62,118 bases of DNA from an uncultured Candidatus Saccharibacteria bacterium. Lineage in GTDB: Bacteria; Patescibacteriota; Minisyncoccia; Phycocordibacterales; Zambryskibacteraceae. Of this stretch, positions 1-62,118 are shown piece after piece (position 1 is the first letter of the stretch; each line of letters opens with the position of its first letter). The stretch is taken from contig CAZFAS010000003.1 of the NCBI GenBank assembly GCA_964516975.1, positions 4,508 to 66,625 on the forward strand, given 5' to 3'. The notes under the pieces are model-generated. The model saw nothing but the letters and a program-made list of their open reading frames with translations. It was not told the origin of the DNA and did not search any database. A program made the position numbers and the translations under genes.

Positions 1-320
1 GCATCATTCTTTGCACTCTCACTTCCTCCTGATGTAAGTAATTTATATCCCGCAAATACAAAAGAGATCGCAGCAAGAGGAATTGCCATAACTATCATGA
101 AATTCATAAAATTTTTCGCAAGAGTAATCAATGTATTAAAATCGCAAGGAGGTAGTGGAGGATTTGCGGATTGATTTGGACTATCATCACAGACAATGAG
201 ATTCGTTGAAGGACCCCCTCCACCTCCTCCTGAACCACCTTGAGCATGTAATACAAAAGGTGATAAGAGAATTATCACTGAGAATACACACAATGCTACA
301 TTTCTTAGTACCGATTTCAT
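1..320 (-). CDS. putative TrbC/VirB2-like (T4SS-type) pilin family membrane protein; 3' end lies outside the window
   Basis: Minus-strand frame is open from ATG (318-320) to the left edge: 106 codons with no stop. It is absent from the ORF track because it is truncated. Translation: MKSVLRNVALCVFSVIILLSPFVLHA (signal-like), a Gly run, two Cys, then a hydrophobic helix IVMAIPLAAISFVFAGY. The family call rests on architecture only. Confidence 0.35.
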   Translation of the reverse strand, partial: MKSVLRNVALCVFSVIILLSPFVLHAQGGSGGGGGGPSTNLIVCDDSPNQSANPPLPPCDFNTLITLAKNFMNFMIVMAIPLAAISFVFAGYKLLTSGGSESAKND

Positions 321-321
321 A

Positions 322-1620
322 TTATTTAATTAAATTTCCAATCTGAAGACTTGCTTGGTTTATCGCTCCTTCAATACGAGTTCTGCCTCCTGTCACAGAC
401 TCGACCATTTCTCGAAATGCAGCATTTGTCCCACTTTTATCTGGATCAAGCCATCCCTTTGACCACAAAGTACTATCATACAAAACGGGTTTTACAGAAT
501 CTGTTTGCTTCACTGCAAGCAAATCTTTTCTTGCTGGAGCCATATTGATTGACTCGGACAAAGATTTCGCCATATCTTGATTTGTAAATTCTTGTAAAGC
601 ACTAAACGCTGCTCCAATATTTTTTGAATTCTTCACAATCGCGAGTCCTTTTATCTTTGCGAATGTAACCTTTCTAGCACCATTTTTAACATTTGAAGAT
701 TGTGGAAGAACACTCATATCAAAGTTAAGGTTTGGATTTTTAATCCTTAAAAGCGGATATTCTGAAGCGAAACCAAAGTAAATAGCTAAATCGCCAGCAA
801 GAAACGCGGTCTGTGACTGAGGAAGTGAACGATTCCATGAGTAATATGATTTTGCTGGGTTAGAAAATTCAGTATAAAAAGTTAACGCAGCCTGTGCTGG
901 TGGTATAGCAAGATCCATTTTGTCATTTAAAACACTTGTAGGAAAACCATTCACAAGGTTAACGATCGGATTACCTGCTTGTAAAATGAGTGCGCTTAAT
1001 ATAGCCCCCGCATTTGTAATATTTTGATACTCACCGAGTGCAACGGTGGAACGAGTGACGTTAAAAGCTCCGTCCTTAGTGCTTAATGATTGTGACAAAT
1101 TATAAAATTCATCCCAATACTCTGGTGGTCGAGACAAAGATGCATTAGTAAAAATATCTCTATTCCAATACATCACGATTGGGTCTACAGCGAGCGGTAA
1201 TGCATACACGCCTTCAGGGAACAAAAATAATTCAGAACCCTCTACAAAAGTATCCTTATACGTTCTTTCTGGGTAGCTCTTATAAGGTATAACAAGTAAT
1301 TTCGACTTATATTTAAGCAAATCATCACTATCTATAAAAATCGCATCTGGCCCTGTCCCCTCTGCAAGCGCATTCACAAATTCTGAATCAAAATTTGCTT
1401 CAGATTTTTCTTTATATTGAACTGCTATCGTTTTACTTTTTGAAAAAGCAGACTTTCCGTAGATGTCTGTAAACTTTTGCTCTGGATATGTGCCCCAAAT
1501 AACAATGTGTGATATACCAGCGCTATTGCCACTACCTCCAAAAGCGAAAAAACCAACACCGATCAGAATAAAAGCTGCAAAGACACCAGTAAAAATGAGT
1601 TGAAATTTACTTGAATTCAT
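322..1620 (-). CDS. extracellular solute-binding protein (ABC-transporter family 1 SBP-like), N-terminally membrane anchored
   Basis: 432-aa ORF with ATG start and an N-terminal TM helix (FQLIFTGVFAAFILIGVGFFAF). Length and general pattern are typical of sugar-type periplasmic binding proteins. No permease or ATPase gene is adjacent. Confidence 0.55.
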   Translation of the reverse strand: MNSSKFQLIFTGVFAAFILIGVGFFAFGGSGNSAGISHIVIWGTYPEQKFTDIYGKSAFSKSKTIAVQYKEKSEANFDSEFVNALAEGTGPDAIFIDSDDLLKYKSKLLVIPYKSYPERTYKDTFVEGSELFLFPEGVYALPLAVDPIVMYWNRDIFTNASLSRPPEYWDEFYNLSQSLSTKDGAFNVTRSTVALGEYQNITNAGAILSALILQAGNPIVNLVNGFPTSVLNDKMDLAIPPAQAALTFYTEFSNPAKSYYSWNRSLPQSQTAFLAGDLAIYFGFASEYPLLRIKNPNLNFDMSVLPQSSNVKNGARKVTFAKIKGLAIVKNSKNIGAAFSALQEFTNQDMAKSLSESINMAPARKDLLAVKQTDSVKPVLYDSTLWSKGWLDPDKSGTNAAFREMVESVTGGRTRIEGAINQASLQIGNLIK

Positions 1621-1664
1621 TAAGAAAAATACTATTGCTTATATAATAAGTATACCATATGTAA

Positions 1665-2192
1665 TTATGGCTTATGGAAAAGTACACCGAAATGATGATC
1701 ACCCGTCTGGATCTCTCGCTCAAAAACAAAGCCTGCTGATTCAAAAATCTTAACAGCGGCATCCTTAGTCACAAGCGATTCTGGATGTGGGCCAAGCCCT
1801 CCTACAGACTCTGACCAATCTACTGCAAGCAGCTTGCCATCTTTATGAAGTACCCTGAATGCTTCTTTTGCTACGGCCTCTTTCTGATTTACCTGAAACA
1901 TAAGGTTTGAAATAACTAAAGCATCAAGTAAATCTGAACGGAGCTTACTTCCGCCCTCTTTCTCAACATCCCCCCATACAATCTCCACATTAAATAGTCC
2001 TTGGTGATTAGCTTCGGATTTAAGTTTTGTGAGCAGATCTTTTTGAATATCTACTGCATACACTTTTCCTTTATCACCAACAGCTCTCGCAATAGCAAAT
2101 GAATAGTGGCCGGATCCAGAACCAAAATCGGCAACCTGTGAGCCAAGCTTGAGTGCAAACTGTTCAATATTTTTTACAGGATCGGAGAACAT
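1665..2192 (-). CDS. class I SAM-dependent methyltransferase
   Basis: Motif I VADFGSGSGHYSFAIA, followed by an acidic residue at VYAVDIQ. The ORF-track start at 2204 is TTG, so the ATG at 2192 (MFSDPV) is preferred. Confidence 0.7.
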   Translation of the reverse strand: MFSDPVKNIEQFALKLGSQVADFGSGSGHYSFAIARAVGDKGKVYAVDIQKDLLTKLKSEANHQGLFNVEIVWGDVEKEGGSKLRSDLLDALVISNLMFQVNQKEAVAKEAFRVLHKDGKLLAVDWSESVGGLGPHPESLVTKDAAVKIFESAGFVFEREIQTGDHHFGVLFHKP

Positions 2193-2255
2193 GAATATAT
2201 GCAACTATCATATCATGCACAATACAGAACTCACTGTGTATTCCTTTTATTAATG

Positions 2256-4715
2256 CTATAAACAGATAACGGAAGCAAGCGAATCCCCTTCACGAAGTTT
2301 CATGATACGAACACCCTGTGTTTGTCTTCCCAGTTCTGGAATTTCTTCAATTGATGTCCTGATAACTTGACCTTTTTTAGAGATTGCAACAATTTCCTCT
2401 TCTTCTGGAGACACAACAGCGGATGCAATAATATCACCAGTTTTTGAAGTTACATTTCCTGTCTTGATACCAGACCCACCACGATTCTGAACTTTATATT
2501 CTTCAATATCTGTCTTCTTGCCATAACCATTCTGTGAGACCACAAGAAGCATCGGCTTTTCCGCAGACTTTTTCACAACTTGAGCACCTATCACTCTGTC
2601 TGATTTTCCAAGCTTGATAACTCTTACACCTGCAGCATTTCTACCCATTTCACGCACATCAGAACTCTTAAATCGAATCGACTGACCTTTTGCAGTTACT
2701 ACCGATACACTGTCCCCATTATCAATCAGTGATGCTGATACAAGAAGATCATCATCCGTTAGCTTAATGGCAATAATGCCACTTGTTCGTACATCACGGA
2801 AACTCGCAGCAGAAACTTTCTTTCCCACACCGTTGCGAGTCACCATAACAAGAGAAAGATCATCTTTTTCTTTCGAATCCTTTGCCACGGGTAGAATAGA
2901 AGTTATTTTCTCTTCACTACCGAGAGAAATGTAATTCATAATAGACTTTCCTCTTGTAGCACGTTTTCCCTCTGGAATATCATACATTTTTATCTGATAG
3001 ACCTTTCCTTTATCAGTAAAGAATAGTAAATCACTATGTGTAGAAGCGGTGAGGAAATGGGTAACAAAATCCTCTTCTTTTGTATTCAAATCGACAACAC
3101 CCACACCTCCACGTTTTTGTTTTTTATATTCATCAGGATTAGTGCGCTTGATATACCCTCCAGCAGTTAACACTAGTGCATTCTCATCATCAGGGATAAG
3201 ATCTTCGACAGAGAAAATCTTTGCACCATGTTTAACCACTTTAGTTCTTCGCTCATCACCATACTTTTCTTGAATATCTGAAAGTTCCTTCTTAATAATA
3301 TTAAGAATTTTCTTTGGTGATGAAAGAATCCCTTTAAGTTCTTCAATAAGAGCTTGTACCGACTTAAGTTCATCTTCGATTTTCTTACGCTCAAGACCTG
3401 CGAGCTTTTGCAAGCGCATTTCAAGAATCGCTGTTGCTTGTAAATCTGAGAACTTAAATTCTTTTCGAAGTGCTGCATGAGCATCTTCAACAGATTTTGA
3501 TGCACGAATAAGCTTGATGATCTGATCAATATGATCGAGAGCCTTCTTTAAACCAAGCAAGATATGCTCACGTGCTTCAGCCTGTGCCAAATCAAAAACT
3601 GTTCTTCGTCTGATAACTTCTTTACGATGAGCTACGAATTCTTCAAGTACTCCCTTAAGTGACAGTGTCTGTGGTACTCCATTTACAAGCGCAACGAGAT
3701 TATAATGGAACATTTCCTCAAGCTGAGTGTGCTTGTAGAGCGAGTTCAAAATCTTTTGTGGTTGACTACCAGTCTTAAGATCAATAACCACGCGGATATC
3801 CTTTGCAGATTCATCACGAAGACCCTTGATACCTTCTATCTTCTTATCACGAACAAGCTCTGCAATCTTTTCAATAAGTGTTGCCTTGTTAACACGGTAT
3901 GGAATTTCAGTAATCACAATCTGGAATGCGCCAAGTTTTGTTTCAACAATCTCAGCCACTCCTCGTGTTACAACACCGCCTCGGCCTGTTGCATACGCAT
4001 GCGCGATATCTTTTTGATTAAAGACGAGTCCCCCGCCTGGGAAATCCGGACCTTTTACGAATTGGAGTAAGTCTTCGGTTGTCGCTTCAGGATTGTCGAT
4101 AATATATGCAGTTGCATCACATACTTCATTCAAATTGTGTGGAGGAATATTTGTTGCCATTCCCACAGCGATACCTAAGGTGCCATTTAGCATCAAGTTT
4201 GGAGCTGAAGCAGGAAGGACTACGGGCTCTTTCTTTGTTCCATCGTAGTTTGGTCTAAAATCTACTGTTTGCTTTTCAATATCACGAAGGAGTTCACTTG
4301 AAATACGTGACATTTTTGCTTCCGTGTAACGGTATGCGGCTGCAGAGTCTCCGTCGATAGAACCGAAGTTACCTTGTCCGAGAATAAGTGGATACCTGAT
4401 AGAAAAATCCTGCGCCATCTTCACGAGAGCATCATACACAGACGCATCACCATGTGGGTGATAACTTCCGAGCACATCTCCCACTACTGTTGCGGATTTA
4501 CGGAACTTTGCGGAAGCGGTAAGCCCCTTTTGGTTCATAGTAAAAAGAATTCTTCTGTGCACAGGCTTCAAACCATCACGCACATCAGGAAGCGCACGAT
4601 CAGTAATAACTGACATGGCATAGTCAATGAATGACTCTTTCATCTCAGTCACAATATTGCGTGAAACAACATTAACTCGCTCCACACTCTGTTCTTTTTT
4701 ATCTTCTTTTTTCAA
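2256..4715 (-). CDS. gyrA: DNA gyrase subunit A
   Basis: 819 aa. [25 protein letters not shown] and YHPHGD motifs, with C-terminal beta-pinwheel repeats. The first codon is TTG (4713-4715), and no in-frame ATG lies upstream of the conserved N-terminus. Confidence 0.95.
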
Positions 4716-4760
4716 GTTATTGAATAGCTACTATACACTCATGGAAATAATTCGGGAAGA

Positions 4761-5111
4761 CTATTGATTCATATTCTGATCAGGAACAACTTTTATCTGC
4801 CCACTTTCAACCTGACCCTTTATCTTATTGTATTGTTCCTCTAAACTTTGATTCTTACCACCGGATGAGGTACCAAACAGATCCTTCGATGCTTCATACA
4901 CCTGTGCAACTCCATTTTTTAGCGCTGTAAAAGGAGTTTCTCCTTTTTCCACAGGCTTTTCTTTTGCAACTATATCATTACTACCGTTTGGAAATAATAC
5001 TGAAAGCCATACCACAAAAACTAGTGCTGTAAAAAAAGTTGCGAGACCGAATGCTATTCGCTCTTTATGATGATCAGGCCTATTTCGTAATCTATCAAGA
5101 TATGATTCCAT
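4761..5111 (-). CDS. hypothetical membrane protein
   Basis: 116-aa ORF with ATG start and one TM helix (FGLATFFTALVFVVWLSVLF). No recognisable domain. Confidence 0.5.
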   Translation of the reverse strand: MESYLDRLRNRPDHHKERIAFGLATFFTALVFVVWLSVLFPNGSNDIVAKEKPVEKGETPFTALKNGVAQVYEASKDLFGTSSGGKNQSLEEQYNKIKGQVESGQIKVVPDQNMNQ

Positions 5112-5127
5112 AGCTTTAGATAGTATA

Positions 5128-5772
5128 TTATGAACTCGTCGCTGATAATACTACGATATCACCTTCTTTACCCTCTAAATCTTTTTTCTTAACAGTAAGT
5201 TTATCTACCGGTTTTACTGACTCTTCCCCACCCTCCTTGAGAAATGTCTTTAACGCATTTTTATTCAGTTCATCACCATAATGAATCGGGATAATGATCT
5301 TTGGCTCAAGCTTCACTGCCATTTTATAAGCTTCAGCAGGATCAAGGACGCCATTTCCACCAATTGGTACAAATAGGATATCAACATCATCGAGAGCTTC
5401 CTTTGTATCACTATCTATGGAATCAACTTGCCCAAGCGCTCCAAGAAAACAGAGATTCATATTCTCAAGATTCATAAGATATATCGTATTGAGGCGCTCC
5501 TGCCCATCATAATTTGATTTGGATAGAAATCCTCGAATAAACACTCCACCAATTTCATATTCACCCGGACCGATGACTGCAAACGGCTCTCTGTCACCAC
5601 GAGATGCATTCTCAATGCCATTGAAATCCTTATGTAAACAAGAAACGAGAACAATATCTGCTCCAAACTTTGAACTTTTAAATGAAGAATCCTTTGAAAT
5701 AGGATTATACGCCACGATCGTGTCACCAAACTGAATTTTAAGCGATTCAATGCCCTGATACGAGATAATCAT
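5128..5772 (-). CDS. MBL-fold (metallo-beta-lactamase superfamily) protein with degenerate metal-binding motif
   Basis: Layout resembles UPF0173/UlaG-type MBL-fold hydrolases (KIQFGDTIVAYNP ... IIIPIHYG). The HxHxDH position reads LVSCLHKDFNG. ATG at 5772 is preferred over the TTG at 5778. Confidence 0.5.
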   Translation of the reverse strand: MIISYQGIESLKIQFGDTIVAYNPISKDSSFKSSKFGADIVLVSCLHKDFNGIENASRGDREPFAVIGPGEYEIGGVFIRGFLSKSNYDGQERLNTIYLMNLENMNLCFLGALGQVDSIDSDTKEALDDVDILFVPIGGNGVLDPAEAYKMAVKLEPKIIIPIHYGDELNKNALKTFLKEGGEESVKPVDKLTVKKKDLEGKEGDIVVLSATSS

Positions 5773-5915
5773 GCACAAAATTATTACATAGTTTTGTTTT
5801 TTTATCTATGCAGGGATTTTCACCATTCACACCACAGGATACTTTTTTATCTGTGTCAATATATGGCTTAAAATATAGATATTTTGAGTATATGAAAACT
5901 AAATTTATATTTTGC

Positions 5916-5943
5916 TTGACAATTTATACATACATGCTATAAT
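5916..5943 (+). promoter_or_regulatory. sigma70-type promoter of the GC-rich RNA
   Basis: TTGACA (5916-5921), 16-nt spacer, TATAAT (5938-5943). Predicted start is near 5950. Confidence 0.55.
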
Positions 5944-5949
5944 GGTTCC

Positions 5950-6665
5950 AGAACATTTCGTTAGCTTCGGCTAACATGTACCTATACAAGATGATGTCCC
6001 ATTCGGACCGCCATCCGGATGGATTGTGACCGCACTGATGCGGTCACATAGCTAGGGCGCTAAAACGCCCGCCCATGTCGCCACCGCTAGGAGGTAGCAG
6101 CCGTTTCCGTAGGTACCAGTTTCCCTGCTCAAACACAGAGACTCGGATCACCGGAGGCCAGCTCGAAAACTGGCACCACACGCATCGGCGAGAAACCCAA
6201 AAACGGCACCGCACAGGAGGCGGTACAGACGAGCTGAGCACCCAGACAAGGATCCACACCAGCCTAAAGATTAAGAGTGTGGAAACTTCTGGGCTAGCGC
6301 AAACGCAGACTCAACAAACCAGCCAGTAGTGCCTATTGCAGACAGAGGTCGGCGAACAACACGTGCTCGTGTACGGGTCGCCGCCACTCTACTCTGACGG
6401 AACTGGCTGAAGAGGTGTGAGTATACCACCTACAAACTTTTTTAAAGAGAAGTAGTGCTCCCCGCGACGGATGTCTCCGTCGCGGGGAAGCCTCCGCCCA
6501 AAGTGGGCGCTCGTTGGTCTCGACGTCATCGCCAAGCGCTCGACCTCGAGGGTCGAGCAGATTATCATCGGATCGCCGTGCACAGCGCATAGCGATCCCC
6601 AACCACTGGAGCAATCCAGTGCCAGGACGAAAGTCCGCCCCCGAAGCTTCGCTTCGGGGGTTTTT
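5950..6665 (+). ncRNA. large (~0.72 kb) GC-rich structured RNA of unknown family
   Basis: Bounded by a consensus promoter and an intrinsic terminator. GC is about 52-60% on sampled lines, in an AT-rich genome. No frame is open for more than 93 codons. There are many stable hairpins, including cUUCGg and GAAA tetraloops, and a nested multi-helix domain at 6320-6409. Confidence 0.6.
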
Positions 6666-6668
6666 CTT
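6638..6668 (+). terminator. intrinsic terminator
   Basis: CCCCCGAAGC-TTC-GCTTCGGGGG (10-bp GC-rich stem) followed by TTTTTCTTT. Confidence 0.8.
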
Positions 6669-6802
6669 TACAAAACACGAAAAATACCATAGAATCCCAC
6701 TGTCCTTGCATTACGCAAGGTATTTATTTATCACCCATTGAGATAGCCTCTTGGCGGAGAATTCAGTAATAGCTAGCCAAGAAACTCACTGTGTATATAC
6801 AT

Positions 6803-7942
6803 ATGTTTGGAATAGGAAAAAAAGATACAAAGCACGAGGAGGAAAATGAAGTTGAGGTTGAAAAACCTGTGAAAAAAGATGGGCCAATGGTTGAGCTTTT
6901 AAATAAAAGCCAAACTCCCCCATCAGTAGATGATTTGATTGAAGGAACGGTTATCGGTATCGACAAAGCAGCGGTATACGTTGATTTACCACCATTTGGT
7001 ACTGGTATTATCTATGGAAGAGAATTTATCCAGGCACGAGATATTATTCGAAAGATTAATATCGGTGATTCTGTTGCAGGAAAAGTTGTCGCAATCGACA
7101 ATGCAGAGGGATATATTGAAATCTCTCTTAAGGAAGCTCGTCAAGCGATTATCTGGAGTGAAGCAGAAGATGCTATCCGAGATAAGAAGATCTTTGAGCT
7201 TCCAGTTACTGAAGCAAATAAGGGAGGTCTTATCATCGCATGGCAAGGAATCCAAGGATTCCTCCCAGCATCTCAGCTCAAACCTGAGCACTACCCTCGC
7301 GTAGGAGATGGCGACAAAGATAAAATCCTCGAAGAACTCCGCAAACTCGTTGGACAGAAGATTTCTGTCTCTATCATCGGAGCAATTCCAAAAGAAGGAA
7401 AACTTATCTTCTCAGAAAAGAATCCGGAAAATAAAGACAAAGGGGAAATTATCGATCATTACACACTTGGAGACGAGGTAACTGGAGAAGTTACCGGCAT
7501 CGTAGACTTCGGTATCTTCGTAAAACTTGAAGAGGGACTTGAAGGACTTGTTCACATCTCAGAAATCGACTGGGCGCTCGTAGAAAACCCACGAGCACTC
7601 TATAAAGTCGGTGAAAAAGTGAAAGTTAAAATCATCGATATTAAGGATGGAAAAGTCTCACTTTCAATCAAGGCACTCAAAGAGAATCCTTGGATTGAGG
7701 CAAGTAAGAAATACAAGAAAGATAGTCTGGTGAAAGGAGTTATCATCAAATTCAATAAGCACGGCGCACTTGCTTCTATCGAAGAAGGAGTGGCAGGCCT
7801 TGTTCACATCTCAGAATTTGGAAGTGAAGAGAAACTTCGAGAAAAACTTGAACTCGGAAAGACATATGACTTCAAGATCACCCTCTTCGATGCAAAAGAA
7901 CAGAAGATGGCACTCTCATTTGTAGATGGGACAAAGAAATAA
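6803..7942 (+). CDS. rpsA: 30S ribosomal protein S1
   Basis: Repeated S1/OB-fold modules (GTVIGIDKAAVYVDL, VAGKVVAIDNAEGYIEISL, VTGEVTGIVDFGIFVKL, VKGVIIKFNKHGALASI). The ORF-track start at 6791 is GTG, so the ATG at 6803 is preferred. Confidence 0.9.
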   Translation: MFGIGKKDTKHEEENEVEVEKPVKKDGPMVELLNKSQTPPSVDDLIEGTVIGIDKAAVYVDLPPFGTGIIYGREFIQARDIIRKINIGDSVAGKVVAIDNAEGYIEISLKEARQAIIWSEAEDAIRDKKIFELPVTEANKGGLIIAWQGIQGFLPASQLKPEHYPRVGDGDKDKILEELRKLVGQKISVSIIGAIPKEGKLIFSEKNPENKDKGEIIDHYTLGDEVTGEVTGIVDFGIFVKLEEGLEGLVHISEIDWALVENPRALYKVGEKVKVKIIDIKDGKVSLSIKALKENPWIEASKKYKKDSLVKGVIIKFNKHGALASIEEGVAGLVHISEFGSEEKLREKLELGKTYDFKITLFDAKEQKMALSFVDGTKK

Positions 7943-7956
7943 GAGAAATGCTCAAC

Positions 7957-7982
7957 AAAAAACTCGCTCTGCGAGTTTTTTG
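7957..7982 (+). terminator. intrinsic terminator after rpsA
   Basis: AAAAAACTCGC-TCT-GCGAGTTTTTT. Confidence 0.7.
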
Positions 7983-8046
7983 TTGCATGGAAAAAACTAA
8001 ATAGTAAAATGAACATAGATTTGTAATCCCACCTCAAGGAGGTCGT

Positions 8047-8493
8047 GTGAGCGAACAACTTTTCCGAGAAACAACAGACAATGATCGCCGAGTTGACGCA
8101 TTACTCATGGTTTTCATTCGTGTACTCTATGAAAATAAATACACCTCTGTTTCAAAGGAAGATTTAAGGCGAGTGCTGCCATTCTATATCTTCTTCATTC
8201 GATACATTAGTGGAGCTTCATTCGAAATTCCCCAAATGTATGAAAAAGAAGAATCAATTCAGGGAACACTGTCTGAAGGTGCAGTCAGTGGAATTTTCCA
8301 CACTCGTGGTCCAAGAAATGACGGACGATATCACTTTAACAATGGTCAAATCGCACGTCACTTGACCAAACTCTTTGTTGAAAGCATTCTAACAAATGAG
8401 GAATTGGAAATCGCGGTCAAAGCAGCGAAATCATGCGTATCAGCGTATGGAAGAAAACTTAAATGGGGAGATACTGATCCGTTTAAGCTCTAG
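8047..8493 (+). CDS. hypothetical protein
   Basis: 148-aa ORF with a GTG start, preceded by AAGGAGG (8036-8042). No recognisable domain. Confidence 0.5.
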   Translation: MSEQLFRETTDNDRRVDALLMVFIRVLYENKYTSVSKEDLRRVLPFYIFFIRYISGASFEIPQMYEKEESIQGTLSEGAVSGIFHTRGPRNDGRYHFNNGQIARHLTKLFVESILTNEELEIAVKAAKSCVSAYGRKLKWGDTDPFKL

Positions 8494-8524
8494 CACACAA
8501 TGCCCCTTATACAAGGGGCATTTC

Positions 8525-8863
8525 TTATTGCAAAATATTAAACCTCTCAATCATTCCCTTCTTTCTTTCTGCTGGAACAGTATCTCCCGTTCGTGGATAA
8601 TCTTCCTTCAGTTTTTCAAGATATCCTATTGCTTCCTGTAATTTACCATTTGCTCTATCCACTTGCTCAGGAGTAAGTAATCCATCCTCAATACTATATT
8701 CCAAAAATCCCATAATGATTGAAAGCCTCGTAGCTGCACATAAAGCCCATGATGCACCTGAGCCCCTCACATATTCCTTTTCGAGTTCTAGTGGCGCAGT
8801 CGCAATATAAAACTTTAATTCTTCAAGTGAGTTTTCAAATTGTGGCGATCCTTCCATCGACAT
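8525..8863 (-). CDS. hypothetical protein
   Basis: 112-aa ORF with ATG start, convergent with 8047-8493. The two share the hairpin ATGCCCCT-TATACA-AGGGGCAT at about 8500-8521. Confidence 0.45.
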   Translation of the reverse strand: MSMEGSPQFENSLEELKFYIATAPLELEKEYVRGSGASWALCAATRLSIIMGFLEYSIEDGLLTPEQVDRANGKLQEAIGYLEKLKEDYPRTGDTVPAERKKGMIERFNILQ

Positions 8864-8868
8864 ATTAG

Positions 8869-9459
8869 TTAATTATTAGTTGTATTCATAGCAACTTCCC
8901 TTCCCTCAGTCACAATGAGCTCAAGAGCGAGGGTGACACGCTTTGCAATCTTTTTTAATTCATCTATTTCCTTCGGCTTAAACGATCCGAGAATAAATTT
9001 CTCAACATCAGCTTCTCCATGAGGTTTTTTCAATTTTCCAGATGGTGTGGTTGGACTAATACCGATTCTAATTCTCACAAATCCATCTGTCTTGAGTGCC
9101 CGCACAATCGACAGCACACCCTTATGACCTCCCGTCCCTCGATTGAAAGATATTTTGATTTTTCCTAGCGGTAAATCGAGATCATCATGGACAACTACAA
9201 GCATTTCAGCTTTTTTCTTACTTGTAATAAGCGAAGAAAGACTACTCCCTGACTTATTCATAAATGTTTCTGGAAAAAGCACTGCGACTTTTTCTTTTTT
9301 TATTTTTCCTTCTGCGTATAACGCTTGTTTTTTCTTATCAAATGATAATTCTGGAAAATCAAAAGCTTTCAAAAAATTTGAGAGGACGATTCTGCCAGTA
9401 TTATGCCTCGTATCACGATATTCTTCTCCAGGATTTCCAAGTGCGACGATATAAAACAT
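8869..9459 (-). CDS. pth: peptidyl-tRNA hydrolase
   Basis: Canonical N-terminus MFYIVALGNPGEEYRDTRHNTGR, plus HDDLDLPLG and GGHKG motifs. ATG at 9459 is chosen; the ORF track begins 17 codons upstream. Confidence 0.9.
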   Translation of the reverse strand: MFYIVALGNPGEEYRDTRHNTGRIVLSNFLKAFDFPELSFDKKKQALYAEGKIKKEKVAVLFPETFMNKSGSSLSSLITSKKKAEMLVVVHDDLDLPLGKIKISFNRGTGGHKGVLSIVRALKTDGFVRIRIGISPTTPSGKLKKPHGEADVEKFILGSFKPKEIDELKKIAKRVTLALELIVTEGREVAMNTTNN

Positions 9460-9570
9460 ATACCTAAGTGTATAGTGCGATTCAAAAAATGCAAAATTGT
9501 AGTTCAACATGCATTTTCATCTTGCGTCAACACACATGCTCATACTACAATTGATCGCAATACAACTTCT

Positions 9571-10185
9571 ATGGAACAAACTCCACTACAACCTGATCCT
9601 CACACTCAAATACAAGAAACGATTCAGAAAGAAAAAAGTTTTTTTCGAGAACTTATTGATTTTGCACTCATCGCACTCCTTATTGTTCTTCCATTTCGTA
9701 TATTTATCGCTCAACCGTTCGTCGTAAGTGGCGCATCAATGGATCCAACATTCAAAGATGGTGAATATCTTATCGTGGACCAGATTAGCTATAGATTTCA
9801 TACTCCTGAAAGAGGGTCTGTACTTATTTTCAAGTATCCAAAGGACACTTCTAAATATTTTATTAAGAGAGTTATTGGTCTCCCAGGTGAGACAGTAGAA
9901 ATAAAATCTGGTGTTGTGACAATTAAAAATCCAAAAAATCCAAAAGGTTTCAGTCTCAATGAACCATATATCGTATATCCAAAAAGTGACAACTTCAGCA
10001 CAACACTTAGTACAGATGAATACTTTGTAATGGGTGACAACAGACTTGGAAGTGCGGATTCAAGGTATTGGGGACCAATGCCGACACAAGATATAGTCGG
10101 TAGACCAATCTTAAGACTCTTTCCAATAAGTACAGCTGGATATCTCCCAGGTGATAAACGAACACTTCTCGAACAAGCACAATGA
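9571..10185 (+). CDS. lepB: signal peptidase I
   Basis: TM helix, then SGASMDPT (catalytic Ser box), KRVIGLPGE (Lys box) and GDNRLGSADSR. ATG at 9571 is chosen; the ORF track begins 56 codons upstream and would overlap pth. Confidence 0.9.
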   Translation: MEQTPLQPDPHTQIQETIQKEKSFFRELIDFALIALLIVLPFRIFIAQPFVVSGASMDPTFKDGEYLIVDQISYRFHTPERGSVLIFKYPKDTSKYFIKRVIGLPGETVEIKSGVVTIKNPKNPKGFSLNEPYIVYPKSDNFSTTLSTDEYFVMGDNRLGSADSRYWGPMPTQDIVGRPILRLFPISTAGYLPGDKRTLLEQAQ

Positions 10186-11411
10186 TGAAAAAAGTTGCGC
10201 AGGAAATTCCAAAAAAGGTAAAACCACTTGAACCTACATTCAAGTTGAAAGAATTCGATAAAGAGATGATTGTTGCTTCATATTTTGGATTTACACCAAT
10301 AATAAGCCCTGAAGTCACTGATAAAGACATTACTACACAAAAAACAGTCAAAGATCCCTATTACAACCTCGGGTATATCGAAAAAGAAAAACCATTTGCT
10401 GCAGATATAGTAGAAAAAATTGCTCTCATTCGTGCCTACCAAGAGTGGGGTCTTAACCATGAGCCTCACCCCTTGCTTATCACCTATCATAAACCAATAC
10501 AAAAAGGGGCAAGAAAAAAGCCAGGAGAAAGCTCACTCGGCCTTGAAATAATTGGTCTGCAGAGCAGTTCAGCTGAGGCGCTTCTTATTCGAACTTGCCT
10601 ATCCATACTCCAAGATGAAGGGTACACCAACCTCTCAATTCGTCTCAATAGCCTTGGAGACAAAGAATCAATAAACGATTATGAGCGTATGATCAGTGGG
10701 TATGTTCGAAAAAACATTAACGCCATGACGCCCGAGCTTCGTAAACTAGTTAAACAGGATATATTCGAAGTTATTCGTACGAAAGACCCAAAATGCGAAC
10801 ATATCCATAATGATGCCCCAAAATCTATGAGTTTCCTTTCAGAAAGTGCAAGAATACACTTCAAGGAAGTACTAGAGTACGTCGAAAGTTTCGACATACC
10901 ATATACCATCAGGACTACACTTATTAATTCCCCTTCATTTTGCTCCCAAACACAATTCGAAATCATTTCAGAAAACGAAAAGGGTGAGGAAAATGTTTTA
11001 GCTAGTGGTTTCTGCTACTCTCGACTTACAAAAAAACTCGGTATGAAACGAGAGCTCCCATCTTTTGGTGCAACACTTTGTTTTAAGAAAAAAAATACCG
11101 GTACAATAGTAAAAACATTTAGCAAACCGCGTTTTTATCTCATTCAACTCGGATTTCAAGGGAAAATGAAGTCACTCCATGTCATAGATATCCTAAGAAA
11201 AGCAAAAATTCCAGTAACCCACGCTCTCGCGAAAGACAAGCTCCAAAGTCAACTCGGCAGTGCTGAAAATACGCGAGTAACGCACGTTCTCATCATTGGC
11301 CAAAAGGAAGCTATTGAAAACTCAGTAACCGTTAGGGATATGAACACTAGGGTGCAAGAAACCGTCCCTATTTCTGGCCTTATTTCCTACTTAAAGGGCC
11401 TAAAATCGTAA
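10182..11411 (+). CDS. histidyl-tRNA synthetase-like protein (HisS/HisZ paralog with degenerate class II motifs)
   Basis: 409 aa, overlapping the lepB stop (ATGA). The C-terminal part resembles a class IIa anticodon-binding domain (THVLIIGQKEAIENSVTVRDMNTRVQETVPISGL). Positions equivalent to HisRS motifs 2 and 3 read YHKPIQKGARKKPGE and ASGFCYSRL. Confidence 0.5.
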   Translation: MMKKVAQEIPKKVKPLEPTFKLKEFDKEMIVASYFGFTPIISPEVTDKDITTQKTVKDPYYNLGYIEKEKPFAADIVEKIALIRAYQEWGLNHEPHPLLITYHKPIQKGARKKPGESSLGLEIIGLQSSSAEALLIRTCLSILQDEGYTNLSIRLNSLGDKESINDYERMISGYVRKNINAMTPELRKLVKQDIFEVIRTKDPKCEHIHNDAPKSMSFLSESARIHFKEVLEYVESFDIPYTIRTTLINSPSFCSQTQFEIISENEKGEENVLASGFCYSRLTKKLGMKRELPSFGATLCFKKKNTGTIVKTFSKPRFYLIQLGFQGKMKSLHVIDILRKAKIPVTHALAKDKLQSQLGSAENTRVTHVLIIGQKEAIENSVTVRDMNTRVQETVPISGLISYLKGLKS

Positions 11412-11453
11412 TATATTGCCTATACAAGCATTGTGTGCTAATATGTGCTTCTT

Positions 11454-11696
11454 ATGATAAATATAGAAGTAGAACGAGGTGCAAACGAAAATAGTGTATC
11501 CCTATTACGACGCTTTACAAAGCGAGTACAGGGCGCTGGAGTCCTTCCACGCGTACGCTCAATTCGATACGCTTCTCGAAATATTTCTGAGGCAGTAAAA
11601 CGAAAAAAGACCCTTAAAGTTCTCAAGCGAAGAGAAGAAATCAATAAATTGATGAAGCTGGGTAAAATCGTAGACAATGGCCGAGGAAAGAAATAA
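11454..11696 (+). CDS. rpsU: 30S ribosomal protein S21
   Basis: MINIEVERGANENSVSLLRRFTKRV ... RKKTLKVLKRRE. Small, basic and S21-like. ATG at 11454 is preferred over the GTG at 11445. Confidence 0.8.
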   Translation: MINIEVERGANENSVSLLRRFTKRVQGAGVLPRVRSIRYASRNISEAVKRKKTLKVLKRREEINKLMKLGKIVDNGRGKK

Positions 11697-12072
11697 TAAT
11701 TTCTCAATAACGAACAAGACAAAAGGCAAGGTACCACCCTTGCCTTTTGTCGATATAAAAAACTCAGTCCTAGGTAAAAAATACTCCCTCTCTTTAGTTA
11801 TTGCAGGAGATACACTCTCAAGAAAACTCAATAAAACGTACAGAAACAAAGATAAACCAACCAATGTGCTGTCTTTTTCACTTGGAGATACCGAAGGAGA
11901 AATTTTTCTTAATCTAAAGAAAGCAAAAGCTGAGGCGCCACAATTTAGCGAGAAATATAAAAATTTTGTTGGATATCTCTTTATCCACGGTTTACTTCAT
12001 TTGAAAGGAATGGACCACGGTAGTACAATGGAGAATACAGAGCGAAAAATAAGGAGAAAATTTAATATCTAA
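11677..12072 (+). CDS. ybeY: rRNA maturation endoribonuclease YbeY
   Basis: HGLLHLKGMDH zinc motif (H-x3-H-x5-H). 131 aa. Overlaps rpsU by 20 nt. Confidence 0.85.
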   Translation: MAEERNNNFSITNKTKGKVPPLPFVDIKNSVLGKKYSLSLVIAGDTLSRKLNKTYRNKDKPTNVLSFSLGDTEGEIFLNLKKAKAEAPQFSEKYKNFVGYLFIHGLLHLKGMDHGSTMENTERKIRRKFNI

Positions 12073-12126
12073 ATTCTCCATCTTGCTTGTGTGTATTATT
12101 AGTTAGTAGCAAACCTTGTTCACTTC

Positions 12127-13314
12127 ATGGCTCGTAATATCGCAGTCGGCATAGATATCGGTACATACCAAATCAAGGTGGTGGTTGCTGAGAAATCCGG
12201 AGACCAAAACAGCACTCACCCGCATGTTCTTGGTACCGGTTTTTGCGAATCAAAAGGTCTTCGCCATGGTTATATAGTAAATGTAAATGAAGTAACACGT
12301 TCCCTTAAGGTTGCGCTCGAACAAGCAGAAAAATCTTCAGGTATTTCAATCAAACGTGCGTATGTTTCAGTGGGTGGTATTGGTCTTACAGGCATTGCTT
12401 CATCAGGTACGGTCATGATTACTCGTGGTGACTCAGAAGTTACTGAGCTTGATACTCAAAAAGCAATGGAAATAGCACGTCAAGAAATCCCAAGTGCTCT
12501 TTCTCAAAACAGAAGGATTATTTATGAAATCCCTGTGAAAAGCAAAGTCGATGGAAAGGATGTACTCGGCAATCGCCCGATCGGCATGAAAGGTGTAAAA
12601 CTCGAAATCAAAGCACTCTTTATTACATGCCTTGAACACCACCTCAGAGATCTCGTAGAAGCTGTGGAGGAGACGGGTGTGGAAGTTATTGATATCGTCG
12701 CTTCGCCTATCGCAGCAAGTTTTGTGACCCTAACAAAGGCTCAAAGAATCGCAGGTTGTGTACTTGCAAACATCGGCTCAGAGACTGTTTCAATAGTTGT
12801 ATTTGAAGACAACAACCCAATATCTCTTGAAGTGTTCCCCATTGGATCAACAGATATCACCAATGACATAGCACTCGGGCTACGTATCCCTCTCGAAGAG
12901 GCTGAGAGTATAAAACTTGGTGGCATAACAACAACAACGTATCCCAAAAAGAAACTTGATGAAATTATTTCCGCACGACTCTCAGATATGTTTGAACTTA
13001 TAGAAGCACATCTTAAAAAGATTGGGAAAAATGGCCTTCTTCCTGCAGGAATCGTTATTACGGGAGGTGGATCAAGTATTTCGGTTATAGAAGATTTTGC
13101 AAAACTTTCCCTTAAACTCCCTTCGCGTGTTGCTCATATAAACTTTCCTGAAAAAGAAAAAGGAAAGTTACGAGATGCCTTTTTTGCTGTTGCTCTTGGG
13201 CTCTGTATCATCGGATTCAATGAGGACGAGAGTAGTGCAACTGGTATTGTGATGCGTACTCCGGGCAACTTCCTCAAAGGCCTAAAAAATTGGGTGCGAC
13301 CGTTTTTGCCATAA
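12127..13314 (+). CDS. ftsA: cell division protein FtsA
   Basis: Actin-like ATPase N-terminus IAVGIDIGTYQIKVVVAE, with ITGGGSSI. Lies directly upstream of ftsZ. Confidence 0.9.
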   Translation: MARNIAVGIDIGTYQIKVVVAEKSGDQNSTHPHVLGTGFCESKGLRHGYIVNVNEVTRSLKVALEQAEKSSGISIKRAYVSVGGIGLTGIASSGTVMITRGDSEVTELDTQKAMEIARQEIPSALSQNRRIIYEIPVKSKVDGKDVLGNRPIGMKGVKLEIKALFITCLEHHLRDLVEAVEETGVEVIDIVASPIAASFVTLTKAQRIAGCVLANIGSETVSIVVFEDNNPISLEVFPIGSTDITNDIALGLRIPLEEAESIKLGGITTTTYPKKKLDEIISARLSDMFELIEAHLKKIGKNGLLPAGIVITGGGSSISVIEDFAKLSLKLPSRVAHINFPEKEKGKLRDAFFAVALGLCIIGFNEDESSATGIVMRTPGNFLKGLKNWVRPFLP

Positions 13315-13318
13315 TATA

Positions 13319-13349
13319 TTAGCCATTTTTTGAATGGCTAATCTTTTTT
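13319..13349 (+). terminator. intrinsic terminator after ftsA
   Basis: TTAGCCATT-TTTTG-AATGGCTAA followed by TCTTTTTT. Confidence 0.6.
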
Positions 13350-13463
13350 AAAGTAACTTATATACAATATAGGATAAGTACACTGTCAAGATACTTTTCT
13401 TTTTAGAGGGCTCTGTTATGATGACCTTACTTACTAGAAAATACCATTTCCAAAACCATTACC

Positions 13464-14654
13464 ATGCCACAAATTAAACCAGACGTCGAAGCATTTGCTC
13501 GAATCAAAGTGATCGGAGTCGGAGGCTCAGGAAAAAATGCCGTAAATCACATGATTAACTCTAAAGTTAAGGGCGTTGATTTTATTGCGGTTAATACTGA
13601 TGCACAGGATCTCCATCACTCTCTTGCAAAAAGAAAAATTCACATTGGGAAAAATCTCACTCGCGGACTCGGCACTGGCATGAATGCTGAACTCGGACGA
13701 AGAGCTGCAGAAGAAACAAAAGAAGAAATACAAGAAGCGGTAAAAGGTGCTGATATGGTATTCATCGCATGTGGAATGGGTGGAGGAACTGGTACAGGAG
13801 CTGCCCCAGCTATTGCTAAAACTGCTAAAGAATCAGGGTGCTTAACTGTCGCCGTTGTAACAAAGCCATTCTTCTTTGAAGGACTCCAGCGAATGCGTAT
13901 TGCTGAGCAAGGAATTGAAGAGCTCAAACAATCTGTTGACGCAATTATCATCATCCCAAATGACAGACTCCTCGCTACTATCGACAAAGACACAACAGCA
14001 AGAAATGCTTTTGCAATGTGCGATGATATTCTCCGAAGAGCAGTAGAGGGTATCTCTGATCTCGTTACAACCCCAGGACTTATCAATATCGACTTCGCAG
14101 ATGTACGTGCAGTCATGGAAAACGCAGGTGCAGCCCTCATGGGTATTGGCTATGCATCTGGCGAGAAGCGAGCGGAAGAAGCTGCGCGAATTGCTATCAA
14201 TTCCCCACTCCTCGAAGTTTCTGTTTCTGGTGCTAAGGGTGTCCTCTTCTCAATCGCAGGAAATGATGACCTTACAATGTTTGAAATCCAAGACGCAGCG
14301 AAAATTATTACTGAGTCTGTCGATCCAAACGCAAAAATTATCTTCGGAACCGTACGAGATGAGAAGCTCAAAAAAGGTGAAATTAAGATTACCGTTATCG
14401 CGTCTGGTTTCCCAGAAAGCCTAGTAAAAAAGTCTCTCTTCGCTTCAAACAACAACAATAGTAATGATGAGGAAAAGAAAGGTAAAATCTTTAACTCATT
14501 TAATCCAACTCCAAAAGAAAAGATCGTTGAAGAAAAGAAAATCGAATCTGTACCTCCTCCAGCACCAGCACCATCAACTCCAAATATCGACTCAAACGAT
14601 GATGATGACTGGGGTGCGGTACCAGCATTCCTCCGAAGATCGAAGCTAAAGTAA
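13464..14654 (+). CDS. ftsZ: cell division protein FtsZ
   Basis: GVGGSGKNAVNHM and the tubulin signature GGGTGTGAAP. The C-terminal tail ends in DDWGAVPAFLRR. Confidence 0.97.
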   Translation: MPQIKPDVEAFARIKVIGVGGSGKNAVNHMINSKVKGVDFIAVNTDAQDLHHSLAKRKIHIGKNLTRGLGTGMNAELGRRAAEETKEEIQEAVKGADMVFIACGMGGGTGTGAAPAIAKTAKESGCLTVAVVTKPFFFEGLQRMRIAEQGIEELKQSVDAIIIIPNDRLLATIDKDTTARNAFAMCDDILRRAVEGISDLVTTPGLINIDFADVRAVMENAGAALMGIGYASGEKRAEEAARIAINSPLLEVSVSGAKGVLFSIAGNDDLTMFEIQDAAKIITESVDPNAKIIFGTVRDEKLKKGEIKITVIASGFPESLVKKSLFASNNNNSNDEEKKGKIFNSFNPTPKEKIVEEKKIESVPPPAPAPSTPNIDSNDDDDWGAVPAFLRRSKLK

Positions 14655-14659
14655 CTAAC

Positions 14660-14685
14660 AAAATCACCCATTTGGGTGATTTTTG
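14660..14685 (+). terminator. intrinsic terminator after ftsZ
   Basis: AAAATCACCC-ATTT-GGGTGATTTT. Confidence 0.7.
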
Positions 14686-14718
14686 TATATAGAAAAAATA
14701 TAGTAGTATTGGTGAATT

Positions 14719-15639
14719 ATGATATATGACTTGGCAATATTAGGTGGAGGCCCTGCTGGCGTAGCCGCTGGCGTATACGCTTCACGAAAGCGATTAAAAA
14801 CAGTACTTATTACCGAAAGTTTTGGTGGACAAAGTATCGACTCCACAGGAATTGAAAACTGGATTGGTACTATAAATATCCCTGGAACTCAACTTGCTGA
14901 AGATCTTAAAAAGCATCTCCTTGCATATGCAAAGGATTCCGTAGATATTCATGAGGGTGAGCGTGTAACGCTTGTAAGTAAAACTGATAGCGGCTTCTCG
15001 ATACAAACAAATAATGGTACATATGATGCAAAGACAGTACTCGTTACTACCGGAAGCTCACGAAGAAAACTCGATATAAGGGGGGCAAAAGAATTTGAAA
15101 ATAAAGGTATAACATATTGTGCATCATGTGACGGACCGCTCTTCTCAGATCAAGATGTTATGGTGATTGGCGGAGGAAATGCTGGATTTGAAACAGCAGC
15201 GCAGCTTCTCGCATACTGTAAGAGCGTCACCTTAATAACTCATGGTAATTTTAAAGCTGACCCAGTTACCGTAGAAAAAGTCACCGCACATCCAAACATG
15301 AAAGCCATCGAAAAAGCAACTCCAGTTGAAATAAAGGGCTCTCAATTTGTTTCTTCTGTGGTGTATTCAGATGACACAACACAAAGTCTAGTTGAGGTAC
15401 CGGTAACTGGAGTATTCGTTGAAATCGGTCTTATCCCTGCAACTGATTATGTAAAAGATATTGTAGAGAGAAATCAATACGGACAAATCATCATTGATCC
15501 AAAAACACAACAAACAAAGACTGCCGGTATTTGGGCAGCTGGTGATTGTACTGATAGTCTTTACCACCAAAACAACATCGCTGCTGGCGATGCTGTACGA
15601 GCGCTCGAAGACATCTACTCACATATCCACACAAAATAG
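14719..15639 (+). CDS. trxB: thioredoxin-disulfide reductase
   Basis: FAD motif GGGPAGVAAGVYA, redox CASC in YCASCDG, and NADPH motif GGGNAGFETA. Confidence 0.9.
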   Translation: MIYDLAILGGGPAGVAAGVYASRKRLKTVLITESFGGQSIDSTGIENWIGTINIPGTQLAEDLKKHLLAYAKDSVDIHEGERVTLVSKTDSGFSIQTNNGTYDAKTVLVTTGSSRRKLDIRGAKEFENKGITYCASCDGPLFSDQDVMVIGGGNAGFETAAQLLAYCKSVTLITHGNFKADPVTVEKVTAHPNMKAIEKATPVEIKGSQFVSSVVYSDDTTQSLVEVPVTGVFVEIGLIPATDYVKDIVERNQYGQIIIDPKTQQTKTAGIWAAGDCTDSLYHQNNIAAGDAVRALEDIYSHIHTK

Positions 15640-15641
15640 TT

Positions 15642-16676
15642 TTACACTACGATCACTTGAGCGATAAGGAATGTTCGGTAAATGTATGAGAGTGTCAGAA
15701 TAAGTACCAAAAGCCCAACTCCGAAAGCAACGAGCTTCATGTGCTGATGTTTAAACTCAATTCCTATCATAATAAGGAGTGATATGAGCACGAACGTTGC
15801 GAGAAGTAAGAACAATATACTCGTAGTCTTCTTCGGACTTACCATCATCCTCTCTAACCATGATGTTTTTGCTGGTTCGAGACCCGTGATCACTTGAGAT
15901 GACGTATCCTTTGCAACGTTCTCAACTGCTATAAAGGTTTCCGACTGGGCTAATACTTTTTGAGTATTTTCTGCAGTGGCACTAAGCACCGTACTTGTAC
16001 TTGTTGTTGAAACGCCCGTTACAGGTAATTTCGCTTGGAGTGTAGTTGTGCTTGTTGTTGCTTTCGTTAGCACTGGCTTCTTTGGAACAGGTACCGTAAG
16101 AGCAATTTTTGTCTGAGGTCTACCGAACATTTGTACAACAAAGATTGTTTCTTGCCCCTTATAAAAACCTTTTGCAGTTGCAATACCAATCTCAGTAAAT
16201 TTTCCATTCAAAATATTAGCCCTGTGCCCTGGTGAATTCATCCATGCTCCATTTACATCTACCGAATCACTAAAGTTCACAGCGAGGTTCTCACCAGCGT
16301 AAACGAAGTCATATCCAGCACCCTTAAACCAGAACCATGGGTTTTTAGCACTATCAAATGGACTTGTATGAGCAAAATATCCATTTTTTGCCATATCATT
16401 TGCTTTTTCTTGCGCAGCTTTCACAAGAAGCGGATTCACCACGAGCATTGAAAGTTGATTTTGAGCGCGATCACCATTTGCAAGTTCAACAAGTGACTCA
16501 GGAATTACAGCACTTAAGAAGTTGCCTTTCTGTATAAATGAATGCTGAGCATACCCAATAAAAAAAATGAATAATGCCAAAAATGCGATGACAGCCACTG
16601 ATGTTTTTCTCATCACATGGGGCTTATATTCATTCTCTTTATTTGGTATAAAATATTTTTTCACAATAGATTTCAC
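15642..16676 (-). CDS. CAP (SCP/PR-1, YkwD-like) domain protein with N- and C-terminal TM helices
   Basis: NGYFAHTSP ... YAGENLA ... WMNSPGHRANIL. Thr/Ser-rich linker with two C-terminal hydrophobic helices. The ORF starts with GTG at 16676; an alternative ATG is at 16613. Confidence 0.7.
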   Translation of the reverse strand: MKSIVKKYFIPNKENEYKPHVMRKTSVAVIAFLALFIFFIGYAQHSFIQKGNFLSAVIPESLVELANGDRAQNQLSMLVVNPLLVKAAQEKANDMAKNGYFAHTSPFDSAKNPWFWFKGAGYDFVYAGENLAVNFSDSVDVNGAWMNSPGHRANILNGKFTEIGIATAKGFYKGQETIFVVQMFGRPQTKIALTVPVPKKPVLTKATTSTTTLQAKLPVTGVSTTSTSTVLSATAENTQKVLAQSETFIAVENVAKDTSSQVITGLEPAKTSWLERMMVSPKKTTSILFLLLATFVLISLLIMIGIEFKHQHMKLVAFGVGLLVLILTLSYIYRTFLIAQVIVV

Positions 16677-16715
16677 CTAAAAACTATACCATGATTTTAT
16701 TACATGCGCAAACAA

Positions 16716-17438
16716 TTATTTTTTTATCTTTTTGGGAACATTTTTTATCGTAGACTTTGTAGTCGTTGCAGTCGAAGTCGCTGTCTTGGGGTCTTCTTTT
16801 TTTTCAGCAAACACCACAAGCCGATCTGAATACATTTTCTTTTCCGGTATCCATGTACCGTCACAGGTTATGAGATTTAACCTTACACCATCTGTACTTG
16901 TCCCGAATATTTCATCAAGCGGAGCATCCATATAGTCTACAACCCTCACCTCTTTAATCAAGAAAGAAACCTCTGCGCCAGTATGTGTTACTACTTTTAT
17001 TTCATCTCCTTTTTGCAGCTCTTTTATATGATAAAAAACCCCAGGCGAACCCTTCCCATTATCCAAATGGCCTGCGATTACAGCCGTCCCTCTGTCGCCT
17101 GGCTCTACGCCATATTTATACCATCCTGCATGCCCAAAATCGACTGGTACAGCCATATTACCACCCTTTCCTATACCTACTGGCTCTACAGGTACATCTA
17201 TGTCTCCTTTACGAATAATAACCCTTTGAGGACCAAATGTGGGAACATATTCATCCCTTGGTATTGATACAACTGGTGGTGATGGAAGGACGATTTTTTC
17301 TTCTCGAATATTGCCTTGTTTGAAGATAATAAAAGCACCAATAAGCAGTATCCATACGCAGTTTATTGTAATAACGTACCGGTATTGATATACGCGTTTT
17401 TTATATCTATTCAACTTTCTCTTATATACGAGTTTCAT
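16716..17438 (-). CDS. sortase family transpeptidase
   Basis: N-terminal TM anchor. AGHLDN (His), LNLITCDG (TLxTC-type Cys) and a downstream Arg (DRLVVF). Confidence 0.8.
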   Translation of the reverse strand: MKLVYKRKLNRYKKRVYQYRYVITINCVWILLIGAFIIFKQGNIREEKIVLPSPPVVSIPRDEYVPTFGPQRVIIRKGDIDVPVEPVGIGKGGNMAVPVDFGHAGWYKYGVEPGDRGTAVIAGHLDNGKGSPGVFYHIKELQKGDEIKVVTHTGAEVSFLIKEVRVVDYMDAPLDEIFGTSTDGVRLNLITCDGTWIPEKKMYSDRLVVFAEKKEDPKTATSTATTTKSTIKNVPKKIKK

Positions 17439-18015
17439 TGATAATTCTTAAATATTCGGTAAGTAACACGATGAGCTGTCTTATAATTGCCATCTTTTTC
17501 TCATTGAGTGTTTCACCATCATTACTCTGCGTTGTGGCACCCAACACTACACTGTGTGATTTTGGCACAGCAAAATATGCAACAGCGTATGTTGTATCTT
17601 GCCCCATATAGGTTCCCCGCACAACACCCACTCCAATATCTTTAAATATAGAATTCAATATATTCTGTCTGTGTGATGTTGATTCCATCCAGTCTTTTAC
17701 GAGCTGACTTTCTGGCCACGAATTTACAGCAAGATTCTCACCAGCATACTGATACGCATATCCTGCCTGCGAGAGAGCTGGCCACGGCATACCAGTGCTA
17801 TGAGTCAAAGCTTGTTTTGTTGCAATCTCACGAGCTTTTAACTGTGCCGCATTCGATAATATATTATTTTCCGAAAGCGACGAGAGTCCGACTTTTGTAC
17901 GCTCAGCATTAATATCTTTCATGATCAGATCCGGATCTAATACCACTTCAGCGTAAGAAAGTAATGGAAAAAGAACTAAAAATGCAATGAGAAAAATCTT
18001 TCGAATCATAGACAT
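17422..18015 (-). CDS. secreted CAP (SCP/PR-1, YkwD-like) domain protein
   Basis: Signal peptide MSMIRKIFLIAFLVLFPLLSYA. YAGENLAVNSW ... WMESTSHRQNILN. Its 3' end overlaps the sortase start by 17 nt. Confidence 0.7.
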   Translation of the reverse strand: MSMIRKIFLIAFLVLFPLLSYAEVVLDPDLIMKDINAERTKVGLSSLSENNILSNAAQLKAREIATKQALTHSTGMPWPALSQAGYAYQYAGENLAVNSWPESQLVKDWMESTSHRQNILNSIFKDIGVGVVRGTYMGQDTTYAVAYFAVPKSHSVVLGATTQSNDGETLNEKKMAIIRQLIVLLTEYLRIINETRI

Positions 18016-18027
18016 AGTATAGTATAC

Positions 18028-18064
18028 AAAAACACCCTCTAGAACTTGTCTCGAGGGTGTTTTT
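18028..18064 (-). terminator. hairpin/T-run downstream of the LPNTG-protein gene (A-run and T-run on both sides)
   Basis: ACACCCTC ... GAGGGTGT is an 8-bp stem flanked by an A-run and a T-run. On the minus strand it is followed by TTTTT. Confidence 0.5.
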
Positions 18065-18074
18065 GTTTTTCGCT

Positions 18075-21000
18075 TTATTTTTTATGAAGCTTGAGAACCT
18101 TGATCGAAACGTAATTGAGGATAAAGAGCGAGAGCAAACTTGCAAAAACAAGTGATGCTGTCGTACTTGTATTTTGTGTACGAGTCGTTGCGGTTCGTGT
18201 TAATGGGTTTAGTGTGATTGGACCAATTCCAGTGTTTGGAAGTCCTGTAAAGGCACCCAACACTTCACCATCCGGCTTCTTAGTTACGCTTCCGCCACCA
18301 CTACTTCCACCAGATGTAGAACCAGCTACGATACCATGTCTACTTCCTGACGATGGAGGAGTTGGTTTATCATCATCCTTCGGCTTGTCTTCATCATGTG
18401 GCCCATCCTCACCACAGTTTGTTGTACAACCAGTCACTATTTCTTTCTTCACTGTGATATCAACCTGGTCATGATTATTCTCTGTATTGATATCGATTTG
18501 TGGATCGATAGTTACATCTGCAGCATTTGTAATTGTTCCCTCCCCAGTTACAGTTGCCTTAAGAGTAAGAGTGGCTGTCTGATCGAGAGTAAGAGCCCCT
18601 ACAGACCACATATTTGTGCCAGAATCATAGGTTCCCTGGGTTGCTGTGTTTGATGAATATGTCAGACCTGCTGGAAGCGCTTCAGTCACTTTTACGTTTG
18701 TTGCTGTTTCAGGGCCATGGTTAGTAACGTTAATTGTATATGTCACTGTTGCGCCACTATTTGGATTTGCATTGTCTACAGTCTTTTCAATTCCCACATC
18801 AGTCTTCACTGGAGAATTCCACGCTACACAATAGTAAGTATTACCAACTTTGAGATTATCGATTCTGTCATAGTTGTCATAATTCTTTACATCGACATTA
18901 CAATATACTTCTGCTGTCTTGTTATTTCCATTTGGATTCTGTGGATCATTTCCATAGGTAAATGGAATGTATCCTGCTTTAAGAACCTCTCGAAACCATA
19001 CATATGTCTGATCATTCTGAGCAGGGATTGAAATTGAAACTGTTCCGTCATTTGCAGTCATTCCTGATGTTACCCAAGGCGCTCCCGCAGGACCGAGAAG
19101 TGTGTTACCAGCATCTGCTGTTCCACTTGGTGCCCATTCAAACTGCCAATTTGGCTCTAGGTGACAACTATTATGCTCAGCTACCCAGTTTGTTGCTGTT
19201 GTGGAAGTAATTGCTGGACCACCATTCCCCCAATTCGGGAGATCTGCTTCATTTGTACACACAATCTTTGTTGCAATAACTGTCGAAGTTGTTGGACATG
19301 ATTTATTCCAAACAATCACATACTGATCTCCACTTAGTGTTAACCATGATGGATTATTTGAACTTACTGTCTTTGTGGCAGCATCTGCAAAACTCAAGTT
19401 ACTTGTAGTGTATCCATCCACATAAAACATTCCTGGTGAACATTCACGTTGTGAAGAAACAACAACACTATTTGGATGTACTTCAGATTTTGTTTGTTCT
19501 GCCGCACTTACGCTACTAAATTCATCTGAGATTGCCCCACTTGCACCTTCATATGAATGCTCTGCATCAAGAACTACATCACCTGCCCAGTCACCACCTT
19601 GAACACCCACAACAAATGATTTTTGTTGTGCAGATTCTGATGTTGCAACCTTACCGTCAACATATTTCTTGAAGTGGATCTTTGATGTTGGATGGTCACC
19701 ATCTCCGCCATTATCATCATCACCACAATTTTTTCCAACCCAAACTAATTTAAAGAGAATTCCTGCAGGATTTGAAGTAGCATCACTTCCCTCCACACCC
19801 TTATTTGTTCCCTCTATAGTAATAGTATTTTCTCCGCTCTTCAGCAGACTTGTTACATCATAGTGATCTTGTGTACCAGATTGGAAATTATTTTCATCAG
19901 TCTGCTCTTCACCAACTAATACACCGTTCACCCATACCTTGTAATAGTTATCAGAAGCAATATCAAGTGAACCACTTGTCGCAGTTCCGCCAACTGTAAA
20001 TTTCTTTGTAAATGTTTTTGTCTCAGTTACACCTGGGTTCTGCACTGGATCTGTTGACCAAATCCATGTTGCTCCAGGAATATTTGCTGTCCATCCAGGA
20101 TGAATATAGTTAAGTGCAACTGCATTACCATCACCTACAGAAGTTGTTGCATCACTTACAACTACTCCCTCGATTGCTTTACATTCTTTTGCACACTGCA
20201 CACTCACACTGTCGAGGAATGTGCCGACAGAATTTGGAGTCCCTTTATCAATAAATGCTAATCGTGTTACTGGCTCTGTTGCAGTAATTGTATATGTATG
20301 TGTCTTCCATACTGTATTTGCATTTGATGTTCCATCCTCAGTCAAACTATCAACCGTTGTTGCACCCCAAAGCACATCAAGCATATTTTCTGAAGATCCA
20401 GAATTTGGTCGTGGTGAAAATGCAAACGAAACATCATATTTTTTACCTGGAACTGTTGGTATATCTTGATAAATTTTTACAGATGCAGGTTCTCCAGATA
20501 ATCCACTACTTGGTCCACCCCAATCTGTATCAAGTTCCGCGTACTGGTTACCACCTTGAGCTAACCAACCCATAACACCATTCTGTAATTCGAGTTTTGG
20601 ATCTGGACGATTCTGCTCATTATAAGTTGATGATCCTCCAAACCACTCAATTGTCCACCCGAGATCAGGAGTACTGTTTGTAAACACATCCCAACTTGCA
20701 GGATTTGTTACGACAGGCTTTTCAAAATCGCCATTTTTAAGTAACTCAACGCCCGGCTTACATTCTGTCGTGACCTTTGTGCAATTCGTAATACTTACTT
20801 CAACTACAAGATCGTTATAGTCTTTATCAGATGTTGCAAATGGTAAATCTTCAAATGCAACAATATATTTATTTGAAGTGACATTATATACAACAGCATG
20901 GTCATCTGACCCATTATCTGAATTGAGAGCGTTTGGTTCAGTTGCAAAAGTTTTTGTAGTGTCTCCATTTGTTGTCTTAATAGCGAAACCAATCTTTGTT

Positions 21001-21938
21001 ACACCAGTAGTATTGACTGTTACTGGTGCAGATACAGTTCCACTTACTGTTGGAGGAACAGAAAATACTGGCACGAAGTTTGCCACATCACCATTTGTGT
21101 AATAACCAAATGTTTGTGTGTTTCCAGCCTTTTTATCGATTAACTTTACAACAAAACTTACTGATGCAGTTCCAGCTGGCACATTAAACGATGTGTATCC
21201 TGTTTCATCTGCAACCGTATTTACCGTGTATCCCGCATCAGTTAACACTTTTTGAAGTGTATCTTCAGGAGAAACGCCAAATGAAACGATCTTACCGCCA
21301 CCATTCATAGATGGGTCTACGCAAGTGTTTTCAATTTGTTGGGGCGCCTTATAGGTATTAGTAATTGTACACGTCTTATTATCACCATATGCAAGTGTTA
21401 CTTGACCGTTCTCATTGCAATCACCACCCCATACTCCAGCAGTGTAGTGCTCAAGATTTGTTTCGGTCACTGTGTGTGTTCCAACTGTCGTCTTTACAGC
21501 AACACCACTTAACACTGAAACTGAATCAACCTTAAGATTAAAATCATTCGCAGTTTTTGTGCCACCGCCTGCATTCACCACTGTCTTAGTTACGGTAAGC
21601 TTTGGTGCTACATGATTTTTACACCAAAGATTTCCTGCATTTTCTTTTGTCTTTGGCTTACCGTCTTCGTTTAATGGTCCAGCATACAGATAATCGTCAT
21701 CATGACCTGAATGTCCATTCCACCCATTTGCATCTACATTAAGTGCATTCCAATTTCCTGAATTACCATCTTTATGGCAAATATTTACTTTCTGATGCTC
21801 ACTTTCATTTGATGTAGCATTTGCAACTTTTATTGAAAGTACTCCAGGACCCACTGCTTGTAAAACAAGAACAAGAGACATGAACACACTAAAAAATTTA
21901 TGCATTTTTTTTAGTGTCTGCTGTGATACTAATTTCAT
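18075..21938 (-). CDS. large LPXTG-anchored cell-surface protein (sortase substrate)
   Basis: About 1,287 aa from ATG 21938. Signal peptide (FFSVFMSLVLVLQAVGPG). DYNDLVVEV (DUF4114-like) and a DUF11-like repeat (TYTINVTNHGPETATNVKVTEALPAGLTY). C-terminal LPNTG (18228-18242), then a hydrophobic helix and a KLHKK tail. Confidence 0.85.
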   Translation of the reverse strand: MKLVSQQTLKKMHKFFSVFMSLVLVLQAVGPGVLSIKVANATSNESEHQKVNICHKDGNSGNWNALNVDANGWNGHSGHDDDYLYAGPLNEDGKPKTKENAGNLWCKNHVAPKLTVTKTVVNAGGGTKTANDFNLKVDSVSVLSGVAVKTTVGTHTVTETNLEHYTAGVWGGDCNENGQVTLAYGDNKTCTITNTYKAPQQIENTCVDPSMNGGGKIVSFGVSPEDTLQKVLTDAGYTVNTVADETGYTSFNVPAGTASVSFVVKLIDKKAGNTQTFGYYTNGDVANFVPVFSVPPTVSGTVSAPVTVNTTGVTKIGFAIKTTNGDTTKTFATEPNALNSDNGSDDHAVVYNVTSNKYIVAFEDLPFATSDKDYNDLVVEVSITNCTKVTTECKPGVELLKNGDFEKPVVTNPASWDVFTNSTPDLGWTIEWFGGSSTYNEQNRPDPKLELQNGVMGWLAQGGNQYAELDTDWGGPSSGLSGEPASVKIYQDIPTVPGKKYDVSFAFSPRPNSGSSENMLDVLWGATTVDSLTEDGTSNANTVWKTHTYTITATEPVTRLAFIDKGTPNSVGTFLDSVSVQCAKECKAIEGVVVSDATTSVGDGNAVALNYIHPGWTANIPGATWIWSTDPVQNPGVTETKTFTKKFTVGGTATSGSLDIASDNYYKVWVNGVLVGEEQTDENNFQSGTQDHYDVTSLLKSGENTITIEGTNKGVEGSDATSNPAGILFKLVWVGKNCGDDDNGGDGDHPTSKIHFKKYVDGKVATSESAQQKSFVVGVQGGDWAGDVVLDAEHSYEGASGAISDEFSSVSAAEQTKSEVHPNSVVVSSQRECSPGMFYVDGYTTSNLSFADAATKTVSSNNPSWLTLSGDQYVIVWNKSCPTTSTVIATKIVCTNEADLPNWGNGGPAITSTTATNWVAEHNSCHLEPNWQFEWAPSGTADAGNTLLGPAGAPWVTSGMTANDGTVSISIPAQNDQTYVWFREVLKAGYIPFTYGNDPQNPNGNNKTAEVYCNVDVKNYDNYDRIDNLKVGNTYYCVAWNSPVKTDVGIEKTVDNANPNSGATVTYTINVTNHGPETATNVKVTEALPAGLTYSSNTATQGTYDSGTNMWSVGALTLDQTATLTLKATVTGEGTITNAADVTIDPQIDINTENNHDQVDITVKKEIVTGCTTNCGEDGPHDEDKPKDDDKPTPPSSGSRHGIVAGSTSGGSSGGGSVTKKPDGEVLGAFTGLPNTGIGPITLNPLTRTATTRTQNTSTTASLVFASLLSLFILNYVSIKVLKLHKK

Positions 21939-22093
21939 ACATTTAATAAATAAAAACACATAATAATAAAACACGCATACAAAACGCTGCGTAAACTATG
22001 CAAACTTTTAAACTTTATGTCAATACACTACATTCACTTCTGAACATACAACCTTACTTCTTTTAGTATAGCGCTATTTTAAGGCGAATCAAG

Positions 22094-22124
22094 TAAAAAA
22101 AGACAGCGCACCATGGCGCTGTCT
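22094..22124 (-). terminator. intrinsic terminator
   Basis: AGACAGCGC-ACCATG-GCGCTGTCT is a 9-bp stem. On the minus strand it is followed by TTTTTTT. Confidence 0.7.
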
Positions 22125-22134
22125 AAAGATCTTT

Positions 22135-23064
22135 CTATGGAAATCGAATTCCAAGTCTACCGACAAATCCTATCCTTGGACTGGTAGTGAGACTTGGACC
22201 CATACTCCCATTTGGTGGATTTACTGGACCTCCGTTTCTAATGTACACAACTTTGTCCTTCCTATGAGACAATTCACAAATGAGAACACCTACCCCAACC
22301 CCGGTCACAAAACCTAAGAGTGCAGGTTTGATCCATCTGCGCTTCTTTTGCTCAACCGGTATTGTGATATTCGCTACTACAAGCGGCACTTGCGTTGTGT
22401 CCTTTACAACCTTAAAGTTCACGATAACAGAACTCAGGTCCATCCTGCCGCTATCAAGGACAATTAGTGAGTCCTTCCTAGAGGCAGCGCTGTAGAATGC
22501 ACGAATCGTGTCCCTTGCAGAAACAAATAAAGTGTCCTTTACCACCGCAGGAATCACTGATTTCGTCTTTTCAACCTTTGGGGTATCGACGAAAGGTAAC
22601 GCCTTGGGTGATAGAATTGGGTTCCCGCAGGTTAGTGACAACACGTAGGAATTCGTATTGGCATTTGAGAGACACTTCTCACCTTGCCTGAAATCACGCT
22701 CCCACATATTGTCTACTTTTCCACTCGGAAGCATGTATCTTGTGAGTTTGCCTCGACCTTTTGGGCATGACATCTCAGTCAAGGTTTCAACGTACCCAGC
22801 AAGCTGATTTACATTTCGCACATCAGCGTCAGGATCTGCGGCATTGATAGCACTCATAAAATCCTGACAACTAACACGCAACCTCTGGCTCTTCTTGGAA
22901 CCTGATTTACAGGTTGCTAGCAAAGAAACGAGCTCATTTTGTGTCACCGGACCTTTAGACACAAAAGCATATCCAAGATCCTTCTCCTTTGCCTTATTCT
23001 TGGTCTGCGCTGAAAGTCCCAGAAGTGGAACCCAGAGCGCAACCAATAATACAAAGCGTCTCAT
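22135..23064 (-). CDS. hypothetical secreted/membrane-anchored protein (compositional outlier)
   Basis: About 309 aa from ATG 23064. Signal peptide MRRFVLLVALWVPLLGLSA and a C-proximal TM helix (ALLGFVTGVGVGVLICEL). GC is visibly higher (about 47% on a sampled stretch) than in neighbouring genes. Confidence 0.55.
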   Translation of the reverse strand: MRRFVLLVALWVPLLGLSAQTKNKAKEKDLGYAFVSKGPVTQNELVSLLATCKSGSKKSQRLRVSCQDFMSAINAADPDADVRNVNQLAGYVETLTEMSCPKGRGKLTRYMLPSGKVDNMWERDFRQGEKCLSNANTNSYVLSLTCGNPILSPKALPFVDTPKVEKTKSVIPAVVKDTLFVSARDTIRAFYSAASRKDSLIVLDSGRMDLSSVIVNFKVVKDTTQVPLVVANITIPVEQKKRRWIKPALLGFVTGVGVGVLICELSHRKDKVVYIRNGGPVNPPNGSMGPSLTTSPRIGFVGRLGIRFP

Positions 23065-23177
23065 GGCAATTCTCCTTGTATATAGTTTCGGAAAGTTCTT
23101 CCTTCTGGACTCTACCATAAAAATCTATTCTAGTAAATGGATATGAAACTACCGGTATAAATCGATATAATTTTCAA

Positions 23178-24227
23178 ATGCGACTCTCCCCTGTATACGA
23201 AAATAGAATAAAAAGTGTATTTAAAAATAAAACACTTGTACTGAAAGCGTGTATTTTTTTGTTTGGTTTTATTGTTGGATTTTCATTATGTAAGTTCACT
23301 ATAGACCATGGGTATACGATAAAAAGTATCCGTGTCCCTGATCCTGAGTATAAACTCATCAGTCCACTCGTTATTGCTGATGTTGCAGGACCTGGTTCTG
23401 GAAGCGCAAAATCTATTGAAGAGAAACTAAAGTTAAAAACCTACGATCTACTTAATGTACCCGGAATGAAAAATATCTCTATATACTATCGTGATCTCAA
23501 TAGTGGTATTTGGGCAGGTGTTGGAGAAAATATGGAATATAATCCTGCAAGTTTACTAAAAGTTCCAGTGCTCATTGCCTGGTACAAACAGATCCAGGAA
23601 AAACCAGAGCTTTCCAAAAAAGAAATCTACTACAAGGGAAATACTGCAAATAGTAAAGATATCCAATTCAATACCCTTCAACCAAATACTTCCTATACAA
23701 TAGAATATCTCCTCGAACGAATGATAAAAAATTCTGACAATGTAGCAAAGGATCTTCTGTTAGAAAACCTTGATCCTAAAACTATAAACACAGTATTCAC
23801 CGACTTAGGTATTCAAACTTGGGGTGATAAACCGGGAAGTAGTATTCATATTTCAGCGAACACATATTCTCGATTTCTTAGAATACTCTATAATGCAAAC
23901 TACTTAGATCATGAATATTCACAAAAAGCACTAGAACTCCTAGGTTCAAGTAATTTTAATGAGGGTATCATTGCGGGCATACCAAGTGGTATTTTCGTCT
24001 CACACAAATTTGGACAATTCCAAGATGAAAGCCCGAATATAGATATTACGGAACTCCATGATTGCGGAATAGTATATATCCCCTCTCATCCATATCTACT
24101 GTGTGTAATGACAAGAGCAACTTCGAGTACTGACTTAGGTGTTCTTGAACTTGTTATCAAAACTGTATCAGAGACTGCATACAAAATATCAACTGAAGAT
24201 ATTCCTGATTTAATCAAAAATAAGTAA
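23178..24227 (+). CDS. membrane-anchored class A beta-lactamase-like serine hydrolase
   Basis: N-terminal TM helix. SxxK (ASLLKVP), SDN (KNSDNVAKD) and a KTG-like HKFG. Confidence 0.65.
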   Translation: MRLSPVYENRIKSVFKNKTLVLKACIFLFGFIVGFSLCKFTIDHGYTIKSIRVPDPEYKLISPLVIADVAGPGSGSAKSIEEKLKLKTYDLLNVPGMKNISIYYRDLNSGIWAGVGENMEYNPASLLKVPVLIAWYKQIQEKPELSKKEIYYKGNTANSKDIQFNTLQPNTSYTIEYLLERMIKNSDNVAKDLLLENLDPKTINTVFTDLGIQTWGDKPGSSIHISANTYSRFLRILYNANYLDHEYSQKALELLGSSNFNEGIIAGIPSGIFVSHKFGQFQDESPNIDITELHDCGIVYIPSHPYLLCVMTRATSSTDLGVLELVIKTVSETAYKISTEDIPDLIKNK

Positions 24228-24265
24228 TCGTCAGAATCCAACTACAAACCCTGTTACACAAATTT

Positions 24266-24288
24266 TATTGTGGGCGGTAGAGGATTCG
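24266..24288 (-). repeat. displaced copy of the tRNA-Val 3' end (T-loop to discriminator)
   Basis: 23 nt identical to 24402-24424. This covers CGAATCCTCTACCGCCCA plus 5 flanking nt and lies 118 nt downstream of the intact gene. Confidence 0.85.
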
Positions 24289-24330
24289 GTCACAAGTATT
24301 TTTCTGCTAAAAAATCTTGCGACCCCGCCT
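24282..24330 (-). repeat. 49-nt palindrome-containing element, copy A
   Basis: On the minus strand it reads AGGCGGGGTCGCAAGATTTTTTAGCAGAAAAATACTTGTGACCGAATCC. 44/49 nt match 26307-26355 on the plus strand. The internal hairpin is at 24288-24324. Confidence 0.8.
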
Positions 24331-24372
24331 CGCACCGTCGTGCTCCGGCTTTCGAATCCGACCGCACAATAT

Positions 24373-24400
24373 AAAACACCCAGCATTTGCTGGGTGTTTT
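24373..24400 (-). terminator. hairpin terminator downstream of tRNA-Val (A-run and T-run on both sides)
   Basis: ACACCCAGC-ATTT-GCTGGGTGT is a 9-bp stem flanked by AAAA and TTTT. Confidence 0.65.
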
Positions 24401-24406
24401 ATATTG

Positions 24407-24479
24407 TGGGCGGTAGAGGATTCGAACCTCTGACATCAACAACGTCAATGTTGCGCTCTACCAACTGAGCTAACCGCCC
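24407..24479 (-). tRNA. tRNA-Val (anticodon GAC)
   Basis: Reverse complement is GGGCGGTTAGCTCAGTTGGTAGAGCGCAACATTGACGTTGTTGATGTCAGAGGTTCGAATCCTCTACCGCCCA. It folds as a canonical cloverleaf with anticodon loop TTGACGT. CCA is not encoded. Confidence 0.92.
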
Positions 24480-24557
24480 GAATGAATTGCTTATACCTAC
24501 CAAAACAGCTAACCGCCCGAATGAATTGCTTATACCTACCAAAACAGCTAACCGCCC
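24480..24557 (-). repeat. 2 x 39-bp tandem repeat, each unit carrying a copy of the tRNA-Val 5' end
   Basis: Units 24480-24518 and 24519-24557 are identical. On the minus strand each begins GGGCGGTTAGCT (the first 12 nt of the tRNA). Similarity continues through nt 22 (19/22). Confidence 0.9.
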
Positions 24558-24596
24558 ATGTAATTTTGAATTTATTGAATTATACAGAAGAAAATT

Positions 24597-25697
24597 CTAT
24601 TTCCAATACTTTTTAACTTCACTCACATTAGAAAGACCGTCCTTCTTGAGCAAATCAACAAGTCCGCTATTTATTTGTTTAAGTACACTTGGTCCTTCGT
24701 ACACAAGACCAGTAATAAGCTCGATTAGATTTGCCCCAGCCTTTAATTTCTCGTAAGCATCTTGTGCTGTGAAAACTCCTCCACACCCTATGATTACATA
24801 CTCATTACCAGCAAGCCTTCTCACATCTCGTATCATATGTGTTGATATATCACGAATGGGCTCACCTGAAATACCACCCTTATATTGTTCATGTTCACCC
24901 GCAGGAGTATGTTTGAGTAAAGCGCGATTCTTAGAAAGATTAGAGATAATATATCCCTTCACACATGGATATCGCTTCACCGTCATCACAATATGAGTAA
25001 GTTGATCAAGTGAAAGATCTGGCTTTAGTTTGAGCAAAATCGGCTTTTTATCCTTTGTCACATCAAATGCTTTCTGTAATTCCTCGAGAAGTCGTGTGAG
25101 CAAATCAATATCTTCACACAATAGTACTCCATCTCCAGTATTTGGACAGCTTATATTTATATTGATAACATCCGCCACGCTTTCAAGCTTCTTATATGAA
25201 TAAATATAATCATCGATCGTTCCCTGTCCTGAAATGGCTTTATCATTCGTCTTTGCAATATTTACAATAAGTGGAATTTCTCTTGACGTATTCTCGATTA
25301 CAGGAAATAGAACATCAACTCCCCGATTCTTCAGACCATAATTTACAATCAAAGATCTGTCCTTCGGCAACCTTACACTCCATGGTCTTTTATTACCTTT
25401 GTATGCAAAGCGAGTAATCGAGCCAACTTCCATAAACCCAAACCCAACTGTCGGGATAATACGAATAAGTTGCGCATTCTTATCGAAACCGCCTGAGAGT
25501 CCTATTGGATTTTTAAAATCTACGCCAAGTATTGTCTGCGAGAGGTATGAGCTTTCAAATACAAAAACCTTACTCATGAGTGAACGGACAAATGGAAACA
25601 AACCTAAAAACCAACCAGTTTTCACGATTGTTCCATGTACCCGATCTGGGTGGAAAAGAAAGAGGATGGGCTTAATAACCTTGCTATAGACTTTCAT
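24597..25697 (-). CDS. pyrD: dihydroorotate dehydrogenase (family-2-like architecture)
   Basis: GFMEVGSIT, GNKRPWSVRL, NYGLKNRGVD, NISCPNT, GGISG and IIGCGGV. ATG at 25697 is chosen; the ORF track begins 18 codons upstream. Confidence 0.85.
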   Translation of the reverse strand: MKVYSKVIKPILFLFHPDRVHGTIVKTGWFLGLFPFVRSLMSKVFVFESSYLSQTILGVDFKNPIGLSGGFDKNAQLIRIIPTVGFGFMEVGSITRFAYKGNKRPWSVRLPKDRSLIVNYGLKNRGVDVLFPVIENTSREIPLIVNIAKTNDKAISGQGTIDDYIYSYKKLESVADVININISCPNTGDGVLLCEDIDLLTRLLEELQKAFDVTKDKKPILLKLKPDLSLDQLTHIVMTVKRYPCVKGYIISNLSKNRALLKHTPAGEHEQYKGGISGEPIRDISTHMIRDVRRLAGNEYVIIGCGGVFTAQDAYEKLKAGANLIELITGLVYEGPSVLKQINSGLVDLLKKDGLSNVSEVKKYWK

Positions 25698-25797
25698 ACT
25701 TACGATAGTAGTACTTTTTATACAAAATACAAATGATTTCTTAATACACAAAACTCAGACAAAAAAATCACGCCATGGCTAGCGGATTTTCAAGATG

Positions 25798-25884
25798 CGG
25801 AGGAGGAGAGATTTGAACTCTCGAAGGGCTTTCACCCTTGCTGGTTTTCGAAACCAGTGCCTTCAACCACTCAGCCACTCCTCC
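25798..25884 (-). tRNA. tRNA-Ser (anticodon CGA)
   Basis: Reverse complement is GGAGGAGTGGCTGAGTGGTTGAAGGCACTGGTTTCGAAAACCAGCAAGGGTGAAAGCCCTTCGAGAGTTCAAATCTCTCCTCCTCCG. It has a long variable arm and anticodon loop TTCGAAA. Confidence 0.9.
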
Positions 25885-25948
25885 AAAATATACTTCGTAT
25901 TTTGGTCCACGATCGGAGTGCTGAGTATTGTCCACCTCGTTACTACTC

Positions 25949-25999
25949 GGATACAAAGGAAAGCAGTTTCCTTTGTATCCACTCAGCCACTCCTCCAAA
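25949..25999 (-). repeat. copy of the tRNA-Ser 5' end fused to a 14-bp hairpin
   Basis: 25979-25999 is identical to 25867-25887 (21 nt: the first 18 nt of the tRNA plus 3 upstream nt). It is immediately followed on the minus strand by GGATACAAAGGAAA-CTGC-TTTCCTTTGTATCC (25949-25980). Confidence 0.8.
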
Positions 26000-26088
26000 C
26001 AAAAAGTTCGTAAAACCACCAAATGCCGAAATATCCTAGCATTTTTTGATTTTTTTACAAAAGATGTTATTATTTTTGAACTCAAAAC

Positions 26089-26160
26089 GGCCCTATCGTC
26101 TATCGGTTAGGACACAAGCTTTTCAAGCTTGGAAGCGGGGTTCGACTCCCCGTAGGGTCA
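26089..26160 (+). tRNA. tRNA-Glu (anticodon UUC)
   Basis: GGCCCTATCGTCTATCGGTTAGGACACAAGCTTTTCAAGCTTGGAAGCGGGGTTCGACTCCCCGTAGGGTCA folds as a canonical cloverleaf. Confidence 0.92.
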
Positions 26161-26168
26161 CAAAGTGT

Positions 26169-26196
26169 GGAAAAAGTGAACTTCTTCACTTTTTCC
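26169..26196 (+). terminator. hairpin terminator after tRNA-Glu
   Basis: GGAAAAAGTGAA-CTTC-TTCACTTTTTCC. The stem core GTGAA/TTCAC is followed by TTTTT. Confidence 0.55.
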
Positions 26197-26306
26197 TAAC
26201 ATTTGTGAAGACGGAGACATATTTTTGAGTACAAAAATAGTCGAGTCCAGGTCTGGAAAATTCATTTTTGACGAAAAATGAATTATTGTGGACCACACAA
26301 ATATAA

Positions 26307-26355
26307 AGGCGGGGTCGAGAGATTTTTCAGCAGAAAAATACTCGTGACCGACTCC
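26307..26355 (+). repeat. 49-nt palindrome-containing element, copy B
   Basis: AGGCGGGGTCGAGAGATTTTTCAGCAGAAAAATACTCGTGACCGACTCC, inverted relative to copy A. The hairpin is at 26313-26349. The element ends in a T-loop-like CGACTCC, 17 nt before the tsaD ATG. Confidence 0.8.
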
Positions 26356-26372
26356 CAATCCCCGATACATAT

Positions 26373-27530
26373 ATGAAAATCTTATCTATTGAAACCTCAT
26401 GTGATGAAACAGCTGTTTCAATACTAGAAGCAAAAAAGATAGGCCAGAAATCCAAGTATACGGTACTGGGAAATGCTTTGTATTCACAAATTAAACTCCA
26501 TAAAAAATATGGGGGTGTATATCCATTTCTTGCAAAAAGAGAGCATATCAAAAACCTTCCTCCCCTATTTACCGAATGCCTAAAGGAAGCGAACATGCTC
26601 AAAAAAGAAAAAAGATCTATCAATGAAAAAACGAGATCTATTATCGCAGAAAACATTGGTAAAGAAACCGCATTCATTGAACACATTGAATACATTTATA
26701 CTCATTACAAAAAACCCAACATTACTGCAATTGGTGTAACCCAAGGCCCAGGATTAGAACCAGCATTATGGACCGGTATTACATTTGCCAAGGCGCTTGG
26801 TGCTATGTGGAATATACCCGTAATTCCAATCAACCATATGGAAGGTCATATCCTCTCTCCACTTCTCGATTCAAAAGGAACACTACAGTACCCAGCTCTA
26901 GCTCTTCTTATCTCAGGAGGACACACCGAACTTGTATACTCAAAGAAACCACTTTCTTACTCTGTCATCGGAAAAACTCGCGATGATGCACTTGGTGAAG
27001 CATATGACAAAGTGGCTCGAATGCTTTCTCTCCCATATCCTGGCGGACCAGAAATAAGCAGACTTGCTGAGAAGAAACGTCTCAAAGAATACACCGCTGT
27101 AAACTGGGACCTCCCCCGACCGATGATTAACACGAAAGATTTTGACTTTTCATTTTCAGGACTCAAAACTTCTGTTTTGTATAAGGTCCGCGACAAAAAA
27201 CTAACATTGAAGCAAAAAGAAGAAATAGCAAAAGAATTCGAAGATGCAATCACAGATGTAATCATCACCAAAACAAAAAAAGCGATCGAACTCTACAAAC
27301 CAAAAACACTCATCATCGGTGGTGGAGTAATAGCAAATCCATTCATCCGCTCTCAATTTGAAAAATTAACAAATGAAATAGGCACAGTAAAACTCCTTAT
27401 ACCAACAAAAGATCTCTCGACTGATAACAGTGTCATGATCGCAATCGCCACATTTGAACATATAAAGAAAAACCCCGCTTTACTCAAACGGAGTTCTTCT
27501 TTTAGAGCACAAGGCAATCTAAGTCTCTAA
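26373..27530 (+). CDS. tsaD: tRNA N6-adenosine threonylcarbamoyltransferase TsaD
   Basis: MKILSIETSCDETAVSILE, HMEGHI and GGGVIAN. An insertion of about 40 aa lies between the N-terminal strands and GVTQGPG. Confidence 0.88.
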   Translation: MKILSIETSCDETAVSILEAKKIGQKSKYTVLGNALYSQIKLHKKYGGVYPFLAKREHIKNLPPLFTECLKEANMLKKEKRSINEKTRSIIAENIGKETAFIEHIEYIYTHYKKPNITAIGVTQGPGLEPALWTGITFAKALGAMWNIPVIPINHMEGHILSPLLDSKGTLQYPALALLISGGHTELVYSKKPLSYSVIGKTRDDALGEAYDKVARMLSLPYPGGPEISRLAEKKRLKEYTAVNWDLPRPMINTKDFDFSFSGLKTSVLYKVRDKKLTLKQKEEIAKEFEDAITDVIITKTKKAIELYKPKTLIIGGGVIANPFIRSQFEKLTNEIGTVKLLIPTKDLSTDNSVMIAIATFEHIKKNPALLKRSSSFRAQGNLSL

Positions 27531-30500
27531 GGTTTATCGATCGTAATGATCGTTCGAACTTCTTTTGGTTTCAAAGTAAACCAAAGCAAACTTACAGAAA
27601 GTATAATCATGAGTACAACAAGCGGAAGTACTATTGAGTAGAATCGTACTGCAAATGCTATTACTGCACTCACCAAGAGACCCAGAATAAATATAAACAT
27701 CTTTCTAATTTTTTGTGAATCAAGTGTTAACGATCGTTTCTTCATTTGTCTTTCCACAATCGTTGTCACGATAAGATATAGACCAAGCAAAATAGTGAAG
27801 AATACGACAATGGAATTGAGTGACTCTTCCCATCCCTGAGGACCAGCGAACACCGCACCTGCCGCTTCCCTGTTTACTGCATTATTTGAGAACAGACCTG
27901 CAATTCTCGAAAAGAATCCATTCTTCGTGACTTTCGTATTATCCTCTATTTTTTCATTAGATACTCCTGTAAGTGGTTTTAGATCAAGATGATTAGAACC
28001 CACAGTGGTTGTAGACACGGGAGTATTTGTAAGTGTAACCGGTCTTGTAACCTGTACTGTTTGCAATTCTGGAACAATGACCCCCTTACTCTTCAAACTT
28101 TCTAGGAAACTCTTGAATTCCTGAATTTCTGTTTCCTGCAATGTATTGAGTGGAAATGCTCTCTGGCATACGATCTCATTTACTTTCTTTTTTGTAAGAA
28201 TATATACGAATCCTGTCGGCTCATTTACCTTGTATCCCCATGGAGTAAGAATAGCTTCTGGGTATCGCTCTTGGAATGTTGAAACTGCGTTAAAGGTATC
28301 AATATCAAACACTCCTGTAATTGAAAGATTCTTAAATCCTTCAAGTTCTCGGAGGAAGATCTGGAGTTTAATCACCTCTGTTCTGTCATTACTCCAGCCG
28401 ATTCTTAAATAATCCTTAAGATAATCACAACTGAGTGATTCACCGAGAACCTGTGAAGTAGATATACCATGACGAGTGCCACTTCGAGGTGCTGTGCCAC
28501 CGCCTCCACCACCACTTGTAGGTGGAGTAACTACTGGAGTAACTGGAACAACTGTCACATTCACAGAAGCAGTTGAAGTTCCATATAGGCCTCCACATGC
28601 AATGTTATATGTTGTAGTCACTCCCGGTGCTACAACAAGTGAACCTGTTGTTGATGTTGCTGTTGTCCATGGCGCTGCGCAAAAAGAAACATTTGTAGAA
28701 CTCCAAGATAGCGTCGAGCTACTGCCAAAATTTATTGTTGAAGGATTCGCTGTAAGTGTAACCGTCGGTACTGGAGCTGGTGGATTTGTAACTGTAACAA
28801 TTACTGAACTTGAAGCCGTTGTGCTGCCATTTGTACACTGTATTGAATATGAAGTTGTTGAAGTTGGAGTAACTACAAATGAACCCGTTGTTGATGTTGC
28901 CGTTGTCCATGGCGCAGAACACGTTGTGGCATTCGTTGATGACCACGAAAGTGTTGATGTTGCACCAAATTGAATTGATGCTGGGTTTGCAGTGAGAGTT
29001 ACTGTTGGATTATTTTCTCCACCTCCCCCACTTGTAGTTACAATAACCGTTACGCTTGAAGTTGCATTACCATACTGCCCAACACAGGTAATCGAATATG
29101 CTGTTGTCGAAGATGGAGTAACAACCTGACTGCCATTTGTAGAAGTAGCCGAAGTCCATGGTGCAGCACATGATGTCACATTACTTGAATTCCAAGTTAG
29201 AGTAGAACTTTGACCATTTTGTATGGTACTAGGATTCGCTGTAAGTGTAACCGTCGGTACTGGAGCTGGTGGATTTGTAACTGTAACAATTACTGAACTT
29301 GAAGCCGTTGTGCTGCCATTTGTACACTGTATTGAATATGAAGTTGTTGAAGTTGGAGTAACTACAAATGAACCCGTTGTTGATGTTGCCGTTGTCCATG
29401 GCGCAGAACACGTTGTGGCATTCGTTGATGACCACGAAAGTGTTGATGTTGCACCAAATTGAATTGATGCTGGGTTTGCAGTGAGAGTTACTGCCGGCAC
29501 TAAGGCAGGAAGTACCGTAACTGTTGTGGTAGCTGACGCACTACCATATGATCCCGTACACAAAATCGCATACGATGTTGAAGTTGCAGGACTAACTACC
29601 TTAGTTCCTGATGTTGAGGTCGCAGTTGTCCAAGTAGCGGAGCATGCTGAGACATCATGCGAAGTCCATGTGAGTGTTGAATTTTGTCCTTTATAAATTG
29701 TCTGTGGATTGGCAGCAATCGAAACTGATGGATTATGGGAACCTCCTCCACCACCCTCATCTTTTTGTCCTATAGAAATAACGAGAGTTTCTGTATCAGT
29801 TGAACACCCATTATTTGCAGTGATACTAACACTGAAAGTTCCACTCACAGTTGGGATACCACTAATAGTACTGCCACTGAGACTGAGGCCTGCTGGTATT
29901 CCTGTCGCAGTATAAGAAATTGTTGAGGTGCTTGTTGTTGCCGTAAGAGTAAGTGTGAACTGTTGACCTATCTTACCTGTTGCAGTAAGTGGATTTGTTA
30001 GTGTTACTCTGCATACAGGTGGTGGAGGAACTACAACAACCTGAATTGTAGTACTTGCTGAAGCACTTCCACCATTTCCTACACAGGTAATTCCGTATAT
30101 GGTTGTACTATTTGGATTAACAACCTGAGTACCAGATGTACCTGTTCCTACCTTCCATGATCCAGAGCATGCTGTTGCATTTGTTGATGACCATGTAAGA
30201 GTAGAATTTTGTCCTTGATTAATTGTTTGTGGGTTCGCAGAGATTTGAACTGTTGGTGTAGGAGTAACTGGACATGCAGCTGATGCGGTTGCTGTAACTA
30301 TATTTGAATAATTCGACATTCCGACACTATTCACAGCCTTTACTGTATATGAATGCGTACTTGATGCAGTAACTGTATCAACAAATGTAATAGCAGTTGT
30401 CGTCCCTATAAGATTTCCATCACGAAACACTTTATAAGAAGTTGCATTTGCAACTGCCTTCCATGACAGATCAATAGCGCCTCCGCACTGAACAGAAGTT

Positions 30501-32506
30501 GAGGCAGAGAGAGTTGGTGCACTTGGTGGTACTACACATACTACAGATGAAATTACAGTAACTATGTTTGACGCGCTTGAATCCCCTGCACTATTTACTG
30601 CCTTCACAGAATACGCATGCGATGTTGATGGAGTTACAATATCTGTGAAAGTTGTAGCTGTGGTTGTTCCAACAAGATTTCCATCTCGAAAGATTTTATA
30701 TGAAGTTGCAGTTGCTACAGTTGACCAAGAGATATCAACCTTACCGCCACATTGCATACTAGTAACTGCCGTTATTACAGGTGCAGAAGGAATTGTTATG
30801 CATGCTGATGACGCTGTGACATTAATTTGATTTGAAAACTGCGAATACCCTGCACTGTTTGCAGACTTTACTGTATACGCATGTTGAGAATCTGGAGATA
30901 CTTGATCTGAAAAAGTTACAGAGGATGTTGTACCTATGAGATTTCCATCCCTATACACTTTATAGTATGAAGCATTCGAAACCGCATTCCACATAAGATC
31001 AATATAACCACCACATCGCGGACTTGTAATTCCAGTTATTGTTGGTGCATTTGGTGCAACAACACATACTCCTGACGAAGCAACAATTACGGCATTTGAA
31101 TCTAATGAATCCCCAACACTATTCACCGCCCTTACCGTATATGAATGAGAGCTTGAAGGACTTACAGTATCTACGTAAGTTACAGCTGATGTAGTAGCAA
31201 CAAAGTTTCCATCACGAAATATCTTATAAGAAGTTGCTGTTGATACTGCATTCCACGCCAAATCAATTTTTCCACCACATTGTAATGAAGTAGCGGCAGA
31301 AAGAGTTGGTGCCTGTGGAACCTGCACTGATGGAGGAACAATTACTGTCACACTATCTGTTACACTTCCATTATTTCCTGTAAGACAGGTAATTGTAAAA
31401 GTAACACTTGTCCCAACAAGAGGATAAAAAGGGTGTCCAGGATTTATTGGTCCAGCACTTCCATTATCACTCACACCCGAATCAACTGGAGATCCAATCG
31501 AACAAGAACTTACATTAGAAGAAATCCAATTAAGAACTAGAGCTTCGTTCTGACTCAGAGTCACTGGTCCTTGCGAATTATTCGCCATGATATCAACTGT
31601 AGATACGAGTGGAGCGGGGCCATACACAACAACACTATCTGTCGCTGTTACTCCAAGACCATTATCACAGACAATCGTATAGGTTTTACCACTAGCAGTT
31701 GGGTAATCAGGGTGTGCTGGGGAAAATGTAGCACTACCCATCGTACCAACACCTGAAGTAAACGGAGAAGTTATGGAACAATTTAAAGCATTCTGTGATA
31801 CCCAGTTTAAATCCAAATCCTCTCCCAAATTTAAAGTGACTGGACCATCAGAATTTTTAACTTTAAGATCCACAGTCGGTACTGCAGGTGGAGGTGTCGT
31901 AGTATTCGATACTGTAAATTGTGCAACGATACTTCCTTGTGAACTCCACCCTGGTGCTATATCACCAATATTAAGCCCTTGTGCCGTCACAAATTCATCA
32001 CCGGTCTGACCAAACGGAAGTTGTTGTGCGGTAACAGACTGGTTCGGGTACCACTTTGTAGATCCAGGAATATAAGTGAGATGCTGTGAAGAAGAAATAT
32101 TGATGGTCGTCTGACCATTAATCTCAAGGACATTATCTGCAGAAAGAAAACCCTGTGCAGTAATAGAAGTACTATCACCCTGTGGAATATCAATGTGAGC
32201 TCTGACGTTTTGAGCATCCTCACTTCCAGTATTGTGATAGTACACAGTAAAGCTAACAACTTCTCCAGCATCTGCATCAGTAATTGCAGCCCAGTTGCTA
32301 GTACTACCCGGAAATTTTGTGAAATTTGAACTACGAACAGTCGCAAAGTCTTGTGGATCTGTATTAAAACTTGTAGCAGCATGAGCAATTCTTGCAACAA
32401 GAGCATACGTAGCGTCAAAACGAATAGCTACGTACAAAGATGAAATCACCACAACCAAAGTGAGGATGTAAACCAGGAATCGCGAACTGAATGATTTAGA
32501 TTTCAT
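27527..32506 (-). CDS. giant Ig-like/Fn3-repeat surface protein with peptidoglycan-binding domain and C-terminal TM helices
   Basis: About 1,659 aa from ATG 32506. N-terminal anchor and a DUF11-like module. Four Fn3-like repeats (QCGGKIDLAWNAVSTATSYKIFRDGN...) and about 9 Ig-like repeats (ANPxxIxxGxSSTLSWSSTNATxCSA). One putative-Ig module and PG_binding_1-like LKDYLRIGWSNDRTEVIKLQIFLREL. Three C-terminal TM helices. Confidence 0.8.
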   Translation of the reverse strand: MKSKSFSSRFLVYILTLVVVISSLYVAIRFDATYALVARIAHAATSFNTDPQDFATVRSSNFTKFPGSTSNWAAITDADAGEVVSFTVYYHNTGSEDAQNVRAHIDIPQGDSTSITAQGFLSADNVLEINGQTTINISSSQHLTYIPGSTKWYPNQSVTAQQLPFGQTGDEFVTAQGLNIGDIAPGWSSQGSIVAQFTVSNTTTPPPAVPTVDLKVKNSDGPVTLNLGEDLDLNWVSQNALNCSITSPFTSGVGTMGSATFSPAHPDYPTASGKTYTIVCDNGLGVTATDSVVVYGPAPLVSTVDIMANNSQGPVTLSQNEALVLNWISSNVSSCSIGSPVDSGVSDNGSAGPINPGHPFYPLVGTSVTFTITCLTGNNGSVTDSVTVIVPPSVQVPQAPTLSAATSLQCGGKIDLAWNAVSTATSYKIFRDGNFVATTSAVTYVDTVSPSSSHSYTVRAVNSVGDSLDSNAVIVASSGVCVVAPNAPTITGITSPRCGGYIDLMWNAVSNASYYKVYRDGNLIGTTSSVTFSDQVSPDSQHAYTVKSANSAGYSQFSNQINVTASSACITIPSAPVITAVTSMQCGGKVDISWSTVATATSYKIFRDGNLVGTTTATTFTDIVTPSTSHAYSVKAVNSAGDSSASNIVTVISSVVCVVPPSAPTLSASTSVQCGGAIDLSWKAVANATSYKVFRDGNLIGTTTAITFVDTVTASSTHSYTVKAVNSVGMSNYSNIVTATASAACPVTPTPTVQISANPQTINQGQNSTLTWSSTNATACSGSWKVGTGTSGTQVVNPNSTTIYGITCVGNGGSASASTTIQVVVVPPPPVCRVTLTNPLTATGKIGQQFTLTLTATTSTSTISYTATGIPAGLSLSGSTISGIPTVSGTFSVSITANNGCSTDTETLVISIGQKDEGGGGGSHNPSVSIAANPQTIYKGQNSTLTWTSHDVSACSATWTTATSTSGTKVVSPATSTSYAILCTGSYGSASATTTVTVLPALVPAVTLTANPASIQFGATSTLSWSSTNATTCSAPWTTATSTTGSFVVTPTSTTSYSIQCTNGSTTASSSVIVTVTNPPAPVPTVTLTANPSTIQNGQSSTLTWNSSNVTSCAAPWTSATSTNGSQVVTPSSTTAYSITCVGQYGNATSSVTVIVTTSGGGGENNPTVTLTANPASIQFGATSTLSWSSTNATTCSAPWTTATSTTGSFVVTPTSTTSYSIQCTNGSTTASSSVIVTVTNPPAPVPTVTLTANPSTINFGSSSTLSWSSTNVSFCAAPWTTATSTTGSLVVAPGVTTTYNIACGGLYGTSTASVNVTVVPVTPVVTPPTSGGGGGGTAPRSGTRHGISTSQVLGESLSCDYLKDYLRIGWSNDRTEVIKLQIFLRELEGFKNLSITGVFDIDTFNAVSTFQERYPEAILTPWGYKVNEPTGFVYILTKKKVNEIVCQRAFPLNTLQETEIQEFKSFLESLKSKGVIVPELQTVQVTRPVTLTNTPVSTTTVGSNHLDLKPLTGVSNEKIEDNTKVTKNGFFSRIAGLFSNNAVNREAAGAVFAGPQGWEESLNSIVVFFTILLGLYLIVTTIVERQMKKRSLTLDSQKIRKMFIFILGLLVSAVIAFAVRFYSIVLPLVVLMIILSVSLLWFTLKPKEVRTIITIDKP
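28742..29493 (-). repeat. exact 263-bp direct repeat inside the 1,659-aa gene (28742-29004 = 29231-29493, offset 489 bp)
   Basis: Compared base by base in the printed sequence. The repeat is in frame (163 codons apart) and duplicates one and a half Ig-like modules. Confidence 0.9.
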
Positions 32507-32831
32507 AGATAAATAATATTGACTAAAAATGTTATGTGTAAATGACATACTCCATTTTTTTTAGACAAAGTCAAGGGTTAGCTTTTAATACACTTTTCCA
32601 ATATACCTATGTAACTAGCCATATATTTACTTTTGTCTTTTATAATTAAAATGTCCTTTAATATAAGTTGTGGATACCGAATTATAGGCTGTAGATATAA
32701 ACATATTGAAAGTTAAAAATACGATTATAAAAAATCGAGTTTGTTAATAAATTTTTTGTCCTTTATAAGGGCAACTGCCCTTTCTACTCAAATATATGGC
32801 TAGAATCTTGGTTTTTTGATACAATCATTTT

Positions 32832-35012
32832 ATGAATGACAAGCTATTAAGGCCGTACTCTTCCGCAGATACTGAAAAAAGAATCTACTCTGTTTGGGAA
32901 CAGAGTGGTTTATTTAATCCAGAAAATTCAATTTCTCAAGGCTACACAGGTAAAGACTCAAAATCATTTACTATTATTATGCCCCCACCAAATGTCACTG
33001 GCGTACTGCATATGGGTCATGCGCTGTTTTTGACAATAGAAGATATTATGGTTCGATTCCATAGAATGCGTGGCCTAAGAACACTCTGGGTTCCAGGTAC
33101 AGATCATGCTGCAATTGCAACACAATCAAAGGTTGAAAAAGAAATTTTAAAGAAAGAAGGACTCACTCGTTATGATATCGGAAGAGACGAACTCTTGAGA
33201 AGAATTGATACTTTTGCAAAAGAGAGTCATGACACCATAGTCTCTCAAGTAAAAATTATGGGTGCATCATGCGACTGGTCACGTGAGGCATATACGCTTG
33301 ATGAAGAGAGAAGCCTTGCGGTCAGAACTGTATTTAAAAAAATGTACGATGACGGTCTAATCTACCGAGGATCGAGAATTGTAAATTGGGACCCAAAACT
33401 TCAAACGACTATCTCCGATGATGAGATTGTATACAGTGAAGAAAAGACACCACTGTATTATTTAAAATATGGACCATTTACAATTGCTACCGCACGACCT
33501 GAAACAAAATTTGGGGATAAATATATTGTGATGCATCCAAAAGATGTTCGCTATGAAAAGTATTCACATGGAGATACGATCGATTTAGATTGGATAAACG
33601 GTAAAATAACTGCAACCATTATAAAAGATCCTTCCATTGATATGGAATTTGGTACTGGAGTCATGACTATCACTCCATGGCACGATCGCACTGATTTTGA
33701 AATAGCGGAAAGAAACTCACTCGATAAAGAGCAGATTATTGATCTCAAAGGAAAGCTTCTCCCTATTGCTGGAGAATTTGCTGGCATACACATTAAAAAA
33801 GCTCGTCCATTAATCATAGAAAAACTAAAAGAAAAGGGGCTGATTGAAAAAGTAGATGAGGGATACAGTCACAATGTTGCAACAAGCGAGAGAAGTGGCG
33901 AGATAATTGAACCACAAATATTGAAACAGTGGTTTATTAATGTTGAAAAGGAATTTACCCTGAATGAATCGAAGATAAATGGTATACCATCCGGCTCAAA
34001 AACAACTCTTAAAAGTATTATGCGAACAGTCGTTGAGACTGGCCAAATAAACATTATCCCCGAGCACTTTAATAAAACCTATTTTCATTGGATTGAGAAC
34101 CTCCGAGATTGGTGCATAAGTAGGCAAATTTGGTTTGGACACCGTATCCCTGTGTGGTACAAAGGTGACGAAATATATTGTGATACAAAAGAACCGACAG
34201 AAGAAGGTTGGAGTCAGGATGAAGACACGCTTGATACTTGGTTTTCATCTGGACTATGGACATTCTCAACCCTTGGTTGGCCAAATAAAACGGATGATTT
34301 GGATATATATCATCCTACAGATATCCTTGAAACTGGATATGAGATCCTCTTCTTTTGGGTCGCACGAATGATACTTATGACCGGATATACTCTAGGGACT
34401 ATTCCATTTAAAACTGTGTACCTACATGGGACAGTTCGAGATAAGGACGGAAAGAAAATGTCAAAATCTCTTGGAAATGGTATTGACCCTATTGAGATCG
34501 CAAACGAATTCGGATCTGATGCGGGAAGAATGGCACTAATCGTTGGATCCGGTCCAGGAATGGATAGTAAAATATCAAAAGACAAAGTAAAAGCCTACAA
34601 ACATTTTGCTAATAAAATATGGAATGCGACAAGATTCGTACTTTCAAATACTGAGGGTAACATACCTCAAAATATCCGACTAACCCAAAGAGACTCAACA
34701 TACATTGCGGAAATGAATACTGTGTTCAAAGAAATAACTTCTGAAATAGAGCAATTCCGATATCACACCGCTTCTGAAAAACTCTATCACTACTTCTGGC
34801 ATGTCTTTGCAGATGTTATTATTGAGGAGTGCAAGAAGACCCTAGCTAATGGCACAGATGAAGAAAAAGCTTCGTCACAATATGTACTAATGCACATTCT
34901 TGAAAATTCTCTAAAAATGCTTCACCCATTTATGCCATTTATTACGGAAGAAATATGGTCCATGCTTCCGAATAGAAAACGTCTTCTGCTTGTTGAACCT
35001 TGGCCTGTATAA
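32832..35012 (+). CDS. valS: valine--tRNA ligase (short form without C-terminal coiled coil)
   Basis: HIGH box PPPNVTGVLHMGHA and KMSKS box GKKMSKSLGN, with an editing-domain insertion. At 726 aa it is shorter than the roughly 880 aa typical of bacterial ValRS. Confidence 0.93.
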   Translation: MNDKLLRPYSSADTEKRIYSVWEQSGLFNPENSISQGYTGKDSKSFTIIMPPPNVTGVLHMGHALFLTIEDIMVRFHRMRGLRTLWVPGTDHAAIATQSKVEKEILKKEGLTRYDIGRDELLRRIDTFAKESHDTIVSQVKIMGASCDWSREAYTLDEERSLAVRTVFKKMYDDGLIYRGSRIVNWDPKLQTTISDDEIVYSEEKTPLYYLKYGPFTIATARPETKFGDKYIVMHPKDVRYEKYSHGDTIDLDWINGKITATIIKDPSIDMEFGTGVMTITPWHDRTDFEIAERNSLDKEQIIDLKGKLLPIAGEFAGIHIKKARPLIIEKLKEKGLIEKVDEGYSHNVATSERSGEIIEPQILKQWFINVEKEFTLNESKINGIPSGSKTTLKSIMRTVVETGQINIIPEHFNKTYFHWIENLRDWCISRQIWFGHRIPVWYKGDEIYCDTKEPTEEGWSQDEDTLDTWFSSGLWTFSTLGWPNKTDDLDIYHPTDILETGYEILFFWVARMILMTGYTLGTIPFKTVYLHGTVRDKDGKKMSKSLGNGIDPIEIANEFGSDAGRMALIVGSGPGMDSKISKDKVKAYKHFANKIWNATRFVLSNTEGNIPQNIRLTQRDSTYIAEMNTVFKEITSEIEQFRYHTASEKLYHYFWHVFADVIIEECKKTLANGTDEEKASSQYVLMHILENSLKMLHPFMPFITEEIWSMLPNRKRLLLVEPWPV

Positions 35013-35018
35013 ATAATA

Positions 35019-35723
35019 ATGAATTTTTCTGTTTCACCAGAAATTGTATTACTTTCACTTGTCGGTGGAATTATCCCGGCTGTTATCTGGCTTCTCTTTT
35101 GGCTTCGAGAAGACTCAGCGAGACCCGAACCACGTGGGCTTATCATGCTCACCTTTTTTGCAGGAATGCTTGCTGTTCCCCTAGTAATACCATTTGAACG
35201 CTTTGTACAAATGCCAGAATCCCGAACTCTAACTTTTATACTATGGGCGACACTTGAAGAGCTCTTTAAATTCGGTGTTGCATATATCGTTGCGCTCAGA
35301 AGAAAAGAGGATAACGAACCAATTGATCCGATAATTTATATGATGACTGCGGCACTCGGGTTTGCTGCGATAGAAAATGCGATTTTTATATTCCACCCAC
35401 TCTTTATGGGTAACTACACAGAGAGTCTTATCACAGGAAGTGTAAGATTTATTGGTGCCAGCCTTCTGCATACCATAGCATCAGCTTCGATTGGTGTTGC
35501 AATGGGTCTTTCTTTCTATCTTGGAAGAATTTCAAAGAAAATTGATTTATTTCTGGGAATAATATTCGCAATAACATTGCACTCTATCTTCAACTTATTT
35601 ATAATTAAGGAAGAGAGCGGCATTACATTCGCGACACTTGGTTTTGTATGGATCTCGATTGTTATACTTATGCTCTTCTTTGAGATCGTCAAGAAAATAT
35701 ATCCCGTTCAAAATAAATTTTAA
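35019..35723 (+). CDS. prsW: PrsW family intramembrane metalloprotease
   Basis: Polytopic membrane protein with EELFKFG, FAAIENAIF and LLHTIASA motifs. Confidence 0.75.
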   Translation: MNFSVSPEIVLLSLVGGIIPAVIWLLFWLREDSARPEPRGLIMLTFFAGMLAVPLVIPFERFVQMPESRTLTFILWATLEELFKFGVAYIVALRRKEDNEPIDPIIYMMTAALGFAAIENAIFIFHPLFMGNYTESLITGSVRFIGASLLHTIASASIGVAMGLSFYLGRISKKIDLFLGIIFAITLHSIFNLFIIKEESGITFATLGFVWISIVILMLFFEIVKKIYPVQNKF

Positions 35724-35726
35724 ACT

Positions 35727-36185
35727 ATGTTCAAAGAAAAAAAATCATTTTTTGAGAGATTAACTGGAGCTGTAAGAATGGATGAAGATGAGGTTGCTCA
35801 GGAGAACATTTCAACTCCATCACTTGCAAAACAGGGTCTTGTGGAGGAAGAAGAAGAGGGTCAGCTCTCTGTTGATGTGTATGAAACATCAAATGACATA
35901 GTAATAAAAACTATGGTTGCTGGTGTAAAACCAGAAGATCTCGATGTTTCAATCACTCGAGAAATGGTCACAATTCGTGGAACACGAACTGAGGATCGTA
36001 GCTCTGCAAATGAAGACTTTTTTCACAGAGAACTCTATTGGGGTAAATTTTCAAGAACAATCGTATTGCCAAAAGAAGTTGATATTGATGAAGCAGAAGC
36101 AATAGAAAAATACGGACTCTTAATCCTCAAACTTCCCAAACTCGATAAAAACAAAGAAGCTAGACTTAAGGTAAAAGGAACATAA
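35727..36185 (+). CDS. Hsp20/alpha-crystallin family small heat-shock protein
   Basis: LSVDVYETSNDIVIKTMVAGVKPEDLDVSI ... GKFSRTIVLPKEVD ... GLLILKLPK. Confidence 0.88.
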   Translation: MFKEKKSFFERLTGAVRMDEDEVAQENISTPSLAKQGLVEEEEEGQLSVDVYETSNDIVIKTMVAGVKPEDLDVSITREMVTIRGTRTEDRSSANEDFFHRELYWGKFSRTIVLPKEVDIDEAEAIEKYGLLILKLPKLDKNKEARLKVKGT

Positions 36186-36190
36186 CAAAA

Positions 36191-36215
36191 GATCCCGCTA
36201 ATAGCGGGATCTTTT
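36191..36215 (+). terminator. intrinsic terminator after hsp20
   Basis: GATCCCGCT-AAT-AGCGGGATC followed by TTTT. Confidence 0.75.
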
Positions 36216-36221
36216 GTTATG

Positions 36222-36297
36222 TGGTGCCGAGGACCAGGTTCGAACTGGTGACCCTTCGCTCTTCAGGCGAATGCTCTACCAACTGAGCTACCTCGGC
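36222..36297 (-). tRNA. tRNA-Phe (anticodon GAA), CCA encoded
   Basis: Reverse complement is GCCGAGGTAGCTCAGTTGGTAGAGCATTCGCCTGAAGAGCGAAGGGTCACCAGTTCGAACCTGGTCCTCGGCACCA. Confidence 0.93.
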
Positions 36298-36468
36298 ATG
36301 TTAAATCAAAATATAACTGTATCAGATGTTATCAACCAAGACAGCAATCTCGACATATTAATCAGAATATTACTGTATCAGATGTTACCTGCCAAAACAG
36401 CTATCTCAACATACAAAACACAATATTGCTGTATCAGATGTTATCAGCCAAGACAGCTACCTTGGCAT
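36298..36468 (-). repeat. three tandem 56-59-nt repeats, each containing a degenerate copy of the tRNA-Phe 5' end
   Basis: Units are 36298-36356, 36357-36412 and 36413-36468. The conserved core on the minus strand is AACATCTGATACAG(C/T)(A/T)ATATT. Each unit starts (minus strand) with a GCCAAGGTAGCTGTCTTGG-like sequence; the real tRNA starts GCCGAGGTAGCTCAGTTGG. Confidence 0.85.
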
Positions 36469-36472
36469 ATCT

Positions 36473-36721
36473 CTAAGGCTTTAGAATACTATTTATCTTC
36501 GTAGTTGCATCCCCCACGCTTCCATAAATACTACGCAATTGATCCATATAAGGCTGAATGATATACAATGAACCAATTGATACGGCAATAATTATTACCC
36601 AATACATAACCTGAATAAATCGATTCCAACGCATTGCACGCACCAACTTCTTTATAAGTCGATTATTTTCCTCTGAAAGTTCTAATGCTCTTTGGAGCTT
36701 TTGTTTATCGTCGTGATCCAT
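36473..36721 (-). CDS. hypothetical small membrane protein
   Basis: About 82 aa from ATG 36721. One TM helix (FIQVMYWVIIIAVSIGSLYII). No recognisable domain. Confidence 0.4.
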   Translation of the reverse strand: MDHDDKQKLQRALELSEENNRLIKKLVRAMRWNRFIQVMYWVIIIAVSIGSLYIIQPYMDQLRSIYGSVGDATTKINSILKP

Positions 36722-36784
36722 GGAATCTAGACTACTATACCAAATAACCAACGAAACTCAACACTATGAAATATCACGGAAATC

Positions 36785-36810
36785 TGGTGCCACCGGGAGG
36801 AATCGAACCT
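36785..36810 (-). repeat. displaced copy of the tRNA-Arg 3' end (T-arm to CCA)
   Basis: 26 nt identical to 36906-36931. On the minus strand it reads AGGTTCGATTCCTCCCGGTGGCACCA. It lies 95 nt downstream of the intact gene. Confidence 0.88.
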
Positions 36811-36905
36811 TACAGGTTCAGTACACCTTTCGTATCGTACTCGCTTCGCTCCGTGCGATATACTCAAGGTCTTCGATTCCTCCCAGCTAAGTATACTTAG
36901 CTATA

Positions 36906-36981
36906 TGGTGCCACCGGGAGGAATCGAACCTCCAACTATCCCTTAGGACGGGACTGTTATAATCCATTTAACTACGGCAGC
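36906..36981 (-). tRNA. tRNA-Arg (anticodon CCU), CCA encoded
   Basis: Reverse complement is GCTGCCGTAGTTAAATGGATTATAACAGTCCCGTCCTAAGGGATAGTTGGAGGTTCGATTCCTCCCGGTGGCACCA. The cloverleaf has two G-U pairs in the acceptor stem. The anticodon loop is GTCCTAA, with an unusual G at position 32. Confidence 0.8.
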
Positions 36982-37034
36982 AAAAAGTCACTATATCATA
37001 TCAAAAAAGCCACCGGTACTCCGATGGCTTTTTA

Positions 37035-37274
37035 TTATTTCGCTAAACCAAGAAGTTCCGTAAGTCGAGGCTTATCAAAACCAACGACTAATTCCCCATC
37101 TACAAGGATAACTGGAACTCCCATTTGTCCGCTCTTTTCAACCATCTCTTTTCTCTTCTCAAGATCAGTAGCGACATTGTGCTCTGCATACTGAATACCG
37201 TTCTGAGCAAAAAACTCCTTTGTTGCCTTGCAGTAAACACATGATGGTGTTGTAAATATTTCTACTTGTTTCAT
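37035..37274 (-). CDS. glutaredoxin-like (NrdH/YruB-type) redox protein
   Basis: 79 aa. CVYC active site in TTPSCVYCK, with GVPVILVDG. A hairpin terminator lies downstream at about 37005-37033. Confidence 0.8.
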   Translation of the reverse strand: MKQVEIFTTPSCVYCKATKEFFAQNGIQYAEHNVATDLEKRKEMVEKSGQMGVPVILVDGELVVGFDKPRLTELLGLAK

Positions 37275-37340
37275 TCTTGATATATTTATTTTATAAGCTC
37301 AAAAAGTATAACATAGGCTATGTTTTCATGACAAATACAG

Positions 37341-37411
37341 TGCGAGTAGGGAGAATCGAACTCCCGCCCGATGCTTGGGAAGCATCAGTTCTACCACTAA
37401 ACTATACTCGC
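37341..37411 (-). tRNA. tRNA-Gly (anticodon CCC)
   Basis: Reverse complement is GCGAGTATAGTTTAGTGGTAGAACTGATGCTTCCCAAGCATCGGGCGGGAGTTCGATTCTCCCTACTCGCA. Confidence 0.92.
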
Positions 37412-37427
37412 ATATACATATAAACGT

Positions 37428-37808
37428 CTAAAAGATACCACTAATCCAGTCACTAATTTTTGACCAAAAACCCTTTTCCCTGACTGTAGGAGTTGAAGTC
37501 GCTTGTGACTCTACAACCAGTACCACTTCCTCACCCGCCTTCTTCACATTATATTTCGTACGAATCTCATTTTCCACTCCATCAGGAGAATTAAGGCGAT
37601 TTAAGTTATTTTCAAGTTCTGCCTGTCGAAGTTTTGCATTAGCTAATTTTTTCTCAACCTCAATCATGTTTTGTCTACTTTGTTTCTCTTTTTGATACAT
37701 AGACACGCCCCCTTTAAGCAAGAGAAGGGTCACCAATAACAAAACAACGACTGACACCTTTGAGTAGACCATTCTTCTCATTTTTTTCTTTTGTTGAAAG
37801 TCCAGCAT
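37428..37808 (-). CDS. septum formation initiator (FtsB/DivIC-like) protein
   Basis: 126 aa. N-terminal TM helix followed by a coiled coil (QNMIEVEKKLANAKLRQAELENNLNRL). Confidence 0.55.
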   Translation of the reverse strand: MLDFQQKKKMRRMVYSKVSVVVLLLVTLLLLKGGVSMYQKEKQSRQNMIEVEKKLANAKLRQAELENNLNRLNSPDGVENEIRTKYNVKKAGEEVVLVVESQATSTPTVREKGFWSKISDWISGIF

Positions 37809-37849
37809 ATTATTGGTAGTCTTACTATTATACTAATAAAATATACTAT

Positions 37850-37957
37850 ATGCTTTTCGATCGAAAACATAAAAAGAAGGTCCAACTGATATGGTCAATC
37901 CTTGTCGTCCTTATTATACTCAGTATGATTCTTTTATATGCACCTATTTTTGTTTAA
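37850..37957 (+). CDS. possible 35-aa membrane micropeptide
   Basis: ATG ... TAA encoding MLFDRKHKKKVQLIWSILVVLIILSMILLYAPIFV. It ends 3 nt before the GTG start of the next gene. Support is only ORF plus hydrophobicity. Confidence 0.25.
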   Translation: MLFDRKHKKKVQLIWSILVVLIILSMILLYAPIFV

Positions 37958-37960
37958 ACC

Positions 37961-38977
37961 GTGAAAGACACTTTCAAAATAGTAAAAGAATACAAAATAG
38001 TTGCCGCTTCCCTTTTGATTATTGGGCTTATTGCTGGTTCACTAATTGGTAAATATTTTCTTCGGGCGACAACACAAAATCAAGATTGTTTAAGTGACCT
38101 GCACTTCATCAATCCAGGATTAAATTGCACAACAGCCGATATTAAGGGAACTAATCTGACGAATCTGGAAAATAAAATTAATGTACTAGTATCAAGTTAT
38201 ACAAATACAGACAAAGCAAACCGAGTATCAGTATTCGTAAGAGACCTAGATTCTAAAAGATTTTTAAGTATAAATGACAACGAGACTTTTGACATGGCAA
38301 GCTTACTCAAGCTTCCCCTTGTAATTGGCGGTTTTAAACTTGCTGAAGTTGAACCACTAATTCTCAACCAAGAAATAACGTATACTGGCACATTAGATCT
38401 AAACCAAGAACAAGAATACAAACCGGAGATTAAGTTAGAAACCGGACAAAAATATACAGTAAAAGAACTCATGAAAAGGGCAATAGATTACTCTGATAAT
38501 AATGCTGCTCAAATGCTCTTTGATTATTACCCTAAAGAATTCATGGATCGGATTATGCAGGCACTCGGAATTTCAATTTCTAGACCAAATGGTGAAAAAG
38601 AAAACCTTATAACTGCAAGGGCACTATCTGGAGTATTTCGAACTCTATACAACTCAGCATATCTAACTCGAGAATATTCAAACGAAACACTTTCAATCTT
38701 AACTCAAACTGCTTACAAAGGTGGTATGGTTTCTATTGTTCCCAAGGGTACTGTCGTAGCGCATAAATTTGCAGAAAGAACACAAGGAAATAATGACGGC
38801 ATAGGCACAAAATACAGACAACTTCATGATTGCGGAATCGTATATGCAAACAATGGTAAAGAATCTTTTATTTACTGCATCATGACCGAAGGTAGTGATT
38901 TCTCAAATCTAGAAAAAATCCAAACTGAAATTGCCTCAGAAATATATCAAACCATGATTAATAGTGGTTCAAATTAA
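37961..38977 (+). CDS. membrane-anchored class A beta-lactamase-like serine hydrolase (paralog of 23178-24227)
   Basis: GTG start and a TM helix. SxxK (ASLLKLP), SDN (YSDNNAAQ) and a KTG-like HKFA. Confidence 0.65.
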   Translation: MKDTFKIVKEYKIVAASLLIIGLIAGSLIGKYFLRATTQNQDCLSDLHFINPGLNCTTADIKGTNLTNLENKINVLVSSYTNTDKANRVSVFVRDLDSKRFLSINDNETFDMASLLKLPLVIGGFKLAEVEPLILNQEITYTGTLDLNQEQEYKPEIKLETGQKYTVKELMKRAIDYSDNNAAQMLFDYYPKEFMDRIMQALGISISRPNGEKENLITARALSGVFRTLYNSAYLTREYSNETLSILTQTAYKGGMVSIVPKGTVVAHKFAERTQGNNDGIGTKYRQLHDCGIVYANNGKESFIYCIMTEGSDFSNLEKIQTEIASEIYQTMINSGSN

Positions 38978-40768
38978 TTAATCTGAACGCATCATCTTTA
39001 AAAACACATCATGAGGTATATTTACTTTCCCCCTTTCCTTCATTTTAGCCTTACCTCTCTTTTGTTTTTCCCAAAGTTTCTTTTTTCGAGTGATATCTCC
39101 GCCATATAAGTACCCAGTAACATCTTTTTTAAGAGCCGAAACTGTGCGCGACGAGATAATCCTTCCAAGCGCCTTCGCTTGAATTTTTGTAACAAACATC
39201 TGGCGAGGAAGTATCGAGAAGAGTTTCTCTACAGTGGACTCAGCTTCAGTTTCTACCAACCTTCTTGATACTACTCTAGAAAAGGCAGGCACTATCTCAT
39301 CAGCCACAAGAACATCAAGTCTCACCACATCGGCCTCTTTCATTCCCGCAATCTCATAAGATACCGACGCGAAACCTGAAGAAACACTTTTCATTTTATC
39401 GAAGAAATTACGCATTAATTCTCGAAGCGGCATTTCAAGTGTTATTGATGTTCTACTATCACCAAATGTTTCCGACTGACCCACAACTGCCTCATGTTCA
39501 AATAATAACTGCATAATTGACCCTACATATTGCGCTGGTGTGATTACCACAACCTTTGCCCAAGGTTCATGCACACTCTCGATATTTGATTCTTCAGGGA
39601 AAAATACTGGCGAATACACTGTCTGTTTCTTTTTATTTTTTAAAGTCACCTCATAGGTAATACTTGGTAACGTAATAATAAGACTCAAATTAAACTCGCG
39701 TCTTAATCTTTCAGTAATAATCTCAAGGTGCAACATACCAAGAAAACCACAACGAAACCCTCTTCCAAGTGCTCCCGAGGATTCTTCATCATAAGAAAAT
39801 GACGAATCAGAAAGTCTGAGACGAGAAAGTGCTTGTTTTAACGGAGTAAAATCGTCCTGACTTTCTGGGTAAATAGATGCCCACACAACAGGTCGTGGAG
39901 TCATGTACCCAGCTAACGGCGCGTGCGCATCGCCAAACTTTGAAATTGTTTCCCCCACAGAAGCAATACCAGGCTCCTTAATGCCAGTAACAATATATCC
40001 AATCTCCCCTGATGAAAGTTTTTCCCTTGGTGTTTCTTCGGGTGAGAATGTTCCAACCTCAAGAGAAGTGAATCTCTCACCGGCAACTTGAAAAGAGAGC
40101 GCTTCCCCCTTTTTTACTTCCCCGTTTACAACGCGAATAAAAACGATTACCCCTTTATGGTTAGAATACTTAAAATCAAACACAAGACTACGAAATGTTT
40201 TTGATTCGGATAATTCATCTTTTGGAGGAGCTATCCTTTCAATAATTGCCTGAAGTAGCCTTTCTACTCCCTCTCCCGTTCTTCCAGAAACTTCGAGAAT
40301 ATCTGACTCCTGACAATGAATAAGTTTTGCAACCTCTTCTTTAACCTCCTTTACTCTCGCAAGTGGCGAATCAATCTTACTAACTACAGGTATAATAGTG
40401 AGCCCAGCATCCTGTGCCATGCTTAGCGTTGTGAGTGTTTGTGCTTGTACCCCTTGAGTGGCATCAACAAGCAATAATGACCCTTCCACGGCCTTGAGGG
40501 CACGAGATACCTCGTATGAGAAATCTATATGTCCTGGAGTGTCAATAAGATTTAGAACGTGTCTTTCCCCTTTATATTCATATTCCATTCGCACAGGCTG
40601 CATTTTAATCGTAATACCACGCTCCCGCTCAAGCTCCATAGTATCAAGCACCTGATCACGCATTTTTCGCATTTCTACGGTATGCGTAATTTCAAGCATC
40701 CTATCCGCTAAGGTGCTTTTCCCGTGGTCTATATGAGCAATAATGCTGAAATTCCGAATATTTTTCAT
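38978..40768 (-). CDS. lepA: translation elongation factor 4 (LepA)
   Basis: IIAHIDHGKSTLADR, DTPGHIDF, and a LepA-specific C-terminal domain. ATG at 40768 is chosen. Confidence 0.95.
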   Translation of the reverse strand: MKNIRNFSIIAHIDHGKSTLADRMLEITHTVEMRKMRDQVLDTMELERERGITIKMQPVRMEYEYKGERHVLNLIDTPGHIDFSYEVSRALKAVEGSLLLVDATQGVQAQTLTTLSMAQDAGLTIIPVVSKIDSPLARVKEVKEEVAKLIHCQESDILEVSGRTGEGVERLLQAIIERIAPPKDELSESKTFRSLVFDFKYSNHKGVIVFIRVVNGEVKKGEALSFQVAGERFTSLEVGTFSPEETPREKLSSGEIGYIVTGIKEPGIASVGETISKFGDAHAPLAGYMTPRPVVWASIYPESQDDFTPLKQALSRLRLSDSSFSYDEESSGALGRGFRCGFLGMLHLEIITERLRREFNLSLIITLPSITYEVTLKNKKKQTVYSPVFFPEESNIESVHEPWAKVVVITPAQYVGSIMQLLFEHEAVVGQSETFGDSRTSITLEMPLRELMRNFFDKMKSVSSGFASVSYEIAGMKEADVVRLDVLVADEIVPAFSRVVSRRLVETEAESTVEKLFSILPRQMFVTKIQAKALGRIISSRTVSALKKDVTGYLYGGDITRKKKLWEKQKRGKAKMKERGKVNIPHDVFLKMMRSD

Positions 40769-40807
40769 TGAAGCCAATTCTATACGAGAACCCAACTTAC
40801 GCAAAGC

Positions 40808-42484
40808 CTATACAACCTGAGAGTCAGGTGAAATAATTTTTGCTTTCCAAATTTTCTGCTGAATAACTCTTGTAATATCACTCAGCTCTTTACTCTTCAG
40901 TAATTTAAGAATTAGTAAACATACAATAATTCCGATAATTCCTGAAAATAGTCCTTGCAAAAAGACACCTAAAAATGTATCAAGCGAGAAAATGTTATCG
41001 AATACCCGGAGTGAGAGAAATATAGCGAAGCCCATAATAACTGAAGCGGAGAAAGACTGAAACAGAGTCCTAAAAATTTCACGAGAAAATCCCTTCACAT
41101 ATCTACTAAAGAGCATCCACATAAGAATTCCATCTATTATTGATCCGAGTGTAAAACCTAGCGGGAGCATAAGAACACTCGCCCCTTGAATATCAGGAAC
41201 CTTAAAAAGCGCTTCAAAGAAAAATCTAAACGTAACGAACTGTAGAAATGCTTTATAGAAACAGTATGAAGACACAATCATTATCCCCCCAGAAACAAGG
41301 TTGATGTAGAATGGCTTACCAGTAGTCCCGATAGCATACAATCCTCGAACAAATAATAGAATCAGGGCCTGAAATACTAGAGAAACTACAAAGAGTGCAA
41401 GCGCTGCAGCAGTTAACCGTGTATCATTCCAATCAAACTTGCCTGCGCCAAGTACGACACGTACTATATGTGCCCGAAGTACAATAAAAAGTACTGAACA
41501 CGGCACTGACCAAAATATTATATGCTGAGCTGATGAAACAAACTGCTGAAGAAATGACTCTTTCTGACCATTCACATATAGTCTTGAAAGCGTCGGAAAT
41601 GCAGCAAGAGAATAACTCACACCAATAATAGATAACGGTACTGACTGAAGATTGAATGCGAGATTAAACACTGAGATGGATCCAGCTGCCATAAGTGATG
41701 CGATAGAGAGCATAAAGAATATCGCTACATGGTTAATCGAAAGAGTAATCGTGCGTGGAAACGAAAGTAGTGCCAGCTTTCTTATTACTGCAAAGTCTGG
41801 CTTAAATGTAAATCTCGGAACGTACCCGATATGTATTGCTGATGGAACCTGAATGAGTATATGTAGCAATGCACCCAATATTACCCCCAGAACTAATCCT
41901 ATCAAACCGAAGTGCGGATAAAAGAAAAGTAAGCCAATAATTATTCCTAGGTTGTAGAGCAGTGGACTAAGCGCATACACAAGAAATCGTTGATGTGACT
42001 GCGTCAAACTTCCAAAAAGGTTTGATATTCCAAGAAGTATAGGAGACATTAAGAGGATTCTTGTTGTTAACACAAGAGTATTCATATCAACACCTCGTAT
42101 ACCAGGGAAAAGCTTTGGTAAGATAAACGGCAAAACGAAGAATACTATTATGCTTACTACCCCAAGAAATACCACATAAAACGTGAACACACTATTGAGG
42201 AATTCCTGTGCCTTATCTTTCCCATGCCCCTCTGCTTCAACAAGAAATGGTATGAGGATTGACATCGATACGAGTGAACCTACTGTAACAAACAAGAAAT
42301 CAGGAACTCTAAATGATGCATAGTAGAGATCAAGTGAAGCATTCGCCCCAAAAGTGAATGCGAGTAATTTATCACGAACAAGAGCCAAAATCTGAGAAAG
42401 AAGAGCGAAAAAACCTAAAAGAAATGCCGCCTGATGAAGGCCTGGCATTTCTTTGTTTAGGAAAGACAAAATCTTATTAACCAT
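40808..42484 (-). CDS. murJ: lipid II flippase MurJ
   Basis: 558 aa with about 14 TM helices. MviN/MurJ-type N-terminus (LLGFFALLSQILALVRDKLLAFTFGANASLDLYYASFRVPDFLF). Confidence 0.85.
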   Translation of the reverse strand: MVNKILSFLNKEMPGLHQAAFLLGFFALLSQILALVRDKLLAFTFGANASLDLYYASFRVPDFLFVTVGSLVSMSILIPFLVEAEGHGKDKAQEFLNSVFTFYVVFLGVVSIIVFFVLPFILPKLFPGIRGVDMNTLVLTTRILLMSPILLGISNLFGSLTQSHQRFLVYALSPLLYNLGIIIGLLFFYPHFGLIGLVLGVILGALLHILIQVPSAIHIGYVPRFTFKPDFAVIRKLALLSFPRTITLSINHVAIFFMLSIASLMAAGSISVFNLAFNLQSVPLSIIGVSYSLAAFPTLSRLYVNGQKESFLQQFVSSAQHIIFWSVPCSVLFIVLRAHIVRVVLGAGKFDWNDTRLTAAALALFVVSLVFQALILLFVRGLYAIGTTGKPFYINLVSGGIMIVSSYCFYKAFLQFVTFRFFFEALFKVPDIQGASVLMLPLGFTLGSIIDGILMWMLFSRYVKGFSREIFRTLFQSFSASVIMGFAIFLSLRVFDNIFSLDTFLGVFLQGLFSGIIGIIVCLLILKLLKSKELSDITRVIQQKIWKAKIISPDSQVV

Positions 42485-42523
42485 AAGGTATTACTCACAC
42501 TGTGAAACAAGCACGATCTCTGC

Positions 42524-44938
42524 CTAATTTGACTGCTCGAGTGGAAGTTTGTCTCTTTTTTCTGGCTTACTAGTTATTGGCGGTTTTGCGTTTGCAAATG
42601 GTTCTCTTCCTGCCTCAAGATTTGTCACAATAAGCTTTAGCTCTTCATTATTTGGATTTGTTACGAGAAGATCCTTAAACTGCTGGATTGCTGCACCCTT
42701 TTCACCAACTTTTAATAGTGTAAGTCCTAAGAAATACTTCGCATTCGCATAATCAGGAACCGCTTGAATAGCTTGCACAAATGCAACTCCCGCACCATTA
42801 TAATCAGCATCATTATACTTAAGTAAACCAAGCTGGAACAAAAGTCCTGCATTATTTGGCACAAGAAGTGTTGTTGTCTCAAGTGAAGGAATAGCTTTCG
42901 AAAGATTGCCTTCTGTTACTTCAATCTGAGCAAGCAAGAAATGTGCTTCAGCGTAATTTGGTTTCTCAGCAATAGCTTTATTAACAAACTCCCTTGCCTG
43001 TTTCAAATCATTGTGTGCAACTTCAAGTCGTGCAAGAAGGAGTAGAATTACAGGACTATGAGGATTAGTTGCGAGAGCTTGTTCATATGTCTTTCTAGCA
43101 TTTTCGTACGCACCAGGAATAGCAAATGGCTGTGGAACAAGCGCTGCGTACACTCGAGCGAGTGATATCCAGTTCTGATAGTTTGATGGATCAACCTCTG
43201 TTGCCTTTTTCGCACTTTCGATTGTTTTTGCAAGTATTTGCTGGAACTCTTTTCTGACAGAATCAGGAGTTGCTCCTGGCTTAGAAAGTAGAGTATCGAT
43301 TCTCACTAAATCTAATTCTGAAAGCCCTCGATAGAAAGTGTCATATCCACCTGAATTAATTGCCTCTGCAATCATAGCTTCTGCCGCATCAGCATTCTGA
43401 TCCTTCTGGTATGCGAGAATACTTTTTTGAAATGTCGCAAGTGACATTGATTTCTGAGCGATGGTATAGCCAAGCGTAAGACTAGCAAGCAGAAGAGCAA
43501 CGAGCACGAGCACTGAAACAAAAGAAAGCTTAGGATGACGTGCGAGATTGAAATCCGCTCTCTTTAATAGTTTCTCACGATACAAAGATGCTATGAATAA
43601 ACCTGTGAATCCGAAAGCAAAAGTAAAGGTCGACATCGTCGTAACATACAAACATGACATTACCCAGAAATACAGTGCAACCATAAACGATGAGGTTACC
43701 AAGTACCTTGAAAGCAAATCGGAGATTGAATAGAAAATTGCCCTTACACCAGCCCATATAAACAATACAAGGAAGAGTAACCATGACAACAGACCAAGAA
43801 TACCTGTGTTAACTACGAGCGTAGGGATTAAACCGATTCCGTACACGAAATCAGTATTCCAAAACACTGTTTCATTGATACCTGCAGGCTTATATTTTAG
43901 CCATACCTTATTGAAAGAGTTTGGACCTGAGCCAACAAGTGCCTTGTCCTTCATAGAATCCTTAAAAACCATATATGTTGCTGTCCATGATGGTCTAACT
44001 TCAACACTTGCCACATCAAACTTCTTTGAAATCTTTTCACCAAGTGAGGCACCAGAAAATACAAACAATAGAGAAAGTACAAGTAAAGCAAGTGAAGTGT
44101 ATGAAACTTTCTTTTCGTATCCTCTACCTTGTATCCCACCATATACTGAGTTCGTAACACTTGTATTTGCTAGATTTGGAGCAAATTTATCAAATGAGAC
44201 AATGTACACAAACATAATGAGAGCAAAAACAGCAAGTACGACCCACACTGCGCCAAAGTTCACGAGTGCCAAGAAAAACAGTGACAAAACAAATGCCACA
44301 TAAAGAAGTGATCGATAAAGCTTGCTAAGCTGAAGCATTTCCAAACTTATAAGAGAGAGTAAAGAAATACCACCAAGGAATACACCGAAATCATTCCAGC
44401 TACCAATAAAATTTGAGATACGATTTGTGAACAGTCCAAAAGATAGAGTATCTGCTGATCCGAGTAAACGAACAACATGAAATACTGCAATTAAACCGAA
44501 AGCTACGAAAAATCCTTTGTATGTTGTTAATTGTCGTCCTGTATTTTGGAATAGTTCACCAAGCAAAAACACAAGTACAACTGCTATAGCGAGATACGCG
44601 ACTGTTCCAACTTCAAAACCAAAACCAAGTAGCCCAGTGCTGCTAGTGCTATTTGCAAATGCTGATATCAAACTTGTAACAGGTACTAAAATCAAAGACA
44701 GGAAAAGCAAGCTCTTAGGTAGCGATAGCTTTCCAGCCTTAATGAGAGAGACGATATAAAACGCAAGCCCAACTACAGTTCCAATCCCGACAAGTAAACC
44801 TTTTCCAGCCTGTAATGAATAATTCTGAGATGGTACGAAGAAAAATGGTAATAAAAACATAGTAATACCGAGTACAAGATATGCAATCTTCTCGAGTAAC
44901 CCTGATTTTTCTGCGCTCTGATGTGTGGTTTCTTCCAT
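42524..44938 (-). CDS. O-antigen ligase-like polytopic membrane protein with C-terminal TPR repeats
   Basis: 804 aa. The N-terminal ~480 aa are multi-TM. The C-terminal ~300 aa carry TPR-like repeats (AEAHFLLAQIEVTEGNLSKAIPSLE, ANAKYFLGLTLLKVGEKGAAIQQFK). Confidence 0.55.
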   Translation of the reverse strand: MEETTHQSAEKSGLLEKIAYLVLGITMFLLPFFFVPSQNYSLQAGKGLLVGIGTVVGLAFYIVSLIKAGKLSLPKSLLFLSLILVPVTSLISAFANSTSSTGLLGFGFEVGTVAYLAIAVVLVFLLGELFQNTGRQLTTYKGFFVAFGLIAVFHVVRLLGSADTLSFGLFTNRISNFIGSWNDFGVFLGGISLLSLISLEMLQLSKLYRSLLYVAFVLSLFFLALVNFGAVWVVLAVFALIMFVYIVSFDKFAPNLANTSVTNSVYGGIQGRGYEKKVSYTSLALLVLSLLFVFSGASLGEKISKKFDVASVEVRPSWTATYMVFKDSMKDKALVGSGPNSFNKVWLKYKPAGINETVFWNTDFVYGIGLIPTLVVNTGILGLLSWLLFLVLFIWAGVRAIFYSISDLLSRYLVTSSFMVALYFWVMSCLYVTTMSTFTFAFGFTGLFIASLYREKLLKRADFNLARHPKLSFVSVLVLVALLLASLTLGYTIAQKSMSLATFQKSILAYQKDQNADAAEAMIAEAINSGGYDTFYRGLSELDLVRIDTLLSKPGATPDSVRKEFQQILAKTIESAKKATEVDPSNYQNWISLARVYAALVPQPFAIPGAYENARKTYEQALATNPHSPVILLLLARLEVAHNDLKQAREFVNKAIAEKPNYAEAHFLLAQIEVTEGNLSKAIPSLETTTLLVPNNAGLLFQLGLLKYNDADYNGAGVAFVQAIQAVPDYANAKYFLGLTLLKVGEKGAAIQQFKDLLVTNPNNEELKLIVTNLEAGREPFANAKPPITSKPEKRDKLPLEQSN

Positions 44939-45160
44939 ATATGAATGTATAAAAAACTATTAATAAAAACTTTGTATCTCATAATGATATAGGAATATGA
45001 AACCCATATCAAATCAGGAGTGTTAATTATTATATCCTTATTTTAAGCCATATTATAGACTATTCATAACTACATGAAACGGCAATTTTTTATTAAAAAA
45101 TTCGAAATAGGTAAAAATTAAATTGTTTGATTTTTTCTTATTTTATGATATTATTTGTTA

Positions 45161-45510
45161 GTTGTATCAGGTGATCGCTATTTCAAAAATGAAATAGAGG
45201 AAAGTCCGAACACGTGTATATATAATATACAGGACAGTAGCAGGTAATACCTGCCCGGAGTAATCCGCGCGATGCGAACAGTGACGCTTCCAATCGAAAG
45301 AACGGAGGCTCCAAGATTCTCTTGGATGATTCACATAGTAATATGTGGAGTGCAACGGCTAAATTCGTACTTACGTGCAAGACCGTACTCATATAGAAAT
45401 ATATGTTTGTGTCGCTTGAGGTGTATTGTGAAATACATCCCAGATAAATGATCATCGCATACCCCTATTTTTAATAGGTGTATGTACAGAATTCGGCTTA
45501 TCGATACAGC
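45161..45510 (+). ncRNA. rnpB: RNase P RNA
   Basis: P1 pairing 45161-45168 with 45503-45510. P3 hairpin CTATTTC-AAAAA-TGAAATAG. P4 strand GAGGAAAGTCCGAACAC and the 3' conserved ACAGAATTCGGCTTA. Confidence 0.85.
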
Positions 45511-45520
45511 ATAAAATAAT

Positions 45521-45545
45521 AAAAACTCGCCTAAAGCGAGTTTTT
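45521..45545. terminator. bidirectional intrinsic terminator (rnpB and the LamG/giant-protein gene string)
   Basis: AAAAACTCGC-CTAAA-GCGAGTTTTT. Confidence 0.7.
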
Positions 45546-45572
45546 ATTATTTTATCGTTAAATAATTAATAC

Positions 45573-47759
45573 TTACTTCCCCATATGATATAACTGTTTT
45601 ACTTCCACACTACTAAGAGCTCTGTTATATAATCGCACCTCATCAAGCAAACCTGTGTATGGAGCACTTCCATCATTTTTGTTTCCAATTGTTAATGGAT
45701 CAACTGTATCAGACATAGATCCTGTCTGCGGTGTACTAGCAACTGAAACACCATCCATGTAAACAATAATATTTGATTGATCCCATGTACCAGCAAAATG
45801 GTGCCACTCATTATCCATATATGATCCCGGTGTTGTTGCACCGACACTTCCACCGGTATCAATGTTCAAAGTCAGAGCACCTGCTCCAGATACAAGAACA
45901 TCATATGAATTATTATTCGCTCCACTACGTTTCCAAAAAAGTCTTGAGCCACCTGCTGTTGTTGATGTCTTAAACCAAAATGAAATAGTTATTGGACCAG
46001 TAACACTTACTGATGGTGAATCTGGAACCGAAATTAAATTATTATTTCCGTTAAAGTAGAGAGCTTGTCCGACCTTTCCCGCAACAGGCGATGTTGTGGT
46101 GCCCATTCCTGTTGTTGTTCCATTATTATTACTTCCACTCCTGTCATACACAATATTTTTTGACCAATCGATATCTGATCCATTAAACGACCATAAACCT
46201 ACAAGACCCTTTGTCATTCGATTATTTTGACCTGAATTTATAACATATAATTTTGAATTCTGATACAAATATTTAATTTCATCAGAAGATAACGCTCGAT
46301 TATACACCCTTACATCATCAAGACTTGCACCAATCAAGTAATTTGCAGCAGTGTCTGTATTCTTCCCCACTGCAAAATGTGTAGCTTTTGTTGAACCTCT
46401 CGTTACTACGGCATGTGTACCATCTTGAACACCATTTATATATATGATTTCCCCGTCCGTCCCCGAATGAGTGCCTGCCACAAAATACCAAGTATTTGCA
46501 TCCCACGAACTCTTGCTTGATGAAGTTTCAATGAGCTGACTTGAATTCCCTACTGAAAAATGAAGTTTACCGTCATTTGCTGCTGGGGAAAAAGTACCAA
46601 GCTGGAGCACAACATCATTTGTCGATGGTGAATCCCCCAACCTCGTAATTATTCCCTCTGTACTTGCTGCAGTATACGGCTGATCAAATTTAATCCATGC
46701 GGTAAAAGTTACGTCGCCTGTGGCAATCGTCCCAGCAACCGAATCTGCTTGCATACCAGAACTATTTACAAACGAAAGAGCCTTACCAAACTTGCCACTT
46801 ACCCAATTCATTAAAGAATTTTTAACCATATGATTACCCTTTCCTGAAACATCGCCAACAGATGTTGAAGTGCCCTCATTCATTGGCCAATAAGCTACTA
46901 ATCCTTTATTTGTATTAGGCAAACTTGAGATATTTCCTGTCCTATATAAAGTCGCAATTTCAGAGGATGATAGTACTCGATTATATATTCGAAACTCATC
47001 CATAACCCCATCAAATGGATTCTGTGTGATAACATATTGTCCAACACCAATTGAAAGTCCATGATTCGTATCGTCATTTCTTGTGCCCACAGCATCTTGG
47101 CTTTTTTGATACGATGCTTCTACCCCATCAATGTATATATGAACATTTGAAGCACTTGTGGATCCATCCCAAGTCAAAACAACATGCTGCCATTTCCCCA
47201 TTTTAATTGAATTATCACTTGTGATTCTAAGTAATGAGGTACCACTGTATGGAACAAAAAAAGCAAGGGCGTTTGTACGATCAACACCATCGAGTCCAGC
47301 ATTACCGAATTCAAACTCTTGCCCTCCATTTGAAGAACCAGCTGTACTTACTTTATTAAAAATCCCTCCTCGGCTATTTCTTCCTTCACTTCTTGGGTAA
47401 ATCCAAACTGAATATGTAGAAGCACTCAAGTTACTCAGTGAACTTGATGACGCAACTCTAACCATATCATCACTTGAATCAAAATTTAGGCCATATCCAC
47501 GTTTCCCATTAGCCCAGCCAGATATTGATGATGCTGGGGAAGAAAAATTTGTTAGAACACCATTATTACCTTTTCCTGAATAATCGTGTGCGATTGTCGA
47601 GGTCCCCTCATTAAATGACCAATACGCAACAAGGCCAAGATTCGTAGGAGGTTTCAATAGTGTCGCTGCAGATACAAAATGAGGAAAAGTAAAAAACCCC
47701 ATTGTGATAAGTAGTGATATATTCCAAACTATATTTTTTTTAAAACCTACAATTTTCAT
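45573..47759 (-). CDS. secreted protein with three LamG (concanavalin A-like lectin, Laminin_G_3) domains
   Basis: Signal peptide. The pattern LVAYWSFNEGTST..D.SGKGNNG ... DE(F/V)R(I/V/L)YNRxLSSxEI recurs three times. Confidence 0.8.
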   Translation of the reverse strand: MKIVGFKKNIVWNISLLITMGFFTFPHFVSAATLLKPPTNLGLVAYWSFNEGTSTIAHDYSGKGNNGVLTNFSSPASSISGWANGKRGYGLNFDSSDDMVRVASSSSLSNLSASTYSVWIYPRSEGRNSRGGIFNKVSTAGSSNGGQEFEFGNAGLDGVDRTNALAFFVPYSGTSLLRITSDNSIKMGKWQHVVLTWDGSTSASNVHIYIDGVEASYQKSQDAVGTRNDDTNHGLSIGVGQYVITQNPFDGVMDEFRIYNRVLSSSEIATLYRTGNISSLPNTNKGLVAYWPMNEGTSTSVGDVSGKGNHMVKNSLMNWVSGKFGKALSFVNSSGMQADSVAGTIATGDVTFTAWIKFDQPYTAASTEGIITRLGDSPSTNDVVLQLGTFSPAANDGKLHFSVGNSSQLIETSSSKSSWDANTWYFVAGTHSGTDGEIIYINGVQDGTHAVVTRGSTKATHFAVGKNTDTAANYLIGASLDDVRVYNRALSSDEIKYLYQNSKLYVINSGQNNRMTKGLVGLWSFNGSDIDWSKNIVYDRSGSNNNGTTTGMGTTTSPVAGKVGQALYFNGNNNLISVPDSPSVSVTGPITISFWFKTSTTAGGSRLFWKRSGANNNSYDVLVSGAGALTLNIDTGGSVGATTPGSYMDNEWHHFAGTWDQSNIIVYMDGVSVASTPQTGSMSDTVDPLTIGNKNDGSAPYTGLLDEVRLYNRALSSVEVKQLYHMGK

Positions 47760-47800
47760 TTATAAACTTTATATTTGCTCATAATTAAGTATAACTTTTT

Positions 47801-48364
47801 TTACTCGGTTACACTTCCCCATTTCCATGATGACAAAATATCCGACATCTTAGTATCAAATGATCTATAGGTAGTAATTTGATAAAGATGGCCATTATTT
47901 ATAAACCAAACATTTCTCTGCGGGTTATTCTTCGATTCCATATCAAGAAAAGTTACACCTCTTGATCCAGCGATCTCAATATCATGAGAATCATCCATAA
48001 GTATATCTGGGTTATCTCTCTTAATAGCAGCTATTGATATTGAATCGCTATCGTTATATTCAGAAATTGCTAACTGGAAATTTTCTTCTTTTTTTTCTCC
48101 TACAAATACTGTTACCTCGTATTGAAGATTTGAAGCTGTATCTAACTGTTCAAAAGTATTACTAGTAAAATCCGAGGGAATTTCTATAGAAAATCTCCCA
48201 TTTAAATCAACATATACTTGCTTATCTTGTATAGTATTTTCCGATCTGATTCCTGAAGTATATAAACCTAAAAATATTTTTTTCTTATCTCGAACAATAA
48301 AGAGACCGGTCAGCACAATGAATATAAATATAATAAGAAAAACTAATTTCCTTCTCTTGTTCAT
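47801..48364 (-). CDS. hypothetical membrane-anchored protein
   Basis: 187 aa with an N-terminal TM helix (LVFLIIFIFIVLTGLFIV). No recognisable domain. Confidence 0.5.
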   Translation of the reverse strand: MNKRRKLVFLIIFIFIVLTGLFIVRDKKKIFLGLYTSGIRSENTIQDKQVYVDLNGRFSIEIPSDFTSNTFEQLDTASNLQYEVTVFVGEKKEENFQLAISEYNDSDSISIAAIKRDNPDILMDDSHDIEIAGSRGVTFLDMESKNNPQRNVWFINNGHLYQITTYRSFDTKMSDILSSWKWGSVTE

Positions 48365-48378
48365 AAACTTTTAAAAAG

Positions 48379-48897
48379 CTATGGTTTTTTTACCGGAGTA
48401 TTTGTTTGCGCAGATGGAATAGATTGCTGCTGTGTTTGGTTTGCTTGCGGGAGAACTTGTGACTGAGTAGTATCTCGTGGCTGTTGTAATGCATTTGGAT
48501 TTACTGGCGAAACTTCCTTTATCTTATTGAGAATCGGGCTATACAAAATTGCCTTTCTTGCCTCTGAATAAATTAGCACTTTGTCCCCCACTTCCACATG
48601 TGCGAAGAATGGCTGATTGCGGAGTTTTTCTGGATCTGTCACGGTAGCGACTGTTGGAGTTTCATTTTCTGGAAGAACAATGAGTTTCCCAACTGCAGCC
48701 ATAATATTCGCAACCTCCTTCTCAGCAGCTTTTGCCTGATCCTGCGGAGTTACAACTCGATGAGTATAGAGGTACGCCGCAACCCCACCGAGAGCAAGTA
48801 TGAGAACAATAAGAATTGAAACGATAATAATCATCTTCTTATTACTCTGCCTTTTAATTTTCACTGGTACTGATTGTTGTATATCTTGTGGTTCCAT
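48379..48897 (-). CDS. hypothetical membrane-anchored protein
   Basis: 172 aa with a TM helix (MIIIVSILIVLILALGGVAAYLY) and a Q/P-rich tail. Lies 18 nt downstream of the giant gene. Confidence 0.5.
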   Translation of the reverse strand: MEPQDIQQSVPVKIKRQSNKKMIIIVSILIVLILALGGVAAYLYTHRVVTPQDQAKAAEKEVANIMAAVGKLIVLPENETPTVATVTDPEKLRNQPFFAHVEVGDKVLIYSEARKAILYSPILNKIKEVSPVNPNALQQPRDTTQSQVLPQANQTQQQSIPSAQTNTPVKKP

Positions 48898-48915
48898 ATT
48901 TTTTTTATTAATGAA

Positions 48916-51900
48916 TTAAGGTGTCGCTGGTAAGGTTGTATCAATATTCACCGCTGTCTGACCAGAAGTGTCGACTGGTGTAGGCACTGGTGTTGTACTC
49001 GTATCAGTTGTTTGTGGGGCTGGACTAGTTGTTGTATCTGGAACTTGTGTTACGGTTGTCGGATCGTTAGTTACGGGAGTTGAACTTGCTGTTGAATCTG
49101 GTGGTGTTGTCGTATCTGGAGGAACAACTGGTTGAGTTGAAGTGCTTACTGGTGGCACTGGGTTCACTTGCTGAGGGTTAGTTGTTGTTGCAGTTGAGGT
49201 CGACTGAATTGTACTTAATGGCTGATAATTCGACGTAAGTGAAATTTTACCATCCTTTATTGCAAGTGCAATCCAACTAAATGTGATGTCCTCTTTTGCA
49301 GGATTATTAAGAAGGATTGTAAATCCATGTGTACTCTTTTGAGTTACCAAATACCTAACATCTGCATCAAATATCGCCTGCTCAAGCACCTTAGTATCGG
49401 TCGTTGTAGATGATTCAAGCGCAATAGTTGCAGATACAGTAGGCTGTGAAAGATATTCTCGATCGAAGATAACATCAACACTTCGAGAGCCTTTTTGAAC
49501 AACCGCAGTTCCACCCATATCTGATGTAAAGTATGGACGACCGAAGAATTCAACATCTGAAAGCATTGCAATAGTTGTACTTGCGGTTCCAATTGAATCT
49601 ACACGGAGTCCACCAACAAGTGTTGTTGTTCCATGAACTTCAAGGCCATTTGTTCGAACAGAATTTGAGAGAATATCTCCAGCAAACACAGCATTTCCAG
49701 TTGTATCAAATGTTACAACAACTCCATCATCAAGATTAATTGCAAATGGTGTAGTTGAACCCGTACTTGTTGCAACATTTGTAACTACTATTGGAGTTGT
49801 TGTTCCAACACTTATATCAGTTGATGAACTTGTAGTTCCAAGACCACTGAGTGCGTTAGCTACAAATCCTGCTTTTCTAATTACAAATCCACCAATGATT
49901 GAATCCACTTGGAGTTGACCTGCCTTGATTTCACCTGCGTTTACCTTAAGTCCTTCGATATCCTTTGCGTTCAATAGATTTGTGACTACATTTGGACTGA
50001 TAACTTGTGATACTGCTGAGATCTTATCTGCAAATATATCTGATTTATATGTTGGGCCAGCTTCTCTATCCTTTCGAAGATTTTCGAGGAATGCGAGCGT
50101 CTTTGCTTCCTTTGTTCCTGAGATAATGCCGATTGTTCCTGCATACTGTGAAGTTGTATCAGTCACAAGTCCTGAAGCATTAGGATCAAGATTTATACCT
50201 CTCATATCATTGTATGCAGACATTACATCATCAACTGGTGCTCCCATATAATCAGATAGATTTACAAACATCATAATCGTTCCACACTTTCTGTTTGGAA
50301 GATAGATATCACTTGCAGGACAATCTGTAAGCTTCTGCGGATCAAGTGATTCAAGTGCGTGACCGATGATATGTCCTGCAAGCGTTGCTTTCATTGCATG
50401 ACCTGGAACACTTGCTGCTGTGAGTTTATCACCAACTCGGATCATTCCGTTTTCTGTTGAAACCTTCACTGGCACACGTCCAATGAGTGCAATTGGATAT
50501 GAATTCTCAGTATATGCACCCGCCACGAATCCAGGATCAGTAGAGACAACACCGAGAGCATCTGGCTGATATTGATATCCTGTCTTCTTCACTCCATGAT
50601 TATTTTGTGGATCGATAGATACAACCTCTCCGAAATCAAGTTGCTCTTGTGATGTATATCTTTCTGCAAGGTCGGCACCTGATGTATTGATTGTTCCTCC
50701 CTGTTGAGCATAGATATCACCTGCTGAACTTACTCTAAACATTGAGAGTCCATCAGATTGTAAGTTGAGAAGATCCTTGTCCTTTGTCACCTTGTATTCA
50801 TAAAGAACAGGTGTCAAAACTGGTCGCTGTGGGTAGTTCATCGCTGATCCTCCGTTGTTATTCCATACATCAGTGTATATTCCTCCGTATGATGGGAATG
50901 AGCGTCGGAAATTGAAGATTACTTGCATCCATGCATCACCAGCAGATGGATTGATAAGCCCACCAGAATTTGAAATCTCACGAGCTGTTGTTGTACCTAA
51001 TGCAGCTTGTGTTGGTGCTGTCTTCACCTCAACTGATATTCCACCCTGTGCTACAGAAGCAACATTCGACTTCCATACGAGAGTTGAGTTCTGATCAAGT
51101 TTTGTTCCAGCAGGAGAAAGATCGAACTGTTCTGATCTATAAATACCGCTTGCAACCCATCCTGCATCATAAATCTGTGTAGCGTTTCCAGCATTAGTTG
51201 TGGTTGTCGTTGCTGCGCCCAAGATTACCATAAATTTACCATCTGAGCGCTGGAACGAAATTGCACCTGAGTTACTTGTAGCAGAGTTTGCAAGAACAGG
51301 GCCAGCAGTAAATGCACCTATTGTTTGGCCTTGGAATCCAGCACCGATTGCAGCACCTGCTCGTTCATTGTATATACCCGTTGTTGACTGACCAGCACCG
51401 TTTGCGGCACCTCCTCCATAAATAATGAGCCACGTTCCATCAGGTCGAGGTAGTGCATGCGCACCCATTCCCGCAGCAGAACCCGGTACTGCACCCGCAA
51501 TCATTGTCGCATTACTTACCGGGTTATAAATTTGAGTTGTCGCAGCGCCAATACATCCAACTGCTGAACCTCCCTTCACGATCACCCATAGTCCATCACG
51601 TCTCTGGAAAGCAAATGCGCCCGGACCTGTTCCTGGAGTAATCTGTGCAGGTGATCCAACTGACGTAAAGGTCATTGTGTATGGATCGAAGTTAAGTGTT
51701 GTTGTAATTGCAGTCGCACATGATGAAGCTGCGTATCCTGGGAGGAAGAGGTACGTACCGTCTGGTCGTGGAATCCAAAGTGATCCTCCACCTACTAATA
51801 TTGCAGCTGATGTAGTTGGACCAGGTGCCATAGTGTTATTTACTGGATCATAGATAGAAGAGTTTGCGGTAAATCCACCGTGCATGATAAGTATACGCCC

Positions 51901-54900
51901 ATTTGGAAGTGGGATTGCTGATGCTCCCATACCAGCTCCAGTTGAACCATTAATACTTGCGAGGTTAGGACCAGCGGTAAAGGTATCAAGGACAGGATCA
52001 TAAATGTTTGTTGTAGATGTTCCTGCAGGACCGTTTGATGCACCTGATATTGGTGAGTACCATCCTCCACCCATTACAATGAGGAATTTACCATCTGGGC
52101 GCTTCACCGCAAATCCTCCTGTACCAAGAGCTTGTGTAGGAACGTTTGGAGCAGAAGTATAGAGTGTTGTTGTTCCCGTCTTTTCATCATACGTCATTGA
52201 GTTGAGGGTCGTACTTCCAGAAATAATCTTAAATGTTCCATCAGGTCTCTTCATGACAATGGTGGTAGATGCTGTTCCTACTGGAAGTTGTGGACCAACA
52301 GCAAAAGCACCATTGTACTGTATTGGGTTCGTGCCATTCACCGTTGAACCAAGTGCACTATTTGTCGAAAGTGCGAGAGCATTCTGTCTGTTAGTATCAT
52401 TTGAAATATTTACATATACAGGACCTGAAGCAGAAGCTGTCGTAGATGATACAGAATTTCCAAAATCAAATTGGGTTTTATGAAGTACAGCACCGTTATC
52501 TACCGTCACGTCATACAGCACCGGATCAGCATTTACTCTTCGGTATCGAGTAAGTCCCGACTTTCGGATTCCCCACTCTTGATCGAGGAATCGTGGAAGC
52601 TCTCGTTGGAAGACAAACTTAAATTGAATCCTATTATCTGCAGTACTTGTTGCACCAATCAAACTTCCTGTCTGAGCAATCGGTACGTATGTTGATTGTG
52701 AACAATCTGCCGGACTTGTCGCAGTTCGTGCATATGCATAAATCTTACCTTCTGCATTTGATGTCCAATTTAGAGTTGAGTTAGGGGTAATATTTGTATT
52801 ACTAATACATTCACTTTCATAATATGCGTTCTGAGTATTTCCTTTATCAATACCGGTTACAAAATTCATATCATAGATATCAATAGCAGTTGAAGCGCCT
52901 CCACGAACTACAGCATATCGTCCATCTGGAAGCATGAATACCGTTAATCCATGACCGAGTGTTCCAAATCCAGATGGACCACTAGTAAAGCTTGGTGCAA
53001 TACTACCTGCGCCTGTATCGATAATACTTGTAGTTGAACTTGAAATTAATACATATTTACCATCCTGTCTCCATGTTGCCTGAGCACTATCAGCGAGAGC
53101 GGCAGATGGACCAACGCCGTAGTTTGCACTAAATGCTCCAAATCCATTTGAAGTTGTAGCAACTGGATTATATGAGAATGATTGATTTGCTGCACCAGGA
53201 AGTGTGAGGAAATAACCATCTTGTCTTCTGATTGAGAATGCGCCAGATGTAATTGCGGTAGGTGCAGCAGGACCAACTAATATGAAGTTTGAATAAGGGT
53301 TATAAATCCAAGTATTTGTCGAACCACCTCCTTGGTAAATAAGGAATGTTCCGTCATCACGCTGAAGAGCGTGTGCACCAGCACCCCATGCACCAGTAGG
53401 CCCAACCGCACCTCCTGTTGCTGGAGTACCAGACGCAAATCCAGAGGCAGTTGCAGCTGCTGGATCATAAATTCCCCAGTTTGGAGTTCCTCCAGAGAGA
53501 ATCACATACTTACCATCTGATCTTTGGAAAGCATATGTTCCTGTTGCCGCTGCACTGGTAAGTGATGGACCTGCGGCGACTGTAGTAATGTTAAACGGAT
53601 CAAATACTGACGTGTTTGTAACAGCTCCTCCATGAACAAGAAGATATCTACCGTCAGCACGCCTAATAGCTATAGAACCAGCGCCAACTGAACCAGTTGA
53701 TACTACAGACTGTGTTGACATCGTTCCACTGTTGAATCCATTCCAAAGTGATGCTGTTGCAGACCCACCTCCATGGATAATAAGGTACTTACCGTCAGAG
53801 CGAATAATAACCTGTCCTCCTGAGCTGACATTTGCTGCAGTAACTGTTGAAGTTGCACTCACCGTCCCGATTCCATCATTTACTACACCATCTTGGATAG
53901 TTACATAATTATTTGTTGAGGTTGTCGTAGCGAGTGTTGCTCCTGTTGCTAAGAAGTCAGTTGCTGGTGTTGAGCTACTTGTAGTTTTTACGATATCTGT
54001 TGTTTGAGTATTGATAGTAAGTCCTCCACTGTTTGCTACCACAAATTTATCTACCCCACCTTGCTGAAGTGTAAGTAACCCACCTGCACCACGCTGATCA
54101 ATCACAACAGCAGGAGTAGTTGTGCCTGATGTAGTTGAAGCTGAGAGAACGCCTGCCCAAGGAGTTGTTGTTCCTATACCTAATCGTGAATTCGTCTTGC
54201 TATAAGTAAAGTCTGATGTACCATCAAGAGCATTCGCGGTATTAAATTGAATCGATCCTGCTGAACCAGCAGCTGAAGCAGCACCAGCATTGATCGTACA
54301 ATCTGTAGCAGATGTTCCACCATTATCGGCACACGATACTCCTGTTCCAATAAAGTTAAGTTTTGTTCGGGCTGTAAGGTTTGATCCCTCATCTTGAATA
54401 GTTGCATATCCACCACCAGTTGGTGATGTTGTAGCAATTACAGCGCCTGTAGGACTTACAGCGAGGAATGTTCCTGCAGGAACTCCAAGGCTTGAGATAA
54501 TAAGAGCTGAGGTTGAAGCTGTACCATTTACCGTAAGAAGTGCTCCTGGAGTTTTAGTACCAATACCAACCTGACCAGTACTATCGATAGTCATACGAGT
54601 ATTTGTTGAGGTTGATGTCCCTCCAGTTACAAAGTACAAATTCTTTCCTGAAGATCCGTTCGCAAGATACATGTCATTACCAAGCGCTAAGATATTTGCG
54701 TCCCCTGCTCCACCAATATTGTATGTCTGTGGGTTATAGAAGTTTGAATTATTGATGCCCATCCACATGAAGTTTGTAGTGAGTGTGCCTGTATCCATCG
54801 TCGCTGAGAACCCTGACTGCGCACCAACTCCAGTTGATGTGTTTTGAACATTAATTTCAAAGAAATTATCGATGGAACCTTTTGCATATATAGCTTCAGT

Positions 54901-57900
54901 ATTTCCAGTCGTACCCGCATCAATAGATAATTTTGCATATGGAGAAGTTGAACCAATACCAATATCTCCATCTTGATCAATAGTTAATGCAGTTATAGTA
55001 GAAGTTGCAAAAGTACTTGGTGATGAAGTTGCAAAGTAGAGGTTTCCACCAGCATTTCTCATTGTCCAGATGTTTGATGTAAGTGATGCATCTGAAAGAG
55101 CGAATTGTGGTCGAGTAGATGATGCTACCTCAAGTGCCCATGCTGGAGTACTTGTTCCAATTCCAAGACCTACATTGTTTCCTCCATTAGGGTTAAGTGA
55201 AAGGAATGCAGATGATGAGGTTGCGAACTTATCTGTATTTGTTGTACCACCAGCAGCTGAGTCATCAGTACCACAGATTACACTACCATTTGCATCTGTT
55301 TGAAGGAGTTGATTTGCAGCAGAACAATTAAGTCCTATGATAGCGAGAGATGTTGTTGTTGCCTTTGATGTTGTTGCATTAAGCGCAGTGAAGTTCTGGA
55401 GCGTTGAAGATCCAGTTACAGAAAGATTTGATGTATTAATCTGACCATTTACATCAAGAGTGAATGCCGGAGCTGTTGTATTAATACCAACATTTCCAGA
55501 ATTAAGCACTGCCAATATTGAACTTGAAGCATTCGATACAAAATTTGCAAGTGTTGCATCAGTTGATGTACCCCATACTGTAAATGTTGCTGATGGAGTT
55601 GTTGTACCTACTCCAATACGAGGCGCTCGAATACCCCCAGCACCATCTGACTGTGAGTAAACAGTGAGAAGTGGATTTCCGTCAATCTGAGCAGTATAAC
55701 TTTCTACTGTTCCAAGAGCAGAGGCAGCTGTCACAGGCATATCTACCCATGTAAGAATACCTGCGTCAGTATCAAAGTTTGTAATACCAAGCTGAAGGTT
55801 ATCAATCGAAGTAAGTCCTGTAGACCAGTCATGAAGGATGGCACCACCATTTACATCAAGGCCACCAGCTAATGTTGTAGTTGAAGTTGAAGCATACGCA
55901 AAGAAGTTTTGTGCAGCCACTGTTCCCTGTACTGCAAATCTTGCAAACGGTGATGTGGTTGCAATCCCCACATTTCCATTTGTATCAATAGTGAGAGCAG
56001 AAACTGTTGATGTTGCGTACGTGCTTGGTGATGAAGTTGCAAAGTAGAGGTTTCCACCAGCATTTCTCATTGTCCAGATATCTGATGTAAGTGATGCATC
56101 TGAGAGAGCGAATTGTGGTCGTGTAGATGATGCTACCTCAAGTGCCCATGCAGGAGTAGATGTACCGATACCAAGACCTACATTGTTTCCTCCATTTGGA
56201 TTAAGTGAGAGGAATGCTGAGGTTGATGTTGCCCACATGTTACTACCCGCACCACCTGAATTTTGATCCGCAGAACATGTCACTGCTCCAGATGCTGATA
56301 TAGCTGACACCTTATCTGTTCCCGTACATGTTGTTCCACTTATGAGAGTATAATCCGTTCCATTTGATGCAACACTTACCAAACCGTTTACAGATTTGAG
56401 CATATTACTTCCTGTAGAAAGATAGAGATTAGATGTAGAAGCAAGAGTTGCAAAGAATTTTGTAGATGTAGCATTCGATGATGTTGAGTTGAGTGCTGTG
56501 AAGTTCTGGAGTGTTGTTGAGCCAGTAACAAGCATGTTTCCAGTAGATGAAATAGAGAACATGGTTGTAGTGCCAGAACCATTATTTGCAAAGAGTCCGA
56601 GGAGTGGGAATGTTGCAGAAGTTGATGTTGCATAGATAGAGAGTCTTGCATCTGGAGATGAAGTACCAATTCCAACATTACCAACTGAAGATATTCTCAT
56701 CTTTTCTGTTAGACCAAATGGACTTCGAGTCACAAAACCGATATCACCATAATCATTAGCATGATCTGTGAAGAAGCCGTATACCGCGGATGAGATCGAA
56801 CTGTTTGCATTATCTGCAAAACTAAACTTTGCATAGTTATTGTTTGTTTGATCAGTATTTACCATCTTGAAGAAGCTTGCATCTGATAGTGTCGTTGAGT
56901 TTGCAGACACTCCTTCAATTACAAAAGCGTCAATGTTGTTTGCATTCCCATGATATAACTTTGCCTTAACTGTATTTTCAATAGTCATTGTTCCGAGTCC
57001 GATCTGACCTGTATTTTTATCTACAAAGATTGAAGGTGCTGCATTTGTAGAAGTTGCATTCACTACAAATCGTGCATTCCCTACTGGCGTTGTACTTCCA
57101 ACAGCAAATACTCCAGCAAATGTAGAAGTTGCAGTAGTAGATGTTGCGTTAATAGCAGCTACTACAGGAGTAGATGAAGATACGAGGTTACCGTTGCTAT
57201 CAGTAGTGATAACCATGTTTGCACCAATACCCGATAGATTGAAGTTTGTAGCTCTAAGGTTTGTCGCAAAGAAGTTTGTTGTAGTAGCAGATGTACCTGT
57301 AGCGTTTGCAAAGGTGAAGTTCTGGAGAGTAGTAGAACCAGTAAGGAGAAGGTTAGAAAGGAGTCCTGTTGTTCCAACAAGATTCGTTGCAAAGAAGTTC
57401 GTTGTTGTAGCGTTTGTTGTTGTACTGTTGAGTGCTGTGAAGTTTTGGAGTGTTGTTGAACCTAATGAAAGCAAACCACCATTAAAAGTAGAAGCGGTTG
57501 ATGAGGTTGCTGTAAAATATTGAGCCGCAACTTGACCCTGCACATTGAGCTTCTCATTTGGAGAAACATTTCCAATACCAATATTCTGTGTATTAGCTTG
57601 CATAATCAAGCCTACTGCTCCATTCCAGAAGAACAAATCCCGAGTACCGTTACCATCTGGATCTATTCCTACCTGTCCAAATGGTACGCCATTTGAATTG
57701 AAAGAAACAACTGATTTAAAGGCGTTTGCACTAGTATTATCAAGAGCAATACCAACTAAAGAAGTTGGGCCGATTCCTGGTGACCCGGTAAATGTTGCAC
57801 CATAACCTCCAGATGGATACACTACAGTGAATTTAGTATTAGGTGTACTTGTACCAATCCCCACATTTCCATTTGTATCAATAGTGAGAGCAGAAACTGT

Positions 57901-60900
57901 TGATGTTGCGTACGTGCTTGGTGATGAAGTTGCAAAGTAGAGGTTTCCACCAGCATTTCTCATTGTCCAGATATCTGATGTAAGTGATGCATCTGAGAGA
58001 GCGAATTGTGGTCGTGTAGATGATGCTACCTCAAGTGCCCATGCAGGAGTAGATGTACCGATACCAAGACCTACATTGTTTCCTCCATTTGGATTAAGTG
58101 AGAGGAATGCTGAGGTTGATGTTGCCCACATGTTACTACCCGCACCACCTGAATTTTGATCCGCAGAACATGTCACTGCTCCAGATGCTGATATAGCTGA
58201 CACCTTATCTGTTCCCGTACATGTTGTTCCACTTATGAGAGTATAATCCGTTCCATTTGATGCAACACTTACCAAACCGTTTACAGATTTGAGCATATTA
58301 CTTCCTGTAGAAAGATAGAGATTAGATGTAGAAGCAAGAGTTGCAAAGAAGTTCGTTGTTGTCGCATTAGTTCCTGTTGCATTAAGGAATGTGAAGTTCT
58401 GGAGAGTTGTTGAACCATTTACAGAAAGATTTGATGCATTAATCTGACCATTTACATCAAGAGTGAATGCCGGAGCTGTTGTGTTGATACCTACCTTACC
58501 AGCATTATCAATAATGAAGTTGGTTGCGGTAGATGAACCAACTACAAATGCTGGGCCACTACTTGCCGTAAGCGATGTTGGATTAATTGCAAATCCACCC
58601 CATGGTGATGTAGTACCTACTGCTATTGTTCCTGAATCTAAGATACTAAAGAGTGTTGTTGATGCATTGTTTGCAACTTGGAAGGCTGTTGATGTTGATG
58701 TTGTTCCAAGACCCCATACCCCAAGACGAGCATATGGAGTAGATGTACCTGCACCGATGAATGCGTTTATGAGTTCAATCTTACCGAGTGTTCCTGAGTT
58801 AATGTTTCGAACTCGGATAGCGTCGCTCCATGCATTCGTTACACCAGAGAAGTATGCGAGTTCAACGCCGATATTTTGAGCGCCAGAGCCAACTCCAAGT
58901 CTTAAGCTCTGTGATGTTTTTGATGAAATAGAGAGGTTAGAACCAACACCACCATCCTGAGTTACTTGTAAAGCACCAGCAGCAGTGATTTCAGCAAGTG
59001 TGGTGCCGTTGAAGTTTGACCATACTTGCATAAGATCAGTAGCATTTGTTCTCTGTACTGAGAAGGCTGCAAGTGGTGCAGTTGTACCCACTCCCACTCT
59101 TCCATTTGTTTTATCAACAAAGAGTGAAGGCCTTGCATTTGATGTTGTAGAAACAACGAAATCTGCATTCCCCATAGGAGAAGTTGAACCGATAGAGAAT
59201 ACTCCAGCAAATGTAGAAGTTGCAGTGGTTGATGTTGCTTTAATAGCAGCAACAACAGGAGTAGATGAGGATACGAGGTTGCCATTGCTATCTGTAGTGA
59301 TAACCATGTTTGCACCAATACCTGAGAGATTAAAGTTTGTAGCACTAAGATTTGTAGCAAAGAAGTTTGTAGATGTAGCGTTTGTTGTAGTTGAATTAAG
59401 TGCAGTGAAGTTCTGAAGAGTGGTTGAACCTTGGAAGTATGCATTACCAAGTACTTCAAAGAGTGTTCCGTCTGTTGTTGTAGCATTACCACCAAGAACA
59501 AGAGCGATACTATTACCACCATTTGGTGAGAGTGTAAGACCATTTGATGACGTAGCGAACTTAGAGTTTGCTCCGCTACTTCCTGATCCTGTTCCACACG
59601 CTACTCCTGTATTAGAGAGTACTCCTGTAGATGAGAATGTTGCACATCCTGCTGTACCACCTGCTGAACTTACAATGAGATTTGTTGTTGATGCTGTTGT
59701 AGCAGAGAGAGTTGTTGTAGTTGCATTAGAAGTTGTTGAGTTAAGTGCTGTGAAGTTCCGAAGTGTTGTAGAGCCAGAAACAAACATGTCACCTGAGTTA
59801 CTGATTGAGAATCGTGTTGTTGTAGCAAAGGAAGCGACAGATGAAAGTTGGAAGAGAGGCGCAGTATCATTGTTTGCGCCAGCAACATCAAGACGAGCAA
59901 GTGGTGACGAAGTACCAAGACCAAGCTGGCCCATAGTGTATATATTTCCTGTAGTAGTATCCCATGCTCCATTTTGTGATGCAGTTGTGATTGATGATCC
60001 TCGTGCAACAGTTGATGAGAACATTCTCATTGTTCCACCCGCTACATTAATCACTCCAGAACTTACTTGGAAGAATTTATTTACACCTCCGTTTGTTGCA
60101 ATGTTTAGTACCCCGTCGTTTGCGGTTGCTGCAATGAGATTTACAAGATTATCGAGATCTTGGAGTTTGCCTGCGATTCTTACAATTCCCGTTGCATAGA
60201 GATTAGTTGTAGTTCCATTTGTTGTAGTTGAATTGAGTGCTGTAAAGTTCTGGAGAGTACTTGATCCTGTTACGAGAAGGTTACCAAATGTTCCAAGACC
60301 AGAAGCAGAAAGTGTTGTGCCTGTTGCGGTAGTGAATCCAAAGTTTGTCGCAAAGAAGTTCGTTGTAGTAGCTGATGTACCTGTAGCGTTTGCAAAAGTG
60401 AAGTTTTGGAGAGTGGTTGAGCCAGTAAGGAGAAGGTTAGAAAGGAGTCCTGTAGTACCAACAAGGTTTGTAGCAAAGAAGTTTGTTGTTGTAGCTGATG
60501 TACCGGTAGCGTTTGCAAAGGTGAAGTTCTGAAGAGTTGTAGAACCTTGGAAGTATGCATTACCAAGTACTTCAAAGAGTGTTCCATTTGTAGTTGTAGC
60601 ATTACCACCCAAAACAAGGGCGATACTATTACCACCATTTGGTGAGAGTGTAAGACCGTTTGATGAAGTTGCGAACTTTGAGTTACCTGATGTCATGTAA
60701 TCAGTACCTGCAACTGCTGCTACTACCCCACCTATACTGTTTACCTTAAGGAGTGTTGATGAAAGACCTGTGATTGCAAGTGATGTTGTTGTTGCTGATG
60801 TTCCGGTTGCTCTTGCAAATGTAATATCTTGGAATGATGAGGCAACAGTAGTTGATGTTGCAGTGAAGTATGAAGCGAATACATTGCCATCAAATACTCC

Positions 60901-62118
60901 TGAACCATTAACAGCAAGTGGTGTTCCTGGAGATGTGGTGCCAATTCCAAAGAATCCATTTGATCCAATGCGTACAAATTCTGTAAATGTTGAAAGTGAA
61001 TCATTTAACTGACCAAAAGTGAGTGACCCGGCAGAAGAAGAAGCGTAGAAATGTTTGAGGTTTGTACCTGCATTAATATCTGTAAGAACAAGTTGTGGCC
61101 GGCTACTTCCAGCAACGCTTAAGAGTGCTGTTGGTGTGTTTGTTCCAATACCAAATTTTCCACCGCTCGTAAGTGTTGCGGCTAGACCACCAGGATCACC
61201 AGTAGCATTTGCTGATATTGTGTTGAAATTAATTGATCTTCCACCAGCAGCAACAATATTTAGACCCCCATTAACTTGATTATCTAGTGAATATCCAAAT
61301 CGTGCTCTTCCACCAGCAATTGAAAGTTCTCGTGGTCCAATATTTCCTGATTCAAGAATAAGATTTCCTCCATTAATTTCTAATCTTCCTGTTGGAGCAT
61401 TTGTTCCGATGCCAACATCCCCCGTGCTCTTATTTACAAAGATAGATGGTTGTGCAGTCGTTGTGGTTGTTGCTACAACAAATAATGCATTACCTTGTGG
61501 TGTCGTACTTCCAACAGCAAATACCCCAGCAAATGTAGAAGTTGCAGTTGTAGATGTTGCTCTTATAGCAGCTACTACAGGAGTAGATGAGGATACGAGG
61601 TTACCGTTGCTATCAGTAGTGATAACCATGTTTGCACCAATACCTGAGAGATTGAAGTTTGTAGCTCTAAGGTTTGTAGCAAAGAAGTTCGTTGTAGTAG
61701 CTGATGTACCTGTAGCGTTTGCAAAGGTGAAGTTTTGGAGAGTGGTTGAGCCAGTAAGGAGAAGGTTAGAAAGGAGTCCTGTAGTACCAACAAGGTTTGT
61801 AGCAAAGAAGTTTGTTGTTGTAGCTGATGTACCGGTAGCGTTTGCAAAGGTGAAGTTCTGAAGAGTTGTAGAACCTTGGAAGTATGCATTACCAAGTACT
61901 TCAAAGAGTGTTCCATTTGTAGTTGTAGCATTACCACCCAAAACAAGGGCGATACTATTACCACCATTTGGTGAGAGTGTAAGACCGTTTGATGAAGTTG
62001 CGAACTTTGAGTTACCTGATGTCATGTAATCAGTACCTGCAACTGCTGCTACTACCCCACCTATACTGTTTACCTTAAGGAGTGTTGATGAAAGACCTGT
62101 GATTGCAAGTGATGTTGT
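48916..62118 (-). CDS. giant (>4,369 aa) repeat-rich surface protein; 5' end lies outside the window
   Basis: Continuous minus-strand frame. The sequence upstream of the first in-window Met (62026-62118) is still repeat sequence, matching 60697-60789. The protein has fibre-like repeat modules, two 7-bladed propeller-like regions, a Peptidase_G2/IMC-like module and a T/P-rich tail. Confidence 0.85.
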   Translation of the reverse strand, partial: TTSLAITGLSSTLLKVNSIGGVVAAVAGTDYMTSGNSKFATSSNGLTLSPNGGNSIALVLGGNATTTNGTLFEVLGNAYFQGSTTLQNFTFANATGTSATTTNFFATNLVGTTGLLSNLLLTGSTTLQNFTFANATGTSATTTNFFATNLRATNFNLSGIGANMVITTDSNGNLVSSSTPVVAAIRATSTTATSTFAGVFAVGSTTPQGNALFVVATTTTTAQPSIFVNKSTGDVGIGTNAPTGRLEINGGNLILESGNIGPRELSIAGGRARFGYSLDNQVNGGLNIVAAGGRSINFNTISANATGDPGGLAATLTSGGKFGIGTNTPTALLSVAGSSRPQLVLTDINAGTNLKHFYASSSAGSLTFGQLNDSLSTFTEFVRIGSNGFFGIGTTSPGTPLAVNGSGVFDGNVFASYFTATSTTVASSFQDITFARATGTSATTTSLAITGLSSTLLKVNSIGGVVAAVAGTDYMTSGNSKFATSSNGLTLSPNGGNSIALVLGGNATTTNGTLFEVLGNAYFQGSTTLQNFTFANATGTSATTTNFFATNLVGTTGLLSNLLLTGSTTLQNFTFANATGTSATTTNFFATNFGFTTATGTTLSASGLGTFGNLLVTGSSTLQNFTALNSTTTNGTTTNLYATGIVRIAGKLQDLDNLVNLIAATANDGVLNIATNGGVNKFFQVSSGVINVAGGTMRMFSSTVARGSSITTASQNGAWDTTTGNIYTMGQLGLGTSSPLARLDVAGANNDTAPLFQLSSVASFATTTRFSISNSGDMFVSGSTTLRNFTALNSTTSNATTTTLSATTASTTNLIVSSAGGTAGCATFSSTGVLSNTGVACGTGSGSSGANSKFATSSNGLTLSPNGGNSIALVLGGNATTTDGTLFEVLGNAYFQGSTTLQNFTALNSTTTNATSTNFFATNLSATNFNLSGIGANMVITTDSNGNLVSSSTPVVAAIKATSTTATSTFAGVFSIGSTSPMGNADFVVSTTSNARPSLFVDKTNGRVGVGTTAPLAAFSVQRTNATDLMQVWSNFNGTTLAEITAAGALQVTQDGGVGSNLSISSKTSQSLRLGVGSGAQNIGVELAYFSGVTNAWSDAIRVRNINSGTLGKIELINAFIGAGTSTPYARLGVWGLGTTSTSTAFQVANNASTTLFSILDSGTIAVGTTSPWGGFAINPTSLTASSGPAFVVGSSTATNFIIDNAGKVGINTTAPAFTLDVNGQINASNLSVNGSTTLQNFTFLNATGTNATTTNFFATLASTSNLYLSTGSNMLKSVNGLVSVASNGTDYTLISGTTCTGTDKVSAISASGAVTCSADQNSGGAGSNMWATSTSAFLSLNPNGGNNVGLGIGTSTPAWALEVASSTRPQFALSDASLTSDIWTMRNAGGNLYFATSSPSTYATSTVSALTIDTNGNVGIGTSTPNTKFTVVYPSGGYGATFTGSPGIGPTSLVGIALDNTSANAFKSVVSFNSNGVPFGQVGIDPDGNGTRDLFFWNGAVGLIMQANTQNIGIGNVSPNEKLNVQGQVAAQYFTATSSTASTFNGGLLSLGSTTLQNFTALNSTTTNATTTNFFATNLVGTTGLLSNLLLTGSTTLQNFTFANATGTSATTTNFFATNLRATNFNLSGIGANMVITTDSNGNLVSSSTPVVAAINATSTTATSTFAGVFAVGSTTPVGNARFVVNATSTNAAPSIFVDKNTGQIGLGTMTIENTVKAKLYHGNANNIDAFVIEGVSANSTTLSDASFFKMVNTDQTNNNYAKFSFADNANSSISSAVYGFFTDHANDYGDIGFVTRSPFGLTEKMRISSVGNVGIGTSSPDARLSIYATSTSATFPLLGLFANNGSGTTTMFSISSTGNMLVTGSTTLQNFTALNSTSSNATSTKFFATLASTSNLYLSTGSNMLKSVNGLVSVASNGTDYTLISGTTCTGTDKVSAISASGAVTCSADQNSGGAGSNMWATSTSAFLSLNPNGGNNVGLGIGTSTPAWALEVASSTRPQFALSDASLTSDIWTMRNAGGNLYFATSSPSTYATSTVSALTIDTNGNVGIATTSPFARFAVQGTVAAQNFFAYASTSTTTLAGGLDVNGGAILHDWSTGLTSIDNLQLGITNFDTDAGILTWVDMPVTAASALGTVESYTAQIDGNPLLTVYSQSDGAGGIRAPRIGVGTTTPSATFTVWGTSTDATLANFVSNASSSILAVLNSGNVGINTTAPAFTLDVNGQINTSNLSVTGSSTLQNFTALNATTSKATTTSLAIIGLNCSAANQLLQTDANGSVICGTDDSAAGGTTNTDKFATSSSAFLSLNPNGGNNVGLGIGTSTPAWALEVASSTRPQFALSDASLTSNIWTMRNAGGNLYFATSSPSTFATSTITALTIDQDGDIGIGSTSPYAKLSIDAGTTGNTEAIYAKGSIDNFFEINVQNTSTGVGAQSGFSATMDTGTLTTNFMWMGINNSNFYNPQTYNIGGAGDANILALGNDMYLANGSSGKNLYFVTGGTSTSTNTRMTIDSTGQVGIGTKTPGALLTVNGTASTSALIISSLGVPAGTFLAVSPTGAVIATTSPTGGGYATIQDEGSNLTARTKLNFIGTGVSCADNGGTSATDCTINAGAASAAGSAGSIQFNTANALDGTSDFTYSKTNSRLGIGTTTPWAGVLSASTTSGTTTPAVVIDQRGAGGLLTLQQGGVDKFVVANSGGLTINTQTTDIVKTTSSSTPATDFLATGATLATTTSTNNYVTIQDGVVNDGIGTVSATSTVTAANVSSGGQVIIRSDGKYLIIHGGGSATASLWNGFNSGTMSTQSVVSTGSVGAGSIAIRRADGRYLLVHGGAVTNTSVFDPFNITTVAAGPSLTSAAATGTYAFQRSDGKYVILSGGTPNWGIYDPAAATASGFASGTPATGGAVGPTGAWGAGAHALQRDDGTFLIYQGGGSTNTWIYNPYSNFILVGPAAPTAITSGAFSIRRQDGYFLTLPGAANQSFSYNPVATTSNGFGAFSANYGVGPSAALADSAQATWRQDGKYVLISSSTTSIIDTGAGSIAPSFTSGPSGFGTLGHGLTVFMLPDGRYAVVRGGASTAIDIYDMNFVTGIDKGNTQNAYYESECISNTNITPNSTLNWTSNAEGKIYAYARTATSPADCSQSTYVPIAQTGSLIGATSTADNRIQFKFVFQRELPRFLDQEWGIRKSGLTRYRRVNADPVLYDVTVDNGAVLHKTQFDFGNSVSSTTASASGPVYVNISNDTNRQNALALSTNSALGSTVNGTNPIQYNGAFAVGPQLPVGTASTTIVMKRPDGTFKIISGSTTLNSMTYDEKTGTTTLYTSAPNVPTQALGTGGFAVKRPDGKFLIVMGGGWYSPISGASNGPAGTSTTNIYDPVLDTFTAGPNLASINGSTGAGMGASAIPLPNGRILIMHGGFTANSSIYDPVNNTMAPGPTTSAAILVGGGSLWIPRPDGTYLFLPGYAASSCATAITTTLNFDPYTMTFTSVGSPAQITPGTGPGAFAFQRRDGLWVIVKGGSAVGCIGAATTQIYNPVSNATMIAGAVPGSAAGMGAHALPRPDGTWLIIYGGGAANGAGQSTTGIYNERAGAAIGAGFQGQTIGAFTAGPVLANSATSNSGAISFQRSDGKFMVILGAATTTTTNAGNATQIYDAGWVASGIYRSEQFDLSPAGTKLDQNSTLVWKSNVASVAQGGISVEVKTAPTQAALGTTTAREISNSGGLINPSAGDAWMQVIFNFRRSFPSYGGIYTDVWNNNGGSAMNYPQRPVLTPVLYEYKVTKDKDLLNLQSDGLSMFRVSSAGDIYAQQGGTINTSGADLAERYTSQEQLDFGEVVSIDPQNNHGVKKTGYQYQPDALGVVSTDPGFVAGAYTENSYPIALIGRVPVKVSTENGMIRVGDKLTAASVPGHAMKATLAGHIIGHALESLDPQKLTDCPASDIYLPNRKCGTIMMFVNLSDYMGAPVDDVMSAYNDMRGINLDPNASGLVTDTTSQYAGTIGIISGTKEAKTLAFLENLRKDREAGPTYKSDIFADKISAVSQVISPNVVTNLLNAKDIEGLKVNAGEIKAGQLQVDSIIGGFVIRKAGFVANALSGLGTTSSSTDISVGTTTPIVVTNVATSTGSTTPFAINLDDGVVVTFDTTGNAVFAGDILSNSVRTNGLEVHGTTTLVGGLRVDSIGTASTTIAMLSDVEFFGRPYFTSDMGGTAVVQKGSRSVDVIFDREYLSQPTVSATIALESSTTTDTKVLEQAIFDADVRYLVTQKSTHGFTILLNNPAKEDITFSWIALAIKDGKISLTSNYQPLSTIQSTSTATTTNPQQVNPVPPVSTSTQPVVPPDTTTPPDSTASSTPVTNDPTTVTQVPDTTTSPAPQTTDTSTTPVPTPVDTSGQTAVNIDTTLPATP

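Follow-up and report, generated by a model that had tools for sequence, protein, structure and literature searches.

A 0.72-kb GC-rich stretch lies between an MBL-fold gene and rpsA in an uncultivated bacterium of the Paceibacteria (CPR) and is, as judged from its predicted promoter and terminator, a separate transcription unit on the + strand. Our favored but tentative interpretation is that this unit (positions 5950-6668 of the 62,118-nt stretch of DNA that was analyzed, here called the window) is the gene for a stable, structured non-coding RNA of ~0.72 kb, with a putative ribosome-docking core and hairpins that turn over fast. As to its function, we would guess at a stable RNA engaging ribosomes. 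The unit is probably neither a conserved ornate RNA of the OLE/GOLLD/ROOL kind nor a recent horizontal acquisition, as a preliminary description of this DNA had considered, but the same description's self-contained, densely structured non-coding transcript unit is supported by our analysis. From its site and its relatives, the unit appears to belong to a lineage-restricted class found at the MBL-fold/rpsA intergenic site of one Paceibacteria clade.

The features of the unit are collected in Table 1. Its promoter scores 12/12 (TTGACA 5916-5921, a 16-nt spacer with TG at 5935-5936, TATAAT 5938-5943), and an exact TTGACA-N16-18-TATAAT occurs once on the two strands of the 62-kb window, where 0.06 would be expected. 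In allele L004 (relatives are designated by L numbers), the -35 and -10 elements are identical to those in the window and the AT-rich DNA upstream is variable. A GCTTGACAA...TATGmTATrAT promoter heads the units of L091, L093, L020, L016, L011, L012, L013, L105, L120, and others. The putative transcript start, AGAAC, is located 7 nt past the -10 element in the window, L004, L091, and L093, and the hairpin that follows it shows no variation in three alleles. The terminator stem (6637-6661) has 11 pairs, 8 of them G-C, and a loop of 3 nt, followed by TTTTTCTTT; in L004 the loop is changed from TTC to AAA, with the stem intact. Analogous GCCCC...GGGG(C/T) hairpins close the units in L091, L093, L020, L105, and L060, and the succession of promoter, terminator, and rpsA promoter is repeated in relatives. 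No minus-strand promoter able to cover the unit was found. The GC content in windows of 200 nt across 6000-6700 is 0.56-0.60, the maximum anywhere in the 62 kb, versus 0.30-0.41 in the flanks and a background of about 39%; the RNase P RNA region has 0.37. A near-consensus promoter and an intrinsic terminator ~715 nt apart, and a GC content exceeding that of the flanks and of RNase P RNA, had been noted in the preliminary description, and both observations are borne out.

Table 1. Features of the unit and of its 3' neighborhood (positions in the window)
Feature	Position	Strand	Basis
Sigma-70 promoter, extended -10 (TTGACA, 16 nt, TGnTATAAT)	5916..5943	+	consensus score 12/12
Predicted transcript start (AGAAC) and first hairpin GTTAGC-TTCG-GCTAAC	5950..5975	+	sequence
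Conserved 5' box GTACCTATACAAGATGATG	5978..5996	+	sharing with relatives
Small hairpin GCTA[GGAGG]TAGC displaying consensus SD (AGGAGGT 6089-6095)	6086..6098	+	sequence, allele comparison
Mini-ORF remnant GCCGTTTCCGTAG, without start codon in window allele	6100..6112	+	comparison with relatives
Second SD-like hairpin ACCGC[ACAGGAG]GCGGT	6208..6224	+	fold, sharing with L013
Nested four-helix domain, CAGCCAGT/ACTGGCTG enclosing CAGAG/CTCTG, CGGCGA/TCGCCG, ACACG/CGTGT	6320..6409	+	sequence and fold
Hypervariable A/T-rich linker	6431..6456	+	three alleles: 5-6-nt indels, many substitutions
11-bp hairpin CCCCGCGACGG-ATGTCT-CCGTCGCGGGG	6460..6487	+	sequence, allele comparison
Second hypervariable linker	6510..6530	+	alleles: 5-nt indel, about 10 substitutions
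3' hairpin series: 6538-6558, 6570-6598, 6604-6621, GGAC-GAAA-GTCC 6625-6636	6538..6636	+	allele comparison
Intrinsic terminator: 11-bp GC-rich stem, loop TTC, T-run	6637..6668	+	terminator scan
rpsA own promoter and leader hairpin (context, outside RNA)	6667..6720	+	promoter/terminator scan

We rejected a protein-coding gene or pseudogene as an explanation for the unit. The longest ORF on either strand has 93 aa and the ORFs overlap one another, in line with the preliminary description. Three alleles from the same species (92-95% identity) differ by frame-breaking indels of 1, 1, 1, 5, 5, 3, and 1 nt, and a six-frame translation (906-aa concatenate) has no match at E<=1 among 5.8e9 proteins. 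A conserved coding frame in homologs, which the preliminary description had named as evidence that would speak against a non-coding RNA, was not found.

We compared the predicted folding of the unit to that of dinucleotide shuffles. Its minimum free energy (MFE) is -316 kcal/mol versus -236 +/- 9 for the shuffles (z = -8.6), and a separate set of shuffles gave z = -13. Six relatives have z values of -6.4 to -9.6 (L091, L020, L012, L016, L060, and L072), and weaker values were obtained for L093 (-3.7) and for the short L105 unit (-1.4). As controls, z was -1.9 for a segment of the rpsA coding sequence and +0.2 for a GC-rich coding insert of a relative (L093 2093-2572). Extreme z accompanies high GC in 9/10 family members tested, the exception being the short L105 unit, and this pattern in the predicted folds is better read as a sign that stable hairpins are selected than as a sign of foreign DNA. 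Within the species, substitutions are depleted in predicted stems: paired positions, which make up 67% of the total, carry 20/47 (p = 6e-4); a three-allele count gave 24 substitutions at 448 paired positions versus 34 at 271 positions outside stems (p = 0.001). The long-range helices of the full-length MFE fold were rejected, because they are broken by allele differences within the species. The helices listed in the preliminary description all lie where it placed them, but its 9-bp stem at 6026-6047 comprises 8 bp (9 with T6025-A6048). The nested domain that it described at 6320-6409 is likewise found in the sequence: the inner helices appear in a span-limited MFE fold, whose pair span is too short for the closing CAGCCAGT/ACTGGCTG helix, and the changes within the species (6368 T>G, 6377 G>A, 6393 C>G) are confined to loops or bulges. 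Further downstream, the stem of the 11-bp hairpin is invariant between alleles, which differ solely in its loop (T>C at 6472), and in the 3' hairpin series stems are kept and loops and helix ends vary. GTCCGCCCC, which links the last hairpin to the terminator, is common to the window and L091.

Related units, about 340 to 830 nt in length, occupy the same site between the MBL-fold gene and rpsA in ~16 related Paceibacteria species, immediately upstream of rpsA and co-directional with it in all members. In the homolog search that the preliminary description had proposed, nhmmer with the RNA against 80 species-level rpsA loci and the closest relatives gave no match outside the species. On the + strand, A exceeds T in 16/16 members and C exceeds G in 13/16, which supports transcription of this strand. 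Conservation between species is limited to the promoter, the 5' box, the Shine-Dalgarno (SD) and mini-ORF core of roughly 25 nt, and the terminator, and the species that keep promoter, SD core, and terminator have S1 proteins 76-88% identical. Two closer relatives, L094 and L111, lack the unit and retain short promoter-bearing gaps of 208 and 235 nt, so that the unit must be dispensable. The occurrence of homologous units at one site in sister species points to vertical descent with losses (L094, L111) rather than to recent import, and the extreme folding z of nine of the ten family members tested likewise speaks against the horizontal acquisition suggested in the preliminary description. A phage- or plasmid-borne mobile element was rejected: blastn of the unit against phage and plasmid collections and a motif scan of viral contigs returned no match, and the 62-kb window holds no second copy. 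Apart from ordinary synteny, no partner gene is conserved.

GC-rich coding inserts also occur in the same gaps, namely a lipoprotein-like ORF in L093 and coding islands between rpsA and Pth in L029/L047. We considered GC-rich islands in the rpsA-Pth gap of other species as members of the same class and rejected them, as substitutions in the L029/L047 pair are 3-periodic and thus indicative of coding sequence. The gaps of L026/L057/L069/L071 and the unit of L065/L055/L030 were rejected as well, because their sequences differ. It is very unlikely that our unit is foreign GC-rich DNA that was inserted at an intergenic site prone to insertions and is left there as an inert or decaying remnant. Its absence from L094 and L111, its rapid sequence turnover, and the coding inserts accepted by the same gaps in L093 and L029/L047 would agree with such an origin, but species with an S1 identity of 76-88% share promoter, SD core, and terminator, hairpin stems are spared by within-species substitutions, and z values of -6 to -13 are unlike that of a GC-rich coding insert. 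A remnant would also sit poorly with the lack of a protein homologue in any frame and of phage, plasmid, or viral matches.

We next consider known RNA families. Rfam 15 (4227 models, including OLE, GOLLD, ROOL, HEARO, raiA, 6S, SRP, RNase P, tmRNA, and ribosomal-protein/peptide leaders), run at gathering score on the whole window, reported only RNase P and six tRNAs, and nothing in the unit. In a permissive scan of 5800-6800 the best E was 0.14, for terminator look-alikes 60-90 bits below threshold, and the islands of 22 related loci were without Rfam match. ARAGORN found neither tRNA nor tmRNA in the unit; tmRNA was rejected on this result, on the negative Rfam tmRNA models, and on the absence of a tRNA-like domain. 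These searches agree with the preliminary description, which had recognized no tmRNA, SRP, 6S, or RNase P, and the Rfam check that it proposed matched no known family.

The same description viewed the unit as an ornate RNA in the size class of OLE/GOLLD/ROOL-type RNAs. As an RNA of this kind, it would adopt a specific conserved tertiary fold, play an RNP- or ribozyme-like role, and have homologues too divergent for the tools applied here. The unit does have the size, the signals of its own, and the exceptional predicted structure of such RNAs: it measures 0.72 kb, joins GC helices by A-rich linkers, contains UUCG and GAAA tetraloops and the nested multi-helix domain, shows extreme folding z across the family, and matches no known family. 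OLE, GOLLD, and ROOL are, however, classes defined by sequence and fold conserved across many species, and we found neither a body conserved in sequence nor a multi-domain covarying fold across species. The roughly 500-nt body has no nhmmer match at E<=10 even between species whose S1 is 88% identical, and an alignment of five units has a mean column identity of 52%, with conservation at promoter, SD core, and terminator only. RNAalifold on the 5' domains and on the conserved core gave no credible consensus fold. The preliminary description had also suggested a covariation analysis; with ~16 homologous units collected whose bodies cannot be aligned, covariation is limited to one compensatory pair, which flanks the SD loop. 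The spread in length, the presence/absence variation among closer relatives, the long-range MFE helices broken between alleles, and the lack of a conserved partner gene speak against an ornate RNA as well, and we regard this reading as unlikely.

The preliminary description does not mention the one strongly conserved internal element, an SD with a mini-ORF at 6089-6112. Upstream of it, the 5' box is conserved across the family as CCTATACAAG/TGATGATG; the window shares ACCTATACAAGA with L080, GTACaTATACAAG with L033, and (T)GATGATG with L004, L091, and L093. The SD-bearing hairpin has a counterpart in L004, GCAA[GGAGG]TTGC, in which a compensatory double change from T-A to A-T flanks the SD loop. 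At other places in the window AGGAGGT is a genuine SD, as at 8037-8043 ahead of an ORF starting at 8047. In the unit, this consensus SD lies in the 5' part, 140 nt from the inferred start, and does not start a real gene: a start codon at 4-12 nt is absent. Its predicted accessibility is no higher than that of the rest of the RNA, with P(unpaired) of 0.1-0.36. The 13-mer GCCGTTTCCGTAG is identical in L004 and L091, and the succession of AGGAGGT and GCCGTTTCCGTAG persists between species with non-alignable bodies. In the closest relatives the mini-ORF reads ATG CCG TTT CCG TAG (M-P-F-P-stop), with the variants ATGCCTTTTCCGTAG in L020, GTGCCTTTTCAGTAG in L093, and GTG ACC CCG TTC ACG TAG in L016. 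The T creating the ATG is missing from the window and L112-114 alleles, and all start-less alleles (window, L112-114, L120, and L115) retain the SD. Because its start codon has been lost, translation of the mini-ORF cannot be essential in the window allele. The equivalent SDs of relatives precede ORFs of merely 1-7 codons, mostly ending in UAG, and length and sequence vary by subclade (M*, MA*, MT*, MLRR*, and a 21-aa ORF).

In about 8.4 kb of units, there are 7 instances of GGAGG with a mini-ORF of <=8 codons after it, where about 0.2 would be expected from the rate in all fetched loci (33 in 1.52 Mb). GGAGG in general is about 2-fold enriched (19 versus 9.9, with 14 CCTCC on the same strand), and the case for the SD therefore rests on the positioned SD and mini-ORF module and not on motif counts. 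At the second SD-like hairpin, CCGCACAGGAG is common to the window and L013, where an ATG and a 7-codon ORF come next; this second mini-ORF type, M-(W/R)-(K/R)-L-x-x-(R/Q), recurs in L013, L016, and L115. When the 5' domain is folded in isolation, the 5' box (GUACCUAU) pairs with the mini-ORF stop region (GUAGGUAC). In relatives, the GUACCUAU/GUAGGUAC duplex energies are no better than expected by chance, except in L016, and we treat this modeled pairing as a hypothesis. A metagenome scan with AGGAGGT-N4-8-GCCKTTTCCGTAG, which did not recover the source species itself, returned only 10 chance matches in high-GC coding DNA.

The mini-ORFs raise the question of whether the unit is instead a micro-peptide mRNA or dual-function RNA, acting through the M-P-F-P and M-(W/R)-(K/R)-L-x-x-(R/Q) peptides or through stalling or drop-off, with the body as a long 3' UTR. 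A Pro-stop ending terminates poorly in E. coli. Mini-ORFs with consensus SD are about 40-fold enriched in the units, the second type recurs in three relatives, and the Pro and Phe codons of relatives vary synonymously at the third position (CCG/CCT, TTT/TTC), which hints at selection on the peptide there. Yet the window, L112-114, L115, and L120 have the SD but no start codon, sequence and length of the mini-ORF differ between subclades, and a 500-nt hairpin array under selection would be left unexplained. We thus consider a coding role quite unlikely.

The unit might alternatively act in cis on rpsA, by regulated read-through of its terminator, with the mini-ORF sensing translation capacity, or it might impose transcriptional interference or supercoiling on the rpsA promoter. 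Its fixed, co-directional position upstream of rpsA, a terminator T-run that overlaps the rpsA -35 element (6661-6672), an rpsA without obvious SD of its own, and an SD and mini-ORF resembling the sensor of a classic leader-peptide attenuator would all suit this proposal. But the mini-ORF is located more than 520 nt from the terminator, beyond the range of classical attenuation. A leader-peptide attenuator was rejected, since 525 nt separate the stop at 6112 from the terminator at 6637; our fold analyses gave no alternative pairing of the unit RNA with the terminator, and the terminator is strong with no evident competing antiterminator. Moreover, directly downstream of the unit, rpsA is served by a conserved promoter (TTTACA-17-TAGAAT) and a leader hairpin of its own, an arrangement also present in L091, L093, L016, L020, and L060. 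L094 and L111 keep a promoter-bearing gap without the unit, and the window allele is start-less. Control of rpsA in cis is, in our judgment, improbable.

Returning to a ribosome-engaging RNA, we propose that selection would keep the promoter, the 5' SD and mini-ORF module, dense local GC hairpins with A/C-rich linkers, and the terminator, with hairpin sequence turning over rapidly while hairpin density persists. Transcription would start from the near-ideal, probably constitutive promoter and end at the strong intrinsic terminator. A 30S subunit or ribosome may dock on the SD/mini-ORF near the 5' end, which would work in start-less alleles such as that of the window. By analogy to SD stabilizers and stalled leader ribosomes in Firmicutes, docking, the hairpin array, and the terminator hairpin could jointly render the RNA long-lived and abundant. 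Its action would be in trans, as a decoy or scaffold that engages ribosomes, rather than via a conserved catalytic fold. A bolder version, which we regard as a long shot, is that the units represent an undescribed class of abundant ribosome-docking RNAs in this CPR clade, in which the core (AGGAGGU, 5-15 nt, and CCGUUUCCGUAGG) would bind 30S subunits, free or immature, at the 3' end of their 16S rRNA; the last 7 nt of CCGUUUCCGUAGG presumably equal the 5' strand of helix 45 in E. coli 16S rRNA. It would be similarly speculative that the fast-evolving hairpin body renders the RNA nuclease-proof and that the RNA, adjoining the S1 gene, is a trans regulator of ribosome availability, hibernation, or maturation in organisms whose ribosomes are reduced.

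To our knowledge, apart from the universal ones, almost nothing is known about non-coding RNAs of CPR/Patescibacteria, which have tiny genomes. One clade of them devotes 0.3-0.8 kb to a non-coding, hairpin-packed RNA with a promoter predicted to rank among its strongest. GC content and hairpin density are kept up in this RNA, and its sequence drifts. It is unusual for structure in general to be under selection without a particular fold and for this to go along with a conserved, putative ribosome-binding core next to rpsA, and alignment-based ncRNA discovery would miss such an RNA. Should the RNA prove to bind ribosomes, it would offer a testable way into how uncultivated episymbionts control translation; if not, it is still an orphan RNA gene with clear limits that deserves a place in RNA family databases.

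We compared the unit to RNAs of known function. Like OLE, GOLLD, and ROOL (RF01071, RF01998, RF03087), it is a 0.6-0.8-kb intergenic non-coding transcript with its own promoter and terminator and dense structure. These RNAs, however, keep sequence and fold across genera, whereas the unit keeps its ends and a core of roughly 25 nt; it does not match their covariance models, lies in neither a phage nor a tRNA context, and lacks dedicated partner genes. With tmRNA it shares a structured RNA and, in the window allele, a short internal frame without start codon that ends in a stop, but it has no tRNA-like domain, and its frame has an SD and, in relatives, an ATG. CsrB/RsmZ sponge RNAs are, like the unit, untranslated multi-hairpin RNAs with strong promoter and terminator and rapid turnover outside their motifs. 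A protein-sequestering sponge of the CsrB/RsmZ or CrcZ type might be suspected from the many short hairpins with purine-rich loops (ACAGGAG, GGAGG, GGATGT) and the CA-rich linkers, but the defining GGA-in-loop repeats are not enriched (15 GGA in the unit versus 11.9 +/- 2.5 expected, z = 1.3; 160 versus 156 in the family; 35 A.GGA versus 39 expected), and k-mer counting gave no repeated binding motif. From these motif counts, CsrA-type sponge motifs are largely refuted, and a sponge is highly improbable. Minigenes and start-stop mini-ORFs, such as the phage lambda bar minigenes and E. coli start-stop sites, hold or recycle ribosomes with ORFs of 1-5 codons and release short peptidyl-tRNAs. The unit resembles them in having a strong SD followed by a 1-5-codon ORF, but here this module is embedded in a 0.3-0.8-kb structured chromosomal RNA at one locus, the stop is mostly UAG, and the window allele is start-less. 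SD-type 5' stabilizers include STAB-SD of Bacillus thuringiensis cryIIIA and ribosome stalling in the ermC leader. What our unit has in common with them is a perfect SD near the 5' end that serves no real gene, is start-less in some alleles, and lies upstream of a long RNA that would have to be stable. Known stabilizers, however, shield a downstream coding mRNA, whereas the body that would be protected in our unit is itself non-coding.

The GC-rich unit of about 0.72 kb begins with a promoter that scores 12/12 in a consensus scan. An exact TTGACA-N16-18-TATAAT occurs nowhere else in the 62-kb window, on this strand or the other, against an expectation of 0.06. From this promoter to an intrinsic terminator, GC is 0.56-0.60 versus 0.30-0.41 on either side (200-nt windows), the maximum of the window and a level that no other region reaches. 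Open reading frames in the unit do not exceed 93 amino acids and overlap one another on both strands. The unit strand folds at -316 kcal/mol where dinucleotide shuffles reach -236 ± 9, giving z = -8.6 (z = -13 with a second set of shuffles), versus z-scores of -1.9 for an rpsA coding segment and +0.2 for a GC-rich coding insert of a relative. The preliminary description had read a near-consensus promoter, an intrinsic terminator, foreign-looking GC, no frame beyond 93 codons and a series of local helices; all of these are borne out, each helix being found where it had been placed. The class A RNase P RNA (118 bits) is, as had also been claimed, not enriched: at ~37% GC it is not above the genome. 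Structural RNAs are thus not generally GC-enriched in this organism, making the 57% GC of the unit more conspicuous. As read from these signals, a separate non-coding transcription unit is demonstrated, and we consider it probable that it represents a real RNA gene.

The unit fails the defining test of each named family that can be tested. Rfam 15, to which the preliminary description had pointed, gave no match at gathering score, and its permissive mode returned terminator look-alikes only. ARAGORN found no tmRNA, motif counts rule out a CsrA-type sponge, and phage and plasmid collections held nothing resembling the unit. A metagenome scan with a single motif yielded chance matches only, and a literature search on CPR bacteria found no such RNAs. 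We compared three alleles from the same species, those of the window (nine contigs), L004 and L112-114. At the level of S1 protein they match completely or to 99.7%; in the RNA region identity is 92-95%, with indels of 1, 1, 1, 5, 5, 3 and 1 nt. Searching 5.8 billion protein sequences with a concatenate of all six-frame fragments of at least 40 amino acids gave no match at E ≤ 1. The allele indels and the absence of protein matches exclude a protein-coding reading.

S1 homologues place the lineage in the Paceibacteria (Zambryskibacteria/Taylorbacteria-like). In a genome scan of the best 80 of 351 rpsA loci, about 80 species-level genomes share the order MBL, gap, rpsA, gap, pth, in which either gap measures ~150 nt to 1.8 kb. 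Nhmmer with the RNA found no matches outside the species, including in the related loci L091 and L093 (S1 88% identical), both of which have a GC-rich gap at the equivalent position. The units share a promoter, GCTTGACAA-N13-TATGmTATAAT (12/12 with TG in L091, L093, L020 and L016), AGAAC at the inferred transcript start, a (T)GATGATG box, the string AGGAGGT-N5-7-ATGCCGTTTCCGTAG, and a GGAC/GTCC hairpin abutting a GCCCC...GGGG terminator, directly after which the rpsA promoter follows. The same promoter and overall arrangement recur in about 16 of the species-level loci retrieved (unit-bearing loci: the window, L091, L093, L020, L016, L115, L117, L105/107, L011, L012, L013, L014, L033, L060, L070, L072, L080 and L120). 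Gaps of 208 and 235 nt without a unit are found in L094 and L111 (S1 91 and 84% identical, respectively). Since like units occupy the same site in ~16 loci and two closer relatives do without, the unit dates far back in the clade, where it has descended at one fixed site and been lost repeatedly, the reverse of a recent import, although horizontal acquisition had been suggested. Homologues are restricted to the lineage and to this site.

Other inserts occur in these gaps. Between the RNA unit and rpsA of L093 (2093-2572) lies a 159-aa ORF of GC 0.56 with a lipoprotein-type signal peptide, a weak Big_1 match and a folding z of +0.2; it is true coding sequence, GC-rich and inserted into the gap that the unit occupies. 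GC-rich islands that other species have downstream of rpsA, in the rpsA-pth gap (L029 5383-5653; L047 5209-5482), differ by 3-periodic substitutions (by phase 17, 20 and 41) and one 3-nt gap; the periodicity marks them as coding and excludes RNA genes. A different, mutually alignable unit of ~250 nt that other Paceibacteria have in the MBL-rpsA gap (L065 ~3082-3370, L055 ~3483-3740, L030 ~2654-2990) has its own promoter, GGTGGCCTAGGAAGAAAACAATAGTGATTGC...GGGGTTGTAGGATC...ACCTGAGTAC, and no Rfam match; it is probably another undescribed small RNA.

That gaps do take GC-rich coding inserts, as in L093 and L029/L047, would fit a view of the unit as inert foreign DNA, but this is contradicted by its conserved signals, by stems protected from substitution and by the family z-scores. 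Among ten family members, window included, z lies between -6.4 and -13 in seven, in sequences that are not mutually alignable; folding is weaker in L093 (-3.7) and in the short L105 unit (-1.4). Family GC is 0.54-0.59 versus 0.40-0.45 genome-wide, and the promoter strand has A>T in 16/16 and C>G in 13/16 units. Between the window and L004, 20 of 47 substitutions fall in MFE-paired positions, which make up 67% of positions (p = 6e-4); a span-limited fold of the three alleles gave 24/448 versus 34/271 (p = 0.001). Local well-formed hairpins do not change between alleles, the differences being confined to loops (e.g. terminator loop TTC>AAA), helix ends and two hypervariable linkers. Pairs broken by allele differences all belong to long-range or weak MFE helices, which we consequently do not believe. 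The single clean compensatory change, GCTA[GGAGG]TAGC to GCAA[GGAGG]TTGC, surrounds the SD. Local hairpins and an SD-centred core are under selection, and everything outside them turns over very fast. The large ornate RNA of the preliminary description holds up in size, structure and lack of a family, but a conserved fold is made less likely, among the few homologues gathered, by lengths of 340-830 nt, unalignable bodies, losses among relatives and broken long-range helices. We class the unit as a bacterial structured non-coding RNA gene in which, unusually, hairpin density around a putative ribosome-binding core, and no particular fold, is kept.

Around the SD core RNAalifold detected no local structure shared by the units, so what is conserved there is the sequence. 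The SD precedes ATG CCG TTT CCG TAG (M-P-F-P-stop) in the closest subclade (L004, L091), with variants in L020 (CCT for CCG), L093 (GTG...CAG) and L016 (GTG ACC CCG TTC ACG TAG). Elsewhere it precedes M-stop (L060), M-A-stop (L105), M-T-stop (L072), MLRR-stop (L033), a recurrent M-(W/R)-(K/R)-L-x-x-(R/Q)-stop (L013, L016, L115) or 21 codons (L012). Both strands of the 1.52 Mb of fetched DNA together contain 33 cases of GGAGG followed by a mini-ORF of at most 8 codons; 7 of these lie within the roughly 8.4 kb of units, ~40 times expectation. A micro-peptide product would explain why the Pro and Phe codon changes are synonymous, but is weakened by the window allele, L112-114, L115 and L120, which keep the SD without a start codon at a usable distance.

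The fixed position of the unit, its terminator abutting the rpsA -35, suggests a cis role on rpsA. Against this, 525 nt separate the mini-ORF and the terminator, rpsA is served by a promoter and leader of its own, and unit-less relatives retain a short promoter-bearing gap. In the window, L016, L020, L060, L091 and L093, the conserved rpsA promoter T[TAG][TG]ACA-17-TAGAAT is followed by a leader hairpin, a TTTTAATTAC-like sequence and an ATG with no obvious Shine-Dalgarno ahead, probably an S1 autoregulatory leader.

Features of the unit, its neighbours and the remaining window
Feature	Position	Strand	Remark
gyrA, 116-aa ORF			neighbours on MBL-fold hydrolase side
MBL-fold hydrolase	5128-5778	-	precedes unit
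Promoter -35 TTGACA	5916-5921	+	read in sequence
Extended -10 TG	5935-5936	+	inside 16-nt spacer
Promoter -10 TATAAT	5938-5943	+	read in sequence
Hypervariable linkers	6431-6456, 6510-6530		allele comparison
Terminator stem	6637-6661	+	11 pairs, 8 GC; then TTTTTCTTT
rpsA promoter and leader	6667-6800
rpsA	6803-7942		after unit
Two small ORFs, then pth			after rpsA
Consensus SD	8037-8043		real SD, ahead of ORF at 8047
tRNA-Val	24406-24479	-
39-nt repeat	24468-24557		2.3 copies, 100% identity, adjoins tRNA-Val
tRNA-Phe	36222-36297
56-nt tandem repeat	36303-36459		2.8 copies, 83% identity, adjoins tRNA-Phe
RNase P RNA	45159-45516
4369-aa ORF	48916-62025	-	25-mer CCAAATGGAGGAAACAATGTAGGTC at 55185, 56193, 58086

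Elsewhere in the window, the opening 12 nt of every 39-nt repeat copy, GGGCGGTTAGCT, reproduce the start of the adjacent tRNA-Val. The copies are partial duplications of the tRNA 5' end, perhaps scars left by integration. The thrice-occurring 25-mer points to an internally repetitive giant protein. Cumulative GC skew (1-62118) declines steadily until about 51 kb and then rises; a replication origin or terminus may lie there, in or beside the giant ORF.

In a lineage whose RNA biology is nearly blank, this appears to be a real, hitherto undescribed unit with clear limits; it is clade-restricted and dispensable. From its SD core we infer a putative ribosome or 30S docking site. A docked subunit would guard the 5' end, the body would form a nuclease-resistant hairpin array, and the resulting long-lived, abundant RNA might serve as a scaffold or affect the translation machinery in trans. 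We offer this overall proposal tentatively, at somewhat under even chances, and regard the docking and stabilisation mechanism taken alone as doubtful. SD-type 5' stabilisers (STAB-SD) occur in Firmicutes, and minigenes (bar) or start-stop sites hold ribosomes; the persistence of the SD in start-less alleles resembles the former, and the mini-ORFs in relatives of the window unit the latter. Large orphan RNAs are closest to the unit in looks, and SD-stabilised or minigene-bearing RNAs would be closest in its proposed working.

Follow-up and report, generated by a model that had tools for sequence, protein, structure and literature searches.

Gene organization of the locus

In the window (the whole 62,118-nt stretch of DNA that was analysed), four genes follow one another on the minus strand: the gene of a giant surface fibre protein, SmA, SmB and LamG3, separated by gaps of 18, 14 and 41 nt (Table 1). 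The coordinates and gaps given in the initial annotation of this sequence were reproduced exactly. A simple pattern scanner found no minus-strand promoter-like or terminator-like sites in the three short intergenic gaps, and the separate expression signals that had been named as evidence against a joint unit were thus not encountered there. Behind LamG3, a hairpin (CTCGC-TTTAG-GCGAG, 45526-45540) carries an A-run and a T-run on its sides and folds with -25.1 kcal/mol (z = -7.25; 0 of 200 shuffles equally stable). Because this terminator, which the simple pattern scanner did not list, lies between the LamG3 stop codon and the 3' end of the convergent RNase P RNA gene (rnpB; 45159-45516, plus strand; Rfam, 118 bits), it is truly bidirectional, as was initially proposed. 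Given the tight gaps, the lack of signals between them and the single strong terminator at their end, the four genes show the packing of an operon. It was noted that the string is flanked by housekeeping genes (rnpB, murJ, lepA, tRNAs and gyrA) and also has a TPR gene as neighbour, and no phage structural genes were found in the neighbourhood of the giant gene. Two genes of the β-lactamase-like Beta-lactamase2 family are located elsewhere in the window.

Table 1. Genes and features of the locus, in window coordinates
Feature	Coordinates	Strand	Residues or length	Description
Giant surface fibre gene	48916..62118	-		5'-truncated at window edge; stop codon 48916-48918
Fibre-like region	53899..62118	-	aa 1-2740	Thr/Gly/Ser/Ala/Asn-rich modules, large recent internal duplications
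Predicted β-propeller 1	52849..53898	-	aa 2741-3090	Seven blades
mid1 (post-propeller domain 1)	52339..52848	-	aa 3091-3260	Order kept in homologs
Predicted β-propeller 2	51169..52338	-	aa 3261-3650	Seven blades by motif
mid2 (post-propeller domain 2)	50749..51168	-	aa 3651-3790	Conserved in homologs
ctA, phage-appendage-type C-terminal module	50245..50748	-	aa 3791-3958	Putative intramolecular chaperone with autocleavage
Predicted autocleavage site	50671..50676	-	Ala3815/Asp3816	Within motif S-G-A-D-L-A-E-R-Y
ctB-ctC post-chaperone extension	49219..50244	-	aa 3959-4300
Thr/Pro-rich C-terminal tail	48919..49218	-	aa 4301-4400	No LPXTG/membrane anchor
SmA	48379..48897	-	172 aa	Bitopic membrane protein
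SmB	47801..48364	-	187 aa	Membrane-anchored PsbP-like protein
LamG3	45573..47759	-	728 aa	Secreted; three concanavalin-A-like/LamG modules
Bidirectional intrinsic terminator	45521..45545	both		Common to four-gene string and convergent rnpB

Size, export and distribution of the giant protein

From its one stop codon, at the end of the gene, the giant reading frame continues as far as base 62118 and has no internal stop over 13.2 kb. Its first listed ATG (62025) gives 4,369 aa; since the frame runs on into the window edge, the visible part of the protein amounts to at least 4,400 aa and the gene lacks its 5' end, in keeping with the initial estimate of more than 4,369 aa. The gene contains near-identical DNA repeats, one of 453 nt at 99.1% with a copy touching the window edge and a second of 569 nt at 96.7%. 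Exactly one 1,893-nt unit is missing from a further assembly of this strain (L101), so the length stated for the giant depends on the assembly, and the gene is broken in all other assemblies. Such repeats explain the breakage of assemblies and the under-annotation at these giant genes. Large size is nevertheless a family trait, with up to 3,590 aa among complete relatives and at least 3,975 aa among truncated ones.

Complete relatives of the giant possess Sec signal peptides and a conserved N-terminal domain, from which the window giant is likewise predicted to be exported by Sec. Hydrophobicity in the window protein stays too low throughout for a membrane-spanning segment (maximum Kyte-Doolittle value 1.62), and its 16 Cys residues all occur in close pairs. 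Neither an LPXTG motif, a transmembrane segment nor a cell-wall-binding domain was found that could anchor it. A sortase-anchored or autotransporter-type adhesin was considered and rejected, as the C-terminus (...NIDTTLPATP) carries no LPXTG, no hydrophobic tail and no membrane or β-barrel anchor. Sequence searches of Pfam, NCBIfam and the PDB assigned no catalytic family to the giant. Searches gave approximately 90 homologs, almost all of them patescibacterial, and a genome scan returned 165 relatives; nearly all Patescibacteria have a member of the family, whatever their host.

Shaft and propeller head

The fibre-like region, in which the motif GIGT..P recurs 17 times, matched the PHROG tail-fibre families phrog_9942 and phrog_18345 (E = 1e-9 to 1e-6) and gave no Pfam or PDB sequence matches. 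It is followed by 14 blade motifs in two groups of seven; those of propeller 1 have the form R-x-D-G-x-[YF]-h-h-h-x-G-G and are spaced approximately 47-52 aa apart. Homologs of the giant match Kelch_1, Kelch_2 and DUF1668 in Pfam, while the window protein itself gave a Kelch_6 match of only E = 0.084. The mid1 domain is probably a β-sandwich and had no family match. In relatives P0071 and P0089 the module of propeller and mid2 was also encountered behind a prepilin-type N-terminus, which indicates that it serves the end of another kind of filament. Together with the Laminin_G_3 modules of LamG3 described below, the tail-fibre matches and the 14 blade motifs bear out the mix of fibre repeats, propellers and lectin folds first read from the sequence.

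A phage-like putative chaperone module and its extension

The ctA module is the best-conserved part of the giant family, reaching 82% identity in relatives that are approximately 55% identical overall. By tblastn, it matches the C-termini of jumbo-phage virion proteins, and the pairwise comparison with gp359 of phage PA5oct gave 38% identity over the C-terminal ~120 aa (E = 7e-16). This viral protein is a virion structural protein encoded beside the gene of a long tail fibre (distal subunit), with relatives in phages Phosso and Atu_ph07. In structural searches with a ctA model of moderate quality (pLDDT 69), Foldseek placed two entries of phi29 gp12 among its top three PDB matches (3suc, E = 2.5e-3; 3gqh_A, E = 5e-3, TM 0.44-0.49). 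Against BFVD, 35 matches were returned at E <= 1e-3 (best 5e-9; TM 0.54-0.61); models named 'Preneck appendage protein barrel' were among them (TM 0.56-0.61). The Pfam family Peptidase_G2 matched neither the giant (E <= 0.01) nor ctA, and a search of aa 3780-4100 against Pfam at E <= 1 yielded one unrelated weak match only.

The phage homology of ctA begins exactly at ADLAERY (Ala3815). An hhalign alignment laid this A-D-L-A-E-R-Y on S691-D692-F-A-E-Y-F of phi29 gp12, with a probability of only 11%; mature gp12 of phi29 ends at residue 691 (PMC6542822). The Asp and Glu of the motif are invariant in 20 of 20 giant relatives. By this analogy, the chain would be cut between Ala3815 and Asp3816. 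The phage-appendage-type maturation module noticed at first inspection thus gained support from sequence homology to phage virion proteins, from its fold and from the alignment with the gp12 cleavage-site motif.

Proteins of a Peribacteria subfamily end exactly after ctA (...FVNLSDY.GP); in the window giant the module is non-terminal, with approximately 440 residues further downstream. Most of these belong to the ctB-ctC extension, which closes with the conserved motif GFTI.LNK....D..FSWIALA.KD and had no relatives in PDB or PHROG searches. The extension is kept in relatives of the Parcubacteria and Saccharibacteria types and is absent from the Peribacteria type. We found that its ctC part tracks the presence of SmA downstream: 53 of 55 giants with ctC are accompanied by SmA, whereas SmA is absent for 12 of 21 giants without it (Fisher exact test, kinship ignored; p = 6.5e-7). 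Thr/Pro-rich tails like that of the window giant occur in P0002 and L100.

The three smaller proteins

SmA has two helices, of which the first is an N-in transmembrane helix, together with a conserved ectodomain of approximately 65 aa and a disordered Gln/Thr/Pro tail. The membrane anchor given in the initial annotation agrees with a Kyte-Doolittle maximum of 3.09 and with a helix that AlphaFold models at residues 20-47. The model reaches pLDDT >90 over residues 80-130 and had no fold match in the PDB. At least 729 homologs were found, and the core of the alignment reads LIVLPEGETPTVATVTDPEKL..QPFF....GDKVLIY...KAILY.P..NKI.EV. Assignment to the flagellar basal-body protein FliL was rejected, the match being confined to residues 15-63 (the membrane helix) with 23 bits against an NCBIfam cut-off of 179. 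An identity as a LytR_C protein was also set aside, as the 172-aa SmA of the window has no Pfam match. Long SmA paralogs of approximately 250-318 aa in relatives carry LytR_C C-terminal to the SmA domain.

For SmB, the predicted anchor was likewise corroborated: its Kyte-Doolittle maximum is 2.97, and all 48 of 48 relatives have a hydrophobic segment at the N-terminus. Exhaustive HMMER searches gathered 868 clusters of relatives at E <= 1e-3 (E down to 1.6e-28). The Pfam family PsbP_2 (PF18933) matched 26 of the 48 aligned relatives (best E = 1.8e-10) and not the window copy. SmB therefore appears to belong to a membrane-anchored PsbP-like family, and the earlier statement that it lacks a recognisable domain does not hold at family level.

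LamG3 was described from the start as a secreted protein of three LamG modules, which agrees with Laminin_G_3 matching in three stretches (E = 9.4e-80; 266.5 bits against a Pfam cut-off of 27.6) and with a signal-peptide-like N-terminus (MKIV...HFVSA|AT). Weak matches to TS_C and Sialidase were also recorded. Classification as TafC (NF052521) was rejected, with 182.2 bits over three stretches against the NCBIfam cut-off of 410.

Conservation of the gene string

Co-conservation of all four genes in relatives, the pattern expected at the outset, was found in graded form. In 66 of 82 related loci SmA follows the giant on the same strand, directly adjacent to it in 32 and often in 2-3 tandem copies, whereas SmB and LamG join this core only in a sub-clade (L019, L027, L029 and L100). 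The better reading is that giant and SmA form a conserved core across Patescibacteria, to which SmB and LamG are added as a lineage-specific accessory pair. The sub-clade with the pair comprises at least five further independent contigs, and partial sets are seen in L099 (SmB-LamG) and L098 (SmA-SmB). Related loci carry 1-3 LamG paralogs. Most relatives lack SmB and LamG, among them several of the closest (L014-L018). In 49 related loci, Beta-lactamase2 genes separate the giant from SmA. SmA is found in the absence of a ctA-type giant as well, in L096 beside a 1,082-aa fn3 protein and in L095 among T4SS-pilin arrays, and is therefore not a dedicated partner.

An alternative that we regard as unlikely, though the strongest of those considered, is that only giant and SmA form the functional unit, with SmB and LamG3 being independent surface proteins whose genes happen to lie downstream and are co-transcribed in a genome that is compact and co-directional. 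Approximately 75 of 80 related loci have no SmB and LamG behind the giant; there, dockerin-ended and cohesin-like proteins fill the slot after SmA in most relatives and other genes in the rest, and in L099 the SmB-LamG pair stands behind a different large protein. The flanking TPR and MurJ genes are likewise syntenic in L019, L027 and the window, so part of the conservation is plain local synteny. However, the full string of giant, SmA, SmB and LamG recurs in L027, L029 and L100, and SmB adjoins LamG genes in these three as well as in L019 and L099, at SmB identities of 22-37%. This pairing outlasts an inversion of order in L019, the gaps in these strings measure 3-41 nt, and relatives of SmB adjoin a β-lactamase-like gene typical of such clusters.

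Head divergence between strains

Comparison of the window with L004, which comes from an otherwise identical strain, revealed a mosaic within the giant gene. Across the head (aa ~2540-3740, approximately 1,200 codons), nucleotide identity falls to 79-83%, with dS of 0.8-1.1 and dN/dS of ~0.08; the most divergent part is propeller 2 (78.8%). On one side the flank is identical (aa 2359-2539), and on the other approximately 5 kb from ctA through rnpB are 100% identical apart from six substitutions in ctB-ctC. A divergent head between near-identical flanks points to a recombinational cassette swap, and the propeller head thus appears to be exchanged between strains by recombination. The L004 mosaic could also be an assembly chimera.

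A candidate host-recognition system and its alternatives

The gene structure, the operon-like packing, the family to which the giant belongs, the homology of ctA to phage proteins, the synteny counts and the mosaic divergence observed here are, in our judgement, best explained by a chromosomal operon of a Patescibacteria (Minisyncoccota) bacterium that encodes a cell-surface fibre system of host recognition and adhesion with a swappable head, and we consider this reading probable. An attachment function is suggested by the surface location, the lectin and propeller folds, the propeller on prepilin-type proteins and the exchange of the head.

According to this model, the giant would be exported by Sec, as in its complete relatives, and be built like a phage receptor-binding fibre, with a long, expandable shaft of tail-fibre-like modules and, distally, a head in which each of two seven-bladed propellers is paired with a β-sandwich. 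By analogy to gp12, ctA may nucleate an oligomer, probably a trimer, before cutting the chain at Ala3815/Asp3816. For SmA, which co-occurs with ctB-ctC, the most likely role is docking or assembly of the fibre on the membrane. The accessory pair of SmB and LamG3 would add glycan-binding capacity, with SmB probably tethering LamG3 on the cell surface. The assembled system would most likely recognise and adhere to the surface of a presumed host cell, the propeller head being the candidate determinant of specificity and being swapped among strains, as we infer, through homologous recombination.

More tentatively, and with a good deal less confidence, the model may be extended to a scenario in which Patescibacteria at large have domesticated the receptor-binding fibre of a phage, together with its self-cleaving chaperone, as their main host-recognition organelle. 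SmA would then be a dedicated dock binding the post-chaperone extension, and the cleaved C-terminal fragment would serve as the cell-side anchor. The double-propeller head would be a cassette swapped between lineages by recombination to retarget hosts, as in phage tail fibres, and sets of co-adhesins would be interchangeable after SmA (PsbP-like and LamG proteins here, dockerin/cohesin-like proteins elsewhere).

The fibre might instead be a structural part of the envelope (a fibrous coat, a protective layer or a spacer) or serve to shield the cell from phages or decoy them, with the variability of the head driven by phage or predator pressure. This is an improbable reading, although the thick fibrous coat of Vampirococcus has been attributed to giant proteins (PMC8080830), the giant family is nearly universal in Patescibacteria whatever the host, and the swap of an exposed domain is just as consistent with evasion of phages that have the fibre as their receptor. 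Against it, the module of propeller and sandwich is found on pilin-type proteins too, the lectin and dockerin/cohesin-like partners point to ligand binding, and the architecture of a phage receptor-binding protein is a binding architecture.

An enzymatic or predatory role against the host envelope is very unlikely. Here the propellers or ctB-ctC would degrade glycan or wall material, and LamG3 would be a carbohydrate-binding helper. Spikes of the gp12 type are depolymerases, LamG folds are common to glucanases and sialidases (in line with the weak matches of LamG3), and Beta-lactamase2 genes accompany both the related loci and the window; the giant, however, has no catalytic family in the searches above, and the matches of LamG3 are to lectin-type modules only. 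Finally, we give hardly any credence to the giant being a prophage- or phage-derived tail-fibre remnant, or its size an assembly artefact, for while the PHROG and ctA matches and the repeats, broken assemblies and missing L101 unit may be cited in favour, the flanks are housekeeping genes, tail fibres lack the Sec signal peptides of the relatives, the syntenic position of the giant is kept in many genomes, large size is common to the family, and the frame of the window giant is uninterrupted over 13.2 kb.

Read as a probable fibre system for host recognition, the locus defines a widespread and so far undescribed gene cluster of Patescibacteria. Type IV pili aside, little is understood of the means by which ultra-small episymbionts select and retain their hosts, and the cluster offers testable parts in a predicted autocleavage site, a conserved membrane partner and a head cassette that differs sharply between strains identical elsewhere. 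If host range depends on the head, metagenomic surveys could use head alleles to predict host specificity and to follow it. A self-assembly module derived from phages would add an example of cells reusing viral attachment machinery.

Comparison with known systems

PilY1-like proteins are propeller adhesins associated with type IV pili. P0071 and P0089 resemble them in joining propeller and mid2 to a prepilin-type N-terminus, whereas the window giant has no pilin signal.

The appendage protein gp12 of phi29 is similar in several respects. Both proteins have a β-rich C-terminal module behind their receptor-binding part, the position at which gp12 is cut (S691/D692) is occupied by [S/A]-D-[F/L]-A-E-[Y/R]-[F/Y], and the downstream blocks GxxV[ST][IL][DE] and [IL]GV[IV]S...GFV.G match; the Peribacteria subfamily, like gp12, stops right behind this module. 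In contrast, the giant is a cellular and probably Sec-exported protein of at least 4,400 aa with propellers in place of the β-helix of gp12, the ~440 residues beyond ctA in the window giant are without precedent in gp12, and the Pfam model of gp12 (Peptidase_G2) misses ctA. PA5oct gp359 shares direct C-terminal sequence homology with ctA and ends with the module, but it is a virion part of 478 aa, all of whose upstream sequence is unrelated to the giant.

The PsbP_2 proteins equal SmB in size and likewise have an N-terminal membrane anchor, although the window copy falls below significance; no description of their pairing with LamG genes was found in the literature searched. TafC, a LamG-fold subunit of a surface filament, the haloarchaeal Tat-fimbriae (PMC11821415), shares with LamG3 a similarity generic to that fold. 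LamG3 differs in its Sec-type signal (Tat-type in TafC), its three modules and its bacterial context.

In CPR and DPANN episymbionts, attachment is as a rule ascribed, by inference, to giant surface proteins and LamG operons (PMC8080830; PMC10266531). The systems compared were the giants of Vampirococcus lugosii, the nanohaloarchaeal LamG operon with its adhesin-like and pyocin-knob proteins, and SPEARE-type giants (PMC8080830; PMC10266531). Their protein families are distinct, with no homology detected; their giants carry Ig, PKD, WD40 or VirB4-ATPase parts, and a gp12-type chaperone, an SmA partner or a PsbP-like partner is described in none of them. Like these symbionts, the window organism combines a reduced genome with predicted surface proteins of very large size and with multi-LamG proteins in clusters, for which a role in recognising the host is likewise proposed.

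Organization of the four-gene string

The interval 45573-62118 contains four ORFs, all on the minus strand and separated by intergenic gaps of 18, 14 and 41 nt. The ORF lister started the giant gene at an ATG at 62025, yet the strand reading showed that the frame stays open up to base 62118, which places the true start outside the window; at least 4,400 residues are visible, with no internal stop across 13.2 kb. No Shine-Dalgarno-like sequence was found ahead of the SmA, SmB and LamG3 starts, and it was noted that the leaders of these genes (window 47760-48915) are A/T-rich. In the three gaps, a consensus scan of the minus strand detected nothing resembling a promoter or a terminator, so the independent signals that the initial annotation had set against its own reading were not encountered there. 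Downstream of LamG3, the hairpin CTCGC-TTTAG-GCGAG sits between an A-run and a T-run and has a folding energy of -25.1 kcal/mol (z = -7.25); it was absent from the list of the consensus terminator scan and was established by folding. Because the bacterial RNase P RNA gene (rnpB) converges on this hairpin, the hairpin serves both transcription units. Together, the coordinates, gaps, folding and convergent rnpB confirmed the initial description of four packed minus-strand genes ending at a bidirectional terminator. A 90-aa ORF at 45183-45455 (-) was rejected as spurious since it lies inside rnpB.

The remaining window is ordinary chromosome, including gyrA, lepA, murJ, a class I tRNA synthetase and six tRNAs, along with two further large predicted surface proteins. 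Members of one Beta-lactamase2-type family separate the giant from SmA in 49 related loci; the window has two genes of this family, both outside the four-gene string.

Coordinates of the features in the window and of example modules in related loci
Feature	Position	Strand	Details
Giant	48916 to window edge	-	ORF listing and strand reading
SmA	48379-48897	-	172 aa
SmB	47801-48364	-	187 aa
LamG3	45573-47759	-	728 aa
rnpB	45159-45516	+	Rfam RF00010, 118 bits; convergent with LamG3
Beta-lactamase2-type gene	37961-38977	+	HMM E = 2e-98
Beta-lactamase2-type gene	23178-24227	+	HMM E = 7e-87
Large predicted surface protein	27527-32548	-	1,673 aa; RGI_lyase β-sheet, GH85_C, PG_binding_1 matches
Large predicted surface protein	18075-21974	-	1,299 aa; DUF11, DUF4114
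Dockerin/cohesin-like module, related loci	L011:14458-18289, L012:7010-12071, L096:4357-9187, L097:10480-14498		~26 other loci

Anatomy and family of the giant protein

The giant is rich in Thr, Gly, Ser, Ala and Asn, all 16 of its cysteines fall in close pairs, and no segment is hydrophobic enough to span a membrane. Nothing significant was returned by Pfam for the whole protein and 10 overlapping segments, and nothing useful by NCBIfam for 8 pieces; PDB sequence searches with the C-terminal 621 aa, the ctA and ctB-ctC profiles, the 2,740-aa shaft and the 1,050-aa head gave no informative match. Residues 1-2740 form a shaft of fibre-like modules in which the motif GIGT..P occurs 17 times, matching PHROG tail-fibre families at E = 1e-9 to 1e-6. 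Shaft repeats were measured on DNA, as protein self-BLAST was blank owing to composition filtering, and this self-comparison revealed recent duplications of 453 nt at 99.1%, 569 nt at 96.7% and several at ~85%, with one copy of the 453-nt repeat ending at the window edge.

The head (residues 2741-3790) comprises two units, each with seven R-x-D-G-x-[YF]-hhh-x-GG blades followed by a ~150-aa domain (mid1 and mid2). These blade repeats likely form propellers, a grading chosen over "proven" because the direct Kelch match of the giant was insignificant (E = 0.084) and the Kelch and DUF1668 annotations were found on homologs. Next comes ctA (residues 3791-3958), the best-conserved stretch of the family, and beyond it lie ctB-ctC, ~340 residues without a recognised fold, and a 100-residue Thr/Pro tail in which no sorting signal was found.

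The C-terminal 1,161 residues retrieved ~90 proteins, nearly all from Patescibacteria, and the domain order propeller-mid-propeller-mid-ctA is constant across this family. A genome scan that used a ctA alignment as its query yielded 165 relatives, and 80 loci were retrieved. Complete relatives span 1,400-3,600 aa, and lengths of 3,975 aa or more occur among the truncated ones. At their N-terminus, the complete relatives have a signal peptide of the Sec type together with the conserved domain "QINFQGKL..DGTNV". A Peribacteria subfamily stops right after ctA ("...FVNLSDY.GP"), which sets a domain boundary at about residue 3958. The 5' end of the giant gene was not recovered: all same-strain contigs break within the gene, and neither of two pattern scans run on the DNA of the metagenome collection gave a match. 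An apparently complete 2,740-aa version on contig L101 was rejected, as its call begins at an internal Met and the contig begins inside the giant; minus-strand ORFs upstream of that called start were spurious (antisense).

A phage appendage module in ctA

We found that ctA is homologous to a C-terminal appendage module of phages, with four lines of evidence in agreement. First, tblastn against 50,697 phage records matched ctA to 12 jumbo phages (E ~1e-9 to 1e-10). Second, in Pseudomonas phage PA5oct the match falls on the C-terminal ~130 residues of gp359, a virion structural protein of 478 aa whose gene adjoins that of the long tail-fibre distal subunit; the pairwise alignment with this protein reached E = 7e-16, and its first residues are exactly ADLAERY. 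Third, an AlphaFold model of ctA, of moderate quality (pLDDT 69), retrieved phage decoration proteins and phi29 gp12 from the PDB (E = 2-5e-3), the latter both in its pre-mature form and as the isolated C-terminal auto-chaperone fragment; against BFVD it retrieved 35 viral models at E <= 1e-3 (best 5e-9, TM up to 0.61), including a "preneck appendage protein barrel" and tail-fibre proteins. Fourth, a profile alignment with gp12 residues 651-854 placed A3815-D3816-LAERY on S691-D692-FAEYF and aligned two further blocks, at an hhalign probability of 11%. Pfam Peptidase_G2 did not match ctA, and gp12 was not found by a PDB profile search with ctA.

Mature phi29 gp12 ends at residue 691 (PMC6542822); the domain at the C-terminus of gp12 acts as an intramolecular chaperone and is removed by cleavage once the trimer has assembled (PMC3357383). 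By analogy, ctA may undergo autocleavage at Ala3815|Asp3816.

SmA as the conserved partner of the giant

SmA has at least 729 homologs. Its membrane helix is followed by another helix, then by an ectodomain of ~65 residues whose sequence is sharply conserved, and the protein ends in a disordered tail. The ectodomain was modeled at pLDDT >90, and the SmA model had no structural neighbour in the PDB (best E = 0.2). Identification as FliL, an Rz-spanin or a superinfection-exclusion protein was dismissed because the matches were insignificant or confined to the membrane helix. Many SmA paralogs (250-318 aa; e.g. L013:13936-14616, L041:13773-14609) were noted to carry a C-terminal LytR_C domain, which SmA of the window does not have; through these paralogs, the ectodomain of SmA is linked to a domain family associated with the cell envelope.

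SmA lies downstream of a ctA giant on the same strand in 66 of 82 loci and is directly adjacent in 32, while another large group of giant loci has exactly one β-lactamase-like gene between the two; many giant loci carry 2-3 tandem SmA copies. Where SmA is missing, the giant in most cases ends after ctA. SmA was present with 53/55 giants possessing ctC compared to 9/21 lacking it (Fisher exact test; p = 6.5e-7), an association confounded by phylogeny. Three SmA homologs served as starting points for a reverse synteny test: the first has as its neighbour an LVIVD-repeat giant of 4,012 aa or more whose C-terminus is related, the second a 1,082-aa fn3 protein, and the third lies among T4SS-pilin arrays with no giant. 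These mixed neighbours indicate that SmA is a general partner of large surface-protein clusters, and its link to the ctA giant is strong, not exclusive. It was also observed that in related locus L095 about eleven tandem T4SS_pilin (PF18895) genes flank an SmA homolog (3692-8586 and 10621-10977), at the site before rpsO-NYN-PNPase that is occupied in locus L097 by a giant and dockerin cluster.

A lineage-specific lectin accessory

The initial annotation regarded both small proteins as membrane-anchored and without recognisable domains; the anchoring held for both, and the absence of domains did not hold for SmB at the level of its family. A word-index search had left SmB as an orphan, a status overturned by an exhaustive HMMER search (868 clusters at E <= 1e-3), and 26 of 48 aligned relatives matched Pfam PsbP_2. 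The N-terminal membrane segment was kept in all 48, which speaks for a protein of 187 aa and against the 171 aa called in some assemblies. LamG3 carries three Laminin_G_3 modules after a predicted signal peptide, in line with the initial description of a secreted protein with three LamG-like modules, and its score for TafC fell under the family cut-off.

Gene orders in the relatives demonstrate that the SmB-LamG pair withstands inversion and copy-number change. The pair is an accessory of a sub-clade. The co-conservation that the initial annotation required of all four genes stands for the giant and SmA and is restricted to this sub-clade for SmB and LamG3.

Gene orders in related loci
Locus	Order
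L029	giant-SmA-SmB-LamG×3
L027	giant-βlac-SmA-SmB-LamG×2-TPR
L019	giant-SmA-βlac-LamG-SmB-TPR-MurJ
L100	giant C-terminus-SmA-SmB-LamG
L099	other large protein-SmB-LamG
L098	SmA-SmB
P0241 contig	βlac-SmB

In 30 other loci, SmA is followed by a ~440-aa protein that combines a poly-Gly run and a Big_6 domain with a dockerin at its C-terminus; 2-3 cohesin-like proteins come next, some of which possess a C-terminal membrane anchor. No such genes occur within the window. This module is possibly related to the essential dockerin protein of Southlakia (PMC10633639).

Variation among strains

Comparison with short-read metagenome contigs from other samples that encode identical SmB or LamG3 proteins provided a new observation beyond the initial annotation. 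L101, a JGI contig of the same strain, is 100% identical to the window across 3.8 kb from SmA to rnpB. In its shaft (L101:1-8844 vs window 55962-58423), exactly one 1,893-nt repeat unit is missing (window aa ~1232-1862), through either unequal crossing-over or assembly collapse, and the other differences cluster at the hybrid repeat.

A second contig, L004, was compared over L004:2-6124 (window 48916-55045). Its flanks are identical to the window at aa 2359-2539 and, apart from six substitutions, across ~5 kb of ctA-SmA-SmB-LamG3-rnpB; all six fall in ctB-ctC (99.4% identical). Between these flanks, a sharply bounded block (aa ~2540-3740) spanning the distal shaft, both propellers and both mid domains is divergent, with 79-83% DNA identity in the propellers and mid1, 88-90% protein identity, dS of 0.8-1.1 and dN/dS of ~0.08. 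The L004 head looks like a homologous replacement by an allele of a diverged lineage, or an assembly chimera. An origin by hypermutation or diversity generation is ruled out by the dN/dS of ~0.08, dS of ~1 over 3.6 kb and sharp boundaries. Such a pattern is typical of surface antigens and receptor-binding proteins. A further contig, L001, shows a milder mosaic unlike that of L004.

Contig L005 belongs to a 98.3%-identical strain in which LamG3 is called as two ORFs (L005:936-3122; 304 + 418 aa), owing to substitutions, not indels. Its SmA contains a dense patch of ~25 mostly third-position differences within 130 nt (window 48562-48694).

Proposed mechanism and comparison with known systems

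The initial interpretation is partly supported: a more accurate reading of the locus is that the giant and SmA form a conserved core, to which SmB and LamG3 add a lectin accessory specific to the lineage. In our proposed mechanism, the giant would be exported and would assemble, probably into a trimer, starting at the chaperone near its C-terminus as gp12-type spikes do, and would then be cut at Ala3815|Asp3816. SmA would dock or assemble the fibre at the membrane, a role favoured because of the co-occurrence of SmA with ctC. The propeller head would bind the target, with SmB tethering the triple lectin LamG3 beside it. A binding role for the head is suggested by two related proteins (P0071 and P0089) in which the propeller and mid2 module of the giant is fused to prepilin-type N-termini, by the lectin-fold partners, and by the apparent exchange of the head cassette between strains.

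A literature search turned up no description of SmA, of the family of the giant or of the gp12-type module in it. For CPR and DPANN symbionts, giant surface proteins and LamG operons have been inferred to be attachment gear (PMC8080830, PMC10266531), and Tn-seq in Southlakia identified as essential a dockerin protein, SEML1_0315, as well as other envelope proteins that bind glycans (PMC10633639). We infer that the locus functions in host attachment, and read it as a cellular fibrous adhesin constructed on the principles of phage receptor-binding proteins. Phi29 gp12 ends after its chaperone, as do the Peribacteria relatives, whereas the giant of the window continues with ctB-ctC and the tail.
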